A DNA stretch of 64,000 nucleotides from Waterburya sp. (GCA_965217895.1 CBDCJV010000002.1:544001-608000), one strand, 5' to 3'. Positions 1 to 64,000 are shown, numbered from the stretch's first letter. Notes: a model not told the origin generated them from the letters alone. Numbers and translations: made by a program.

Positions 1-179
1 TATTTAACGGCATCTTGAGCATTATTCTGGGCATTCTCATCTGGTCGCAGTGGCCCTTCGATGCACTCTGGATACTCGGCTTATTTATGGGTATCAGCCT
101 AATCTTAAACGGTGTTGAGGTCATTACCTTTGCCACATCAGCGCGACAACACCGAAGCGAACTAAGCCATGAATCCTGA
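1..179 (+). CDS. 3' end of HdeD/DUF308-like membrane protein (partial)
   Basis: Manual translation from nt 3: FNGILSIILGILIWSQWPFDALWILGLFMGISLILNGVEVITFATSARQHRSELSHES*; the WP..A.W..GL..GI.LI..G pattern is typical of DUF308; overlaps the glgX start. Confidence 0.65.
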   Translation, partial: FNGILSIILGILIWSQWPFDALWILGLFMGISLILNGVEVITFATSARQHRSELSHES

Positions 180-2223
180 TATTTTGCCTGGTCAAAGTTT
201 CCCCCTCGGTGCTACTGTCTACCCCGATGGAGTCAACTTCAGCATCTTTTCTAAAAATGCCGAGGTCATGGAATTGCTTTTATTTGATGCACCTGCTTCA
301 AAACCGACTCGTGTAATTCAATTAAACTCTCAAGCGCACAGAACCTACTACTACTGGCATATATTTGTCCCAGATATCAAAGCAGGACAGATATATGCTT
401 ACCGAGCTTATGGTCCTTTTGCCCCAGAAAGAGGCTATCGTTTTGACGGTACAAAGGTATTACTAGACCCTTACGCCCGTGCGGTAATCGATGATAGCTA
501 TAGTCGCCAAGCGGCGATCGCTCCTGGAGATAATTGCGATCGCGCCCTCAAAGGAGTTGTGGTCAATCCGAGTGATTATAACTGGGAGGGAGACAAGCCT
601 CCAAATATTCCCTATGCTGCTACGGTTATCTACGAACTGCACGTTCGCGGTTTTACCCGTCATCCTAATTCTGGTGTGACTCCCGTTAAACGAGGTACTT
701 ATGTAGGACTAATCGAGAAGATTCCTTACCTCAAAGACTTGGGCATAACTGCCGTAGAATTAATGCCCGTGCAGCAGTTTGACGAACAGGGTGCGCCGTC
801 ATTCTTAACGAACTATTGGGGTTACAGTCCCGTAGCCTTGTTTGCACCCCATCGGGGATATAGTTCTCAATCAGACCCTTTGGGAGTCGTCAATGAATTT
901 CGCGATCTCGTCAAGGCACTACACCAAGCAGGAATTGAAGTAATTCTCGATGTCGTTTTTAATCATACAGATGAGAGCGATCGCAATGGACCAACTCTTT
1001 CCTTTCGGGGATTGGAAAACCCCGCTTACTATATTTTAGAAGCTAACAAAGCCAACTACGCTAACTATAGCGGTTGTGGCAATACCTTTAATGGCAATCA
1101 CTCCGTCGTGCGTCACCTGATTCTCGACTGCTTGCGTTATTGGGTGAGCGAGATGCACGTTGATGGTTTTCGTTTCGATCTTGCTTCAGTGCTGTCCCGT
1201 GATGAATCTGGTAAACCTTTAGAAAATCCGCCAATACTGTGGTCGATTGAATCCGATCCAGTCTTAGCAGGAACTAAAATTATTGCCGAAGCTTGGGATG
1301 CGGGGGGACTCTATCAGGTTGGCACGTTTATTGGCGATCGCTTTTGTCAGTGGAATGGCCCTTTTCGCGATGACGTGCGCCGTTTTGTCAAAGGTGACTC
1401 TGGTACAGTTAGGACTTTAGCTGCGAGGATTATGGGCAGTCCTGATGTTTATCCCCAGGGCGATCGCGACCCCAACCGCAGCATCAATTTTGTCACCTGC
1501 CACGATGGCTTTACCCTCAATGATTTGGTTTCTTATAACAGCAAACATAACGAGGCTAACGGTGAAGATAATCGCGATGGTGCTAATGATAACTATAGCT
1601 GGAACTGCGGTGAAGAAGGAAAAACAGATAATTTAGCCATAGAAGCACTCCGCCAACGGCAGATTAAAAACTTTTTAACTATCTTATTTCTAGCTCAAGG
1701 TACACCCATGTTACTGATGGGAGATGAAGTAAGGCGATCGCAACAGGGTAATAATAATGCTTATTGTCAAAATAACGAGTTGAGTTGGTTTGACTGGGGC
1801 AATTTAGATAAGTATGCAGATTTGCGACATTTTACTCAGTGTCTGATTGATTTTACTCAGGCAAAAGCCATTTTTCGCCAGGAGAAAATCTTAGCTACCA
1901 CAACGACAACCAAAGCACCGCAAATTATTTGGCATGGTATTCATTTGGGACAGCCAGACTGGGGAGATGATTCCCATAGTCTTGCTTTTTCCCTGCATCA
2001 TCCTGAGTGTAACGAGCATCTGCACGTTATGCTCAATGCCTATTGGCGATCGCTTACTTTCGATTTACCACCCCCGCGACAGCCAGGAAACTGTTGGCAT
2101 CGAATTGTCGATACGGCATTGCCAACATCTGAGAGTTTTTGCTCTCTTGAAGCTGCTTCGCCTATTAAAGAAGGTAAATACGAGGTAGCAGCACGTTCGT
2201 CTGTAGTACTAATGGCGCGATAA
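169..2223 (+). CDS. glgX: Glycogen debranching enzyme (isoamylase, GH13)
   Basis: CBM48-like N-terminus, NYWGY, DVVFNH, DGFRFDLA, IAEAWD and FVTCHDGFTL motifs. Confidence 0.97.
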   Translation: MNPDILPGQSFPLGATVYPDGVNFSIFSKNAEVMELLLFDAPASKPTRVIQLNSQAHRTYYYWHIFVPDIKAGQIYAYRAYGPFAPERGYRFDGTKVLLDPYARAVIDDSYSRQAAIAPGDNCDRALKGVVVNPSDYNWEGDKPPNIPYAATVIYELHVRGFTRHPNSGVTPVKRGTYVGLIEKIPYLKDLGITAVELMPVQQFDEQGAPSFLTNYWGYSPVALFAPHRGYSSQSDPLGVVNEFRDLVKALHQAGIEVILDVVFNHTDESDRNGPTLSFRGLENPAYYILEANKANYANYSGCGNTFNGNHSVVRHLILDCLRYWVSEMHVDGFRFDLASVLSRDESGKPLENPPILWSIESDPVLAGTKIIAEAWDAGGLYQVGTFIGDRFCQWNGPFRDDVRRFVKGDSGTVRTLAARIMGSPDVYPQGDRDPNRSINFVTCHDGFTLNDLVSYNSKHNEANGEDNRDGANDNYSWNCGEEGKTDNLAIEALRQRQIKNFLTILFLAQGTPMLLMGDEVRRSQQGNNNAYCQNNELSWFDWGNLDKYADLRHFTQCLIDFTQAKAIFRQEKILATTTTTKAPQIIWHGIHLGQPDWGDDSHSLAFSLHHPECNEHLHVMLNAYWRSLTFDLPPPRQPGNCWHRIVDTALPTSESFCSLEAASPIKEGKYEVAARSSVVLMAR

Positions 2224-2359
2224 AAAAAGAGAGCCAGACAGAAAACGATTTTTCCTCACAACCTGCTCAAATTGTTATTGTAAGCTGCCATTGTCAAAGA
2301 AACTCAAGTTTAAAACGAATGAGCTTTTTTGAACTTCGCCAATCAAGGAGATAAAAGCA

Positions 2360-2875
2360 ATGTGGTGTCGAATTTGCAAATTTTTATCTAAGTTTATTTT
2401 GGCTGGTACATTAATCCTGCTTATTTTTCTAGGTTTAGATAATTTCACTACTCAACCAGCTTTAGCTTCGATCCGCGAAATGCAAGAAGCACCAGGACAA
2501 AAATTAATTCAATCTCGACATACTTTTAAAGACGAAAAAGGTATCTCTTGGCAGATAGTGCTATTCAAACGCTTCTTCGCCGATGATTCAAGCATTATTA
2601 ATTTGAGATTAGTAGATTTTTCTGGGTTAGCAGAGTTGGTTCACCCTCAAGCTTTAGAAATTACTACTGATACTAGGGATGTATTTAAGGCGGAGGACTT
2701 GTTTGCTGAAAAATCTCCTGCTGCCAATGTGGGCGAGTTTGATGTCAAAAACATCTTGTCTCAGTTGCCCATAACTAGATTGAATCTATCTTTTGCCATA
2801 AAAGATCGCTCGATTGAGCTATCAATTCCGCCTGAAGTGTTATTAGAGTGGCAAAGCGTCGCTGCTCAAAGCTAG
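2360..2875 (+). CDS. DUF3122-like exported cyanobacterial protein
   Basis: Signal peptide ending PALA, then EAPGQ..QSR...D..G.SWQ.VLFKR pattern; RBS AAGGAG. Confidence 0.7.
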   Translation: MWCRICKFLSKFILAGTLILLIFLGLDNFTTQPALASIREMQEAPGQKLIQSRHTFKDEKGISWQIVLFKRFFADDSSIINLRLVDFSGLAELVHPQALEITTDTRDVFKAEDLFAEKSPAANVGEFDVKNILSQLPITRLNLSFAIKDRSIELSIPPEVLLEWQSVAAQS

Positions 2876-2941
2876 CGGTTTTCTTGTCATTAGAATACTG
2901 AACCTTAAGTATTCTAATTATTACACTACCTTGACTCTACA

Positions 2942-5866
2942 ATGAATACAAAATACTTCCAAAATAAAAAATTATCGGAAAATTCTCGATCGGGAGTTTT
3001 CACCCAGGACTCTTTAGATCGACAATGGGAACGCCTGTCTGTGTCAGAGGTAGTTGCTGCTTTTAAAAGTAATTTAACCGCAGGACTAACCCAACCCGAA
3101 GTAGCCGAGCGTCAAGAACGTTTTGGTGCTAATCAATTAACTCCCCAAAAGAAGACCAGTGCTTGGATGCGATTTTTACAACAGTTTAATCAACCGTTGT
3201 TGTATATTTTAATCGGGGCGGGGCTAGTCACCCTATTACTGCAAGAGTGGGTGGATGCTGGAGTAATCTTTGGCGTTGTTTTAATTAATGCGATCGTCGG
3301 CTATATCCAAGAAGCTAAAGCAGAGAAGGCAATGGAAGCCCTGGCTAAGTCGATGGTAACTAAGACAAGAGTAATTCGCGATCGCACTTCTTCGCGACTA
3401 GCTTCGAGTTCACTCGTACCTGGAGATATTGTTTGCCTGGAAGCTGGAGATAAAGTGCCAGCCGATTTGCGGTTGCTTCAGTGCAAACATTTGCAAATCA
3501 ACGAGTCTACCCTCACAGGAGAATCTGTGCCAGTTGATAAAGATACTAAACCCCTAGAAGAAGAAACCTCCCTGGGCGATCGCCTTAATATGGCTTATGC
3601 GGGTACTATTGTCACCGCAGGGCAAGGACGGGGAATTGTAGTGGCGATCGCCGAAGCCACCGAAACGGGTAAAATCTCTACCCTCATGGAGCAACAAACC
3701 AACCTAACTTCTCCCATCGTGCGGAAATTAGAGAAGTTTAGCTGGCAACTGCTGTATGTTTTCCTCGGATTAGCCACACTAATTATTGTCGTCGGATTGG
3801 GGCAAGGAAAATCTTGGATAGAAATGTTTCAGACTGCCGTGGCTTTAGCGGTTAGTGGAATCCCCGAACAACTTCCCCCGTTAGTAACCATTATTCTTGC
3901 CATTGGGGTTTCTCGCATGGCTAGCCGTCATGCCATTGTTCGTAAACTGCCAGCCGTAGAAACCTTGGGGAGTGCCACAGTTATTTGCTCTGATAAAACG
4001 GGGACGCTCACCGAAAACCAAATGACCGTTGAGGCTATTTATGCAGGGGGTCAGCACTATCGAGTTACGGGGACAGGCTATAGCGTTGAGGGTGAAATTT
4101 TACAGGATAACCAGTCGATTGTGCTTGAAGCAGATCGAGGGCTAAGGTCGTGTTTGCAGTGCGGATTGCTGTGTAATGACTCTCATCTTAAAGAACATAA
4201 TGGGCAATTGACAGTTGAGGGAGATCCGACTGAGGGGGCAATGATTGTCGTTACCGAGAAAGCCCGAATGCACCGCGCTACTCTAGAACGGAAATTACCG
4301 CGAATAGATGTGATTCCCTTTGCCTCGGAACATCAGTATATGGCAACTCTTCATCAAAACCCAAGGGGAGGCAGAATCATTTACGTTAAAGGCTCTACTG
4401 AAGCCATTCTCAGTCGCTGCGATTTGGGCGAAGGTAATGGAAGATCTGCGGTTGAGGCGCAAGCGATTGAATCTATAGCCGAACAGATGGCTGGACGAGG
4501 ATTGCGGGTGCTAGCTTTAGCCAGAAAGTCCGTTGACTCTCAGCTTGATTCTTTATCACGAAAACAGATCGATTGCGGTTTAACTTTTTTAGGTTTGCAA
4601 GGAATGATCGACCCGCCTCGGCAAGAGGCTGTTCGGGCTGTAAAAGCCTGTCAGACTGCGGGAATTGGGGTCAAGATGATAACTGGCGACCATGCCGTAA
4701 CTGCTAGTGCGATCGCCCATATGCTGAACTTAAGCCAAGGAGAGATACAGGCACTCTCAGGCAAAAGCTTAGAGCAGATGAGCGATCAAGAATTAAACAA
4801 TGCTGTAGAAGACACTATGGTATTTGCAAGAGTCGCACCGAAGCAAAAACTGCGCTTAATTGAGACACTGCAAGCCAAAGGCGAAATTGTAGCGATGACG
4901 GGAGATGGAGTGAATGATGCTCCAGCCCTGAAACAAGCCGATATTGGCATCGCTATGGGCAAAAGTGGTACGGAAGTAGCCAAGGAAGCTGCTGATATTA
5001 TTTTAACCGATGACAATTTTGCTTCCATTGAAGCTGCGGTGGAAGAAGGGCGAACGGTTTATTTTAATCTGCGAAAGGCGATCGCTTTTGTTCTCCCAGT
5101 CAATGGAGGAGAGGCACTAACGATTTTAGCGGGGGTACTCTTAGGAACCGTACTGCCAATTTTGCCCCTGCAAATCCTCTGGATAAATATGGTCAGTTCC
5201 TCTTCTCTGTCAATTCCCTTAGCTTTTGAACCACAGCCAAAAAACCTAATGCGATCGCCACCCCGTCAGCCCAATGAACCCCTGCTTACGAGTAGTATAC
5301 TCTGGCGGATAGTGGTTATTTCCTTATTTAATTGGGCAGCTACCTTTGGCATATTTGAATGGGTAGTAGCGAGTACAGGAGAAGAAGCTCTCGCCCGTAC
5401 TATGGCGGTGCAAACTTTAGTAGCAGCAGAAATTTTTTATTTACTCTGTATCAGTCGCTTTATCCCTTCTCTCTTTGCCAAGATACGCGATCGACGAGAA
5501 GCGATACAGCGCGGTCTTGCGAGAAAGGACTTGTCCGCATCTGAGTCCGTTGTGGAGGTTCTCTCCGTTGAAGAAACTGTCGAGGGCGGGGGTTTCCCCC
5601 ATGAGCGACACAGAGGCTTCGCCTCAGAGCCTTCTGCGAAGGCGATGGCGCAAAAAAGCGCCGTTCAAGAATCATTCGCTTATGCCCCTGGAATCGGGAT
5701 TATCTGTATTGTAGTTTTACAAATACTCTTCAGCCAGTTATCCGTGATGAACGCTTTATTTGAAACTGTTCCCCTCAGTTTAACCCAATGGGTGATATGT
5801 CTGGGCGCAGGCTTACCTGTAGTGATTTTCGCCTTGCTGTTAAAACGCTTTAAGCCCCTAAGTTAA
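2942..5866 (+). CDS. Cation-transporting P-type ATPase (P2A-like) with a 57-aa repeat-derived insert
   Basis: TGES, DKTGTLT, GDPTE, MITGD and TGDGVNDAPAL motifs; insert at 5501-5671. Confidence 0.93.
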   Translation: MNTKYFQNKKLSENSRSGVFTQDSLDRQWERLSVSEVVAAFKSNLTAGLTQPEVAERQERFGANQLTPQKKTSAWMRFLQQFNQPLLYILIGAGLVTLLLQEWVDAGVIFGVVLINAIVGYIQEAKAEKAMEALAKSMVTKTRVIRDRTSSRLASSSLVPGDIVCLEAGDKVPADLRLLQCKHLQINESTLTGESVPVDKDTKPLEEETSLGDRLNMAYAGTIVTAGQGRGIVVAIAEATETGKISTLMEQQTNLTSPIVRKLEKFSWQLLYVFLGLATLIIVVGLGQGKSWIEMFQTAVALAVSGIPEQLPPLVTIILAIGVSRMASRHAIVRKLPAVETLGSATVICSDKTGTLTENQMTVEAIYAGGQHYRVTGTGYSVEGEILQDNQSIVLEADRGLRSCLQCGLLCNDSHLKEHNGQLTVEGDPTEGAMIVVTEKARMHRATLERKLPRIDVIPFASEHQYMATLHQNPRGGRIIYVKGSTEAILSRCDLGEGNGRSAVEAQAIESIAEQMAGRGLRVLALARKSVDSQLDSLSRKQIDCGLTFLGLQGMIDPPRQEAVRAVKACQTAGIGVKMITGDHAVTASAIAHMLNLSQGEIQALSGKSLEQMSDQELNNAVEDTMVFARVAPKQKLRLIETLQAKGEIVAMTGDGVNDAPALKQADIGIAMGKSGTEVAKEAADIILTDDNFASIEAAVEEGRTVYFNLRKAIAFVLPVNGGEALTILAGVLLGTVLPILPLQILWINMVSSSSLSIPLAFEPQPKNLMRSPPRQPNEPLLTSSILWRIVVISLFNWAATFGIFEWVVASTGEEALARTMAVQTLVAAEIFYLLCISRFIPSLFAKIRDRREAIQRGLARKDLSASESVVEVLSVEETVEGGGFPHERHRGFASEPSAKAMAQKSAVQESFAYAPGIGIICIVVLQILFSQLSVMNALFETVPLSLTQWVICLGAGLPVVIFALLLKRFKPLS
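5501..5671. repeat. Nested composite of small GC-rich hairpin repeats inserted in frame
   Basis: 171 bp flanked by duplicated AGAA; contains several hairpins and sub-elements that recur at 6952-7020, 19008-19100, 49926 and 53378. Confidence 0.8.
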
Positions 5867-6112
5867 ATTCACCTGTTTAGTTGCTTGTTGACAAAGTAAC
5901 TTGGCAAACCATCACACTGATAATAATAGACTTCTTGCAATTTTTGATACAAAAGAATAGTCACAAATTATCTCGATTGCCGTAGCGCAAAGCGTCCTAG
6001 TCCTAAAGAATCCCTAAAGGATACTATATCCGTAGGTGTATCCTTTAGGACACCTTCGGACACTAAACCTATGCGCATAAATAATAAATTAGTCTTTATT
6101 ACCTATTACCTT

Positions 6113-6388
6113 TTGGTGATAAGTTTAGAAAAAATGATTATAGTCAACTACTACATATAGTGACTTTAATTTTAGCAAACACCAAATATGGATTAAAGCC
6201 AATTTCATTGGCGATCGCCACGGTAGGAATTAGAGTTTATGAAAATACTTCAAAAGCTAAGAGCGCACAAAGCGGAGCTTTGAAAGCGTCGCTAGACGCG
6301 ACTTCGCCCCTTCAGGGCATGCAGCTGATAGCTAAGAGCTTTCATACCATTTGACAAACAACGTAGTCCCTTAACTTGTCACGAATGC
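6113..6388. mobile_element. MITE family A, copy 1
   Basis: Ends TTGGTGATAAGTTTAG ... CTTAACTTGTCACGAATGC; internally similar to the reverse complement of 12958-13208. Confidence 0.75.
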
Positions 6389-6518
6389 TTATTACCTTTT
6401 GGCAAAGTAGTCAGCGAGCGGATCTTTCCTCATAAATCCCTCAAATTTTTACCTTATTTTTAAGTTATGGCTAAATAACTAGCTTTCAAAATCAATTACA
6501 TTGAGGAGAAGAAAAAAT

Positions 6519-6842
6519 ATGCAAGTTCCCCTACAAATTACCTTTCGCAATCTTCCTCACTCAGATGCGATCGCCGATAAAATCAAGCGACAGTTTATCA
6601 AACTACAGCGTTTTAGCGATCGTATTATTAGATGTCAGGCGGTAGTAGAAATTCCTTATCACCATCATCATAAAGGGAATCCATATCACATCAGAATTAA
6701 TCTAACTTTGCCTGGTGAAGAATTGGTTGTTAATCAAGATGCTTCAGATAGATCTCCTGAAAATGCTTATATTGCAATTCGCGATGCTTTTAATGCTGCA
6801 CGGCGAGAATTAAAGGAATATAGTATGCTTCAAAAGCTCTAA
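6519..6842 (+). CDS. HPF/RaiA-family (sigma54 modulation) ribosome-associated protein, single domain
   Basis: MQVPLQITFRNLPHSDAI...HHHHKGNPYHIRINLTLPG..LVV...AIRDAF.AARR; GAGGAG RBS before the ATG at 6519. Confidence 0.8.
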   Translation: MQVPLQITFRNLPHSDAIADKIKRQFIKLQRFSDRIIRCQAVVEIPYHHHHKGNPYHIRINLTLPGEELVVNQDASDRSPENAYIAIRDAFNAARRELKEYSMLQKL

Positions 6843-6903
6843 TTTTCTTGGCTTTACACAATAGACTCCTGCTGGAGATATTTACAATTGACCAAAGGTT
6901 AGG

Positions 6904-7065
6904 CAAGCCCTGTATCACAACGCATTCCCTTGCGCCTATCGGCGACGCGGTGAGACAGTTGCGTTGCGGGGGGTCCCCCCGTTGAGGTTATTGTCGAGGG
7001 TGAGCAAACTGTTGAACCCTTTAGGGGGTCGTTGCTCCGTTTTACGGCGGAGAGCCCGACCTTTT
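6904..7065. repeat. Intergenic composite of GC-rich hairpin repeats
   Basis: GAGACAGTTGCGTTGCGGGGGGTCCCCCCGTTGAGG...GAGCAAACTGTT; homologous to 24819-24888. Confidence 0.75.
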
Positions 7066-7178
7066 CAGCAGAAATATTTTTTCATAAATAAATTTGTTTT
7101 GACCCCCAAATTTTAACTCCACAAACAACCATTATCAATTTGATGTCGGGTCTATACCTAAATTATGAGGTACTTAAA

Positions 7179-7571
7179 ATGGACTTTGAGAATGTTGTTC
7201 TCAACAATCATGATTTTGATATTCAAACTTTCTCTCTAGAGAACTCGAATACGAAAATAGCGATCGATACAGAATCAAAAGTTGTTCTTCCTTCAGTAAA
7301 TCAACCTGTCAGCTCTATTGATATCTTTTTTATCTGGATCGCTATTCTTAGCATAACTAGCTCGTTCTTGTATGAACTTATTAAAAAGCTAGAAATAATA
7401 GAAATCAAAGATAAATTTGTCTCCCCTTCTTTCCAAACTCCTTGTAGAAACTGTCAGTTCTATGATAGAAACCCATACCTTAAATGTGCAGTGCATCCAA
7501 ATCGAGTTTTTACTAAACAAGCTATTAATTGTGTTGACTACTGCAATAAAGACCAACACTACAAGTCTTAG
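7179..7571 (+). CDS. Membrane-anchored cyanobacterial protein with C-terminal Cys cluster
   Basis: One TM helix then PCRNCQFY...YLKCAVHP...C.DY; ATG at 7179 preceded by GAGG. Confidence 0.6.
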   Translation: MDFENVVLNNHDFDIQTFSLENSNTKIAIDTESKVVLPSVNQPVSSIDIFFIWIAILSITSSFLYELIKKLEIIEIKDKFVSPSFQTPCRNCQFYDRNPYLKCAVHPNRVFTKQAINCVDYCNKDQHYKS

Positions 7572-7976
7572 ATTAAAGGTCTGAAATAGTTTTTAGCCTT
7601 TAGCTGCCAATTAGATAATAATGTTGATGATTAAATAGATTTTTTTGATAATTGTTGCTCTATCAGTGTTGTCAGCGCATTTGGCAACTCTTTAACCCTC
7701 AAACGATCAATCTTTCATGAAAGATTGAAATAATAGCCGATCTTAATTTAATCGGTATCAATACGAGATTTATAAAGGTTGATGTGCTGAAGGCGATCGA
7801 CAGATCGAGCTATAACCCCAAATTATTTAGGCTTCATAACTTCCTCAAATTATAAATCTATGGTTTTAAGTGAAGGATTAATTATTAATTGTTTCGACAA
7901 ATATAACAATAAAGGAGTTTTAACGATGCGTCGATTAATATCAATTATTTTAAAGACTAAATCACCAACGCTTTAA

Positions 7977-9521
7977 ATGGATGTTTCTTCTTTAGTCCAA
8001 ATTCTCGTCATCCTTTTGCTCGTTGCTACTGGCGTAGGTCTTTTGTCACGATGGTTGCAAATTCCTTATGTCACGGGGTTAGTTTTGGCAGGTTTACCGA
8101 TTACTGAGATCTTGTCTCGTCGTATTGGTTTAGAACCTTCTTTGGTCTTGAATCTTTTTCTGCCAATTCTAATTTTTGAAGCTGCTATTAATACAGATAT
8201 TAGTCGCTTACGAAGCACGTTTAAACCAATTGCACTTCTGGCTGTACCTGGAACAGTGTTTTCCTTCGCTGTTATCGCTGTTTTGCTGAAATATGGATTG
8301 GGAATGAGCTGGATTCCCTCACTGCTTATCGGAACGTGTCTGGCAAATACGGATACGGTATCGATAATAGCTGTTTTTAAGCAAATATCTGTCCCTTCAA
8401 GGCTCTCTACCATTGTTGAAGGAGAAACTTTGTTTAACGATGCTGCTGCCTTAGTTTTGTTTAACCTAGTTTTGACGGTATATCAAACAGGTTCGCTCAC
8501 GTTTTTCGAGGGAGTAAAGGAACTGTTATTTGTTGCTCTAGGGGGCAGTGTCGTCGGGTTAGTCTTAGGCTACTTGAGCCTACCTATATTTAATCGTTTA
8601 GACGATCCTCTTAGTAGTCTATTACTAACGGTTGCAGTGTCATTAGGAACTTTTCAGGTAGGGCAGTTTCTCGGTGTATCGGGGGCTGTAGCTGTAGTTA
8701 TGGCTGGATTAATTTTCGGGAATCTGGGGCTTTCTCAGACTACTTCGGCTTCCGATCGGCTCGTACTGTTGAGTTTCTGGGAATATGCTAGCTTTGGTGT
8801 CAATACCTTCATTTTCCTGCTAATTGGCATAGAAATTATGCCTATGGAGCTTTGGAACATTTTGCCAGCGATTCTGTTTGTCGTTCTGGCTTATCAACTA
8901 GCACGAGTTCTTTCAGTCTATCTGCTATTATTAGGGCTACGCTGGTTCGATCGCCCAATCCCCCTACGCTGGCAGCACGTTCTGTTTTTAGGTAACATCA
9001 AAGGCTCGCTTTCCATGGCATTGGCTCTCAGCCTTCCTCTGGCTTTACCAGGACGAGAAGAAATCATTACTTTGGTTTTTGGTGCAGTATTTTTTTCTCT
9101 GGTAGGACAGGGACTAAGCTTACCTTGGCTAGTTAAACGGCTGAAATTATTTAACTTTTCTCCATTCCATCAACAGATTCAAGAATGGCAAGCCCAGTTG
9201 ATGACGGCAAAAGCAGCCCAAGATGAATTAGACAGTCTCCTCAAGTCAGGAGTGTTGCCCAAGGCTGTCTATGAAGAAATGCGCTCGACTTATCAGGTAC
9301 GAGTAGTAGGGGCAGAAAAGGCATTACGCAACATTTATAATACCCGTTCGGAACGCGCCAGTAACAATTTAACTAAACTTGATGCTATTTATCGTCGCTT
9401 ACTGTTAGCAGAGAAAATAGCACTCAACGAGGCGATGCAGAAACGAATCCTTTCCGAAACAATTGTGCGATCGCTTTTGCAAACTATTGACGAACAGTTG
9501 TTAAGGTTAGAAGATGATTAG
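7977..9521 (+). CDS. CPA1/NhaP-type Na+(K+)/H+ antiporter
   Basis: About 12 TM helices, LP.LIFEAA, TDTVS and EGETLFND motifs. Confidence 0.92.
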   Translation: MDVSSLVQILVILLLVATGVGLLSRWLQIPYVTGLVLAGLPITEILSRRIGLEPSLVLNLFLPILIFEAAINTDISRLRSTFKPIALLAVPGTVFSFAVIAVLLKYGLGMSWIPSLLIGTCLANTDTVSIIAVFKQISVPSRLSTIVEGETLFNDAAALVLFNLVLTVYQTGSLTFFEGVKELLFVALGGSVVGLVLGYLSLPIFNRLDDPLSSLLLTVAVSLGTFQVGQFLGVSGAVAVVMAGLIFGNLGLSQTTSASDRLVLLSFWEYASFGVNTFIFLLIGIEIMPMELWNILPAILFVVLAYQLARVLSVYLLLLGLRWFDRPIPLRWQHVLFLGNIKGSLSMALALSLPLALPGREEIITLVFGAVFFSLVGQGLSLPWLVKRLKLFNFSPFHQQIQEWQAQLMTAKAAQDELDSLLKSGVLPKAVYEEMRSTYQVRVVGAEKALRNIYNTRSERASNNLTKLDAIYRRLLLAEKIALNEAMQKRILSETIVRSLLQTIDEQLLRLEDD

Positions 9522-9746
9522 CGCTCGAGGAAAAACTGGGTACACCAACTGACTATTAGTTACCGTCGCTCTAGGTTTAAACACATGCGGGGAGTACCCC
9601 TTTGTTGCCCTTCAAAGGCGACTTTACGTTAGCTGTTAGCCTTCAATTAAAAACCTGCGTAGCTATAAACCAACTGCTTTGCGCCACATCCGAAGGTAAG
9701 CTAAGAGCTAATAGCTAAGAGCTAATAGCTTGAATCACCGATCCTT

Positions 9747-10310
9747 TTAGGGCGGTGAGGAGTCAATCCGACTTTTAATCACTTTACCAGGACTGACAAA
9801 AGAAATTCCTTGTTGATAACCACTACCAATCATAACTGCCTCAATTATAGGTTCGCTCACGGTTGTTTGGGCGACCCACTCGACAATAAATTTGGCTCCC
9901 GAACCGCCACTGTTATCAGTGGTATTGACAAAAAAATCTGTAGAACCTAAAGCAGCAATCTCAATAGGATTCTCTAGATAATTTCTAACTAACTTACCGT
10001 TCTCGTCATAATATCGTACAGAAGTAATAACGATCGCCTTGTTAAGATCGGTATTGCGAAGACTGAGAGTAGCAGCTAAATCGAAAGTCTTTTTTTCATC
10101 CTGATGATAAATGTGGGAGTAGACGGTGACATAAATAGTTTGTCCCATTGCTACTTGGAAATTTTCATCCAAAGCAATTATTTTTTGAGACTGATTTAGG
10201 CGATCGCCATTATCTCGTAACTGCGATGGATTCTCTTCTGGGGTGCAGGATATAAGTAAAAAAGCAGCAACTACCAAATTTAAAAGTCTACATAACTTCA
10301 TCTTAATCAT
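9747..10310 (-). CDS. DUF3124-family lipoprotein
   Basis: Lipobox LISC; GQTIYV.VYSHIY, LSLRNTD, GGSGAKFIVEW and PIIEAVMIG motifs. Confidence 0.85.
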   Translation of the reverse strand: MIKMKLCRLLNLVVAAFLLISCTPEENPSQLRDNGDRLNQSQKIIALDENFQVAMGQTIYVTVYSHIYHQDEKKTFDLAATLSLRNTDLNKAIVITSVRYYDENGKLVRNYLENPIEIAALGSTDFFVNTTDNSGGSGAKFIVEWVAQTTVSEPIIEAVMIGSGYQQGISFVSPGKVIKSRIDSSPP

Positions 10311-10312
10311 TT

Positions 10313-10984
10313 TCAGCTTTTAATAAAATCAATGACTTGACGTACCAGTCCAATTTTGGTGACAATTAATACTGTTGAATCAGATTCTAAAATCGTATTG
10401 CCATTAGGAATTATCAAATCATCGTGAGGATGAGTTTGATAGCCGATAATCAAAGAACCCGCAGGAAATCTTGGGTCTTGGGCAATTTCTGCCACACTAC
10501 GACCTGCCACATAGAAATTTTTGGGAACGGTAAGTTTTATTACTTCTATCTGTCCTTGATCGAAATGTATCATCGATTCCACTTGCGGATACTCGATCGC
10601 ATTAACCATCTCTGAAACTGCTAGATCGATAGTACTAATAATATGAGTAGCTCCTGTAAAAGATAAGGGTTCGGCAAAATCGCGATGGCGCATTCGAGAG
10701 ATAATTTGAGGAACACCGTAATTTTTACCTAGCGCAACTAGTGCCAAATTTAAAGCATCATTTCGCAAGACGGCAGCCACCGCATCGGCTTTACGAATTC
10801 CCGCTTCTAATAATATTTCTGTTTTCACAGCACTACCTTCAAAAGTCATTACTCCCACTTGCTCGCGGGCATAGTGACAAGCTTTAGGATCGAGATCGAC
10901 CACGGCAACAGTATGCCCAAGTTCTACTAGTTTTTGGGCTAGACTTAGCCCGATTAATCCTGCTCCCCCAATAAGTACGTACAT
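10313..10984 (-). CDS. TrkA/KtrA-family RCK regulatory protein
   Basis: GGAGLIG Rossmann TrkA_N domain plus TrkA_C (IIPNGNT). Confidence 0.9.
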   Translation of the reverse strand: MYVLIGGAGLIGLSLAQKLVELGHTVAVVDLDPKACHYAREQVGVMTFEGSAVKTEILLEAGIRKADAVAAVLRNDALNLALVALGKNYGVPQIISRMRHRDFAEPLSFTGATHIISTIDLAVSEMVNAIEYPQVESMIHFDQGQIEVIKLTVPKNFYVAGRSVAEIAQDPRFPAGSLIIGYQTHPHDDLIIPNGNTILESDSTVLIVTKIGLVRQVIDFIKS

Positions 10985-11041
10985 AGTTGTTTAATTTGTC
11001 GAACATCTTAATTTCTTTGAGCTACTGCGCGAGAATCATCT

Positions 11042-11626
11042 TTAAGTATGGGATTCTTTTTTAAACTGAGAAATAGATTCAGTTACAAGTTCACGTCTTT
11101 TCAAAGTCGATTTCTCTGGCTCGCTTTGAGATAATTGAGAAACAGAATTGCTAGTTTTATACACAATCAAAACCGAACAGGGAGCATGGTGGGTTACATA
11201 ATTGCTAACACTGCCCAAAAACATCTCTTTAATACCAGTCAAACCTCTGCTACCGACCAAGATCAGATCTGCTGACCATGTTTGAGCTAAATCGCAAATA
11301 GTCCGCCCAGGATTGCCCAAATTTTGGGTAAATTCGGCGTTAATTCCTACTTTAGTTGCTTCCTCAGCAGTTCCTCGCAGCATTTCTAATCCTTCCTGTT
11401 CAAATTTCTGCCACCGCTCTTGATAAGCTTCGATGATAGTGGAGTCAAAGGGATCGTATTCTAGACCAGAATAAATTGTCGGAGTGGGAAAATCCCGTTC
11501 CTCAGAGGATAAAACGTGCAGCAGCATTAAGCTAGCACCGCTTGTTTTTGCCAGAGACATAGCAGCTTCAAAAACCTTTCTACTTGCTGCCGAACGATCT
11601 ATTGCTACCAAAATTTTGTTAAACAT
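11042..11626 (-). CDS. Universal stress protein (USP), copy 1
   Basis: KILVAID ... VGSRGLTGIKEMFLGSVSNYVTHHAPCSVLIV. Confidence 0.95.
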   Translation of the reverse strand: MFNKILVAIDRSAASRKVFEAAMSLAKTSGASLMLLHVLSSEERDFPTPTIYSGLEYDPFDSTIIEAYQERWQKFEQEGLEMLRGTAEEATKVGINAEFTQNLGNPGRTICDLAQTWSADLILVGSRGLTGIKEMFLGSVSNYVTHHAPCSVLIVYKTSNSVSQLSQSEPEKSTLKRRELVTESISQFKKESHT

Positions 11627-11829
11627 CTTAATTACCTCACTTAAATATATATATATGCCAGCAATTTGAGGAACTTATGAGGAAAATTTTTCTATAAAAG
11701 ATCTGCTCTTTCCAAGTCGCTAAGGGAAATAAATTTTGCTTTGGCGAATTTGCCAATCTAATACCCTTACTCAATTTGCTAATGCTGCTCATGTAGTTGA
11801 AGCCATCGAAGAGTTTAGTGATTAAACAT

Positions 11830-12300
11830 TTAAATACCGTTCGATGTTTTTGAATTATCTTTGTTATCTGAATTGATTGGTAATATTTCTGGCTGAATTA
11901 AGCTTTGCCAATCGAGCTTTATTTCAACCCCAGTTTGGTTGAATATATATGTACTGTTGCTACGATAGCTAACACCGCGATACTTTAGCTCATAATTCGG
12001 CTGAGATATTAGATTCACATTTTGGTCTTGTTGGTTGGAAGGTAAACCTCGATTTTCTCTCGACCAGATAGAATTATTTTCCTGATTCGACTTTGCTGGC
12101 TGTTTTTTTTTTCTTCGACAACGTTCTAAAAACCGAACTAAATCGTATTGGTAACAACTTTCTAAATGTTCAATTTTATATATACGCCAAAACTCAAACG
12201 GGTTAACAATAGTTACGCAAGTAGAGTTGGAAAATATTTGTCTGAAATATTTCTGCATTGGAAATTTTATTGCCGTTTTACCTTCTTCTCTAGCTTTCAT
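11830..12300 (-). CDS. Hypothetical protein with DUF4278-like LKYRGVSY motif
   Basis: 156-aa ORF with the LKYRGVSY motif seen in small cyanobacterial proteins. Confidence 0.5.
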   Translation of the reverse strand: MKAREEGKTAIKFPMQKYFRQIFSNSTCVTIVNPFEFWRIYKIEHLESCYQYDLVRFLERCRRKKKQPAKSNQENNSIWSRENRGLPSNQQDQNVNLISQPNYELKYRGVSYRSNSTYIFNQTGVEIKLDWQSLIQPEILPINSDNKDNSKTSNGI

Positions 12301-12442
12301 CAGAAAAGTTTCCTTAATAATTATTACTTTAAGACTAGGTAAACAAGTTGAGGAACTTATGAGAAAAAGCTAACTAAAATTGTAAATAGCTATTAATTTG
12401 TAGCTACATATTAGTTTTCTCAACCTCAAAACAGAGTAAAAA

Positions 12443-12910
12443 TTGTTAGAAATTTATTCTCCTTCATTACAAGAAGTATCAATCATCAGTTTAAGGCTAG
12501 TTAATGCTGTATTTATTGGTGCAGTTATTGGCTGGGAAAGAGAAGCCAAGGATAAACCTGCTGGATTGAGAACTCATATGTTGGTGAGTTTGGGAGCAGC
12601 TATTTTTGTTCTCATACCAATCTTGACTGGGGATATCTCCAAAAGTCCTGATGCGCTTTCTCGTATAATCCAAGGTATTGCTACTGGTGTTGGTTTTTTA
12701 GGAGCGGGAGAAATATTGCATATATCTCAATCCCAGACAGCCAAATATAGGATTCGCGGACTAACATCAGCAGCAGCTATTTGGATTTCTGCTGCTTTGG
12801 GTTTAGCTGCTGGATGTGGATTATGGCATTTAAGCTTAATTGGAGCTTTACTGAGTCTAATTATTTTGAGAATCTTGAAAATAGTTGAGCGTTACCACCG
12901 CCGAGAGTAA
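12443..12910 (+). CDS. MgtC/SapB-family membrane protein
   Basis: IGWERE..KPAGLRTHMLV, GVGFLGAG and GLTSAAAIW motifs. Confidence 0.92.
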   Translation: MLEIYSPSLQEVSIISLRLVNAVFIGAVIGWEREAKDKPAGLRTHMLVSLGAAIFVLIPILTGDISKSPDALSRIIQGIATGVGFLGAGEILHISQSQTAKYRIRGLTSAAAIWISAALGLAAGCGLWHLSLIGALLSLIILRILKIVERYHRRE

Positions 12911-12957
12911 TTGATTTGGCGTTGCACCATGATGGGATGGTGAAGTAATAGGTGATA

Positions 12958-13208
12958 GGCAATCGTGACAAGTTAAGGGACTACGCTGTTTGTCAATCGG
13001 TTATAAGCTCTTAGCTCTTATGCGTAGCGGTATCCTTTAGGGCAGCTATTAACTATTAGCTTTTGAGGCGTTTTCGCCGAACTCTAACTCTCTAAAAGGC
13101 GATCGCCATTCAAATCAGTTCTAATCCATATTTGGTGTTATCTAAGATATAAGTCACTATCTGTAGTACTTGACTAAAACTGTCTTTTCTTAACTTGTCA
13201 CCAATGCC
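12958..13208. mobile_element. MITE family A, copy 2 (inverted relative to copy 1)
   Basis: TIRs GGCAATCGTGACAAGTTAAG ... CTTAACTTGTCACCAATGCC. Confidence 0.8.
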
Positions 13209-13312
13209 TATTACCTCAACAAATTAATGTGGTCTATCCAATCGAAAACTGCTGTAAATACCGTTAATAGAATCATTTTCCTGGTATTGAAGAACTTATG
13301 AGCAAATCTTTC

Positions 13313-15130
13313 CTATGAGTTATATGGAACTTTGCCATTTAAAGTTGCGTTATAAGTAATCCACTGGGGTCTGCCAATAACTATCTTATGTTGAGCAAAA
13401 GCACGTCGTATCCGCAAACGATATTCTCGACCCACTAACCATTGTTGCAGGGGTGCGGTTTTAATCCAAACTCTGATTAGCATTCCCGTATGGGATATAC
13501 TATCGATACCCAAAATTTCGGGAGAATCGAGAATTTTATCTTGCCATTCGGGGTTATGATGCATCTCATTAGCTACTGACTCTAGTATCTTTAATACTTT
13601 ATCGGGATCGTTTTCATAAGCGACTTCGATAGTAAAATCGACTCGCGACCAAAGGCGGGTTAAATTCCTGACCTCAGCGATCGCACTATTGGGGATGGTG
13701 ATTAGCTGTCCTTCAGGATTACGCAATTGAGTTAAGCGCAGATTGAATTCTTCGACAAAACCATCCATGCCGTTAATAATAATCACATCTCCTACTGCAA
13801 AACGATCCTCTAAAAGAATCAAGCAGCCGTTAACCACATCTTTAATTAGGCTTTGTGTGCCAAAAGAGATTGCCAAACCAATTACCGCACCCCCTGCCAA
13901 AATCGAACTAGCGGAAATGTTGAACAACGCCAGAGTCAGAACAATTCCTATTGAAAAAGAAATAAAGGTCATAAATCCTTTTGAAGCTGTAGCAATAGTT
14001 GTCAAGCGCAAAGATTTACGCTGTGATTCGCCAAAAGATAGATAAGGATTGTCTTTCCAGGCATTTATCGAGCGTTGAATAAAAGTTTTACTAATTTGTA
14101 ATAATAAAGTTACTAAAAACCAAACTGCTAACAACTGCAAGGGGTGAGATGCTACTGCTTTGCTCCAGCGCATTAGAATTGGCAACCGAGTTGTAATCCC
14201 ATAGATTCCTAAGTACCAAGTGAGAATAACCAACCAGACTAATAGCCAGCGCCAAGATTTGTAAGCACTCAAACGCTTTTCCAAAGAAGCTCGATCGGCG
14301 AAAAGATTGGGGTCTTTAGTTTCCTGGGTTGCAGCTACTTCAGATTCTACATTATCGCCAGACACTTCATTTTGCGCCTCAGATTGCATCTTCGCAGTTG
14401 CCGACTTTAAAGCTTCAATCCCCGCTTCATATTTCATCTGTAACTTGACTAGTCGCCGACCCAACCACCAATAAATTAAGACTAAAATAATGCTAGCGAC
14501 AATAACGCCCACTAAAATAGCGATCGCCTCTCCTAACCGATGTCGAATTACTTGCGAAGAATACAAATATTCAACCTCACTAATTTTTCCCTGTAGAGAC
14601 TTTTGCCACTCCCGAACAATTTTTTCGGGATTTTGACTGTAAAAATTAACATCTGCTTGAGTAACGGTAGCAATAGTCAAGGGACGTAAACTGCGATCGT
14701 ATTGGATCTGGACTACAGGACGATTATTTAAGGTAGAAGTAATTACCTGAGCGGAAGTTTTAGGCTTTTGTTTGGCGACTTCGGGACGAAATATTTTCGT
14801 AACGATATCACCTCTAATCCTGCTAGTGGTCAACCACAGCAAGGCTTCGATATTTTTCGCCCTCATTTCCACTGGCAGGCGATCTGATTCTAAACTACTG
14901 CGATCTATGACTGTAGGGGCTGCAATTTGAAATAACTCCTCATTATCAAGGGGAAACTTGACCCAAGCTACTTCTAGACTGCCGTATCTGATTACCTCTA
15001 GGGGTTGTAAATCGTTGCTGTTGCTATCTGTATTTAAAGAAAATTGTCCGATTGCCGAAAATTGCCAGATAATTACAAATATAAATGCTAAAAAAAAGGT
15101 TATGAGAAAGCGAATTGGAGATTTTTTCAT
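13313..15130 (-). CDS. MscS-family mechanosensitive channel with long N-terminal domain
   Basis: GLAISFGTQSLIKD..NG, F.VGD, IPNS.I..V.N and WSRVD motifs. Confidence 0.92.
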   Translation of the reverse strand: MKKSPIRFLITFFLAFIFVIIWQFSAIGQFSLNTDSNSNDLQPLEVIRYGSLEVAWVKFPLDNEELFQIAAPTVIDRSSLESDRLPVEMRAKNIEALLWLTTSRIRGDIVTKIFRPEVAKQKPKTSAQVITSTLNNRPVVQIQYDRSLRPLTIATVTQADVNFYSQNPEKIVREWQKSLQGKISEVEYLYSSQVIRHRLGEAIAILVGVIVASIILVLIYWWLGRRLVKLQMKYEAGIEALKSATAKMQSEAQNEVSGDNVESEVAATQETKDPNLFADRASLEKRLSAYKSWRWLLVWLVILTWYLGIYGITTRLPILMRWSKAVASHPLQLLAVWFLVTLLLQISKTFIQRSINAWKDNPYLSFGESQRKSLRLTTIATASKGFMTFISFSIGIVLTLALFNISASSILAGGAVIGLAISFGTQSLIKDVVNGCLILLEDRFAVGDVIIINGMDGFVEEFNLRLTQLRNPEGQLITIPNSAIAEVRNLTRLWSRVDFTIEVAYENDPDKVLKILESVANEMHHNPEWQDKILDSPEILGIDSISHTGMLIRVWIKTAPLQQWLVGREYRLRIRRAFAQHKIVIGRPQWITYNATLNGKVPYNS

Positions 15131-15177
15131 AGAAAATTTCTAAATTGAAGCGATCGCGCAACGACGATATTTAATTA

Positions 15178-15825
15178 TTAATGGAATAAACTTGGTGCAG
15201 CATCTCTTAGCAGGGCAAAGACACCATCGGCAATTAGCTGCACGGCGATTGCCAAAATAAAGAAACCTAACACTCGATTAATCGCACCTATGGTGTTTTT
15301 TCTCAATCTTTTGAGTAAAGGTTCTCCCAGCGACAGAAAACAATAAAGAGTTATGCCCAATAAAACAATACCCAACAAACATCCTAAATAGTAAATGACA
15401 TCGTGGGTGGCTGATGCCCCTCTGCCTATGGCAACGCCAATCGCCCCAGGACCACTAACCAAAGGAACTGCCATGGGCGTAAAGGAAATATCATCTTGGT
15501 CTACTGCTGCTTGCCCTTCTGACTTGCTAAGACGCTGGCGAACCGCGACCATTTCCCAAGCAGTATGAGCAACTAGCAACCCTCCCGCAATCTGGAGAAC
15601 TCCCAAGGAGAGTCCAAAGAATTCGAGAATTAATCTACCCGCAACGAGAAAAACTGCCAGCACCCAAACTACATTAATTGCTGTCAATCGAGCTTGGCTA
15701 CCTCGAAACCGAGGAGTATCCTCTGCGGTCAAACTGTAAAAGATGGGAATCGCACCTATGGGATTGGCGATCGCGAATAAAGATAAAAACGTCCCTGCTG
15801 TTGAAGAAAATAACTGATGCAGCAT
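15178..15825 (-). CDS. MarC-family membrane protein
   Basis: NPIGAIP.F, IAGGLL and P.A.PL..GPGAI motifs. Confidence 0.92.
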   Translation of the reverse strand: MLHQLFSSTAGTFLSLFAIANPIGAIPIFYSLTAEDTPRFRGSQARLTAINVVWVLAVFLVAGRLILEFFGLSLGVLQIAGGLLVAHTAWEMVAVRQRLSKSEGQAAVDQDDISFTPMAVPLVSGPGAIGVAIGRGASATHDVIYYLGCLLGIVLLGITLYCFLSLGEPLLKRLRKNTIGAINRVLGFFILAIAVQLIADGVFALLRDAAPSLFH

Positions 15826-15827
15826 AA

Positions 15828-16973
15828 TTAACTAACCTGCTTACGGAATCGATTGGCACTAAAAGCGATTAGGACTACAGCGAAGATTAATAAAGCGATC
15901 GCATTGTCCCCAATTACCTCTAATCCAACTCCTCTAAGGAGAATAGCACGGACAACGGCAATATAGTGTCGCAGAGGGTTTAGTAGAGACAAGTAAGCGA
16001 AGAAAGGTGGCATACTTTCGAGAGGAGCTAAAGCACCAGAAAGCATCATCATCGGCAGGGTAATAAAAAAAGAAGTAAGGATAACCTGTTGTTTGTTTTT
16101 AGAAACCGTGGTCAGCAAAATGCCAATTGCTTGACAAATAAAGAGATAAATAGCAGATATTGCCATAAATAGCCAAAAGTTACCCCGAAAAGGCACGTTA
16201 AAGATAAAGCGAGTAATGCCTAGCGCAATCAGAACATCTCCCAAAAGTAGCAAAAACAATGGAGCTACTTTCGCTAGCAGTATTTCTCCTGCCGAGGCTG
16301 GAGTCATGAGCAACTGTTCGAGAGTGCCTGTATCCTTTTCCCGTACCGATTCCACTGCGGAGGTAATCGTTCCCATAAGTGTTAATGTAGTTCCCATAAT
16401 TCCAGGAACAAAAAACCAACTGCTAATTAAACCAGGATTATAAAGAAAAGTAGTCCGAGACTCGATTAGGGAAGTAATAGGTTCAACATCAAGCTGACGA
16501 TTGTAACGATTAACAATTTGAGCTATGTAACCACTCGAAACCCCAGCTGTATAGGCATCAACCCCATCCAATAGCACCTGAACTTTGGTTGACGTACCTC
16601 GATCCAAATTACGGTTAAATTCAGGAGGAATGGTAATTCCCACGGCTATTTTTCCCGTTTCTACCTGTTTCCCCAGGATTTGCTGATTGGGGCTGTAACT
16701 TACCACTTCAAAAACCTGATTTTCAGTCAGGGCTGAAACCAGTTCCCGACTTTCCACACTTTGAGCATAATCGACTATGCCTAACTTGATATGTTTAACT
16801 TCAGGACTGAGGCTAGCACCAAAGATGGTTAACTGGACAATGGGCGGGAACAGTAAGAGAAAGATTAATTGTTTATTGCGGAGAATTTGTCCGATCTCCT
16901 TGACGATTAACGCCCAAAGACGACTTTGGAAAAAACCGAATTTCAGGGGTTTGAGAAAATAATTTAATATCAT
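15828..16973 (-). CDS. ABC-2 permease (YbhR-like)
   Basis: KE..Q..R, YNP.L.S.WFFVPG and REKDTGTLEQLLMTP motifs. Confidence 0.9.
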   Translation of the reverse strand: MILNYFLKPLKFGFFQSRLWALIVKEIGQILRNKQLIFLLLFPPIVQLTIFGASLSPEVKHIKLGIVDYAQSVESRELVSALTENQVFEVVSYSPNQQILGKQVETGKIAVGITIPPEFNRNLDRGTSTKVQVLLDGVDAYTAGVSSGYIAQIVNRYNRQLDVEPITSLIESRTTFLYNPGLISSWFFVPGIMGTTLTLMGTITSAVESVREKDTGTLEQLLMTPASAGEILLAKVAPLFLLLLGDVLIALGITRFIFNVPFRGNFWLFMAISAIYLFICQAIGILLTTVSKNKQQVILTSFFITLPMMMLSGALAPLESMPPFFAYLSLLNPLRHYIAVVRAILLRGVGLEVIGDNAIALLIFAVVLIAFSANRFRKQVS

Positions 16974-16979
16974 GACTTA

Positions 16980-18083
16980 CTAATCAGGTAACTGCATTCG
17001 ACGTAAACCCCACCAGGCGATCGCCAGATCGATTATCCCCAGGATAATTAAAGCGGGAAACACATACCAAACTCCTGCCCAGCCAGTGCCTCGCACAAAG
17101 GCATCGCGGGTTAAATCGATATAGTAACGGGCGGGAACTATAAAAGATAGCCAATCCAGGGGAAAAGGAATATTGCTGAGAGGATACATAAAACCAGTTA
17201 GGAGCATGGAAGATAAAGCTTTGATCGTGCCGACTGCTTGAACTGCTGAACTCTGGGCGGTAGTAATTACGCCAATTAATAGCCCGAAGAACACGCTGTC
17301 TAAGAGAAAAATCGGCGTACCTAATAGTAACGGTAGGGGATTTCCTGCAAATCCCAGTTGCCAAATCAGCGAGCCAAGGACCATCAGAAAGATCGCTTCT
17401 GCGATGGCAATGAGGGTATAAGCTAAGGATTTACCTAGCAAAAACTCCATCGCACTGATATTAGAGGCATAAATTTGCACAATGGTACTTTCTTCTTTAT
17501 CCCGTACCATTGCGATCGCCATTAATAAAGAAGGATAGAGCGTCAGGGTAATGGCATAGACTCCAGGTACGATAAACAAAGATTCTTTATTGCCTGGATT
17601 GAACCAGAGACGCACTTGAGTATCTATCCAGTTGGGGAAAGATTGTAAACCAGCACTGGCAGTAAAATAAAGAGTGGTAAATTTGATACTGCTTTGAATT
17701 ACCCTAGCATTAGCCACATCCGAACCATCAATTAAAGCTTGAACTTGAATCGGGTTGCCAGCCTGGAGACGACGTGCAAAATTTGGGGGAATTATTACCG
17801 CTGCTTTTGCCTCGCCTCGATCGAGTGCGCTGCTGGGATTGTTACCAGACAGAGCAACAGGCTTAAATTTATTGGTAGCATACAACCGTTCGATGTATGC
17901 CCGACTGAGAGGACTATTATCAAAATCTCGCACCGCTAGGGGAATATTTTGGGACTCCAAACGAATGGCAAAACCGAAGATTAGCAGGGTTGCTAAAGGT
18001 AAGATAAAAGCTAGTGCCACCGTTAGGCGATCGCGACGAAATTGATTCAGTTCTTTGACACATTGATTCCAAATCTTTTTCAT
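16980..18083 (-). CDS. ABC-2 permease (YbhS-like)
   Basis: KEL.QFRRD, FNPG and PG motifs; 6 TM helices. Confidence 0.9.
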   Translation of the reverse strand: MKKIWNQCVKELNQFRRDRLTVALAFILPLATLLIFGFAIRLESQNIPLAVRDFDNSPLSRAYIERLYATNKFKPVALSGNNPSSALDRGEAKAAVIIPPNFARRLQAGNPIQVQALIDGSDVANARVIQSSIKFTTLYFTASAGLQSFPNWIDTQVRLWFNPGNKESLFIVPGVYAITLTLYPSLLMAIAMVRDKEESTIVQIYASNISAMEFLLGKSLAYTLIAIAEAIFLMVLGSLIWQLGFAGNPLPLLLGTPIFLLDSVFFGLLIGVITTAQSSAVQAVGTIKALSSMLLTGFMYPLSNIPFPLDWLSFIVPARYYIDLTRDAFVRGTGWAGVWYVFPALIILGIIDLAIAWWGLRRMQLPD

Positions 18084-20137
18084 GATTCGCTCCGTTGCGA
18101 TCGCTGGACAATGCTAATAAAAGAATCTTCCAAGGAAAAAGGAATAGCTTGAAAAGAACCTACTTCTAACTGGGCATTTTGCAGCAGCGATCGCACTTGA
18201 GGCATTTCTAGATCGGGATTATCGAGAATCAGGTGTAGGCGATCGCCAAATAGAGATACTCGCCAAGAATCTAACTGCTGTTTGAGTAAATTGGCAGCAG
18301 CCTGGGGTTGTTTAACTATTACTTCAAATAGTTGACCTGGTTGGTTTGTTTTGATTTGGCTGGGTGTTCCCTGTGCCACTACTTCTCCTGCAACCATAAA
18401 GCACATCTGATGGCAGTGTTCGGCTTCTTCTAAATAGTGAGTTGTCACTAGTACGGCTGTTCCGTGGTGGGCTAAGTCTTCAATCAACCGCCAGAATTGA
18501 CGACGAGCCAGAGGATCGACCCCAGAAGTGGGTTCATCTAAAAACAAAATTTCTGGTTCGTGCATCACCGCAGCCCCAAATGCTACCCGTTGTTTCCAGC
18601 CTCCAGGCAATTGTCCCGTAATCATCTTTTCTTTACCTTGCAAACCACAAATCTCTAAAACCCAGTCAATTTTAGTTTGGCGATGTCGGCGAGGAATGCC
18701 ATAGACTCCGCAGTAAAATTTGAGGTTTTCAATAATCGACAGGTCATCATAGAGGGTAAATTTCTGACTCATGTAGCCCAGACGTTGACGGAGTTGGCTA
18801 CTGCGTAAGTTACTGGTTTGACCTGCTAGGGTAATATCTCCGCCACTTGCTTCCAGCAAACCGCACAGCATTTTGATGGTGGTAGTTTTACCCGCCCCAT
18901 TTGCTCCTAATAAGCCGTAAATCTCGCCGTAACCGATTTCTAAGGTTACATTTTTGACAGCCTGGAAATTGCCAAAGGTTTTGCTGAGATTATTAGTACC
19001 GATTGCACCCTCGACAGTTCCTATAACGGGGCGGTCGTCACGAGCTTCTGGGGAAACCCCAGAAGACGCGACCTTGGGAACCCCCGCAACGGACTGTCTC
19101 GCAATTTGTCCTTTTTGATAGGTGCGTGGCGGATTGAGACGGGGCAAAGGAATAAAGGGAGGAGCGAACCCCTGTTGACGCAGACGGTTGACAAAGACAT
19201 TTTCTAAAGTTGGCTCGGCACGACGAATACTGTTTATCTCTAATTGACTAGCTGCGATCGCATTTCTAACCTGACTTTCCCCCATCTCAGGATTTTGAAC
19301 TAATACGTCCAGGCGATCGCCAAAAGTTTGTACGTCAGCAAAATCGGTAGGATGTTCGCTTAGGCTTTGTTCGGCTGCTTCTAACTGGTCAACGCGAACC
19401 TCTAAACGATGCAAACCCAGACTATTTCTAAGTTCGGCTGGTGTACCTGTCTGCTGAATCTGTCCTTCGTGCATCAGTGCTACCCGATGACAGCGTTCGG
19501 CTTCGTCCATATAAGGAGTAGCAACTACCATGGTCATTCCTGCTTCAGAAAGAGCAGCCAGCACATCCCAAAATTCTCGGCGAGATACGGGATCGACTCC
19601 CGTTGTCGGCTCATCCAAGAGCAACACCTGGGGTTGAGAAATCAAAGCACAGCAGAGAGCGAGTTTCTGCTTCATACCTCCAGAAAGTTTACCCGCCAAA
19701 CGGTCGGAAAACTGTTCTAGATTCATCAACCGCAGATATTTACTGCTTCTTTGGGCTAAATCTTTTGCAGAAATCTCGCGCAACCCCGCACTATAACAGA
19801 TGTTTTCCACCAAGCTCAAATCTAAATAAAGGGAAAACTTTTGAGTCAAATAGCCAATTGCTAAACGAGCCTCGCGAGGAATTTTACCAACTACCTCTAC
19901 TTTACCTGCGGTGGCAGACATTACCCCTGCCAGAATTTGAAAAGTGGTGGTTTTTCCCGCTCCATCGGGTCCAATTAAGCCAAAGATTTCCCCTGGCTGC
20001 ACGGTAAAATCAATGCCTCGTATCGCTGCCAATTTACCGTAATTCTTTTGCAGACCTTTAACTTCAATATCGGGAAAATGGTTAACTGGTAATTTCTCGG
20101 TAGCCACCGATGCAGGATCTAATTTGCTAGAATTCAT
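18080..20137 (-). CDS. Tandem ABC ATPase (YbhF-like) with a 32-aa repeat-derived insert in the linker
   Basis: Two Walker A motifs (GPDGAGKTT, GANGAGKTT) and two DEPT motifs; insert at 19008-19100. Confidence 0.93.
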   Translation of the reverse strand: MNSSKLDPASVATEKLPVNHFPDIEVKGLQKNYGKLAAIRGIDFTVQPGEIFGLIGPDGAGKTTTFQILAGVMSATAGKVEVVGKIPREARLAIGYLTQKFSLYLDLSLVENICYSAGLREISAKDLAQRSSKYLRLMNLEQFSDRLAGKLSGGMKQKLALCCALISQPQVLLLDEPTTGVDPVSRREFWDVLAALSEAGMTMVVATPYMDEAERCHRVALMHEGQIQQTGTPAELRNSLGLHRLEVRVDQLEAAEQSLSEHPTDFADVQTFGDRLDVLVQNPEMGESQVRNAIAASQLEINSIRRAEPTLENVFVNRLRQQGFAPPFIPLPRLNPPRTYQKGQIARQSVAGVPKVASSGVSPEARDDRPVIGTVEGAIGTNNLSKTFGNFQAVKNVTLEIGYGEIYGLLGANGAGKTTTIKMLCGLLEASGGDITLAGQTSNLRSSQLRQRLGYMSQKFTLYDDLSIIENLKFYCGVYGIPRRHRQTKIDWVLEICGLQGKEKMITGQLPGGWKQRVAFGAAVMHEPEILFLDEPTSGVDPLARRQFWRLIEDLAHHGTAVLVTTHYLEEAEHCHQMCFMVAGEVVAQGTPSQIKTNQPGQLFEVIVKQPQAAANLLKQQLDSWRVSLFGDRLHLILDNPDLEMPQVRSLLQNAQLEVGSFQAIPFSLEDSFISIVQRSQRSES
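19008..19100. repeat. Nested hairpin repeat inserted in frame
   Basis: 93 bp flanked by duplicated GCA (19005-19007 and 19101-19103); homologous to 6952-7020 and to part of 5521-5587. Confidence 0.8.
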
Positions 20138-21417
20138 CCGCGATCCCCATCGAATACTATTGATCCATCGGCGGGCATTCCTGGTTTAGCAAAACCGTTA
20201 GGATTATCAATGTCGAGCTTAACGCCAAAGACTTGCTGTACTCGGTCTTCTTTGAAATAAATGTTTTCTGGAGTAAAAGACGCTTCGCTATCAATCTCAG
20301 TCACCTTGGCACTCAGAGGTTTATTTGGAGCAGAATCTAGATAAATTTGCGCGGATTGACCAACTCTAACTTTGCCAATGTTGCCTTCAGGAATATAGCC
20401 TCTGAGGTAAACATCATTAAGGTTGACTAGAGAAAGCAAAGTTTCACCTGCGGTAACTACTTCTCCTGGCTCGACGCTGCGGGCTGTTACCACTCCAGAG
20501 ATGGGGCTAATAACCTGAAGGTAGTTCATCCGAGCCTGAATTTCTTTTTGCTGTGCCTTGACATTAGCCACATTATTCTGGGCGGCATTAAATTTAGACT
20601 GGGTTTGAATCAGTTGCTTGTTTAAAGAATCTAGTTCGGCACTGCGAATATCAGGATTGAGACGGGTGGTTTTGGCTTGGGCTAAAGTTCCTTGGGCTGC
20701 ACTTACTTCTTTTTCGGCAGCGTTGACCCCAGCTTCTTCAACTTCTACACTAGCTTGAGCTTTTTCCCAAGTGGTTTGAGCCTGGTCAAATGTATCCTGG
20801 GATACTGCACCACCAGTTAACAAATTTTGATAGCGATCGCGTTCTACTTTAGTTAAGTTTAATTCCGAACGAGCTTCTTTCACCGAAGCCTGAGCTTCTA
20901 TTAAATCGGCTTCTGCCACAGCTAGATTAGCTTCTGCCTCGCTAACCTGACCTGCCGTATCTTCACTAGATTGTTGCAAATTCAGCTGTGCCTGGCGGAT
21001 TTGGCTGTTAATTACATCGATTTGTAGGCGAGCCTGCTGCTCTTCTTCTTGGGCTGCTGCTAGCTGTGCTTTGATGGCTTCTAGTTGCGCCTGTACTTCC
21101 TCATCGTCGAGACGAACAATCGTTTGACCGCGATCGACTTCATTCCCTTCCCTAACAGCAACCGACTCTACTCGACCAGATACCTTTGTTCCTACATTGG
21201 TTTCATAGCCTTCAATGCGACCGCTCAACTGTAAAGCTGTTTCTACTTTGGGCTGGGACAGAAAGTAAGCAACGGATAATCCCGCTCCCGCTAGTAAGAC
21301 TCCCAAAGGTAATAGAATACGTATTTTTTTACTCTGCTTGCGATCGGATGTCTGCTTATTGTCAGGTGATGGGTCAGATTGAGGTTCTTTTTTAAACCGA
21401 GAAATTAAGTTAGCCAT
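20134..21417 (-). CDS. HlyD/YbhG-like membrane fusion protein
   Basis: N-terminal TM, SGRIEG, long coiled coil, SPISGVV and FTPENI motifs. Confidence 0.92.
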   Translation of the reverse strand: MANLISRFKKEPQSDPSPDNKQTSDRKQSKKIRILLPLGVLLAGAGLSVAYFLSQPKVETALQLSGRIEGYETNVGTKVSGRVESVAVREGNEVDRGQTIVRLDDEEVQAQLEAIKAQLAAAQEEEQQARLQIDVINSQIRQAQLNLQQSSEDTAGQVSEAEANLAVAEADLIEAQASVKEARSELNLTKVERDRYQNLLTGGAVSQDTFDQAQTTWEKAQASVEVEEAGVNAAEKEVSAAQGTLAQAKTTRLNPDIRSAELDSLNKQLIQTQSKFNAAQNNVANVKAQQKEIQARMNYLQVISPISGVVTARSVEPGEVVTAGETLLSLVNLNDVYLRGYIPEGNIGKVRVGQSAQIYLDSAPNKPLSAKVTEIDSEASFTPENIYFKEDRVQQVFGVKLDIDNPNGFAKPGMPADGSIVFDGDRG

Positions 21418-21514
21418 GATGTCGAGTCTAGGTTATCTAAAAGTTGATGCTTAAGCGATTGACGCAATACAATGAAAATCCAGGACTATATGAACGATAC
21501 AAGCAAATAAGTTG

Positions 21515-21591
21515 TTACCTATTACCTATTACCTATTACCTATTACCTATTACCTATTACCTATTACCTATTACCTATTACCTATTACCTA
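21515..21591. repeat. STRR heptamer array (TTACCTA)x11
   Basis: 77 bp of perfect tandem repeat. Confidence 0.95.
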
Positions 21592-21626
21592 GTCTTCATA
21601 GATTGATTAGTGCGTGACATCATTTC

Positions 21627-22172
21627 TCAAGCAGCAGATGAGCTTAATTCCTGTTGCTCGCTTTCTAACAATTGAGGATCGAGATACTCGGTTTGATGCA
21701 CGATTAAAACCGAGCAGGGAGCATGATGAGTTACATAGTTGCTAACGCTGCCCAAAAACATTTCTTTAAGACCAGTCCGACCTCTGCTACCTACCACAAG
21801 CAAGTCTGCCGACCATGTTTGCGCTAAGTCACATATAGCCCGCCCAGGATTACCCAAGATTTGAGTAAATTCGGTGGTAATTCCTGCTTTAAATGCTTCT
21901 TGGGCAGTTCCCCTAAGCATTTCCAGTCCTTCCTGTTCAAATTGCTGCCACCGCTCTTGATAAGCTTCTATAAGGTTGCTGGCGAAGGGATCGTATTGGT
22001 CGTATTCCAAACCAGAGTAGATCGTCGAAGCTGGAAAATCCTGTTCCTCAGAGGATAAAACGTGTAGCAGCTTCAAGTTAGCCCCACTTGTTTTTGCCAG
22101 GGACATAGCAGCTTCAAAAACTTTCTTACCTGTTGTGGAACGATCTATGGCTACCAAGATTTTATTAAACAT
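21627..22172 (-). CDS. Universal stress protein (USP), copy 2
   Basis: Close paralogue of 11042-11626. Confidence 0.95.
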   Translation of the reverse strand: MFNKILVAIDRSTTGKKVFEAAMSLAKTSGANLKLLHVLSSEEQDFPASTIYSGLEYDQYDPFASNLIEAYQERWQQFEQEGLEMLRGTAQEAFKAGITTEFTQILGNPGRAICDLAQTWSADLLVVGSRGRTGLKEMFLGSVSNYVTHHAPCSVLIVHQTEYLDPQLLESEQQELSSSAA

Positions 22173-22371
22173 ATTAATTTCCTCTAGTTTTAGTCGAGTT
22201 TCTGATAAAACCCGTTAAAATAATTTTTGCGATCGCCTGAGTTACCTTACTTAATATATGTAGGAGAATAATTTGAAGAACTTATGAGGAAACTCGATCT
22301 TTTCTCCTCACTCCATATTCAAACGATCGATCGATAAATTTGTGAAGGGTGAATTAAAAAAGCAATAATTT

Positions 22372-24789
22372 ATGTCCTATTTAATTGAAGCAATTTTAAA
22401 TTCCGCAGAAAAAAAAGATCTCAGAGAATTTATCAGTCAGTTGACAGCATCCGAGCAAAAATATTTGCTACGCAACGATATTCTCAATTCCTTTAATTTG
22501 TTTTGTCAAACAAAGACTAATCCAGGGCAATACTACGATCGTTCTAATCTGGGCAAGTTAATTTACTATACCCAGGAGATTATCCTCGAACAAGAAAGTA
22601 TTTGTCTAATTATCCGTCCTAAGATTGCCCGACAAGAAGCTTATCGGCTATTTGAAGATTTAAACTATGAATCGATGACGATTCAACAACTGCTAGACGC
22701 ACGCGATCGCTTTGTCGATCGTTTTCATCCCGAAGAAGGAGACGTATTGGAAATTGATTTTCGATCCTTCTACGATTATTCCCCCATGATTCGTGACTCC
22801 AAAAACATTGGCAGAGGCGTACAGTTTCTCAATCGCTATCTTTCTAGTAAGCTTTTTCAAGATCCTAATCAGTGGTTGGAAGCTCTCTATAGCTTTTTAA
22901 GTCTCCATAGCTATAACGGCACTACCTTGCTGATTAACGGCAGAATTAAAGACCGCCAACAGTTAAGCGATCGCGTTAAACAAGCGTTAAATCTTGTCAG
23001 TGGACTGCCAAAAGATAAATCTTATGAAGAATTTCGCTTTGAATTACAAAACTTGGGTTTTGAACCAGGTTGGGGCAACACCGCCAGTAGAGTTAGAGAA
23101 ACCCTAGATATTCTAGATGAATTGATTGACTCCCCTGACGATGGGGTTCTCGAAGCCTTCTTGTCTCGCATTCCGATGATTTTTCGTATTGTCTTAGTCT
23201 CGGTTCATGGTTGGTTTGCCCAAGAAGGAGTTTTAGGTCGTCCTGACACTGGCGGACAGGTGGTTTACGTCCTCGATCAAGCTAGAAGTCTAGAACAACA
23301 ACTACATGAAGATATTTCTCTCGCTGGTTTGGATAGTCTCAAAATAGAACCCAAAGTAATTATCCTGACTCGGCTAATTCCCAATAGTGATGGAACTCGT
23401 TGTAACGAACGATTAGAAAAAGTTCACGGTACTAATAACGCCTGGATTTTGCGCGTACCTTTAAGAGAATTCAACCCCAATACTCAAAACTGGATTTCTC
23501 GCTTTGAGATTTATCCCTATCTCGAAACCTATGCAATTGATGCCGAGAAAGAACTTTGTGCCGAATTTCAAGGTATTCCCGATCTGATTATCGGTAACTA
23601 TTCCGATGGTAATTTAGTTTCCTTTCTCCTTGCCCGTCGCTTAAAAGTTACTCAGTTTACTATTGCCCACGCTTTAGAAAAATCCAAGTATTTATTTAGT
23701 AACCTGTATTGGCAAGATTCAGAATCTACTTATCATTTTTCCTTACAATTTACTGCCGATTTAATTGCCATGAATGCAGCCAACTGTATTATCAGCAGTA
23801 CCTATCAAGAAATCGCTGGAAGAGCAGATAGTGTAGGACAATATGAGTCCTATGATAATTTCACCATGCCCGACCTTTATCATGTGGTTAATGGTATCGA
23901 ACTATTCTCCCCGAAGTTTAATATCGTTCCCCCTGGAGTTAATGAAAACATTTACTTCCCTTATACCCGTTCTGAAGATCGCGTTGCTTCTAAAACCGAA
24001 AAATTAACAGAATTACTCTTTACTAGCGAAGATCCTAGCTTTATTTTCGGCAAGTTAGAAGACCCTAGCAAACGTCCTCTCTTTTCGATGGCGAGATTAG
24101 ATCGGATTAAAAACCTGACTGGTTTGGCAGAATGTTTTGGGCGATCGCCCGAATTACAAGAACGGTGTAATCTTATTTTAGTCGCGGGTAAAATCCACGG
24201 TGCAGAAACCGAAGATAATGAAGAAAGAGCAGAAATTGAGAAGATGTATCGCATCATCGAACAGTACGATCTTCATGGCAAGATGCGTTGGTTGGGTCTG
24301 CGTTTACCAAAAGCCGAATCTGGAGAAATCTATCGAGTTATTGGCGATCGCCAAGGCGTATTTATCCAACCTGCTTTATTTGAAGCCTTTGGTTTGACAA
24401 TTTTAGAAGCGATGATTTCTGGTTTACCTACCTTCGGGACGCAATTTGGTGGTCCATTAGAAATTATTCAAGATGGAGTCAACGGCTTTTATATTAACCC
24501 AACTAATTTAGAAGAAACTGCTCCAAAAATTTTAGAATTTGTTCGAGGGTGCGATCGCCACCCCGATTATTGGCATGAGATTTCCGATCGAGGTATAAAA
24601 AGAGTTTATAGTACCTACACTTGGAAAATTCATACAACGAAATTGCTATCTCTGGCTCGTATTTATGGTTTTTGGAACTACACCTCTAAAGAACAACGAG
24701 AAGATCTGTTGCGTTATATCGAAGCTTTGTTTTATTTAATTTACAAGCCCAGAGCGAAACAATTGTTAGAACAACATAGGCAACGTTGA
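22372..24789 (+). CDS. sus: Sucrose synthase (GT4)
   Basis: IGRGVQFLNR, PDTGGQVVY, GNYSDGN, AHALEK, MARLDRIKN and EAFGLT motifs; 805 aa. Confidence 0.96.
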   Translation: MSYLIEAILNSAEKKDLREFISQLTASEQKYLLRNDILNSFNLFCQTKTNPGQYYDRSNLGKLIYYTQEIILEQESICLIIRPKIARQEAYRLFEDLNYESMTIQQLLDARDRFVDRFHPEEGDVLEIDFRSFYDYSPMIRDSKNIGRGVQFLNRYLSSKLFQDPNQWLEALYSFLSLHSYNGTTLLINGRIKDRQQLSDRVKQALNLVSGLPKDKSYEEFRFELQNLGFEPGWGNTASRVRETLDILDELIDSPDDGVLEAFLSRIPMIFRIVLVSVHGWFAQEGVLGRPDTGGQVVYVLDQARSLEQQLHEDISLAGLDSLKIEPKVIILTRLIPNSDGTRCNERLEKVHGTNNAWILRVPLREFNPNTQNWISRFEIYPYLETYAIDAEKELCAEFQGIPDLIIGNYSDGNLVSFLLARRLKVTQFTIAHALEKSKYLFSNLYWQDSESTYHFSLQFTADLIAMNAANCIISSTYQEIAGRADSVGQYESYDNFTMPDLYHVVNGIELFSPKFNIVPPGVNENIYFPYTRSEDRVASKTEKLTELLFTSEDPSFIFGKLEDPSKRPLFSMARLDRIKNLTGLAECFGRSPELQERCNLILVAGKIHGAETEDNEERAEIEKMYRIIEQYDLHGKMRWLGLRLPKAESGEIYRVIGDRQGVFIQPALFEAFGLTILEAMISGLPTFGTQFGGPLEIIQDGVNGFYINPTNLEETAPKILEFVRGCDRHPDYWHEISDRGIKRVYSTYTWKIHTTKLLSLARIYGFWNYTSKEQREDLLRYIEALFYLIYKPRAKQLLEQHRQR

Positions 24790-24818
24790 CTACTTTGGCG
24801 CATAGGTAATAGGTAATA

Positions 24819-24888
24819 GCGCGAAGTTGCGTTGCGCGGGTTTCCCGCGTTGAGGTTATTGCTGAGGGCGAGCAAACTTCGTAAGAAG
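24819..24888. repeat. Hairpin repeat inserted in a (GGTAATA)n array
   Basis: CGAAGTTGCGTTGCGCGGGTTTCCCGCGTTGAGG...GAGCAAACTTCG; homologous to 6952-7020. Confidence 0.75.
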
Positions 24889-24998
24889 GTAATAATAGGT
24901 AATAGAGATTAATTTATTATTCATGCTATAGGTCTACTGATTAATTCCATCAAGCTTGCTAGAGTGAAGAAAGACCTCAAGTTATGCCCAAAACCTAA

Positions 24999-26858
24999 AT
25001 GAGACTTTTATTAGTAGACGATGACGAGGTGTTAGTAGATGCCCTTGCTAACCATCTCATCAAGCAGCGATATGCGGTAGACATTGCCTCAGATGGTGAG
25101 GAAGCGTGGGAATATATTGCACTTTTTAACTACGACCTAATCGTCTTAGATGTCATGCTACCAAAACTTGACGGTATTAGTTTGTGTGAAAAACTTCGCA
25201 ATCATAGTCATGGGATGCCCGTGCTGATGTTAACGGCTTGCGATCGCAGTACTGATATTGTTAAAGGGTTAAATGCTGGGGCTGATGATTACTTAGTTAA
25301 GCCATTTAATTTCGACGAGCTTACTGCCAGGATCCACGCTTTGCTGCGCCGAGAAGGTCAAAGTCTACCATCTATCTTGAAACGAGGCAGTTTAAGTCTT
25401 AATCCCAATAACTTAGAAGTAATTTATAACGAGAAACTGCTTAATTTGACAGCAAAGGAATATGCTTTGGTAGAGCTTTTTCTACGCAGTCCAAATCGGG
25501 TTTTTACTACTGAGGGAATTATTGAAAGCCTGTGGACGTTTGAAGACCCACCGACTGAGGGCGCAGTCAGAACTCACATCAAAACTCTACGACAAAAGCT
25601 AAAAACTGCTGGAGCAGCTAAAGATTTTATTGAGACGATTTACGGAGTGGGTTATCGCCTCAAGCCACTGCCTAATGAAGAACAAACTGAGATATCTGCA
25701 TCTAATTCCGAAGTACAATCGGACACGACTGCCGATCTTGCTCATCTTTGGGAACAATATAAAGATGCCATGTCCGATCGCCTAATTATCTTAGAGGATA
25801 CGGCGATTGCTTTACAAACAGATAATTTCAATTCTGCATTGAAACAGGAATCTAGGTTAGCAGCTCACAAATTAGCAGGTTCTCTAGGTAGTTTGGGGTT
25901 TGACGATGGCTCGAAGCTAGCGAGAGAATTAGAAATTTTACTTAATCTGGAAACTTTCCCCCAGCTAGACCAAATTGAGCCTTTCGAGCGGTTAGTCAAC
26001 ACTTTGAGAGCGAGACTAGAAGATCACCAGCCTGACTCTAGTTCGACTTTAGAAAGTTATCCCTTGTTATTAATTGTGGATGATGACCGCGATTTTACTC
26101 AAGAGTTAGAGATAGAAGCAGCAGCTAATAATTTCCGAACTGCGATCGCTAGTACTGCATTGCAAGCACAAGAGATAATTAGGCGCGATCGCCCTGCTAT
26201 CGTTTTACTCAAAATATTTCAGATCAAAACTGACGCTACCCCAAATAACTGTCCGATGGATAGTTTAGATTTACTAGCAGAACTTCAGCAGCAAATGCCT
26301 TCACTACCCATTGTGGTAATTCTCTCAGAGACAGCTCTGTTTAACACCAGTGAAGATTTTACCAACCGTCTGAAAATTATCCGCCGTGCAGAACACACTT
26401 TGTTAGTACAGCCTGTAACCCCACATCAAGCAATGGATGCTGTAACTCAAACTCTGCAAAGATCTGGGGCGGGAATAAAAATAACAGTTGTCGATGACGA
26501 TCCGTCAATTTTAAAGTCGATGCAAACAAGTCTCGAAGCCTGGGGATTTGAGATTACTACTCTTAATGACCCCCATCAGTTTTGGCAGGTTATTCAAACT
26601 ACTTCTCCCAATTTGTTGGTGTTAGATATAGAGATGCCCGACGTTAGTGGAATTGAGCTGTGTCATGCTTTACGAAGTGACCCAGATTGGAGTCATTTAC
26701 CCGTGCTGTTTCTCACTGCTTATCAAGACTTAGCAACTCAGGAAAGGGCTTTTGCCATAGGTGCAGATGATTATGTTAGTAAACCGATTAGGGGACAAGA
26801 ATTAGTTACCCGCATCCTCAATCGCCTGTCACGAATCCGCGCAATTCAAAGTAGGTAG
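24999..26858 (+). CDS. Multidomain response regulator REC-OmpR wHTH-HPt-pseudoREC-REC (RcaC/RfpB-like architecture)
   Basis: LDVMLP receiver; VRTHIKTLRQKL and IETIYGVGYRL wHTH; AHKLAGSLG HPt; middle REC lacks Asp (LLKIF); LDIEMP receiver. Confidence 0.9.
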   Translation: MRLLLVDDDEVLVDALANHLIKQRYAVDIASDGEEAWEYIALFNYDLIVLDVMLPKLDGISLCEKLRNHSHGMPVLMLTACDRSTDIVKGLNAGADDYLVKPFNFDELTARIHALLRREGQSLPSILKRGSLSLNPNNLEVIYNEKLLNLTAKEYALVELFLRSPNRVFTTEGIIESLWTFEDPPTEGAVRTHIKTLRQKLKTAGAAKDFIETIYGVGYRLKPLPNEEQTEISASNSEVQSDTTADLAHLWEQYKDAMSDRLIILEDTAIALQTDNFNSALKQESRLAAHKLAGSLGSLGFDDGSKLARELEILLNLETFPQLDQIEPFERLVNTLRARLEDHQPDSSSTLESYPLLLIVDDDRDFTQELEIEAAANNFRTAIASTALQAQEIIRRDRPAIVLLKIFQIKTDATPNNCPMDSLDLLAELQQQMPSLPIVVILSETALFNTSEDFTNRLKIIRRAEHTLLVQPVTPHQAMDAVTQTLQRSGAGIKITVVDDDPSILKSMQTSLEAWGFEITTLNDPHQFWQVIQTTSPNLLVLDIEMPDVSGIELCHALRSDPDWSHLPVLFLTAYQDLATQERAFAIGADDYVSKPIRGQELVTRILNRLSRIRAIQSR

Positions 26859-26938
26859 TGTGGAAAATGTAATGAAGCATTATGGTAATGTATAAAGTTC
26901 CAAAGTTTGATATATTTTATTCACTTGAGTAATTCGCG

Positions 26939-28555
26939 CTAAAAATTAAAAGTGGTACGCAATACTCCTACATATTGGGTATCATTATCACTGTTATTTT
27001 CTGGATTAAAAATTGCCCAAACACCAGGAGTCACTGAGATATTATCGTTAACTTTTAAGCGATAAAATGCTTCTACGTGATAGGCATTCTCATCTTCTTC
27101 TAAGACATCACTAGATGAGACGTGGGGTGGTATGCCAAAAACAATTCCTGGCAGGTTGCCTTCTCCTCCCACATCGGGAAAAGACACCCCAATTGCTCCG
27201 TACCAAGCATTAGCACTATCGCCACTATTAACGGCGAAGGAATTTGTGCCACCAAGACCATCAGAGAGGGAACTTGTATCAGAGTTTTCCGCGTTTGCCC
27301 AAATATAGCCTCCCCAACCATGAACCTGAAAGTTATCTGAGAATTTATAAAATCCTTGCAGATCGATAATGTCGTTAGAAGTAGCTATATTATCGCCGAA
27401 AGGGGAGTTTACCAGAAGGCTACCCGTTCCGCCTATTAAGCTCACCCTATCTTCAGGGGCATAACCGTGAGAATAGCCAACGCCAAGAGCGCCTTCTTCC
27501 CCGATATATGTCAAGTGCGCCAAGGCATTGTAACCACCATTAAATAGACCATTTCCTGACAGGGAATTATTAGGATTGTCTGCTAAATAACCAACCGTTA
27601 GGGTTAGCTTGTCTGTGAAATCCCAATTGATACCCGCACCACCGCCACCGCGACGAAAGAAAGGACTATACGATCCAAATAAAGAGGGGACTCCGTTTCC
27701 ATCATCGGCAATTAAGGCAGGAGTAATGGTAGTAGTGATATCGGTATAGCCCATGCCTACTGGTCCAACTGCTACTGAAATAGAGTCATTAACTGGAGTG
27801 AAATAACGAACCTGAGCAATAAAGGCATCGTTATTGGTGTCACTGTCAAAATTTAAGCGTGTCATTCCCGTACCAGTAGCCACGGCAATTTGACTATTGC
27901 CATCCTCATCGAAAAAATTACCAAATTCTAAACGAACTCTTAGTAAATCTTCTCCTGTAAAGCTGCTTTCAAAGTTAAGACGACCACGATTAGCAAAGAA
28001 GACTTCAGATTCGTCATCATCACCACCCACCGTATTACCAAAGCTATCGCTAACAGCAGTGATAATCTCAGCAACAAGTTTAGTCGTAGTAGAAAACTGA
28101 TTGTCTTCTAATGTTGCCGTGCGTGTCTCTAATTCATCAACTCGACCGCGCAGGGTAGCTAGTTCTGCCCCAAAGTCTGCCTCCAGTCTTCGCATCATTC
28201 CTAAATCTTCTGGGTTGACCCGATTGTTACTATCGGCAACCAATTGACTAATTCGATCTAAACAAGCATTTAAACTAGCGGCAAACTCGTAACGAGTCAA
28301 AGCGCGATTACCGCGATAGGTAGAATCGGGATAACCTGAGATGCAGCCATAGCGTTCGACTAGCGATCGCAAAGCTCCATATGCCCAGTCAGTCGGTCGC
28401 ACATCGGATAACTGGTCAACTGAATTAACTTGTCCTTGTAGAGTTGGATCTGTATTTACTGGGACAGAGGGATCAAAATCGTTCAAAGGTACTGCTGAAG
28501 CAGCAGTCGATACTAGTAATGAAATAGGAAAACTGTATAAAAAGCTTTTTAACAT
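26939..28555 (-). CDS. SLH-domain carbohydrate-selective (OprB-type) outer-membrane porin
   Basis: LSDVRPTDWAY.AL.SLVERYGC SLH domain, coiled coil, QFSTTTKL, C-terminal LRTTFNF; ATG at 28555 with GGAG. Confidence 0.9.
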   Translation of the reverse strand: MLKSFLYSFPISLLVSTAASAVPLNDFDPSVPVNTDPTLQGQVNSVDQLSDVRPTDWAYGALRSLVERYGCISGYPDSTYRGNRALTRYEFAASLNACLDRISQLVADSNNRVNPEDLGMMRRLEADFGAELATLRGRVDELETRTATLEDNQFSTTTKLVAEIITAVSDSFGNTVGGDDDESEVFFANRGRLNFESSFTGEDLLRVRLEFGNFFDEDGNSQIAVATGTGMTRLNFDSDTNNDAFIAQVRYFTPVNDSISVAVGPVGMGYTDITTTITPALIADDGNGVPSLFGSYSPFFRRGGGGAGINWDFTDKLTLTVGYLADNPNNSLSGNGLFNGGYNALAHLTYIGEEGALGVGYSHGYAPEDRVSLIGGTGSLLVNSPFGDNIATSNDIIDLQGFYKFSDNFQVHGWGGYIWANAENSDTSSLSDGLGGTNSFAVNSGDSANAWYGAIGVSFPDVGGEGNLPGIVFGIPPHVSSSDVLEEDENAYHVEAFYRLKVNDNISVTPGVWAIFNPENNSDNDTQYVGVLRTTFNF

Positions 28556-28637
28556 TTGAGTACTCCAATTGTTGAGTAGCCCAATCAAAATCAACAATTA
28601 TATTAACAATTTTTTTTGGTTGGGCTTTGAGGATTAA

Positions 28638-30038
28638 TTACATGTGTTCTAATTCCATTCCGTTGGTTTCCTTGATGAAAAAGACCACGAAAAATAAGGA
28701 AATAGCTGCTGCAATAGTGTAAAGACCGTATGCCGTACCTAGTCCAAAATATTGCAGTATGGGGGGGAAAGTAGTAGAAACGGCAAAGTTTGCCACCCAC
28801 TGCATCGACGCAGCAAGGGAAAGAGCAGCACCACGAATTTTGTTGTTAAACATTTCGCCTAACAAGACCCAGACCACTGGACCCCAGGAGAATCCAAAGC
28901 AAAATACATAGAGGTTGGCTGCTAAAAGTGCGACAATACCTGCCGTTCCGCTCAAGGTAGGACTACCAGCAGCATTTACGGGTGCATTGCCAAATACTAC
29001 CGCTAACGTTCCCAAGGTTATGGTCATGCCAATCGAGCCGAGAACGAGTAAGGGTTTGCGACCAAATTTATCGACAAAGGCGATCGCAATTAAAGTAGTA
29101 ATAATATTTACCGCTGCTGTAATTACTGTAATGGTTAGAGAATCTTTTTCGGAAAAGCCGACTGCCCGCCATAAAATGCTGCTGTAGTAAAAGATGACGT
29201 TAATACCAACAAATTGCTGGAGTAAGGATAAACCAATACCGATCCAAACGATGGGCAAAAGTCCGCCACTTCTAGCTAGCAGGTCGGAAAACCTAGGCTG
29301 ACGCTCACGTAAAACCGTTTGCCGAATCTCGTTGATTTTCTCTAGGACGTTACCTTTTAAGATTTTAGTCAGAACTTTAGTTGCCTCTTCCTCTCGTCCT
29401 TGAGCAACTAAATATCTTGGTGATTCGGGAATCATTAAGGCTGAAATTCCATAGAGAACTGCTGGCGGAATTTCCGTCCAAAACATCCAACGCCAGGCTG
29501 CTATACCAAATAAAAATGGTAGTTCAGCCGAACCTGCGGATACGGCAATAAAATAGTCGCACAGCAAGGCAATAAAAATACCGATTACAATCGCTAGCTG
29601 CTGGAGTGAACCTAGCCTGCCACGCATATGAGAGGGAGAACATTCAGCGATATAAGCTGGGGCAATGACACTAGCAGCACCAACAGCAATTCCACCTAAT
29701 AATCGCCAAAAGGTAAAATCCCAGATGCCGATCGCCGCCCCAGAGCCAATCGCACTGATAGTAAATAATACCGAAGAAGCGATCATTGCCTTGACGCGAC
29801 CATAGCGATCGGCAATTTTTCCTGCATAGAACGCTCCTAGTGCCGAACCTAACAATGCTAAAGATACTGCCAGACCGACGAATACACTGTTGGCATTAAA
29901 GCCTGAAGCTAAAGCTGCCACCGCACCGTTAATTACTGCGGTATCAAAACCAAACAAGAAACCACCAAGCGCAGCAGCAGCAGCAATTAAAACTACATAT
30001 AGCGTATTGGATTTGCGACGAGAAGTAATGTTTGACAT
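28638..30038 (-). CDS. glcP: MFS sugar porter, glucose permease
   Basis: GGFLFGFDTAVING, D.YGR, PESPR, QQFVGINVIFYY, D.FGRK and KET.G motifs; closely resembles cyanobacterial GlcP. Confidence 0.88.
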   Translation of the reverse strand: MSNITSRRKSNTLYVVLIAAAAALGGFLFGFDTAVINGAVAALASGFNANSVFVGLAVSLALLGSALGAFYAGKIADRYGRVKAMIASSVLFTISAIGSGAAIGIWDFTFWRLLGGIAVGAASVIAPAYIAECSPSHMRGRLGSLQQLAIVIGIFIALLCDYFIAVSAGSAELPFLFGIAAWRWMFWTEIPPAVLYGISALMIPESPRYLVAQGREEEATKVLTKILKGNVLEKINEIRQTVLRERQPRFSDLLARSGGLLPIVWIGIGLSLLQQFVGINVIFYYSSILWRAVGFSEKDSLTITVITAAVNIITTLIAIAFVDKFGRKPLLVLGSIGMTITLGTLAVVFGNAPVNAAGSPTLSGTAGIVALLAANLYVFCFGFSWGPVVWVLLGEMFNNKIRGAALSLAASMQWVANFAVSTTFPPILQYFGLGTAYGLYTIAAAISLFFVVFFIKETNGMELEHM

Positions 30039-30206
30039 AAGTTGTATTTCATAAATAATTTATCGTTGGTTCATGTAAATGTCTGTAAGGAATTTATGAG
30101 AACTCTAAAAATATTCGAGCCTTATCATTCTTGAGCAGGGTAAAGACACTATGGGTAATAACTGTAAGACAACACGAGAAAGCTTTTTATCAAGCCTGAT
30201 GCTGTT

Positions 30207-30848
30207 CTAAGAGCCTAGTAACTCTAAAAAGAATCCCAGTAATAAAAAAATTAGGCTAGCGATCTTTAACAAGTGATCGAGAGAAGGGTGTTCGAGGAGA
30301 TACGCCAAGGGTTGAAGAAAAATATAATTAATTATCAGCCCTAGCAATGTTGGCGTAACGATCGCTAAAACGGTAAATAAAGGAGCAATAGATACTAACA
30401 AACAGCCAAAGATAAAAATAGCTTCAACTAAAAATAACCAATTAAAAAGATATAATTCTGCTAAAGCTACAACAAAGATAGTTAGTAGAAAACAGATGAA
30501 ATAATTGAGAATATTTAATTGAAAAAATTTACGTCTCGATTGTTTATTAGTGAAATCTCTCGTGTAGTCTTTCATAATTGTTTCACGAAAGATTACGACG
30601 TACCAATCAAAACAGCTTCTGAGAAATTGAACTAGGGTTGTATGTGGGATTGTATTTTCTAAGGATGTACCGAAATAGCGTATTTTCTCAGGTCCAATGA
30701 TATCGGCAATGATAGTAGCAGCTCCCAAAAACTGCATCACCTTGCCAATTCGTTCCCACCAGAAGATACTTATGCCCCAGAGCATTGCATCGCTAGATAG
30801 GTTATTGGATAACCAAAGTTTTCCTGCTTCAATAAAACTAATTTCCAT
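30207..30848 (-). CDS. Hypothetical membrane protein
   Basis: 213-aa ORF with several hydrophobic segments. Confidence 0.55.
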   Translation of the reverse strand: MEISFIEAGKLWLSNNLSSDAMLWGISIFWWERIGKVMQFLGAATIIADIIGPEKIRYFGTSLENTIPHTTLVQFLRSCFDWYVVIFRETIMKDYTRDFTNKQSRRKFFQLNILNYFICFLLTIFVVALAELYLFNWLFLVEAIFIFGCLLVSIAPLFTVLAIVTPTLLGLIINYIFLQPLAYLLEHPSLDHLLKIASLIFLLLGFFLELLGS

Positions 30849-30995
30849 TTACATCACATCTGGCATCTCTCTTATCGAGTAGAAGCTTGAAATACGTGGG
30901 TTAGGATTTAGGAGTTCAGAATTATAAATTACAGCGAATTTCAGTTGAATATAACTTATTACCTATTACCTATTACCTCAACAAATTAATGTAGC

Positions 30996-32579
30996 CTACC
31001 CATCCTCTAATATTGGCGATTTTTGGAACTTCTGTAGGAATTGTAATAAAGCTACGTTTGTTCCCAGTCGGTCGATTTCGCCTCGGTATTTGGTCACAGC
31101 CTCGACAAAACGCGGGGACTGAGAGAGATCGCCAAACACTTCCTCTATATCGAGCAAGAAATGGGGATCTGAGCCACCCAATCGAGCGCACTTTGTAAGT
31201 ATGTTTGCCATCGGATCTTCAATAGCTAGAGGCAGCCCCTGTTCGTCGATACCTGTTAGGTAACGCAACCATACAGCAATAGTAAAGCTCAAGTAATCTA
31301 TCGAACTATTTTGTTCGAGCTTATCTCTTAGGCTGCCAAAGATAAACTTAGGCATTTTGTCAGAGCCATTAAGGCAGAGGCGGGATAGACGATCGCTGAC
31401 TTTAGGATTGGAAAATCGTGCGATTAAGGTCTGTTTATATTCCTTAATGTCCACACCAGGTAGGGGTGCGAGGGTTGGTGTTACTTCATCCATCAAGCCG
31501 ACTATAGCCCGTCGGATCGGTTCATAGTTCATTGCCTCAGAGGTATAGGTGTAGCCTAGCAGCGAACCTAAATAGCCCAGTAACGAATGACTAGCGTTGA
31601 GTAGTCGCAGCTTCATCAGTTCGTAGGGATGAACGTCGTCGGTCATTTGCACGCCGACAGATTCCCAATCGGGTCGCCCCGCACAGAATTTATCTTCAAT
31701 CACCCACTGTATAAAGAGTTCTGCTACCACAGGCCAGTCATCTTTAATCCCAAATTTATCCTCTACCATTTGGATATCGGCGGGGGTAGTGCTAGGAGTA
31801 ATGCGATCGACCATACTGTTAGGAAAAGCAACGTGCTGGGCGATCCACTGTCCCAGATCTGGGTTTTGTAAATTGGCAAAGGCAGTTAGCATTTTGCTCA
31901 AGACATTCCCGTTCCCCTGGATATTATCGCAAGATAAGACGGTGAAAGGCGGTAAACCATTTTGTCGCCTTCGTTCCAGGGCAGCGGTGAGAAAGCCATA
32001 AACTCCAATCGGGCGATCGGGATGCTCTAAGTCGTGTTGGATAGTGGGATGTCGGGCATCGAACTCCCCATTACCTTCAATGACGTAGTAACCACCTTCG
32101 GTAATAGTTAGGGTGACAATTTTACATTCCTCCCCTGCGAGGACATCGATAACAGCCTGGGGATTATCTGGCGCAAATAAATATTGGGTAATCGAGCCAA
32201 TAATACGAGCAGTGTCTTGTTCTGGAGAACGTTCGATTAAAGTGTACAGACAGTCTTGAGTATGCAATACATCACGCATTTTCTCGTCGTACTTTAGTAA
32301 ACCCACACCGCAAATTCCCCAAGTGCTGCCCTGCTGGTTATTTGATCGCTGCTCCTGCTCGATATAATTATCCAGATAGAGAGCTTGGTGAGAGCGATGG
32401 AAACCACCTACGCCGATATGAACAATGCCATTTGTCATAACATCGCGGTCATACTGGGGAACACGATGCTGCTGTGACAGTTGCGAGAGATTGGTTTTAT
32501 TCAGAGGAATAGAGGTCTTTGTCGATTGTTTGTTCGATTGGGTTGGGGAATGATTGGAGGGGGCGAAGCTGCTGTTCAT
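30996..32579 (-). CDS. mtlK: Mannitol 2-dehydrogenase family (long-chain polyol dehydrogenase)
   Basis: IVHIGVGGFHRSHQA, TITEGGY, LSCDN, FPNSMVDRITP and KLRLLNASH motifs. Confidence 0.9.
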   Translation of the reverse strand: MNSSFAPSNHSPTQSNKQSTKTSIPLNKTNLSQLSQQHRVPQYDRDVMTNGIVHIGVGGFHRSHQALYLDNYIEQEQRSNNQQGSTWGICGVGLLKYDEKMRDVLHTQDCLYTLIERSPEQDTARIIGSITQYLFAPDNPQAVIDVLAGEECKIVTLTITEGGYYVIEGNGEFDARHPTIQHDLEHPDRPIGVYGFLTAALERRRQNGLPPFTVLSCDNIQGNGNVLSKMLTAFANLQNPDLGQWIAQHVAFPNSMVDRITPSTTPADIQMVEDKFGIKDDWPVVAELFIQWVIEDKFCAGRPDWESVGVQMTDDVHPYELMKLRLLNASHSLLGYLGSLLGYTYTSEAMNYEPIRRAIVGLMDEVTPTLAPLPGVDIKEYKQTLIARFSNPKVSDRLSRLCLNGSDKMPKFIFGSLRDKLEQNSSIDYLSFTIAVWLRYLTGIDEQGLPLAIEDPMANILTKCARLGGSDPHFLLDIEEVFGDLSQSPRFVEAVTKYRGEIDRLGTNVALLQFLQKFQKSPILEDG

Positions 32580-33693
32580 GAGATTGTCCTACTGTAAAGT
32601 TATGTTGTTGGGCTTTAGGAATAGCTAAGTCATTGGAGTCGAATACGTGACATAGGTTGCCGTCGATGTAAATAGGTACGCGATCGCCCACTACCACTCT
32701 TCTGTCGCCTTCGGTTTGGACGATTAAGGTATCGCCACCTGGTGCGCGGACATATAAAGAGGTAGCATCACCAAGACGCTCGACGACGAGGACATCACAT
32801 ATTAGGGTGGGATTGTTTGCATCGATGCGAAGATTTTCGGGGCGGATACCCAGAGTGGCGCGATCGCCTACCATTAAAGTCTTGGGCTTGACTGGTACGG
32901 TTACGGTATCATCACCAGGCAATCTTAAGGTAGTGCCAGAATCCTGAACGCTAGTAGTCATTACAGACAGGAAATTCATCTTCGGAGAACCAATAAATCC
33001 CGCGACAAAGCGATTGCACGGATGGTGGTATAGTTCCATAGGTGTGCCGATTTGTTCCACAACACCACCATTTAGAACCACAATTTTGGTAGCCAAGGTC
33101 ATAGCTTCAATTTGATCGTGGGTCACATAGATCATCGTAGACTCCAAGCTATTGTGTAGACTACCAAGCTCTAGTCGCATTTGTCCCCGCAAAGCTGCAT
33201 CCAAGTTAGATAATGGCTCGTCAAACAAAAATACTTTGGGGCTGCGTACCAAGGCACGACCGATGGCTACCCGTTGTCGCTGTCCGCCAGAGAGCGCACC
33301 AGGCTTACGCTGCAACAGTGGTTCTAGCTGTAAAACTCCAGCGACTTCTTTTGCCCTGGCGAGTCGTTTAGCTTTGGGCATACCCGCTAGTCGCAAACTG
33401 AAGGACATATTTTCAGCCACCGTCATGTGAGGATAAAGGGCATAGGTTTGAAACACCATTGCCAGCCCTCGCTGGTCTGGCGGAACATTGTTCATACGTT
33501 CGCCATCAATCAGAAGCTCCCCAGAAGTAATATCTTCCAGTCCCGCAATCATTCTGAGGAGGGTAGATTTACCGCAGCCCGAAGGTCCAACGAAGACCAC
33601 AAATTCGCGATCTTCGATATCAAGGTCTATGCCTTTAATAATTTCGGTGTCGGTATAGGTTTTGCGGATGTTTCTTAAAGTTACAGTTGACAT
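32497..33693 (-). CDS. Polyol ABC transporter ATPase (SmoK/MalK-like)
   Basis: GPSGCGKST, LSGGQRQR, DEPLSNLD and FVAGFIGSPKMN motifs. Confidence 0.92.
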   Translation of the reverse strand: MSTVTLRNIRKTYTDTEIIKGIDLDIEDREFVVFVGPSGCGKSTLLRMIAGLEDITSGELLIDGERMNNVPPDQRGLAMVFQTYALYPHMTVAENMSFSLRLAGMPKAKRLARAKEVAGVLQLEPLLQRKPGALSGGQRQRVAIGRALVRSPKVFLFDEPLSNLDAALRGQMRLELGSLHNSLESTMIYVTHDQIEAMTLATKIVVLNGGVVEQIGTPMELYHHPCNRFVAGFIGSPKMNFLSVMTTSVQDSGTTLRLPGDDTVTVPVKPKTLMVGDRATLGIRPENLRIDANNPTLICDVLVVERLGDATSLYVRAPGGDTLIVQTEGDRRVVVGDRVPIYIDGNLCHVFDSNDLAIPKAQQHNFTVGQSHEQQLRPLQSFPNPIEQTIDKDLYSSE

Positions 33694-33828
33694 GATTAAT
33701 TCGGTTTAAATGAATGTTAAATACAAAGGATGAACCTATTCATTGAAGTCAGAAGTCAGAAGTCAGAAGAGTTTAGTAAAAAAGCTAATAGCTAATAGCT
33801 AAGAGCTAATAGCTAGAGCGAAGCTCTT

Positions 33829-34656
33829 CTACTTGACTGCACCAAATGTAAGACCTCGAACCAGTTGTTTCTGACTAAGCCAACCAAAGATGAGGATCGG
33901 TGCGATCGCCATGGTTGAGGCTGCCGACAGCTTTGCCCAAAACAGTCCTTGAGGACTGGAGAAAGAGGCAATAAACGCGGTTAAGGGGGCTGCATCAAAG
34001 GTGGTCAGGTTGAGACTCCAAAAGGCTTCGTTCCACGAAAGAATAATCGAAAGCAGTGCGGTAGAGGCAATTCCTGGCAATGCTAGAGGGAGCAATACAT
34101 ATGCCACTTCCTGGTAAATTGTCGCGCCATCCATGCGATCGGCTTCGAGAATCTCTTTTGGCACTTCTTTGAAAAAACTATAGATCATCCAAACCACAAT
34201 CGGCAAGTTAATTAGGGTATAAATGATAATTAGACCGATACGAGTATCTAATAATCCCGATTCGCGACCTAGAATATAAATCGGTACTAATACACCTACT
34301 GAAGGCAGCATTTTGGTCGAAAGCATCCATAACAGAGTGCTTTTGGTGCGTTTGGTCGGGAAAAAAGACATGGCGTAAGCTGCGGGAACCGCTAGCAATA
34401 GTGCCAAGATGGTCGCACCGACGGAGATAACAATACTGTTCCAAGCGTAGTTGAAATAAGCAGCCCTTTCTTGAACGGCAACATAGTTGTCCAGAGTTGG
34501 CTTAAAGAGAAGCTGGGGTGGTGTGGCTATTGCAGCCACTTCCGTTTTAAAGCTGGTGATAAACATCCAGAAGATCGGGAAGAATAAAATACAGGCGACT
34601 AGCCAACCCAGTAAGCCAATTAGCCATTTGTTCGATTTGTTATTATTAGTTTTCAT
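33829..34656 (-). CDS. Polyol ABC permease (SmoG/MtlG-like)
   Basis: LLWMLSTKMLP, EAD.MDGA and SSPQGLFWAKLSAAS motifs. Confidence 0.9.
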   Translation of the reverse strand: MKTNNNKSNKWLIGLLGWLVACILFFPIFWMFITSFKTEVAAIATPPQLLFKPTLDNYVAVQERAAYFNYAWNSIVISVGATILALLLAVPAAYAMSFFPTKRTKSTLLWMLSTKMLPSVGVLVPIYILGRESGLLDTRIGLIIIYTLINLPIVVWMIYSFFKEVPKEILEADRMDGATIYQEVAYVLLPLALPGIASTALLSIILSWNEAFWSLNLTTFDAAPLTAFIASFSSPQGLFWAKLSAASTMAIAPILIFGWLSQKQLVRGLTFGAVK

Positions 34657-34657
34657 A

Positions 34658-35575
34658 TTAAGTATCCAAATTACTAGCAACGCTACGGACTAAGAAAATT
34701 GCGACGATGTTAGCTAGCACTACGGCGATCAGCCCGCCAGCAGAAGCTCCACCTACGTCGAACTCTAGCAACGCTTTGAGATAGATGTAGTAAGCTAAGT
34801 TAGTGGTTGCCAGTCCTGGACCCCCACCTGTGGTAACGAAAATTTCCCCAAAGATAGCTAGAAAGAAGATCGTTTCGATCATTGCTACTACGGCGATCGC
34901 CCGACTTAAGTGAGGCAATACTACATATCGAAATAATTGCAACGGTTTAGCTCCATCCATGCGAGCAGCTTCTAATTGATCGGTATCTAGGGACTGAATT
35001 GCCGTTAATAAAATTAGTAAGGCAAAGGGCAGCCATTCCCAAGAAACAATGATGATGATCGATAACAGAGGAAAATCGGTAAACCAGTCGATCGCTCCTA
35101 ATCCCATCCCACGAGTGATTTGAGCAAACAGCCCGTTAACTGGGTGCATCAGCATATTTTTCCAAATCAAAGCACTCACCGTCGGCATGACAAAGAACGG
35201 TGAAATTGCCAGTACGCGGGCAATACCCTGACCTGGAAAATCCTGGTTAAACAGCACCGCTAATAGTGTGCCTAAACCAATCGTGATTAGCAGCACAGAA
35301 GCAACTAGGATCAGGGTAGTACCAATCGAGATCCATAATGCTGGATCGGTCAGGATAAAGGTAAAGTTTCCTAATCCAATAAACTCGCGGTTATCGGGAA
35401 TCAATAAATTATATCGTTGGAAGGCAAACCAGATTGCCATTGCCAACGGTACTACCATCCAGAGAATCAGTACGATTACTGACGGTGCTACTAACGCCAG
35501 GGTAGGTATCTTTCTTGACGATCGCTCTTTGGGCTTTGACGGTGGTTGTGGTCTTGTTACTACGGAAGAAGTCAT
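34658..35575 (-). CDS. Polyol ABC permease (SmoF/MtlF-like)
   Basis: PFFVMPTVSALIWKN, EAARMDGA and GGGPG motifs. Confidence 0.9.
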   Translation of the reverse strand: MTSSVVTRPQPPSKPKERSSRKIPTLALVAPSVIVLILWMVVPLAMAIWFAFQRYNLLIPDNREFIGLGNFTFILTDPALWISIGTTLILVASVLLITIGLGTLLAVLFNQDFPGQGIARVLAISPFFVMPTVSALIWKNMLMHPVNGLFAQITRGMGLGAIDWFTDFPLLSIIIIVSWEWLPFALLILLTAIQSLDTDQLEAARMDGAKPLQLFRYVVLPHLSRAIAVVAMIETIFFLAIFGEIFVTTGGGPGLATTNLAYYIYLKALLEFDVGGASAGGLIAVVLANIVAIFLVRSVASNLDT

Positions 35576-36936
35576 TTATTTACCTCTGTCTTAGCTTGCT
35601 CGTCTGACTTGATATAGCCCGTGTGAATCATAAATCGCTCGGCAATATTTTGCGATTGAGAAATTGCTTTATCGACCGAAACTTTATCCGCCAAAGCTTC
35701 TGCCATCTGCTGCCCTACCTGAGTTCCAATTGCCTGAAATTCGGGAATATCTACATATTGAATTCCCTTATAGGGCGTAGGCAAGGGAGAAGGCTTCTCG
35801 ATATCCGCAGACTCAATCGAAGTCAATACAGTCTTGGCAAAGGGGGCAACTTCTTGGTAGTTAGGATTTTCGTAAGTTGAGGTGCGAGTACCTGGTGGCA
35901 CACCAACCCAACCCGATTTATCTGCCACCAATTGAATATATTCTTTAGAGGTTGCCCAAGTAATAAATCGCTGTGCCTCTTCGGGCGATCGCGATGTTTC
36001 AGGAATTGCTAAAGCCCATGACCACAACCAGTTTGAACCATTTGGATAAGACTCAACTGGTGCGGGGGCAAAACCAACTCGATCGGCAACCTGTGATACT
36101 TCAGGGTTAGATAGCAGTCCTGCTGCAACCGTGGCATCAATCCACATCCCGCATTTACCCGTAGAGAATAGTGCCAGGTTCTCATTAAAGCCATTAGAAC
36201 TAGCCCCTGGTGGCCCGTATTTATTCAATACATCCACATAAAAAGTGACGGCACTTTTCCATTCTGGGGTGTCCAGTTGAGGCTGCCAGTTCATATCGAA
36301 CCAACGTCCGCCGTTAGTATTGACCAGCGTGGTCAAAAACGCCATGTTTTCACCCCAGCCTGGTTTGCCACGCAAACACATACCGTAAACGCCATTATCA
36401 GGGTCGTTTACCTGACTCGCCCATTCTGCTACCTGGTCGTAGGTAGGATTCTCCGCCATGGTAATTCCTGCTTTATCAAAGAGATCTTGGCGATAATAGA
36501 GCATCGAGCTTTCGGCATAAAACGGTAGCGCATAGAGCTTGCCGTCGTTGGAAAGACCTGTGCGAACGGGGTCGATCAGATCGTCTACGTCATATTCGGC
36601 GGGCAGATTATCTAAAGGCTTCAACCAACCTCGTTTTGCCCAAATAGGTGTTTCATAAGAACCGATTGTTAAAACATCGAATTGACCACCCTGACTGGCA
36701 ACGTCGGTAGTAGTGCGTTGACGTAAAATATTTTCTTCTAATACTACCCAGCGTAGCTCGATATCGGGATTCTCCGCTTCAAACTTGCGCGATAAATCCT
36801 GCATGACCACCATGTCACCGTTATTGACAGTAGCAATGGTCAATCGCGTTTTGCCCTTTGCCTCCGATTCACCTCCACAGGCTTGCAATAACGGTATCAG
36901 CATGACGCCCAAGAAGAACGCCTTTATTTTGTTCAT
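35572..36936 (-). CDS. Sorbitol/mannitol-binding lipoprotein (SmoE/MtlE-like)
   Basis: Lipobox LQAC; LTIATVNNGDM, CLRGKPGWGENMA and PPGTRTS motifs; ATG at 36936 with GGAG. Confidence 0.9.
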   Translation of the reverse strand: MNKIKAFFLGVMLIPLLQACGGESEAKGKTRLTIATVNNGDMVVMQDLSRKFEAENPDIELRWVVLEENILRQRTTTDVASQGGQFDVLTIGSYETPIWAKRGWLKPLDNLPAEYDVDDLIDPVRTGLSNDGKLYALPFYAESSMLYYRQDLFDKAGITMAENPTYDQVAEWASQVNDPDNGVYGMCLRGKPGWGENMAFLTTLVNTNGGRWFDMNWQPQLDTPEWKSAVTFYVDVLNKYGPPGASSNGFNENLALFSTGKCGMWIDATVAAGLLSNPEVSQVADRVGFAPAPVESYPNGSNWLWSWALAIPETSRSPEEAQRFITWATSKEYIQLVADKSGWVGVPPGTRTSTYENPNYQEVAPFAKTVLTSIESADIEKPSPLPTPYKGIQYVDIPEFQAIGTQVGQQMAEALADKVSVDKAISQSQNIAERFMIHTGYIKSDEQAKTEVNK

Positions 36937-37065
36937 AATAATTTGTCTCCAAAAGGCTTTGAAACCTATTAACGATCCAGAATAAAAGAAGAATATGAGC
37001 AAGTTATGAGGAAAAAACATATGTACTGCTCTCCTCCTTTCATTTTGAATAAACTATTTTCCAAA

Positions 37066-37098
37066 CTGGGCATTTGCTCAAAGTTTGTTTAATTGCTC
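37066..37098. promoter_or_regulatory. Candidate SorC-family operator in the divergent smoE/SDR promoter
   Basis: Imperfect palindrome TGGGCATTTGCTCA plus a second TGCTC 19 bp downstream; the same geometry occurs upstream of the regulator gene. Confidence 0.55.
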
Positions 37099-37182
37099 GG
37101 TATTCACAATCATACTTTTTTTCTCAACAATTATGAGAAGAGCGTTACCATTTGAAACAATTCCCAATTTAGAGGTGAATAT

Positions 37183-37986
37183 ATGCCAGCGATCGCAACC
37201 TACTCTTTTAATGACAAAACTATCCTCATTACGGGTGGTGCTGGAGAAATTGGCAGGGCAACTGCACACCGTTTTGCCGAAAATGGTGCGGGTGTTGTCT
37301 TGTTAGATATTGACCGAGACAAAATGACCGAAGTAGCTCAGGAACTGACCCAATACGGTACTCCAGTTCACTGGTTTTGCTGTGATGTAACTAGTTCCGA
37401 AGCAGTGGCAAAAGCCTTTACAAGTGCGTTTAAACAGTTAGATCGTCTCGACTATGTTTTCAACAATGCAGGTTATCAAGGGGTCTTTACCCAAACAGAT
37501 CGATACCCCGATGATGATTTCCGCAGGGTAATTGATATCAATGTCGTCGGCGTGTTTAACGTTCTTAAAGCAGCGTCTAAATGCTTACAGCAGCAGGGAG
37601 GTGGTGCAATTGTTAATATGGCTAGCTACGCAGGGGTTGTCGGTCCGCCAAATATGCTGGCATATGCAGCTTCTAAGTTTGCCGTTGTGGGAATGACTCA
37701 GACGGCAGCAAAAGATCTGGCGGTTGATCGTATCCGTGTTAATGCCATCTCACCTGCTCTAATTGGACCTGGCATGATGTGGACTCGGCAAACAGAGTTA
37801 CAGGCGGAGGTGGGTTCACAGTATTTTAGTACCGACCCAAAAATAGTAGAGCAACAGATGATCGACTCAGTACCGATGAGACGCTTGGGTCGTTTAGAAG
37901 AGGTAGCTAAGGGCGTTGCTTTTTTGATGAGCGACGAAGCGAGCTACATTACTGGATTTAATTTGGAGGTCACAGGAGGGCAATAA
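37183..37986 (+). CDS. SDR dehydrogenase, xylitol/polyol dehydrogenase-like
   Basis: TGGAGEIG, NNAGYQG and YAASK motifs; GPPNM and ELQAEVGSQYFSTDPK..QQMI.SVPMRR resemble Gluconobacter xylitol dehydrogenase as I recall it. Confidence 0.8.
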   Translation: MPAIATYSFNDKTILITGGAGEIGRATAHRFAENGAGVVLLDIDRDKMTEVAQELTQYGTPVHWFCCDVTSSEAVAKAFTSAFKQLDRLDYVFNNAGYQGVFTQTDRYPDDDFRRVIDINVVGVFNVLKAASKCLQQQGGGAIVNMASYAGVVGPPNMLAYAASKFAVVGMTQTAAKDLAVDRIRVNAISPALIGPGMMWTRQTELQAEVGSQYFSTDPKIVEQQMIDSVPMRRLGRLEEVAKGVAFLMSDEASYITGFNLEVTGGQ

Positions 37987-38069
37987 AAAAGTTTTGAATT
38001 GAGAGCTAATAAATTCAGATGGATTAATCACAGGTAAAATACAGCTAATTTTAAACAGAGAAGAAATAC

Positions 38070-38276
38070 ATGAGTAATTATCCGAGAACATTCTCACATA
38101 TTGGAATATCCGTTCCTAATGTAGAGAAGGCCGTGGAGTTTTATAGCAACGTTATGGGTTGGTATTTAATCATGAAACCAACTGTAATTACAGAGGAGTC
38201 AGAAACACCGATAGGACAAATGTGTATTGATGTATTTGGTACTGGTTGGGGTTCTTTCAAAATTGCTCAAGAGTAG
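38070..38276 (+). pseudogene. Truncated glyoxalase/VOC (lactoylglutathione lyase-like) gene
   Basis: YPRTFSHIGISVP..EKAVEFY...GW motif; stops at 68 aa where a repeat element begins at about 38269. Confidence 0.7.
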
Positions 38277-38765
38277 AGATAGTGAAGTAGAGGAGGTGGA
38301 GAAGTAGAGAAGACCCCAAAGACCCCTAATGAATTGCGGTATCCTTTAGGACTACCTCAAATACTCTAAATACCCCTCAAAACAATCTTGACAGAGTATT
38401 AGATTTTATATGATGTGGTCTATTTTGGCGATCGCTTGAAATTTGATTTTAGTTACCAATAATACTCGTCATTATCAAAGAATTACAGGATTAAACTTAG
38501 ATAATTGGAGCATTGAGTAAACTTTGTAACAGGTCATGGGTGCTTTATACCAAGTACGGACAATCGCGGAACTTTTGCCCTAGCTCATCGAGATGCCTAC
38601 AAAGAAGCTGAAATTGATAAACTCATCACTACAACAACTCAAATTTTTGCTAATTAAGCGCTCTACAAAACCTGATTCTAAGTTATGAGTTATATCAAAC
38701 TACATGAGTAATATAAAATAAAATACAAAAAGCCTCTATCAAAACTCAATCTTTTTCTAGAATCT

Positions 38766-40451
38766 ATGTTGGATGAAAACCTTCGGGCAATAGCAGTCAA
38801 TCCTATAAAACTTCCTGGTTTTATTAATCAGTTAGATTACATGGATTTACTTCACTTGCTAAAAGTGCCAAACTTGTCTGAATGGTTCTTAGAACAAGCA
38901 TTACAGCATAGAGAAGGACGGGTGCGGTTTTTTATTTCTCAGCATCCAAATATTACAGACAAAGTTAAAGCAAAACTAATTGCAACTGGAGATGGGGAAA
39001 GTTGCCTATATTTTGCTCGACAAAAAAATCTTAGTGATTCACTTATTTCTCAATTAGCTTCAGTAGAAATTAGAGGCTTGTATCTTTCTCTGAGTAGAGA
39101 AATAAAAAAGAAAATCAGATTTGCGATCGCAAATAATCCTAATACAAAGCTAGATATCCTACAGCAGCTAGCGGGAGATATTGAGTATACGGTAAGAATT
39201 ACTGCTAAATGCAAAATTGCATCCCATCCCCAGACCTCTTTATCTATTATCGAACAATTAGCTTTTGATGCCGAGCCTAGTATAAAAAAAGCAGTAGCCT
39301 CACGCCATGATTTGCCAATAGAGTTAATCAAAGAAATGGCAAAAGATTGCCAAATAGCTAGGAAAGGGTTTCTCATTCGCAATCTTTCTTTCAATGGCTA
39401 TTTACTAGATACGCTAGCTCAAGATTCTCATCCGAAGGTGCAACAGTTAGTAGCACTTCATCCTAATACTTCGGAGGAAACGCTTATCAGTCTAGCTTGT
39501 AATCATGCGATCGCTAGTTTGGTGTTGCAAAACCCTAACTTAACAGCAGAAATATTCGAGCAATTGGCATCTAGTAATAATTCAAAGCTATATTTTGCTT
39601 TAGCACAACATTCATGGACAAGTAGAGAAACTTTAGCCAATATTGCTGCAAAGAGTGATGATGCAGCAACCCTGATTGCTATAGTAGAAAATAATCAAGC
39701 AGGAAAGAAAACAAAAAGAGAAATATTAACCAGACTGGCTATCTTTTCTAGTCGCTCGGTACGTCGATACGTAGCAAAAAATCCTTGCACCCCAGAGAAT
39801 ATTCTATGGCGATGGGGTACATCCCAAAGATACTATAAACTGCATCCTTTTATCGCTAAGAATCCTAGTAGCTCTACAATGCTATTGGATTATTTGGCGC
39901 ATAAGTTTTTCTCTCAGAAAGTATGGGAGGGTTTAATTACAAATCCCAATACTTCTGTGGATACTTTTAATTATTTATGTTCAAAAGAACGAAAACAAAA
40001 AATTGTGAATGGAAGAAAAGTAATTGCGATCGCTAAAGAGCATAAAATTCCTTCGCATATCCTAAAAAAACTGATAAGAGCTAAACTTTATTCTGCAACT
40101 AGACGTGCTTGGTTTGCATTAGATTTAGACGATGAACAGCAAGAAGTTGCTTTTGAGATAATCGATAAACTAATAAAGGCTTATAGAGCTTACTGTAGAG
40201 GATTTTATTATAATCGAGATCGATCATATGATATTTATTTAATCCAAAAATGCGATCTACCCCTCGCAACTGTAGAATTTCTTTTAGAACAGATTGCTCA
40301 AAGTCGCCAAGCTGATAAACGTAAATTTGCTGCTAGACATCCAAAAACCCCAATATCTGTCTTAGAAACTTTAATCGAAGATGAGGATAGAGGTGTAAGG
40401 GATGCTGCTATTTTTCGCTTGCAGCAAAGACGAGACAATAGATTAAATTGA
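38766..40451 (+). CDS. Leucine-rich-repeat-variant/HEAT-like repeat protein
   Basis: Recurrent A.NP.T/HP.T...L..LA.D units. Confidence 0.8.
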   Translation: MLDENLRAIAVNPIKLPGFINQLDYMDLLHLLKVPNLSEWFLEQALQHREGRVRFFISQHPNITDKVKAKLIATGDGESCLYFARQKNLSDSLISQLASVEIRGLYLSLSREIKKKIRFAIANNPNTKLDILQQLAGDIEYTVRITAKCKIASHPQTSLSIIEQLAFDAEPSIKKAVASRHDLPIELIKEMAKDCQIARKGFLIRNLSFNGYLLDTLAQDSHPKVQQLVALHPNTSEETLISLACNHAIASLVLQNPNLTAEIFEQLASSNNSKLYFALAQHSWTSRETLANIAAKSDDAATLIAIVENNQAGKKTKREILTRLAIFSSRSVRRYVAKNPCTPENILWRWGTSQRYYKLHPFIAKNPSSSTMLLDYLAHKFFSQKVWEGLITNPNTSVDTFNYLCSKERKQKIVNGRKVIAIAKEHKIPSHILKKLIRAKLYSATRRAWFALDLDDEQQEVAFEIIDKLIKAYRAYCRGFYYNRDRSYDIYLIQKCDLPLATVEFLLEQIAQSRQADKRKFAARHPKTPISVLETLIEDEDRGVRDAAIFRLQQRRDNRLN

Positions 40452-40584
40452 ATGAGGTGGTCAAGAACTAAGCGAAGTTGTAAGCATTCCCACCATATAA
40501 TCAGTCAAATCTCGATCACGAATAACATCAGTGGTTTTTAAAGCGCGATCGCGTTTGGTCTAAATTTTGCACTTCGGTATTGAC

Positions 40585-40636
40585 TGAGCTTAAATTGTTG
40601 AATTGAGCATAACCTGCTTTTTTGAGCAGATCTTCA
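40585..40636. promoter_or_regulatory. Candidate autoregulatory SorC operator array
   Basis: TGAGC at 40585, 40604 and 40623 (19-bp period); the last forms TGAGCAGATCTTCA. Confidence 0.55.
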
Positions 40637-40698
40637 AACCTATGCCAAACCACATACAATATAGGATATTTACTAATAGATGTTAAATAGCAGAAAAT

Positions 40699-41655
40699 AT
40701 GTCAAAAACTCTTTCTGAGAAGCGCAGTCAAAAACTTGATTTGGCAGCCCGCGCAGCTTGGCTCTACTACATCGCAGGCGATACTCAAGAAGACATTGCT
40801 ACTAAACTTAATGTCTCACGACAAGCAGCTCAACGATTAGTCGCTCTGGCAGTCAGTGAAAAGCTAATTAAATTTCGACTAGACCATCCCCTTAGTAATT
40901 GCATTGCTTTAGCTGAAGCACTGCGGAATAAGTTTGAACTGTCTACCTGTGAAGTAGTGCCAAGTAGTGCAGATGGTTCGCGTAACGGTCTAGCTGTATG
41001 CACCGCAGCTCACCTAGAGACATATCTAATAGCAAAAGCCCCTAATATTATGGCATTTTCTTCTGGTCGAACATTACGAGCAATGGTCGAGCAAATTCCC
41101 TCTATGAATCAGCCTCAACATAAGATTGTTTCGATCGTTGGCAACATGGCTCACTATGGTCGTGCAGGTCGCCATGAGGTAGTTATGCACCTTAGCGAAG
41201 TTACTGGTGCAGAAGCTTATCCAGTACCGACTCCAGTGATAGCCACCAATGTTAAAGAACGCAAACTACTGCAAACACAACAATCGTTTATCACCGTCGA
41301 ATCTTTAGTCGATCGGGCGAAAGTCACCTTTGTCGGCATTGGTGATATTGGTTGGAATGCCCCACTTCATGAAAGTGGCTTTATTAATGATAAAGAGATT
41401 ACCGAACTTATGGAATTAGGTGCTGTTGGAGAAGTCGCGGGGTGGGCATACGACAAACAAGGTACGTTATTAAAAGAGGGTACTAATACCAGAATTGCGG
41501 GGGTTTCCCTCGAACAGCCAGTTCAGCGACTGACGATTGGAGTTGCTGGCGGTTTGCACAAAAAAGAAGCCGTGCTGGCTGCGCTAACAGGCAGGTTGAT
41601 TAATGGATTAATTACAGATGAAGCAGTGGCTGAATCAATTCTTCAGATGGCATAA
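40699..41655 (+). CDS. SorC/DeoR-family sugar-binding transcriptional regulator (SmoC-like)
   Basis: AARAAWLYY..G.TQ..IA..L.VSR HTH, sugar-binding domain, LITDE. Confidence 0.92.
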   Translation: MSKTLSEKRSQKLDLAARAAWLYYIAGDTQEDIATKLNVSRQAAQRLVALAVSEKLIKFRLDHPLSNCIALAEALRNKFELSTCEVVPSSADGSRNGLAVCTAAHLETYLIAKAPNIMAFSSGRTLRAMVEQIPSMNQPQHKIVSIVGNMAHYGRAGRHEVVMHLSEVTGAEAYPVPTPVIATNVKERKLLQTQQSFITVESLVDRAKVTFVGIGDIGWNAPLHESGFINDKEITELMELGAVGEVAGWAYDKQGTLLKEGTNTRIAGVSLEQPVQRLTIGVAGGLHKKEAVLAALTGRLINGLITDEAVAESILQMA

Positions 41656-41716
41656 GCGCCTATTTAACATTGAACGGCGTAGAATCAAGAACAATTAAAT
41701 TTTACAAGATCTACCC

Positions 41717-42990
41717 CTAAGTAGACAAAAACTGAAGAGATTGAAGAAAATCAGCTTGAGATTCATCTAAGTTTAAGAAAATAGAGCGCAAATGATCGAA
41801 GCCATAACGGAAAGTGCTTTTTACCTTTCGTCCATGTTTTTTAATCACAATCGGTTTGTGGTTAGATAACCATTGACCTGTTCGATATGCTCAACACAAA
41901 GCAATAGTGAGCAAAGCAAATAGGCGACTCAAACGCTCTGAATCGTTTAAATGGGTATCTTCCAAATTTAATCCTCGACTTTTAAAGATGCCAAAAAGAG
42001 TTTCGATACCCCAACGTTGCGTATAATCATCAATCAGAGTATGACAATAATTTGGAGCAACAACAGTCAGTAGAGAATTATCCTGTAAACGTATAGCTCC
42101 AATGTAAACTTGATGACCCCATAAAATTCGTTTTCTTTTGAGCAATAATTTCTGTCCAATCTGAAGATAGGAAAAAACAATCTTGGTTGAAAGTTGATGT
42201 TTTCCATCCCCTAGCAGTTCTGTCTCTCGGACTCTAATTCTAAATGAAATCAATGCTGTGAGAATAAATATTCCAGCCATTGATGACCTAAGAACTCGCG
42301 GTCGGCACTCAAATAAGCAATTTGATGTTCGCAGAATAGTTCAACAAATTCTTTTAATAAATCAATCCGCTCGTTGATATGGGAATTTCCCTTCTTATCT
42401 AAGTGGGTGGGTAAAATTAAATGTAAAACAAGCGTAAGCAAGATATTACGATCTATTTTCGTTACTCATTACTCGTTACTCGTTACTCGTTACTCACTGC
42501 TGAAACTATCTTCTAATTAATTTGTCCTACTTACTTAGCATCCACCCTAACAGTGGAAAAGCTACACCTTGATAAATAATACCCAGAGTCAGAATATTGA
42601 ATACCTTTCGATCAAACTGCCACTCAGTTCTGTCAAGACTCAATACCCACGGTTCAGGTATTTCCATCATATCGATGACTAACTTCGCCATGCTGTAGTA
42701 ATCTAAGTCAAATTCTCTCAGAAACCGTTGCAGTCTTTTGTAACTTGATTCTGTTTTCGCTTTACTCTTAAATCCGATTGACAAGTCTACAAGGTTTACT
42801 GTCTTAACTCTAAACAAGGCGCTCAGAAATAGCGCGAGGAAACTCAATCTTGCTTCATGCCATTTTAAGTGGGGTTTCAAGGTTTTTCGGAGCAAGTTAA
42901 TATTATTATCTATGAGATCTTCATGAGTTTAGTGTGATTACTTTTCATGAAACCCTTTTTCTGCTTCCTTTTCAACTTTTGTCTACTAAG
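41717..42990 (-). mobile_element. Degenerate IS4-family element
   Basis: Imperfect 20-bp TIRs CTAAGTAGACAAAAACTGAA / TTCAACTTTTGTCTACTAAG; DDE fragments (LDRTEW, ADREF, RWGIETLF..FKSRG) broken by a MITE, a frameshift and a TGA. Confidence 0.88.
42402..42535. mobile_element. 134-bp IS630-type MITE with TA duplication inside the IS4 transposase
   Basis: TA at 42400-42401 and 42536-42537; ends AGTGGGTGGGTAAAATTAA / TTAATTTGTCCTACTTACT; removal restores WML-DKKGNS; internal (CGTTACT)n. Confidence 0.82.
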
Positions 42991-43001
42991 ATAGGTAATA
43001 A

Positions 43002-43222
43002 GCATTGGTGACAAGTTAAAAAAAGCAGAATCAAATCAAGCACTACAGGTAGTGTTTTACTAATTTGGTGACATTGTATACTAAGTTGAAGTTGATTTCA
43101 AAGCGATGTCTTCGACTAGCTTCGTAATCGCGCTAAAAAAGAGGAGCAACTTTAAAATGACTGAAAAGCTAAGAGCTAAAAACTAGTTGACAAACAACAC
43201 AAACCCTTAACTTGTCACGATT
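43002..43222. mobile_element. MITE family A, copy 3 (diverged)
   Basis: GCATTGGTGACAAGTTAA ... CTTAACTTGTCACGATT. Confidence 0.7.
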
Positions 43223-43267
43223 AGGTAATAGGTAATAAAATTTTCACGATTCACTTAAGATTGCTAT

Positions 43268-46200
43268 ATGTCGTTAGAAAAACTCTTAATTCAGCCATTC
43301 GTTCTCGAACGGGTAATCGATCGCAACCCGCCGATAGTGACGACTGAGACAACAGTTTCAGAGGCGATCTCCCTGATGAGCCAAATTCGGCATCAAAGCT
43401 GTATCGGGGCTAGTTGTGAGCTTGAAAATGTGACTGACGCTTCAGATTTATCTTCAAATGTGCGGGCAAGCTCTAGTTACCTTCTGGTACTAGAGGCAGA
43501 GAAGCTAATCGGAATTTTTACCGAGCGAGATTTAGTTAAATTAGCAGCTTCGGAGTACGATTGTTCGGCGATTAAAATTACCGAAGTTATGACCGATTCA
43601 GTTATTACTTTGCCCCAGTCAGAAATTCGCGATATTTTTTACGTACTAGGTTATTTTCGTCGGCATCATATTCGTCATTTACCCATTTTGGACGAGGAAA
43701 ATAGTCTACTGGGAGTTATTACTACGGGCAGTCTACGTAAAGCTTTGCAGCCCCATAATTTTTTGCGATTGAGACAGGTAGCAGACGTAATGGCTACTGA
43801 AGTAGTGACGGCATCGGCTAATGATTCAGTGCTGAGTTTAGCCCGATTAATGAGCGATCGCCAGGTTAGCTGCGTAGTGATTACAGAAGCGATTGAAAAT
43901 GGATCGGGAGAAATTTTGGCAACTCCCGTGGGCATCATTACCGAAGGGGATATCGTTCAATTTCAAGCTCTCAATTTGGATCTGAGAAAAATCCAGGCAG
44001 AAACGGTGATGAGCTTCCCGCTTTTTCCCGTCAAGCCTTTAGATGCTCTGTGGCAAGCTAATCTACAGATGCAGCAGTACCGTGTCCGACGCTTGGTAGT
44101 TACGGGGGAACAAGGAGAACTGGTAGGGATTGTCACCCAAACCAGTCTGCTGCAAATTCTCGATCCTCTAGAGATGTTACAGGAATTAGAGGATTTACAG
44201 GAGATTAAAGATAAGCAAACCCTACAGCTAAAACAGACCAATCGGCAACTACAAAATGAGATTGTCGAGCGAAAACGGTTAGAGGATGCCCTGCAAGAAG
44301 CTAATCGAGCTTTAACTACACAAGTAGATCGCCAAACTAGCGAACTGGGAGCAACTAAAGAAGTTCTACAACAGGAGACTGAAACCCGCCAGCGATCGCA
44401 AACACAAGGTGATCGCTTTTTTGACCTTTCTTTAGACTTATTTTGCATGGCTGGGGTTGACGGTTACTTTAAGCAAATCAACCCAGCGATGGAGCAACTT
44501 CTTGGTTTTAGCAGAGCGGAATTACTAGCTAAACCTTATCTTGACTTCGTGCATCCAGGCGATCGAGCAGCTACCACCGCCGAAGCTACCAAACTTACTC
44601 AAGGTATACATACAGTTAGCTTTGAAAATCGTTATCTTTGTCAAAATGGTTCATATAAATGGTTGCTTTGGACGGCTACTTTTGCTGCTGAGGAGCAGCT
44701 TATGTATGGCTCAGGCAAAGATATTACCGAGCGAAAATTGACAGAAGCGGAATCACAACGTCAATCTCGGCAATCGCAACTAATTTCGGAAATAACCCTT
44801 AAAATCCGTCAGTCATTGAATTTAAAAGAGATTTTACGCCTGGCTGTTACCGAAATTCAGAAGATTTTACAGGCAGATCGGGTTTTAGTTTTTCAACTAC
44901 ATCCTGACGGTTTTGGTAAAGCTATAGAAGAAGCTGTAGTTCCAGGCTATCCGACTGTTTTAGGACGGAATCTTTTCGACCCCTGTTTTCAAGATGGATA
45001 TGCAGCACAGTATCGTCAGGGCAGGATTGGCGCGATCGCCGATATCGAACGAGCAAACATTCAGCCTTGTTATATAAAATTTCTCCAGCAGTTTGCGATC
45101 AAAGCTAATCTTGTCGTGCCAATTCTCCAGCAGTCGCAGCTTTGGGGGTTACTAATCGTGCATCAGTGCGATCGCCCCCGTCACTGGCAAACTTTTGAGA
45201 TCGATTTGCTGAGACAACTAGCAAACCAGATTAGTATTGCTATCTCTCAGGCGGAACTACTAAATAGTCTAGAAGAAAAGGTAGCAGTACGAACATTTGA
45301 ATTAGAACAGGCAAATAAACGGCTTAAGCTCACTCAATTTTCCATTGATCGCAGTGCGGAAATAATCGCTTGGGTTAGTCCTGATGCTGAGATAATTTAT
45401 ATCAACGACTCGGCTTGTGAGATCTTAGGCTATAGTCGCGATCGACTCTTGAGTTTAAACATTGCTGAAATTGTTCCCGCTTTTTCAGCAGCAGCTTGGA
45501 TAAAACATTGGCAGCAGTTGAGAGATCGAGGCTCGCTACAGTTGGAAACTTCTTTGCAAACTAAAGATGGTCGTGTTATTCCTATTGAAGCTATTACAGA
45601 ATATCTCCAGGTAGAAGATCGAGAATATAACTGTATTTTTGCTCGCGATATTAGTCAACGTAAGCAGACTGAATCGGCACTGCAGCAGAGCGAAAAACGC
45701 TTCAAAGCTCTAGTGGCTAACGTTCCTGGTGCAATATACCGCTTTATTAATGACGACAATTATACAATGAAATTTATTGACGATGAAATTACCACAATTT
45801 CTGGTTATCCTGCTGCCGATTTTCTCCAAAACCAACGAACTCCTCTCAGCATTATTTACACTGAAGATCGCGAACGAGTTGCCCAAGAACTTCAAGCAGC
45901 GATCGCCCAAAAAAGAGACTATACTATCGAACATCGCATTGTACGTTCAGATGGAGCAATTAGCTGGGTAAAAAGCAAAGGACAGGGAGTTTATGACGAA
46001 GAAGATCGGCTTCTTTGGCTTGACGGAATTCTTTTAGACATCAACGAACGCAAATGGGCAGAAACTTTGCAACGGGTGCAAAATCGAGCTTTAAGTATGC
46101 TGGCAGAAGGAGGAACACTATACGATGTCTTACTAGAACTGACCGAACAAATCAATCGATTATCTCCAGGCTTAAATTCAACCATTATGATGATGGAGAA

Positions 46201-47608
46201 TGATAACAAGCATTTAAGTTCTTATATTAACTCTCAAATGCCCCAAGATTATGTTGAGGCGATCAATCGTTTACCCATTGGGGCAAAAGTTGGTTCTTGC
46301 GGTACGGCTGCATATTTGGGTCAGCGCGTGATAGTTAGTAATATTGCCGCCGATCCTTTGTGGACAGAATACAAACATTTAATTTTAGCCTACGGTTTCC
46401 AAGCCTGTTGGTCAGAACCAATTAAATCGGAGACGGGTAGAGTTTTGGGAACTTTTGGTCTGTATTTTACCGAACCGCGATCGCCTTCAGCCCAAGAACT
46501 AGAAATAATCGAAGCCTGTGCTAGCTTAGCTTCTGTTGCCATTACTCGCAAACAATCTGAGGCTACATTAAGAGATAGCGAAGCACAGCTTCGTTTAATT
46601 ACAGATGCCTTACCAGCCTTGATTTCTTATATCGATAATCGACAGTGCTATCAATTTGTCAACAAGACTTATGAAGAATGGCATCGACTAACTCGTACCG
46701 AAATTATTGGCAGTCATATTAAAGAACTTCTAGGGGAAGTAAATTACCAGCAAATTCAACAGTATGTAGAATCAGCCCTGTCAGGCGAGACTTTGACCTA
46801 TGAAAGTGAAATTCTTTTAGATCGTCAAGTGCGTCATTTCAGTGCTACTTATATTCCCGATCTAGATCGCAATGGAACAGTAAAAGGACTTGTTGCTTTA
46901 GTTAGCGATATAAGCGATCTTAAAGCGATCTCACAAATGAAGGACGAGTTTATTTCCGTAGTCAGTCATGAATTACGCACTCCTCTAACCTCTATTTATG
47001 GTGCTTTGAAACTGCTTGTAACTAGTCCTCAAAGTGGGTTAGAAGAAGAAGATCGAGAAATGCTGAATATTGCCGTAACCAACACAGAACGTTTAATACG
47101 TCTAGTAAACGATGTGCTAGACCTAGAACGAATTGAGTCTGGCAAAATTAAAATGAACAAACAGTCTTGTAATACTGCCGATTTAGTTCGCCAAGCTATT
47201 GAAGTTATGCTTCCAATGGCTCATGCTCAAGACGTTACTTTAGTGGCAGAACCCTGTCCTATAGCAATTAACGCCGATCCCGACCACATACACCAAACTT
47301 TAACTAACCTCCTTAGCAATGCCATAAAATTTTCTCCGTCCCACAGTTCCGTTTGGCTCACAGTTGACGAGCGAGAAAGCGAAACTCTGTTTAAGGTTAG
47401 CGATCGCGGACGCGGAATTCCCTCAGACAAATTAGAGCATATTTTTGAACGTTTTCAACAGGTAAATGCTTCAGATTCGCGAGACAAAGGAGGCACTGGT
47501 TTGGGATTAGCCATCTGCTATAAAATCATCGAGGAACACGATGGTCGCATTTGGGCTGAGAGTAAGCTTAATCAAGGAAGCACGTTTTGTTTTACCATAC
47601 CGAAGTAA
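43268..47608 (+). CDS. Sensor histidine kinase CBS(x4)-PAS-GAF(DXCF cyanobacteriochrome)-PAS-PAS-GAF-PAS-HisKA-HATPase
   Basis: GIFTERD and GIITEGD CBS motifs; GAF ADRVLV..DPCF..YRQGRI..PCY..LWGLLIVHQC..PRHW; SHELRTPL; NLLSNAIKF; GTGLGL. Confidence 0.92.
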   Translation: MSLEKLLIQPFVLERVIDRNPPIVTTETTVSEAISLMSQIRHQSCIGASCELENVTDASDLSSNVRASSSYLLVLEAEKLIGIFTERDLVKLAASEYDCSAIKITEVMTDSVITLPQSEIRDIFYVLGYFRRHHIRHLPILDEENSLLGVITTGSLRKALQPHNFLRLRQVADVMATEVVTASANDSVLSLARLMSDRQVSCVVITEAIENGSGEILATPVGIITEGDIVQFQALNLDLRKIQAETVMSFPLFPVKPLDALWQANLQMQQYRVRRLVVTGEQGELVGIVTQTSLLQILDPLEMLQELEDLQEIKDKQTLQLKQTNRQLQNEIVERKRLEDALQEANRALTTQVDRQTSELGATKEVLQQETETRQRSQTQGDRFFDLSLDLFCMAGVDGYFKQINPAMEQLLGFSRAELLAKPYLDFVHPGDRAATTAEATKLTQGIHTVSFENRYLCQNGSYKWLLWTATFAAEEQLMYGSGKDITERKLTEAESQRQSRQSQLISEITLKIRQSLNLKEILRLAVTEIQKILQADRVLVFQLHPDGFGKAIEEAVVPGYPTVLGRNLFDPCFQDGYAAQYRQGRIGAIADIERANIQPCYIKFLQQFAIKANLVVPILQQSQLWGLLIVHQCDRPRHWQTFEIDLLRQLANQISIAISQAELLNSLEEKVAVRTFELEQANKRLKLTQFSIDRSAEIIAWVSPDAEIIYINDSACEILGYSRDRLLSLNIAEIVPAFSAAAWIKHWQQLRDRGSLQLETSLQTKDGRVIPIEAITEYLQVEDREYNCIFARDISQRKQTESALQQSEKRFKALVANVPGAIYRFINDDNYTMKFIDDEITTISGYPAADFLQNQRTPLSIIYTEDRERVAQELQAAIAQKRDYTIEHRIVRSDGAISWVKSKGQGVYDEEDRLLWLDGILLDINERKWAETLQRVQNRALSMLAEGGTLYDVLLELTEQINRLSPGLNSTIMMMENDNKHLSSYINSQMPQDYVEAINRLPIGAKVGSCGTAAYLGQRVIVSNIAADPLWTEYKHLILAYGFQACWSEPIKSETGRVLGTFGLYFTEPRSPSAQELEIIEACASLASVAITRKQSEATLRDSEAQLRLITDALPALISYIDNRQCYQFVNKTYEEWHRLTRTEIIGSHIKELLGEVNYQQIQQYVESALSGETLTYESEILLDRQVRHFSATYIPDLDRNGTVKGLVALVSDISDLKAISQMKDEFISVVSHELRTPLTSIYGALKLLVTSPQSGLEEEDREMLNIAVTNTERLIRLVNDVLDLERIESGKIKMNKQSCNTADLVRQAIEVMLPMAHAQDVTLVAEPCPIAINADPDHIHQTLTNLLSNAIKFSPSHSSVWLTVDERESETLFKVSDRGRGIPSDKLEHIFERFQQVNASDSRDKGGTGLGLAICYKIIEEHDGRIWAESKLNQGSTFCFTIPK

Positions 47609-47751
47609 CTCAGAATTGCTAGAAAAGGTAATAGGTAATAGGTAATAAGATTGAATAAATCTTTATAAACCTCCTGCCTCCTGCCTACATGCGGCTAAAG
47701 CCTTTGTGCCTTCACACAACTTTCAAATGGTGTATCTAAACAGGATTTAGT

Positions 47752-48123
47752 ATGATTTCCAAACGCATCTTACTTATAGACGATGAGCCATCTATCTTAG
47801 CAGTAGCTCGCATCGGTTTAAAGCGTGCGGGATGGTTAGTGTTGACTGCTAATTCGGGACAAGAAGGTATTGCCAAAGCCGAAACCGAACTGCCAGATGC
47901 GATCGTTTTGGATGTAATGATGCCAGAAATGGATGGCTTGGCAACTCTCAAACAGCTACAGGATAATCCTCAAGTTCAACATATCCCAGTAATTTTTCTG
48001 ACTGCCAAAGCCCAACAATCCGATCGTCGTAACTTTTATGCTTCTGGCATTAAAGGATTTATTACCAAACCTTTCGACCCTACTACCCTAGCAAGCCAAA
48101 TTTCTGGTTTTCTTAGCTGGTAG
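47752..48123 (+). CDS. Single-domain CheY-like receiver (RcaF/RfpC-like position)
   Basis: IDDE, LDVMMP, FLTAK and TKPF all intact. Confidence 0.92.
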   Translation: MISKRILLIDDEPSILAVARIGLKRAGWLVLTANSGQEGIAKAETELPDAIVLDVMMPEMDGLATLKQLQDNPQVQHIPVIFLTAKAQQSDRRNFYASGIKGFITKPFDPTTLASQISGFLSW

Positions 48124-48409
48124 CAAGTATCGCTTCGCATAAGTAATAGATAATAAGATCGAATATAGTCATGTCTTTATAGAAACCAGATGAATTTAAA
48201 GGTAATAATAAATCTCGATAAATCTTCTGCCTTCTGCCTCCTGCCCTCTGCCTTTGCCCAAGTTTTAAATGGTGTATCTCAACAGAATTTAACATCACCT
48301 CATAAGTAGCTCATATTTCTCGATTAATATTATTTATTCAGATTAATTGCAAATTTAATTACTAGCAAATTACTCATTATCTGCTGCTTATTTGCATTAG
48401 AGGAAAATA

Positions 48410-48796
48410 ATGTTGATGTTACATTCAAGTCTTAAGTGCATCTTAGTTATCGATATTGTTGAGGATATTCAGCAAATTATTCGACGCAGCCTTAAACATG
48501 ATGCAAATTGGCAGGTACTATTAGCCAATTCAATCACTGAGGGATTGACTCTAACCCAAACTAAGCAACCCGATGTAATTTTACTTGAAGCTAGCTTAAT
48601 CGATAAATGCGATCCTAATGTTTGGCAACAACTGCAAACTATTGTTGCCAGTCAATCTATTCCCCTGATATTCATGGCAGCCAGGGTTAGAGCAACAGAT
48701 CTATTAAAATTTCAACAACTTGGAGGGACAACGGCGATCGCTAAACCTTTCGATCCCAAACACTTAGTAGAAACAATTTCTCAAGTATTAGAGTAA
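48410..48796 (+). CDS. CheY-like pseudo-receiver
   Basis: REC fold with IDIV and ILLEAS (Glu at the phospho-Asp position); AKPFDP retained. Confidence 0.8.
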   Translation: MLMLHSSLKCILVIDIVEDIQQIIRRSLKHDANWQVLLANSITEGLTLTQTKQPDVILLEASLIDKCDPNVWQQLQTIVASQSIPLIFMAARVRATDLLKFQQLGGTTAIAKPFDPKHLVETISQVLE

Positions 48797-48841
48797 TTTA
48801 CAGGCTTTTTTTAATGGCACACACAAAGACAGAAAATCTAA

Positions 48842-50098
48842 TTACGACGATAGATTGAGCTTCTCTTCAATACTAGCACCAGGATTATGCTCCCAGCGAT
48901 CGCCTACATGAGCATAAATTGAAGTAGTCCTGGGATCGGCATGACCTAATAAGTCTTGAACCTGTCGCAAGTCCGAACCAGTTCTTAACGCTAATGTACC
49001 AGCAGTGTGTCTGAGGCTATGAGCAGAAAGAGTTCGACCAGAAGTATGTTTGAGATTGGTAGTTTTCAAATAGCTATCAATAATTGCTCTAATGCTACGT
49101 CTAGATAATTCCTTGCCCTTACTGTTATTGCTTAAGGAGACAAAGACACAATCAGTAGGTTTAATTTTTCTTCTCAAGACTTTTTGTCTTATCTGGAGAT
49201 ACTCGTCTAGTTGTGTGGCTAAGTTTTCCGTTAAAGGAACAACTCTACTAGCTCGTTTAGCCGATACTTGTAGTCCTGTTTTCAACCCTTGCCTGACAAT
49301 ATCTTCTATCTTTAGTTGATGCATCTCAACCGTTCTGCATCCTTCTACACTCATAATGCCAATTAAAATGCGATCGCTCATGAACATCAATCTTTGCTTG
49401 TTAGTTCTAGCTTCGTTTAATTGAGATTGAATATGGTCGAGCAAAAACTTTAATTCTTCTGCCTCCATGAAGGTAATCCGAGCAGCAGGGTCTTTCCTAT
49501 CTTTGGGTGCTTTGATGTTTTGTGCAGGATTATTTTTTATTAATCCATGAGTTAATGCTGCCTTGTAAAATATCCTGACAATGTTGAGCTTAGTTGCGAT
49601 CGTGCTATTTTGGTAGCCAGATTGAACTAGATATTGTCGATATAGCTTGATATCTTCAGCATCCGCCCCTAATGGCTCAAATAGATTTTCTTTACACCAA
49701 TCTAAGTACTGTTTGGTCTAAGAAATATAGGAGCGAACAGTATCTGCTGAAGCTGCACCATCTCCTACCTCAAGTTGAAGAAACTTGGCAAATATCTGTT
49801 CTATGTCAAAGACAAAAGTTGGTACAGCTTGCGCCGATTCTAGCTTTTGAACCGCACTAGTTTCGAGAGTTGCAGATTCTGACTGCGTTTCTTTAACAAG
49901 GCTTCCGCCTTGGAAGGTAGGAGGCACAAAGGACTTGTCCGCATGTATACAGGAGACAGAAGGATTATCCTTTAAACCTGTTCTTTTGGGGTCTAAATTC
50001 CCGTCCGAACAATTGACCTTCTGCCCTCTGCCCTCAAACTTCTGCCTCTCTTTAACTGCTACGGGAATTATGTTTATTTCCATTTTGCTACTTTTCAT
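48842..50098 (-). pseudogene. Tyrosine recombinase/integrase interrupted by one in-frame TAG
   Basis: The frame is continuous across TAG 49718-49720 ([11 protein letters not shown]); catalytic GCR, HSLRH, LGH and Y present; 53-codon repeat insert near the N-terminus. Confidence 0.88.
49898..50048. mobile_element. 151-bp repeat element with 8-bp target duplication
   Basis: TCTTTAAC at 49890-49897 and 50049-50056; (CTTCTGCC)-like ends; nested 21-mer at 49926. Confidence 0.78.
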
Positions 50099-50447
50099 TC
50101 TTTTTCACTTCGGATTCTCTGCCGTACCAAAATCTTTTTTCCTCCCAGGTTTCAGCATACATCTGCTCGATACTACATCCGCGCCCAATCCTATTGCCTT
50201 GATCATTAATCAAAAAGCAGACACGCTCATCTACTATATAAGCTTTTTGAAGTATTCTCTGAAATTTTCGCCACGGTCTAATTCTTTCTGAATTACTATT
50301 GTCTGTAGCTACAAAAGTAGGGATCGAATGAACGTTAATGGCATATCTAGGTTGACAATCAAACACAAACAGGTCGATATCGGAAGGAACAATCGCACCT
50401 GCGACGTAGCCTTCAAAAGTTGCTTCTAGGTCAAAATAGGTATTCAT
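50088..50447 (-). CDS. Hypothetical protein
   Basis: 119-aa ORF coupled to the GNAT stop and overlapping the integrase start. Confidence 0.5.
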   Translation of the reverse strand: MNTYFDLEATFEGYVAGAIVPSDIDLFVFDCQPRYAINVHSIPTFVATDNSNSERIRPWRKFQRILQKAYIVDERVCFLINDQGNRIGRGCSIEQMYAETWEEKRFWYGRESEVKKNEK

Positions 50448-50959
50448 TAATTTACCAATTCGGAGCGTATGGTTTTCAAGGGTAAAAACAGGGATAGTGG
50501 AGTATCTTCAAACGGTATAAACTCATGTTTGAGATAAAACTGTTTCGCGCTTTCATTGATCGCATCAACTCTGACCGCGTAGATACCGATTTCTGACGAT
50601 GCTCTAACTATCCTCAATAAAGCATTAACTAGCAACTCCGTCCCCAATCCTTCCCCCTGACAAAAACTATCTACAGCTAACCTGCCAATTAGTGCTGCGG
50701 GTATGGGGTAGGCAGGTAGTTTCTTTTTGATGTCTTCAGGCACGGATGAAAAATCAATGATGCTAGAGCTTATGGTGTAGTAACCATCAATCACCGTCGG
50801 CGTATCGGCTTTTGTAGCTACAAAAACCTTATTTATCCCCGACTTGTCATTTTGTCTGGCATATCGTCTCAGATAGTCATTTAGCACCTGGTTGCCACAA
50901 TCAAAATCCTTACGGTTGTGTTTCTTCTCAAGAGGGACAAATTGCCAACGATTACTCAT
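50447..50959 (-). CDS. GNAT acetyltransferase toxin (AtaT/TacT-like)
   Basis: FDCG...LN.YL, GYYT, IGRLAVD...G.GLG and VDA....A..FY motifs. Confidence 0.9.
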   Translation of the reverse strand: MSNRWQFVPLEKKHNRKDFDCGNQVLNDYLRRYARQNDKSGINKVFVATKADTPTVIDGYYTISSSIIDFSSVPEDIKKKLPAYPIPAALIGRLAVDSFCQGEGLGTELLVNALLRIVRASSEIGIYAVRVDAINESAKQFYLKHEFIPFEDTPLSLFLPLKTIRSELVN

Positions 50960-51230
50960 ATTTCTGTCGGTATTGCGCTATCGCAGCCTTCAACTTCCCA
51001 GTTAACTTGGGCGGATTTGCCACCGCAGATAGAAAGGTATCGCGATCGCGATTACTCAAGGTCAACCGTTCGCGCTCTTCTATATCTTGTTGGGCTAAAG
51101 GCAATAAGTGGAGCAGAGTATAGGCACTAACTGATACGCCATTGATGGCAGCAGCTTTCTCGATAGTAGCTTTTTGTTCTTGGGTCAGTCGTAGGTCTAT
51201 GCGACTATCTTTGGGCAATGGGGTTGACAT
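50952..51230 (-). CDS. DUF1778 RHH antitoxin (AtaR/TacA-like)
   Basis: RIDLRLT.EQK..IEKAA, LS.RD...F and NPP motifs; overlaps the toxin start. Confidence 0.9.
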   Translation of the reverse strand: MSTPLPKDSRIDLRLTQEQKATIEKAAAINGVSVSAYTLLHLLPLAQQDIEERERLTLSNRDRDTFLSAVANPPKLTGKLKAAIAQYRQKYE

Positions 51231-51491
51231 GATTCATTTAGAGCTGATTACATCACCATTATATCTTAGATGCGGAAAATATACGTACATTTATCTCTAG
51301 TTCTGATTAGTGTCCAAATAAGATCTAGGAATTAAAAAAATGCGCTGAAAAGCTTATCCAAAATAGCTTCAAGCATCATTGACTATATACAAACACAAAA
51401 TGATATGCAATTGATACGCTATTATTCAAAAATCGTTAGCAAACAAATATGTTATTATAATAATTGTTATAATGTTAAGGTATTTTGATCT

Positions 51492-51716
51492 ATGTATACA
51501 CTTAAATTAACGACTGTAGGTTCGTCTACAGGGGTAGTAATCCCAGTAGAAATGCTCAAAAGCATGAAGTTGGAGAAAGGAGATTCTCTATATGCATTTG
51601 AGACACCTGAAGGATACGTGGTGAGTCCATACAATCCAGAAGTAGAAAACCAGATAAAGCAGGGTCGTGCTTTTATTAAGCAAAATCGAGAAGTTTTTAA
51701 AGCTTTAGCTGAGTGA
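51492..51716 (+). CDS. AbrB/MazE-family antitoxin
   Basis: LKLTTVGSSTGVVIP..ML....L.KGD motif. Confidence 0.88.
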   Translation: MYTLKLTTVGSSTGVVIPVEMLKSMKLEKGDSLYAFETPEGYVVSPYNPEVENQIKQGRAFIKQNREVFKALAE

Positions 51717-52102
51717 GTGAGCCAATCTGGATCGATGCGGATGCGTTGCGTTTGCTACATAGAGAAAGTCTTGCCGAATTCGGGCGGCTTTCAGGAATGA
51801 GAGATGAAGGTTTATTCTTGTCTGCTTTAGCTCGTCCGCGAAATCTTTTTGTCTATGAAGAGGTGACAAATATTTCTAGGCTAGCTGCGGCATATGCCTA
51901 TGGACTTGCCAGAAATCATCCTTTTAGTGACGGTAATAAACGTGCTGCTTTTTTGGCTATTGGTATGTTCTTGGCGATTAATGGTTTCTTATTAAAAGTA
52001 GAGCCAACAGAAGCAGTAAATACAATGCTGGCTTTGGCTGCTGGAGACTTAACAGAATTAGATCTTGCTAGTTGGATTGAAAAATTTATCGATTCTGCTT
52101 GA
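51713..52102 (+). CDS. doc: Doc (Fic-family) toxin
   Basis: HPFSDGNKR Doc motif; GTGA overlap with the antitoxin. Confidence 0.9.
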   Translation: MSEPIWIDADALRLLHRESLAEFGRLSGMRDEGLFLSALARPRNLFVYEEVTNISRLAAAYAYGLARNHPFSDGNKRAAFLAIGMFLAINGFLLKVEPTEAVNTMLALAAGDLTELDLASWIEKFIDSA

Positions 52103-52479
52103 GTATAGTGTTGGTTGACCAACGGTCAAGGCTTGTGATAATTTTTCCGCTCGTGTACGTCTTTTAGTCAACTAGCAGCCTCTTGCTCTTTTGTTTTCTA
52201 CCCTCACCCTAGTCAGTTAGCGTTTGATTCAAAACAGTTAAGCTTAAGCCTGTTTGATAAAAACTAACATCAAACAGACTTCACTCTCAAGGATTAAGAC
52301 AACCAGAGTTGGAAGAATATATCAAAAAGCTTCTGAATTATCTGGAGGCAGAGTATGGAATTGATTGTTATGGACTAATTTATTGGTTAAATCCTGCTGA
52401 CTGTCCAGAATGTCAACAAAAATTGATTGAATAAATTGCAGAAGTTTTCATCACATCTTAGAGAAAAAAAGAGTTCAAA

Positions 52480-52523
52480 GTTAGTTCTAGCTAAAATATA
52501 CTATATAAATAGCTAGAACTAAC
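52480..52523. repeat. 44-bp palindromic site (14-16-14)
   Basis: GTTAGTTCTAGCTA-N16-TAGCTAGAACTAAC, perfect arms. Confidence 0.85.
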
Positions 52524-52530
52524 AGTTAAA

Positions 52531-53178
52531 ATGCCAAAAATCTGTTCTTATGGATTTTCCTGCGCCTCTATGCTTCTTCAGCCAGGACTGACGGCAGAAG
52601 ATTGTCCCAACCAATCAGTTTGCGGAACTATAATTCAACTTACAGAAGAAGAACAGGCTCAATTGTATGAAGCCAGAATGGAAAATAATCGCCGTGTAGT
52701 CCAGACAGTATTGATGTCTCCACAAGAAACAGCACAAAGACTATTAAACGATCAAGGTTGTCCTCAAACGAATGAAACTATTGGTGTAGAAGAGTCTATT
52801 GCCGCTCTAATCGATCGCATAGCTCAATGTCAGGAAATAATTGCCGAACTATCATCATCTTATGTTGCTCCACCAGGAGCAGAGGCACATCGTTATTTAG
52901 TCAAACGCCCCTACGCCACCTACCAATATAATAAATTAACTAGCAAGGAAGCCATCTTCCCACCCCAACAAGAGTCACAAGAAGTAAAGGTACTTCACCT
53001 TTCTAGAGATACAGATCCTAGAAACATCTTAGGTAGATCGGGAATTGAACGCAGAAATAGAATTCTCTTACTCAAAACTCAAATAGAAAAAGCTACTAAT
53101 ATTCTATTTGATGCTATTGAAACCGTTTCAGCTACTTCAATAGAAGAGATTGTCGCCGAAAAGATTTTTGTTGAATAA
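52531..53178 (+). CDS. Hypothetical protein (N-terminal 4-Cys cluster) bracketed by two palindromic sites
   Basis: 215-aa ORF; C-x5-C...C-x5-C; YVAPPGAEAHRY.VKRP..Y.YNKL. Confidence 0.7.
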   Translation: MPKICSYGFSCASMLLQPGLTAEDCPNQSVCGTIIQLTEEEQAQLYEARMENNRRVVQTVLMSPQETAQRLLNDQGCPQTNETIGVEESIAALIDRIAQCQEIIAELSSSYVAPPGAEAHRYLVKRPYATYQYNKLTSKEAIFPPQQESQEVKVLHLSRDTDPRNILGRSGIERRNRILLLKTQIEKATNILFDAIETVSATSIEEIVAEKIFVE

Positions 53179-53221
53179 TTAATAATTTTGTTTTTTGTTT
53201 TGTTTTGTTTAAAGATTGGAA

Positions 53222-53265
53222 GTTAATTCTAGCTATATACATAATACACTTTAGCTAGAACTAAT
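53222..53265. repeat. Second 44-bp palindromic site, inverted relative to the first
   Basis: GTTAATTCTAGCTA-N16-TAGCTAGAACTAAT; the spacer resembles the reverse complement of the first spacer. Confidence 0.85.
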
Positions 53266-53349
53266 CTCCAGAAGCAATTTCCAATTTTTCTTTTGCCTTG
53301 TCGCTGGTAATAACTAAAGCGATCAAATCAATTAATAGCCTTAGAGAAG

Positions 53350-53930
53350 ATGAAACAGTTTATCCAGACTCCCAGACACAAAGGACTTGTCCGCATGTCA
53401 TATTTTAGATTAACTGGCTATGCTGGCACTGGTAAATCATTCCTGATCGTTCAGTTAATGAAATGGTTACTAAATCAGAAAATTAACTTTGTTGGTGGTA
53501 GTCCTACCAATAAAGCAGTTAAAAATCTCAAGCAAATGGCATCAGAAGCTCAGGTAAGCATCGAGGCTCATACCGTGGCGCAGCTATTGGGACAACAGCC
53601 AGAACTCAATGAAGAAACAGGGCAGGGCGAATGCCCAGATCGTCGTCTTCGACGACTGGCAAAGCTTTGCTTTGCGCGAAGAGTTTATTACTAAGGGTAC
53701 TGACAGCATCGGTGGCTACCAAGTTGCTTTGATTGATGAGTTTTCGATGATTTCCAAGTCCAATTTTAAAGATATCAATCAGGCTGTTTGGCATACTCCA
53801 ACCAAGGTTATCTTTGTAGGCGACGATGCCCAATTACCACCTGTAGGAGAGTCAGAGCCGATTATTGCCACCCATGAATACATAAAAGATGAAGCTACTC
53901 TCAGCTCGGTTGTAAGATATGACGGAGATA
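53350..53930 (+). pseudogene. RecD/Dda-like SF1 helicase N-terminus, frameshifted and truncated by IS630
   Basis: TGYAGTGKS, SPTNKA, IDEFSM and VGDDAQLPPV motifs spread over two frames; hairpin insert at about 53625-53677. Confidence 0.85.
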
Positions 53931-55023
53931 AGTACCTATGCAAAATTAATTACATAGCGATCGCCGAAATCTCGCAAAATATGTTCGACGTGATGAGTTA
54001 AATGCTTCCAGCTTGTGTAAGCTTGAGCTTCGATCCATTCATATTTCATAAATCGCCACAAAATTTCTATTAAGTTCAGTTGAGGAGAATAGGTTGGCAA
54101 CCAAAAGATTTCCATTTTCTGCTTACGCCATTGTGCTATCTTTTTCCGAAATGCTAGTGAGCGATGAATGGGGGCATTGTCTAAAACTACTACCGTGGAT
54201 TTGTTGATTTGTTGAACATATAAATCCAAAAATTTAATTACTACTTCACTAATGTAAGAATATAACTCGTTTTCTCTATTTAAAAGACCTAGAATATTTA
54301 GTCGTTTACTTTGTTTGCTATCTATTCCCACTTGCTGTTTTGTTTCTTGCCAAGCGTAGGGAACATAAGGAGTGAGACAGAATCCTGTTTCGTCCAAATA
54401 GCTTAAATCTATACTTCCCTGCTGTGATAACCTTTGTAAAGCTTTGAGAATTTGCTTTTTGACTTCGTACATCTTTTTGTCTGGTTGCCCATTGGTTACT
54501 TTTCTCACTCTCTTCCATTTCATTGCCAGACATTTTAGAATTCTTTTAACTGTGTCTTTGCTAGCAACTATTCCCCATTCTTCTCTGATTTTTTCAATTA
54601 CCTGCTTAAGGTTTTTCGGATTTTGTGTAACCCACTTTTTAATCTGCTGTTTTTGTGGCGTACTAAAAATTTCTTTTCTTCCTCTTCCAAGCCGATTATA
54701 CAAACCTACTAATTTGTACTTTGACCAGTTATTTTTCCAGTTGTATATTGTTTTTCGGCTAACTCCAAAGATTTCAATTAGTTCTTCCAGCTCGTATCTT
54801 GAGTCGATCAGCAATATACAGTGCGCTCTAGCTCTTACTTGATAGTTTTTACTTTGGCCGCGAGAGAGGCTTTCGGTCAGAAAGCCTCTCTAATCGCGGT
54901 GTTGACGATACAATCGCCATAATATTTTGACTGTTTCTGAACTCAGTTTTCCCTCTAAATGCACTCTTTTCACTCTCGTTTTGACTTTCTATTTACCAGT
55001 GTAATTAATTTTGCTTGACCACT
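53931..55023 (-). mobile_element. IS630-family element (transposase inactivated)
   Basis: TA on both sides; TIRs AGTACCTATGCAAAATTAATTACA vs AGTGGTCAAGCAAAATTAATTACA; DETGF, LDNA and YSPQLN.IE..W motifs. Confidence 0.92.
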
Positions 55024-58000
55024 TATTGATGATTCTTTCGATTACAGCAATAGCTTTCTCTATTGGGATAAATATTCTTTGCTGCCAGGAGATGCGTTCG
55101 CTAGTGCAGCCTATGGCTATTAGCTGTTGGTAGATGGTCTGATTCCATCCCATCACTTCAATACGTTCGCTACCCATTACTTTAGAAAGCTTAATTCTTA
55201 ATATATCTGTAACTTTAGCAGCCTGTCCGCCGATAACTCGCTGGTAGATTGTTTCGGGTGTAGTTTCAATTTCTCGATCGAACTCTTTAAAGACATTCTC
55301 TATTGAGTATTCTGAAATTACGCGACCGAGAATCGCTTCGCCATCATCGGTAACAATGCGTCTAACTTTTAAATCTCCCTGCAAGCGATCCCAGATTGGT
55401 AGTAATAAGCCACTAATTATGTAATAGCTAGTAGTACTGTATTTTGGTAGCTCATTTAGCTTTAGCTGCCATAGACGTGAAAACTCTACTTCTGAGATTG
55501 GTTTCCAGTTTGATTTTTGGAACTTTGCTAGCTCCTCTTTAGAGATAAAGTCTGGACGCTTAAGATGAATTTGCTCGATGCTTTTGCCAGTTTTGGTGCA
55601 GGTTTCACTCCAAATGGGAACCGCATAAGCAACGTTATTCGATCTTTCATTAAAAACTAGCCGTGCGGTAGAACATTGTGTTACTTCAGCTAGAGCCTGC
55701 TGGACGCTGGTATATTCAATAATATTTTCTTGAATTACTCGGTTGGCGACAGTTTTGGCTTTTGATTCAGGATCTTGCCAAAGATCTGATTTCTCTACTA
55801 CTTGAATGCTGTGGGCATTGATTGTTTCTACTCCAGTTTGATAGTGGCCTGATTCTTTTGCTTCTGCGATATTTTCTTTGATGCGGCGGTCGAGATGTTC
55901 AAACAGATAATTCTGTAGATCTACTTCAAGTGCCAGTAAACGATTGAGAAAACGATTCATTGGAGGAGTGGGCAGTAAGGCTCCTTCATACTGCAAATGT
56001 AGTCCAGTTTTGGCTTCTAAAGTTTCTAGGCTACACTCAGGCAATGCTCCGAGTCTGATTTGGCTAATCAAGGTTGATAATGGAGCTTGAGCGTATTCAT
56101 TATTTAAGCTGTCTTCTGCTTTAAATAGACCGTTATTGCCTGTTTCTGCTTGACCTTTGGTAGATGGCTCCAAGAGTTGCCAGTCTTTGAGCTATTGAAC
56201 TGGTAAATCGCTTTTGTCCTTTAACATCAGTTGTTACCAAAATATAGACTGGAGGCTGCGCCTGGTGAGAACGGTGAGAGTGCCCAAAGCCTTGAATTGC
56301 ATCAGTTGCGTTCCAGCCAGACTCGACTAGATAGTGCTTGCGCAGACGCTGATTGGGAATTTTTAGTGAGGCATGATAAGAGCGTCCCGTTCCTCCTGAC
56401 TTGGAGAATGCGAGAATTTGTACCTCATCATTTTGGAACTTTTCAGCATCAGCGATATTGGCATTTTTATCTCGCTTTTTGGCGCGAATTTTGGTTTGTT
56501 CATTATCCTCATATTTTTCTAGCCTTAGTGAGCGACCGGTTATTTCTGCTATATTTTCATAGCCGAAGTAGAAGATTATTTGATCTAAAGCTGAATGGAT
56601 GGTTGGTAGCTCCATAATCTTGATAATTAATGCTTCTTTAAGCATCACAGCCTCTTGATTGAGGATTTTATTATCTTGAGCGTCTTTGGCATAGCTGGTA
56701 TAGGTATGACCGTCTTGTTCAATAGTTTCCATTAGGTACACTGGGAAGCTGTTGTTGAGAAAGTCTAGGATGTAAGATCTAGGGGAAATATCGATTTTAA
56801 GATCGTTCCACTCTTCAACTGGGATTGCCTCTAAAGTTCTTTGCAGCATAGCTTCATTAGTTGATGTAATCTGAAGAATTGGCGCAAATCCTGCGGCTAT
56901 ATCTGCCTCCATTGCGGCAATTAAGCTGGGACTGCTCATAGAGATCAATAGCTGATTGAAAAATCTTTGCTTGATCGATTCAAACGCTGAGTAGGCTATT
57001 CCTTGAGCAGAAGTTAAAGAGCTTTCTTCATTAGTGCAGGTACAGCTAAGTGCTTCGCTTATATTGTTGTGGATGATTTCAAAGGCTTTGGCATATTGGT
57101 TATAAATTTCAACCTGTTCTGGTGTTAGTTTATGTTCGAGGGTTTGATATTCAATTCCCTGGTAGCTAAGAGATCTTGCTAGATATAGTCCTTGAGCTTT
57201 AAGTTCTCGTGAGATTATCTCCATGGCGGCAATACCGCTATTGCCGATTTTCTCGATAAATACTTTGCGATCGCTAAAAGCACTGTTTCGAGTTCCCCAT
57301 AGACCTAATCTTTCGCCATAGGCTAGATTTTGAATTCTGCTGGCACCGGTGGCGCTGACGTACATAATTCTGGCATTGAGTAGCTGATGTTGAATCCTCA
57401 GTCCTGCTAATCCCTGAAGACTTGCCTTTTGAATTCCTCTTGAGCCGACCCTGACGTTCTTGGTGACTATTAGGTTCAGCGTAAGGAAAGTGAAGGACTT
57501 TATCATTTTCATCAATTTTGACCCATTTATCTAGCAGCTTGCTGTGGGCTTCCCCTGCTCTGATGATGGTTTCAAGCTGAATATCAGAGAGTATTCCCTC
57601 ATTTATAACCTGTTTGCAGTCCATTGCGGCGTATACTGCTAATAATCCGTTACCAGCAGAGGGTTCGAGTACAACATCGTTTTCTTTTACTTGAGCCGCT
57701 TGAGTAGCTAAATATGCCAGAGTAACAGGCGTAGAAAACTGTTGGAGCTTCTCTGATTTGTCAGATCGTTTATTGTGAACTGTATAGAGCTTTTCTAATG
57801 CGATTAAGTCTTCTAGGCTTACTCGATCGTGTTGGCGCTGATAGCTAATTAGATACTTGATTAAGCCGATTTCTACTGCTTCGTAGGCATCTTTCCAAAT
57901 CCAATATCCATCAGCATCAGAACCGCCACAAGCTTCAGTCATGATGGTTTTTAACTGATAGACCGATACTTTTTCTTGGCGCTGGAAACTTTTTAAAATT

Positions 58001-58065
58001 AAAGTCCCTGCATTTATTAAATTGTTGATTTTGCTAGGGACTAGATTAGAATATTGTGCCTGCAT
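54989..58065 (-). pseudogene. Strawberry-notch-like methylase/helicase, fragmented
   Basis: QQFSTP, LEPSAGNG, YVSATGA, SGGTGRSYHA and FLNRLLAL motifs over three frames; Walker A/B region missing. Confidence 0.85.
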
Positions 58066-58071
58066 AAGTTA

Positions 58072-58341
58072 TTAGTTCGGATATAATTTTCCGACTAAGT
58101 TCGCAGAACTTGTCTTAGGGTATTTTTCTTGGCGATATAGCGCGATCGCTCGGTTGATATTTGCTTCAATTCTGGGAGACACTTGGGGGTTGGTGGTAAA
58201 GTCTTCCAGATATTCTTCTGCTGCTGCGGGGATGTCTGCATTGTCAATATAGAGATAATTTTCCGCAGCATCGTTCACTTGGTCTTTTGTTAACGGTGTT
58301 TGCATAGGTGGCGATATTTTATCGCCAAATTGCGAACGCAA
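58072..58341 (-). CDS. Hypothetical protein
   Basis: 89-aa ORF in the minus-strand gene run. Confidence 0.4.
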   Translation of the reverse strand: MRSQFGDKISPPMQTPLTKDQVNDAAENYLYIDNADIPAAAEEYLEDFTTNPQVSPRIEANINRAIALYRQEKYPKTSSANLVGKLYPN

Positions 58342-58349
58342 TTCCCCGT

Positions 58350-59357
58350 CTAGTCAAGCTCTTGCTTTGATTGGGATTGATTTGTTGATTGCTCTTTAGC
58401 CGATTTGGGGAGAGGGTATATTTTTTCCATTTCTCCTTGATACTCGCTAAACTTAAACTCTGGAGGTAGCTGCCATTTTTGTCGGGGAGTCCAATTTTGG
58501 TTGAATAAGCGATTCTTAGCCAAAGCTTGGGATACGGGCATGATAAATTCTGCTATCTCATCTATTGCCTCTTTGAATTTTGGACGCTCTCCCATCGCTC
58601 CTTCGGCATAGAATTTTTTCCAAGTTTTGTTTCTGTCTTTTCTGTAGGTAATAAATTTTGTGGTCAATCCAACAGGATTGATTCGGGGTATTTCTGTTCC
58701 TCGGTGATTGAAGGTGGCTTTTATCGCTTGTGATAGTTCTTTGCCCTGAAACCCGAAATTTCGAGCTAGATAAAGCAAGTCATAAAAATCTTTGATTCGA
58801 GAGTTTCTTATACCTAAATTAGTGACTGCTTCAAATTTTTCGGCGACGACAGTTTCTTTGGGGTAATGCCTAACCAATGGATTTTCTCTTCCCAAAAGAG
58901 TAGGAAACTTCCCTTCTGCTATCTGAGGATTAATTACCGAGCCGAAGCCAATATCAATCTGTCCTTTAATGGGTACGTCTTCGAGGTTTCCCTTAATATC
59001 TAGCCTTACTCCTTCGTATTTTTGACCAGCTTGGAGAATGCTGGTGGATATATCGCTGAATCTTAGTCCATCATTAAGAGGGATTTTGATAATTTCACTA
59101 AATTCTTCCTTAAGCTGTTGTGGATTGTTTGTGCCAAAACCCAGAAAATCAATATCCTTTGTTGGTCGATGTGCTTTTCCTGCTAATATCTGAAATACGC
59201 TAGCTCCTTTCATGACATATTTTTGATTGAGATTAGAACGACTAAAGCGGTCAACTAATCCTTCTCGAATGTACAGATCAGTTAGCTTTTCAAGAGATAT
59301 TCCTTCTTTATTTATTAAGTAAGTAAGTTGTTCTCTAACTGATAAATTTTGATTCAT
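58350..59357 (-). CDS. AbiEii-family nucleotidyltransferase toxin (type IV TA)
   Basis: MKGA....RPTKDIDF, IDIGFG, AEKF.A and NSRIKDFYD motifs. Confidence 0.9.
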   Translation of the reverse strand: MNQNLSVREQLTYLINKEGISLEKLTDLYIREGLVDRFSRSNLNQKYVMKGASVFQILAGKAHRPTKDIDFLGFGTNNPQQLKEEFSEIIKIPLNDGLRFSDISTSILQAGQKYEGVRLDIKGNLEDVPIKGQIDIGFGSVINPQIAEGKFPTLLGRENPLVRHYPKETVVAEKFEAVTNLGIRNSRIKDFYDLLYLARNFGFQGKELSQAIKATFNHRGTEIPRINPVGLTTKFITYRKDRNKTWKKFYAEGAMGERPKFKEAIDEIAEFIMPVSQALAKNRLFNQNWTPRQKWQLPPEFKFSEYQGEMEKIYPLPKSAKEQSTNQSQSKQELD

Positions 59358-59992
59358 TAAGTATAAAGTTCAATTTTTTCAGGGTGTTTGAGGGCATCTT
59401 CAAAATCAATTCGCATTGATGGCTCCATATTTCTATGCCTTGCCCATGTTCTGATTTCAGCTATAGTGCAGCGATTATAAAGAAGCGCATCTTTGATAGA
59501 TTTGAAGGCAATATCTTCTCCGACCTCTCCGTAATAAACAAAGCAATCAGCTATGGTTTTTGGGACATTGTAGATTTTCATTTCTATGCCTTCTAGCAGA
59601 AGAGTTTCAATGCCCTCAAAGTATTCTTTTTCTTCCATAAAAACTATTTCAATTGGCAATTTTTTAGTGTCTGGATATGGCATTCCTTTAGGTAAAGCTA
59701 GACAAACTTTATTATTGATTACTTCGGTTAATTCGTAATAGCTTAGAGCAGATCCCAAGCAAACTACTCCGTCAGGAATGATTACTGTAGCAGCAACATT
59801 GCTGTGGTACGTGCTAAAAAAAGCATTTTTGGGTCGATAGGTTTTATCTGTAGATTGGATCAATATTTCAAGCTCTTTTAGCTTTGATATTGCTCGATTA
59901 TCAATACCAGCTAAGTTTAATTCTTCGCTGGTAACGATAGATTTTTGTCGCCCAAAGTTTTTGACTATATCAATTTGTTGTTCGAGCTTCAT
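59357..59992 (-). CDS. AbiEi-family antitoxin
   Basis: P.GVVCL.SAL.YY.LT and IY...KTIADCF motifs; coupled to abiEii. Confidence 0.85.
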   Translation of the reverse strand: MKLEQQIDIVKNFGRQKSIVTSEELNLAGIDNRAISKLKELEILIQSTDKTYRPKNAFFSTYHSNVAATVIIPDGVVCLGSALSYYELTEVINNKVCLALPKGMPYPDTKKLPIEIVFMEEKEYFEGIETLLLEGIEMKIYNVPKTIADCFVYYGEVGEDIAFKSIKDALLYNRCTIAEIRTWARHRNMEPSMRIDFEDALKHPEKIELYT

Positions 59993-59995
59993 AGC

Positions 59996-61126
59996 TTATT
60001 TTTTTACCTGAATGGGCATGATTATATGTTGGGCTGGTTCTGGAACTAGATTCTGAATCTCAATGGGTTGGTTTGGCTGATTTATCAATATTTTAACTTC
60101 ACTCCCTGGTAGAGATTTTAAAGATTTGAGCAGATAATCATGGTTTAGGGTTACGGTTTGAGCTTGAATATTTCCCAGCAAGTATCCTGATTGAGTCTGA
60201 TTGCCGTTGGCGATGCCAGGTGTTTTAGCCTGAATATTTATTTGCTGTTGCTTTGGGCTGATGGTGATACTTACTAGGTTATCTTGGGCAACGCTATTTA
60301 CTAGAGTTAGGTTTTTAATCATCTGCTGGCGATCGACAATAGCCTGAATTTCAAACTCCCCAGGGATTAGCTTCTCGTATTGAGGGTAATTTCCTAAGAT
60401 TTGGTTACAAGTAAGGACAAATTTGTCCGTTGAGAACTCAACCAAAGTTTCGTCGAAAGTCAGAGTTATTATGCTGGAGTAATCGGCTTTGAGCGGAGTA
60501 CTCAGCAGGTTCATCGTCTTGCTTTGAATTATTAACTCAAATTCTTTTGCTGTATTATCCAAATTTACTTCCGTTTCCAAAGCCGCTAGCTGATGTGCGT
60601 CTGTGGCGCAGAACTTGAGCAGTTGGCTTTTGTTTTCTCTGACTAGCTTGAGATTGACTCCAGTTAGAATTTGTTTTGAGAGTTCTTTTGAGGCACAGTG
60701 TAAGGTTTGCTCGATTCCAGCTAGTAAATTTTCTGGCTTTAGCTTAATTGAAGTAGATTCAGACTCTAGTTCTGGCAGGGTAATAAATTCGTCCGCCAAG
60801 ATAGTATTCAAGCAAATTGTTACAGAATCACTTTTGATTATTAACTGGTCTTTGTGCAGCAAAATTTCTATTGCTTTGTTTTTAATTTTTTCTACCAGAT
60901 TCTTCAAATCCCAGGCACAAACGGTTATTTGTGAGTCTTTTGAGACTTGAGCCTCTAGGGCCAAGCAAACTAATTGACTGCCATCAAAGGTAGTTAGTTT
61001 TAACTCGTTTTTCCTGGCTTCAAGCAGAACGTTATTGAGGATTGCTGGCTGAAGATTTCTTTTGAGATTGCTGCAAACTATGGTTAAAGCAGTTTGTAAG
61101 CTCTGAGTGTTAATTATTAGCTGCAT
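59996..61126 (-). CDS. dnaN: DNA polymerase III beta clamp (accessory copy)
   Basis: IL.NVLLEA, LTGV.L, ATD.HQLA, G.YP.YEKLIP and IMPIQ motifs. Confidence 0.85.
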   Translation of the reverse strand: MQLIINTQSLQTALTIVCSNLKRNLQPAILNNVLLEARKNELKLTTFDGSQLVCLALEAQVSKDSQITVCAWDLKNLVEKIKNKAIEILLHKDQLIIKSDSVTICLNTILADEFITLPELESESTSIKLKPENLLAGIEQTLHCASKELSKQILTGVNLKLVRENKSQLLKFCATDAHQLAALETEVNLDNTAKEFELIIQSKTMNLLSTPLKADYSSIITLTFDETLVEFSTDKFVLTCNQILGNYPQYEKLIPGEFEIQAIVDRQQMIKNLTLVNSVAQDNLVSITISPKQQQINIQAKTPGIANGNQTQSGYLLGNIQAQTVTLNHDYLLKSLKSLPGSEVKILINQPNQPIEIQNLVPEPAQHIIMPIQVKK

Positions 61127-62225
61127 GGTTAATGTATTTATTTTTGCTTGGTTTAACAAACTTTTTGGCGATCGCGAAAAATTCCTCTAGGGAGATGATT
61201 TCAAACCCGCGATCGTATTCATCGATATCTCCCTGAGATTTAGTAATCTGTCCCCACCAGGCAAACTCAAGCTCATAGCCATAGCTAATAATTAGAGAGG
61301 CAGCTTTTTGATACTGGATTAATATCAATCGATTGAGTACCGCTCCAGCATCGGGATATAGTACGACACGATTGCTATTCGTTAGCAGACTTGCTCGATC
61401 GAGATAGACTTTTAACTGCTGGGGAGAACTGGCAAACATCCCGCCACTAGCACCAATGACCACTTGCTTGAATTTATTGGCAGTATGAATTGCTTTGAAG
61501 CCAACTCCTTCGACGATACCTATATATCTAGATTTGATTTTATCTATTGGTAGGTAGAAGCCAAGGGGAATTTCTTCGTGTTCTTTTAAATGAATGCTAA
61601 ACTCTGGGGATTTTGCCCAGAGATAGCGTAAATTATTAGCAAAATCCAAACGAGTTTGCCAGCCTAAATATTGCTGTTGCTCATTGCAAATGGGGATTAG
61701 CAACCCGCTATACTTATTTACTAAAGACAAGCCATCAGGGGATATTCCTGCCAAACAAGGACTAACTTTATTGGTTAGCTTTTGCTTGTAGTCTAAAGAT
61801 TTGAACTGATAATATACCTGATGGCGATCGCTAAAGCCTCTTTGGTATAGAGTTTGTATATGTCTGGGCTTTAGCTTTAGCTGTTGAAGTAGCTTAGATA
61901 TTTCAAGATCTCTTTCTTCAATAGAAAGCAAATTTTGATAATTAGCTTGTTCGATCTGTCTGACTAATCTTGGCTTGGCTTTGGCTATAACTTTTTGGCG
62001 CTGATGATTGTTAGAACTTTGATGTAAGAATTCAGACCAGATTGCTGAAAGTTCTGCCGAAAGTTCTTGGGTTATATATTTACCCCACAGCAGATTATGA
62101 GTTTCACCGCAGTATTTATATCCAGGTAAATCTCCGCGATAGCTCATGCAGAAATACTGCTGCAGGCAAAAAAGGGATTTCTTGCCATTATGCTGGGATT
62201 CTATTTTTGATCGGGTATTCACCAA
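61110..62225 (-). CDS. Putative primase-like (TOPRIM-type) plasmid protein; true start uncertain
   Basis: GWQ.R, RY.W, EGVGFKA, IGASGG.F, YPDAG and WWGQ..K..GDIDE motifs. Confidence 0.55.
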   Translation of the reverse strand: MVNTRSKIESQHNGKKSLFCLQQYFCMSYRGDLPGYKYCGETHNLLWGKYITQELSAELSAIWSEFLHQSSNNHQRQKVIAKAKPRLVRQIEQANYQNLLSIEERDLEISKLLQQLKLKPRHIQTLYQRGFSDRHQVYYQFKSLDYKQKLTNKVSPCLAGISPDGLSLVNKYSGLLIPICNEQQQYLGWQTRLDFANNLRYLWAKSPEFSIHLKEHEEIPLGFYLPIDKIKSRYIGIVEGVGFKAIHTANKFKQVVIGASGGMFASSPQQLKVYLDRASLLTNSNRVVLYPDAGAVLNRLILIQYQKAASLIISYGYELEFAWWGQITKSQGDIDEYDRGFEIISLEEFFAIAKKFVKPSKNKYINHAANN

Positions 62226-62460
62226 GATTTTGATAACCTAATTCTCTTAGTACTCTGTAACCATGTTTGCAGCAGCCGCTGCCAAACTGCTCCTGCTGTT
62301 TCTGGAAATCTCGACATTTACATTCAACTCCAATGTCAGTTACTCGCACTGGATATTTAGAGTTAGTTTCTGGATTGGAAACTAGATATACGTTGCCGTA
62401 TTTAGTTGTATTCAGCTTGAAATTTTTGCTTCTTTCTTGTCTGCAGCTATAAAGGGAATT
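62188..62460 (-). pseudogene. SWIM zinc-finger gene fragment (not in ORF track)
   Basis: Manual translation ...VECKCRDFQKQQEQFGSGCCKHGYRVLRELGY...*; no in-frame start codon. Confidence 0.6.
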
Positions 62461-62504
62461 AAATCATTATCCATCTTGCCAAATTCTCCTATCGTAGATT
62501 AGGT

Positions 62505-62582
62505 CTAAAGATGATGAGCCAAATGAACTGCCAGGGTAGTTTTGCCAGAACCACCTTTGAGAGATGATAAGCATATAATCAT
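62505..62582 (-). pseudogene. parA 5' stub 1
   Basis: MIICLSSLKGGSGKTTLAVHLAHHL*, deviant Walker A. Confidence 0.75.
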
Positions 62583-62755
62583 TACTTCAAGTGAATACTT
62601 GAGTAAGTACCTACTTGTTCAAGTAAATGTCAGCTCGAAAATTTCAATATGGCAATTGTTTGTCAGTCATTTTTCTCAGAAGACTCTAAAGGGAACTATT
62701 ATAAAATATAATGGTATTATATATAGTGCCATAATGGTCTTATTTAAATCTAAAA

Positions 62756-63175
62756 GTGAGTGTCAGAATAGTTATTGATACCAATGTTTTGGTAGGTGCA
62801 TTAATAGGTCAAGAGAGGAGCGCGAATAGAAAGTTACTAGAATTATGTTTAAAAGGAGAATTTCAGCCTTTAATTAATTACACTCTGTTTTCTGAGTATG
62901 AGGACTTAATCAATAGACCATCCATTCTTAAATTGTGTAAACGCTCTCCAGAAGAAATAAATATTTTATTTGATGGGTTGTTAAGCGTTTGTGAGTTGGT
63001 AAAAATTTATTATTTATGGAGACCTAATTTAATAGATGAAGGTGATAACTATCTAGTGGAACTAGCTATTGCAGGTAATGCACAAATACTAGTCACACAT
63101 AACACTAAAGATTTTCAACAATCGCAGTTAAAGTTTCCCCAATTACAAATTAAACAACCAAAGGAGATTATTTAA
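62756..63175 (+). CDS. PIN-domain toxin
   Basis: IVIDTNVLV, EY, WRPNL.DEGDN..ELA and THN.KDF motifs. Confidence 0.9.
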   Translation: MSVRIVIDTNVLVGALIGQERSANRKLLELCLKGEFQPLINYTLFSEYEDLINRPSILKLCKRSPEEINILFDGLLSVCELVKIYYLWRPNLIDEGDNYLVELAIAGNAQILVTHNTKDFQQSQLKFPQLQIKQPKEII

Positions 63176-63176
63176 T

Positions 63177-63401
63177 ATGGGTTCATTACATTTGAGAATT
63201 CCAGACGAGAAACATCAAAGACTTAGAGAGTTAGCTAAATCCAGGAATATTAGTGTTAATAAGCTATTGTCAGAATTAACTACAATGGCTTTAACTGAAT
63301 ACGATATTGAAACAAGATTTAAACTAAGAGCCAGCAGAGGCTCAACAGAAAAAGCACTTTTAGTTTTAGATAAACTGAAACAAGATTTTGAAGATTCTTA
63401 A
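63177..63401 (+). CDS. RHH/HicB-like antitoxin downstream of the toxin
   Basis: LHLRIPDEKHQRLRELAKSRNISVNKL. Confidence 0.85.
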   Translation: MGSLHLRIPDEKHQRLRELAKSRNISVNKLLSELTTMALTEYDIETRFKLRASRGSTEKALLVLDKLKQDFEDS

Positions 63402-63418
63402 ATTAAATATATCTAATA

Positions 63419-63523
63419 TTAGAGTACCAGATCATCAAATTCGTAAGCGATCGCATGAGCCAAATGAACTGCCAGGGTAGTTTTGCCAGAACCACCTTTG
63501 AGAGATGAAAAACAGATAATCAT
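63419..63523 (-). pseudogene. parA 5' stub 2
   Basis: MIICFSSLKGGSGKTTLAVHLAHAIAYEFDDLVL*; 54 bp identical to stub 1. Confidence 0.75.
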
Positions 63524-63663
63524 TTTTCTAAGTGATTACGTAATCAAGTGAACAAGTAAACACTGATTTAAGTATTCAAGTGAGTAAGTGAATACTTGTT
63601 TAAGTGAGCAAGTGAATGTTAGCTCGAAAATTTTAATATGGTATTTTCTGCTTATTTTTGCCG

Positions 63664-64000
63664 ATGAACATTCCTAATGGATACGATCCAATAACTTTAA
63701 ATCATTGGCTATGGTACAAGTATCAATGTCATGAAGGTTCTGCTCATGAATTTCAACGTCTATTTGAGAATATCTTTAAGCGTGCCAAACCAGAGTTTAT
63801 TCAAATACGCCCTTACGGAAATATTGGAGATCGTAAATGTGACGGACTTTTTTATTCTCAAGAGAACTCAACCGTGTTCCAGGTTTATTCTCCTGATGAA
63901 TTAAAACAGGCAGAAGTTCAAAAGAAAATTGACGAAGATCTTGATGGTGCAGTTGTTCATTGGGGGGACAATCTTAAAAAATGGGTATTTGTATACAACG
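63664..64000 (+). CDS. Partial ORF, restriction-endonuclease-like N-terminal domain (candidate defence effector)
   Basis: MNIPNG...EFQRLFENIF...IRPYGNIGDRKCDG...FQVYSP...KIDEDLDGA..HW...WVFVYN; open to the window edge. Confidence 0.6.
   Translation, partial: MNIPNGYDPITLNHWLWYKYQCHEGSAHEFQRLFENIFKRAKPEFIQIRPYGNIGDRKCDGLFYSQENSTVFQVYSPDELKQAEVQKKIDEDLDGAVVHWGDNLKKWVFVYN

Follow-up and report, generated by a model that had tools for sequence, protein, structure and literature searches.

A direct-repeat promoter box associated with RcaC-like phosphorelay regulators in Waterburya and other cyanobacteria

We describe a 16-bp box that recurs in a 64,000-nt stretch of Waterburya sp. DNA (GCA_965217895.1 CBDCJV010000002.1:544001-608000, referred to here as the window) and at which RcaC-like phosphorelay regulators carrying an AVRTHIK helix probably act as activators; through it they would switch on genes of fermentation and dormancy. 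The window copies with T at box position 6 (T-boxes; C-boxes have C there) would be read by the regulator encoded at 24999..26858, here named RegA. What the data below show is the motif itself, the fixed spacing, the genes that it precedes, its joint occurrence with the regulator family, and the division into T- and C-boxes.

Copies of the box in the window and in the Waterburya genome

The box has the consensus YYTCAYAASTTCYTCA, followed by 11 nt and TAnnnT, a pattern that fits eight of the nine listed window copies. Two YYTCA repeats, at box positions 1-5 and 12-16, form a direct repeat with an 11-bp period, and their TCA is invariant in 24/24 training sites. The nine 16-mers proposed by the first-pass annotation were all found where it placed them, on the coding strand of the downstream gene, and the -10-like hexamer that it saw 11 nt past the box begins with TA in 8/9 cases, the exception being the glcP copy at 30086 (ATGAAC). 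The box in the window is confirmed as a genuine motif, present beyond chance.

Specifically, on the plus strand a C-box with the -10 TAAGCT precedes the genes for a DUF3122 protein and a P-type cation ATPase (2254..2286), while T-boxes precede an HPF/S30EA-family gene (6428..6460, TATTTT), a Na+/H+ exchanger (7832..7864, TATGGT) and a pseudo-receiver (48298..48330, TAATAT). On the minus strand, T-boxes precede USP1-TrkA-DUF3124 (11650..11682, TATATA), a 156-aa gene with a weak DUF4278 match (12332..12364, TAGTCT), USP2 and a HlyD/ABC-2/MarC/MscS run (22257..22289, TACATA) and a polyol ABC/mannitol dehydrogenase operon (36979..37011, TATTCT), whose true start codon lies downstream of the box. 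The 156-aa gene has two paralogues elsewhere in the genome, both box-led too. The USP2 and polyol boxes are kept in genome G014, the former there adjoining the regulator gene, and the pseudo-receiver and its box are both kept in three other RegA islands. Two minus-strand copies have no -10 at spacer 11: the imperfect box before glcP-oprB (30086..30101), a doubtful site, and an additional box at 13288..13303, probably a relic. The weaker copy reported before sus (22306..22321, plus strand) is present, but it scores 5.2 on the 16-nt model, a value reached by 863 genome positions; it is therefore at chance level and was left out of the site count. No box was found in RegA's own promoter, and a search of window positions 6000-13000 found no RNA holder.

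The whole genome was then scanned with a matrix built from the nine window sites (score >=16.5). Of the 35 sites recovered, 25 were held-out, and 13 of these 25 lie in the flanks at C2:500-690 kb, where 0.6 were expected. TA occurs at spacer 11 in 16/18 intergenic held-out sites (two of which overlap a 71-aa ORF call treated as spurious) versus 0/7 inside long ORFs. Twenty column-permuted matrices gave 1-26 matches versus the 35 real ones, so the raw count alone is weak. The 27 strong sites in the genome stand mostly before USP, Hsp20, ppsA-ldh-xfp-ackA and transport genes, the left-flank targets being ppsA, three USPs, ldh, xfp, pgm and ackA; nifJ, pfl and hox are absent from this genome. With 27 strong sites genome-wide and boxes in many cyanobacterial families, the regulon is not confined to 46 kb as first proposed.

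The box and its probable regulators in other cyanobacteria

Applied to loci of other genomes, a box-only matrix built on the nine window sites picked out 68 sites; TA stands at spacer 11 in 63 of them, and no other spacer has it in more than 16. On two plasmids picked by regulator homology, not by motif, TA was found at spacer 11 in 20/22 sites. The 11-bp direct repeat and this spacing bear out the earlier proposal of an OmpR/PhoB-type activator site replacing the -35, as a predicted site. Box-led genes in relatives include nifJ, pfl, hox and ppsA, and the target proteins there comprise PFOR, pyruvate formate-lyase, HoxU, HoxF-like, PEP synthase, Pfk and DHOD-like proteins. Fermentation, hydrogenase and USP genes form the core of the regulon, whose targets contain the USP, Hsp20, fermentation and transport genes that make up a DosR/Lxa-type set.

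Across 301 genomes, the box was present in 33/33 genomes with the AVRTHIK helix and in 30/268 without it, 14 of these 30 being single matches; a reversed control pattern hit 11 genomes, with one match each. In 12/33 AVRTHIK genomes, the listed positions place a box no more than about 3.5 kb from the regulator. Sixteen genomes have at least two boxes but no AVRTHIK pattern. Among these sixteen, G058 and G040 carry one-letter helix variants, while 11 genomes of one genus are assigned the variant AVTAHIKG, checked in one genome only; in G124 and G198 (at least two boxes each) a helix variant was sought and not found, and G216 was left out. No such regulator was found in G009 (93% complete), which has 19 C-boxes. 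In a quick tree the AVRTH regulators do not all form one clade, and a related-locus search gave a cyanobacterial-type regulator match in 11/33 loci, the rest being distant.

The Waterburya genome encodes two AVRTHIK regulators, RegA and a paralogue at C2:4809562. RegA (24999..26858, plus strand) is a 619-aa Rec-wHTH-Hpt-Rec(degenerate)-Rec protein with the helix EGAVRTHIKTLR; it has Thr after HIK, where the widespread form has Gly, and this Thr196 is invariant in 22/22 close relatives. In a comparison of 61 family genomes, T-boxes number 9-19 in each of the six whose Thr-type regulator is intact (79/146 boxes) and 0-5 in each of 54 others (55/655 boxes); a seventh Thr-type gene, in G355, is frameshifted and comes with no island and one T-box. 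In Waterburya, T is found in 11/12 strong sites at 525.8-592.3 kb and in 2/15 elsewhere. Around RegA orthologues, T-boxes make up 14/15 sites on a Stanieria plasmid, 11/11 in G008, 9/9 in G014 and 11/12 in G338. The split has exceptions: the window site at 2254 is a C-box, and one promoter with T in G014 carries C in Waterburya. Since the Thr-type regulators form one clade, the T association counts as a single evolutionary event. The co-occurrence of T-boxes with Thr-type regulators, together with the boxes kept near RegA orthologues, indicates that RegA is the likely reader of the window T-boxes, as the first-pass annotation had suspected, and the paralogue is likely to read the C-variant sites.

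A literature search, including literal motif strings, returned no description of the box or the regulator; subscription journals were thinly covered, so an earlier description of the box may exist. The motif strings were also absent from three Nodularia supplements. In Nostoc 7120, the hoxW start site is reported to have a -10 TAGCTT and no -35 (PMC2670836), which would fit the box model.

Kinases, proposed relay and predicted input

A FixL-type haem PAS is fused to the regulator, or lies within 5.4 kb of it, in 26/33 AVRTHIK genomes (7/33 have no linked haem PAS), which leads us to predict an oxygen-sensed fermentation/dormancy regulon. The best PDB sequence matches of this domain, in the kinase C2:4812206 and in fused regulators, are FixL and DosP (E 1e-22 to 1e-27), and the same proteins head the Foldseek fold search. 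The proximal His on helix F is present in 9/9 aligned sequences and in 27/30 loci, the other three being off the pattern used, and the MGER loop is strongly conserved. In this PAS cluster, haem binding is reported to depend mainly on a His at the proximal place (PMC10468136). The domain is thus predicted to sense oxygen via haem.

Waterburya has a single FixL-type PAS, at C2:4813841, and none was found in the window kinase (43268..47608, plus strand), whose layout is CBS x4-PAS-GAF(DPCF, two Cys)-PAS-PAS-GAF-PAS-HisKA-HATPase. Its first GAF is cyanobacteriochrome-like, with RcaE as best PDB match; the GAF of the paralogue's kinase lacks both Cys. All intact-RegA islands in which the full kinase was examined contain its C-terminal half. 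The half with the CBS domains and the two-cysteine GAF is absent from three other RegA islands, and for this reason neither CBS energy sensing nor light sensing was accepted as a universal input. PDB and atlas searches yielded no ligand for the second GAF, which is conserved. Downstream lie an RcaF-like single receiver (47752..48123, plus strand), 81-86% identical in three other RegA islands, and the pseudo-receiver (48410..48796, plus strand), with Glu at the phospho-Asp position, a predicted feedback element.

In the mechanism that we favour, phosphate would pass from kinase to single receiver, Hpt and N-terminal receiver. The phosphorylated regulator would then bind the two YYTCA repeats head-to-tail, in place of a -35, and, in the manner of PhoB, recruit sigma-70 RNA polymerase. 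For the widespread form, with Gly after HIK and C-boxes, a fall in oxygen would be the trigger, and nifJ, pfl, hox, ppsA and USP genes would be induced. The window version would be a duplicated, mobile one, with Thr after HIK, T-boxes and an exchanged kinase that has no haem PAS. It would control a separate island of genes for USP, HPF, ion and polyol transport and ppsA-ldh-xfp-ackA; its input would be another one, most plausibly light/dark via the two-cysteine GAF, or else a signal through the conserved PAS-GAF-PAS module.

More tentatively, many filamentous and baeocytous cyanobacteria may have a dedicated oxygen master switch for fermentation and dormancy, made of a FixL-type haem kinase and an RcaC-like activator. 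A plasmid-borne duplicate of it would have become orthogonal through a change of one helix residue from Gly to Thr, a change of one operator base from C to T, and a swapped sensor; if so, an acquired survival island runs beside the host circuit. The cyanobacterial switch to fermentation and hydrogen metabolism under oxygen loss is known mainly from Synechocystis, and for Nostocales-type and Pleurocapsales-type strains the present data supply candidates for the sensor, relay, activator and operator, together with a list of targets. The box is also a source of inducible promoters and a means of influencing hydrogenase and PFOR expression. In the pairing of Thr with T and of Gly with C, a regulator and its sites can be seen to diverge after duplication, in a small natural example.

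Known systems and alternative readings

In pho boxes, xxTCA repeats 11 bp apart end 11 nt before the -10, and in PhoB Arg201 reads a guanine. The present box shares this geometry, and the RegA wHTH domain matches PhoB structures; however, the repeat is CCTCA rather than TGTCA, Gly or Thr stands in place of Arg201, and the targets are unrelated to phosphate, except for one pstB-like gene in G284. RcaE-RcaF-RcaC and RfpA-RfpC-RfpB run from a kinase through a single receiver to a complex OmpR-type regulator (PMC5737509, PMC8256508, PMC4658448). RegA has the Rec-wHTH-Hpt-Rec layout of RcaC, with an RcaF-like shuttle and a kinase whose first GAF is nearest RcaE. The differences are that this GAF has DPCF where RcaE has QEVF, that the widespread box-linked form uses a FixL-type PAS, that no phycobiliprotein or bilin-synthesis genes appear among the annotated box targets, and that a search of contig C2 for the L-box, with <=1 mismatch allowed, found no match.

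Genes of the kinds found here also belong to hypoxia regulons of other bacteria (PMC12071387): FixL-FixJ-FixK/Burkholderia Lxa and DosS-DosR share with the present system a haem-PAS kinase, USP, heat-shock, nitroreductase and ABC transporter targets, and the clustering of targets in one island. There, however, the regulators are NarL- or CRP/FNR-type proteins on a palindrome (TGAT-N6-ATCA for the CRP/FNR protein of FixL-FixJ-FixK, in the same source), whereas here an OmpR-type wHTH would act on a direct repeat through a multistep relay, often within one fused polypeptide, and oxygen induction is a prediction. The Synechocystis microoxic regulators named in a 2026 review (PMC13421787), cyAbrB2/SigE and ChlR, control nifJ and hox at low oxygen, but they work by nucleoid derepression or through an Fe-S MarR protein on a palindrome, with no phosphorelay or direct-repeat box.

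That the box belongs to a known or simpler regulator (CopR, ManR, SphR, RcaC, a 230-aa RppA-type protein or the SorC/DeoR-type gene at 40699-41655) is largely refuted by its distribution, and we regard it as very improbable. The half-sites do resemble CopR (TTTCAT) and ManR repeats, and RppA is the best NCBIfam match, above cut-off, of the first 222 RegA residues. However, the consensus scores 27.8, whereas the scores are -2.3 for the L-box motif, 4.3 for CopR, 2.9 for ManR and -4.1 for pho; CopR-like and ManR-like sites are separate in the Waterburya genome, which encodes 18 OmpR-family proteins, and none lies in the window; short RppA-like paralogues are found in genomes such as G006, G021 and G032, which have 0-1 boxes; and no SorC-type gene is annotated in the Stanieria island. 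Least probable of all is the purely local regulon for sugar import and sucrose metabolism that had been proposed. The glcP gene has its imperfect box, and the polyol ABC operon alone keeps a strong box in both Waterburya and G014; but the sus copy is at chance level and the glcP copy has no -10, and therefore the reading as a whole is wrong. Both genes are also missing from the syntenic island of G014, and the Stanieria island has no annotated sugar uptake gene.

A non-oxygen input even for the widespread form (dark, low-energy or dense-culture signals via CBS, GAF or another PAS, the FixL-like PAS being degenerate or binding another ligand) is rather unlikely. The window kinase, the paralogue's kinase and the Acaryochloris kinase all begin with CBS domains. 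In Acaryochloris RNA-seq after 7 days of illuminated microoxia (PMC5295598 Table S3), of 11 plasmid box-led units with a listed gene, 7 went down, 3 up and 1 stayed flat, and 6 of the 7 lowered units were also down in hyperoxia. The units thus moved together whatever the direction of oxygen change, and these data stand against simple oxygen induction; the haem PAS is absent from this plasmid locus, which may, after the fact, reconcile the fall with the oxygen model. In the same organism, with the predicted start about 24 nt past the box, coverage-derived starts lay 13 and 18 nt downstream of the predicted position in two genes and upstream of the box in a third. In Anabaena 7120 biofilm, modest rises (alr1912 3.8x, all1122 2.3x, alr3146-7 4-5x; PMC13156569 supplement) may also point to a non-oxygen signal. 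On pCC7120beta, the 60-110 kb region has a single strong box, before a seven-gene run whose last four genes rise 14-27x in biofilm and whose first three are not listed as changed, an ambiguous response. Against a non-oxygen input stand the strong conservation of the MGER loop and of the proximal His, reported as the main haem determinant, and targets that include PFOR, pyruvate formate-lyase and hydrogenase. These three enzymes are oxygen-labile.

It is also improbable, and more so than a non-oxygen input, that both regulators read both variants, with the whole set answering the haem-PAS kinase C2:4812206 by cross-talk and the T bias being a founder effect. The two kinase cores of Waterburya are 52% identical and the two single receivers 61%, all six intact Thr-type genomes carry a Gly-type regulator too, and one C-box lies inside the T zone and two T-boxes outside it. 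Nevertheless, T-boxes stand at many promoters that are unrelated to one another, in four separate islands whose genes differ, so that descent from one site cannot give the pattern. The invariance of Thr196 argues in the same direction, as does the fact that the island's kinase core, receiver and pseudo-receiver travel with RegA.

Direct-repeat box as a promoter element

The first-pass annotation had placed nine boxes and a weak sus copy in the window, and its coordinates proved correct, on the coding strand. The box is a 16-nt direct repeat (YYTCA twice, 11-bp period) standing 11 nt before a -10 TAnnnT. As a site, the sus copy (22306-22321) is at chance level, with 863 genome positions scoring equally well, and the glcP copy (30086-30101) has no -10.

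A matrix built from the nine window boxes identified 35 sites scoring at least 16.5 across the 5.29-Mb genome; because column-permuted matrices gave 1-26 matches, this count by itself is poor support. Strong evidence came from two analyses of the held-out sites: 13 of 25 lie in the window's flanks, versus 0.6 expected, and 16 of the 18 that are intergenic have TA at exactly 11 nt past the box, versus none of the seven within long ORFs. A 33-nt model comprising box, spacer and -10, trained on 24 sites, returned 27 genome sites at a threshold of at least 20, clustered on the window's contig (C2) at 514-539 kb, in the window itself, at 617-624 kb and at 674-679 kb, in addition to four singles.

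In other genomes, the strict pattern is present in 15 of 18 genus relatives and in 63 of 301 phylum genomes. The box-only matrix found 68 sites in loci from nine other genomes or plasmids, with TA at spacer 11 in 63 and TAnnnT in 50, figures that are partly circular, 46 of the sites being from loci chosen around matches of a TA-requiring pattern. In the two plasmid regions selected by regulator homology, TA occupies this position in 20 of 22 sites. The 100 kb fetched from the Stanieria plasmid pSTA7437.01, which is not independent of our survey of 61 family genomes, hold 15 boxes, every one within 165-216 kb. Acaryochloris pREB4 carries 21 boxes in 100 kb, where a permuted control yielded only 0.03 per 50 kb.

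All together, these data leave us nearly certain that the box is a promoter element. It is a genuine, widespread activator box and apparently undescribed, as full-text literature searches returned no description of it or of its regulator. The promoter geometry resembles that of PhoB. Judged by their motifs, the box does not belong to the L-box, CopR, ManR or pho sites. A ManR-like repeat was noted at C2:842991 and a CopR-like repeat, beside an OmpR-family gene, at C2:1851862.

Regulator family and the base at position 6

The genome encodes 18 OmpR-family wHTH genes, two of which are about 610 aa long: RegA in the window (24999-26858, +) and its paralogue RegB (C2:4809562). Both are RcaC-like proteins with the helix motif AVRTHIK, and their first 225 residues are 59% identical. 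When this motif was searched as a back-translated pattern in the 301 phylum genomes of the box scan, all 33 genomes possessing it also had the box; within the class, the box occurs in 33/33 genomes with AVRTHIK versus 22/103 without. Thirty box-positive genomes lack the motif. Fourteen of these have one match each, no more than the reversed control suggests (it hit 11 genomes), and 16 have two or more. Among the latter, G058 and G040 have one-letter helix variants, 11 belong to one genus (AVTAHIKG in the one genome checked), G124 and G198 yielded no AVRTHIK-type regulator, and G216 lay outside the helix check. The survey of family genomes revealed RegB orthologues of variant helix in G336, G361 and G362 and no such regulator in G009, G328-G330 being outside that check.

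Many Nostocales-type loci have the regulator gene and a box-led USP gene transcribed divergently. The syntenic island of G014 contains neither sus nor glcP, and the counterpart of the USP2 box (22257-22289) adjoins the regulator there. A quick tree gave clade values of 99 for RegA and 99 for RegB, without recovering all AVRTH proteins as a single clade. The AVRTHIK family is very probably what reads the box, and the window copies are probably read mainly by RegA, binding being predicted in both cases. In the Planktothrix-type loci L107-L111, where the regulator helix reads AVRAHIKG or TVRAHIKG, a single conserved C-box, with C at position 6, lies about 3.5 kb from each regulator.

The residue following HIK, which occupies the place of the base-reading Arg201 of PhoB, is Thr in all 22 closest RegA relatives and Gly in the remaining 52 proteins returned. 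Boxes with T at position 6 (T-boxes) number 9-19 in the six family genomes with an intact Thr-type gene and 0-5 in 54 others. The seventh Thr-type genome, G355, has one T-box and no island; its RegA orthologue (L187, C1:2808678-2809987) is frameshifted and has a kinase fragment and an IS as neighbours. Around the Thr-type gene, T-boxes make up 11/12 of the boxes here and 14/15, 11/11, 9/9 and 11/12 in the other islands examined. We regard the Thr/T versus Gly/C pairing as a preference hypothesis, not a proof, because the Thr clade is a single event and exceptions occur. Some stray T-boxes are explained by a third RcaC-like paralogue. In G003 (L085, C71:2610-8732) a single T-like box, about 5 kb away from it, precedes a DUF1816 gene; spacing is similar in G007, G009, G013 and G016, and the helix is TVTAHIKDLR in G003 and G009.

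Target genes and the predicted signal

In the window, the box leads DUF3122 with a cation ATPase, HPF, an antiporter, two USPs, a HlyD/ABC-2 run, a polyol ABC operon and a pseudo-receiver (48410-48796, +). Flank targets include ppsA, three USPs, ldh, xfp, pgm and ackA, all in a single co-directional run, as well as P-type ATPases, Hsp20s, DUF4327 and an AAA_33 protein; a phosphoribosyltransferase gene is box-led elsewhere in the genome. Boxes precede ppsA-ldh, Hsp20, USP, petC-psbA and Ca-ATPase on pSTA7437.01, and hyp/hox, ppsA, an alternative ATP synthase, glgP and USPs on pREB4. Targets in other families comprise PFOR, pyruvate formate-lyase, HoxU, a HoxF-like protein, PEP synthase, Pfk and a DHOD-like protein; hydrogenase-protease-like genes are putative targets by our reading of the sequence, with which annotation agrees only in Acaryochloris. 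In this genome nifJ, pfl and hox are all absent.

Three box-led paralogues of 156 aa, 34-36% identical and with no assigned function, are encoded at 11830-12300 in the window and at C2:514917-515387 and 678795-679268. Downstream of a box-led Hsp20 lies a divergent, D1-like psbA in two out-of-frame pieces (L004:12326-13398; C2:618326-619398, -). In G067, a box-led PEP synthase of 1205 aa (L223:8970-12587) is enlarged by about 390 residues in its interior, which may be an intein. Close to the polyol operon, a SorC/DeoR-type sugar-binding regulator (40699-41655, +) is the likelier source of its sugar-specific control.

Hypoxia regulons (DosR, Anr and Lxa) contain this same mix of genes (PMC12071387), and the predicted purpose resembles that of FixL or DosR. 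A FixL-type PAS, with FixL and DosP as top sequence and fold matches, is present in RegB's neighbour kinase, at C2:4813841-4814260, and in fused regulators of Nostocales-type genomes. Its proximal His, reportedly the main haem determinant in this PAS cluster (PMC10468136), is conserved in 27 of 30 loci examined. Of the 33 regulator genomes, 26 encode this PAS in one ORF with the regulator or no more than 5.4 kb away and three have it elsewhere, with no match in four; a further 27 genomes that lack the AVRTHIK pattern have the PAS as well. We somewhat favour the prediction that the haem-PAS form senses oxygen.

Published expression data speak against simple oxygen induction. After 7 days of illuminated microoxia in Acaryochloris, seven box-led units had gone down, three up and one was flat, out of the 11 for which a gene is listed; six of the seven were also down in hyperoxia (PMC5295598; counts from Table S3 rows from AM1_D0138 onward, changed genes only). 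Within those rows, box-led units co-move, but not as low-oxygen-induced genes; the Acaryochloris locus is without the haem PAS, which was recognised after the expression result. On pCC7120beta one box stands ahead of a gene run, the last four genes of which are up 14-27x in biofilm, the first three not being listed as changed (PMC13156569). In a 2026 review on redox regulation in cyanobacteria, the passages on microoxic control name cyAbrB2/SigE and ChlR and leave RcaC unmentioned (PMC13421787).

Window kinase and its island

The window kinase (43268-47608, +) has no FixL-type PAS. It carries CBS domains and a GAF whose closest match is RcaE; the DPCF motif and the second Cys of this GAF are marks of two-cysteine cyanobacteriochromes. 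Across the other three RegA islands that the comparison covered, only the PAS-GAF-PAS-kinase half, the single receiver (47752-48123, + in the window) and the box-led pseudo-receiver recur; the G014 kinase, within which the fetched stretch stops, keeps the CBS/GAF half. The wiring is similar to that of RcaE-F-C (PMC5737509, PMC8256508, PMC4658448).

The region looks like an integrated mobile island: it has insertion elements, an integrase at 48842 and plasmid-type genes beyond it, and the orthologous module lies on a conjugative plasmid. The plasmid-like backbone (48842-63401) comprises the integrase, TacA/GNAT, MazE/Fic and PIN/HicB-type toxin-antitoxin pairs, AbiEii, a broken strawberry-notch helicase, dnaN and an IS630-type transposase. 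A second copy of the kinase C-terminal part (70%) and of the single receiver (81%) was found at L010 (C2:1656764-1659193, -), with an unrelated, by eye HAD-phosphatase-like N-terminus and a C-box 1.9 kb away on the opposite strand. Finally, the tRNA-Ile(TAT) that ARAGORN called at C2:634652-634737, within a 2039-aa ORF, is probably spurious.
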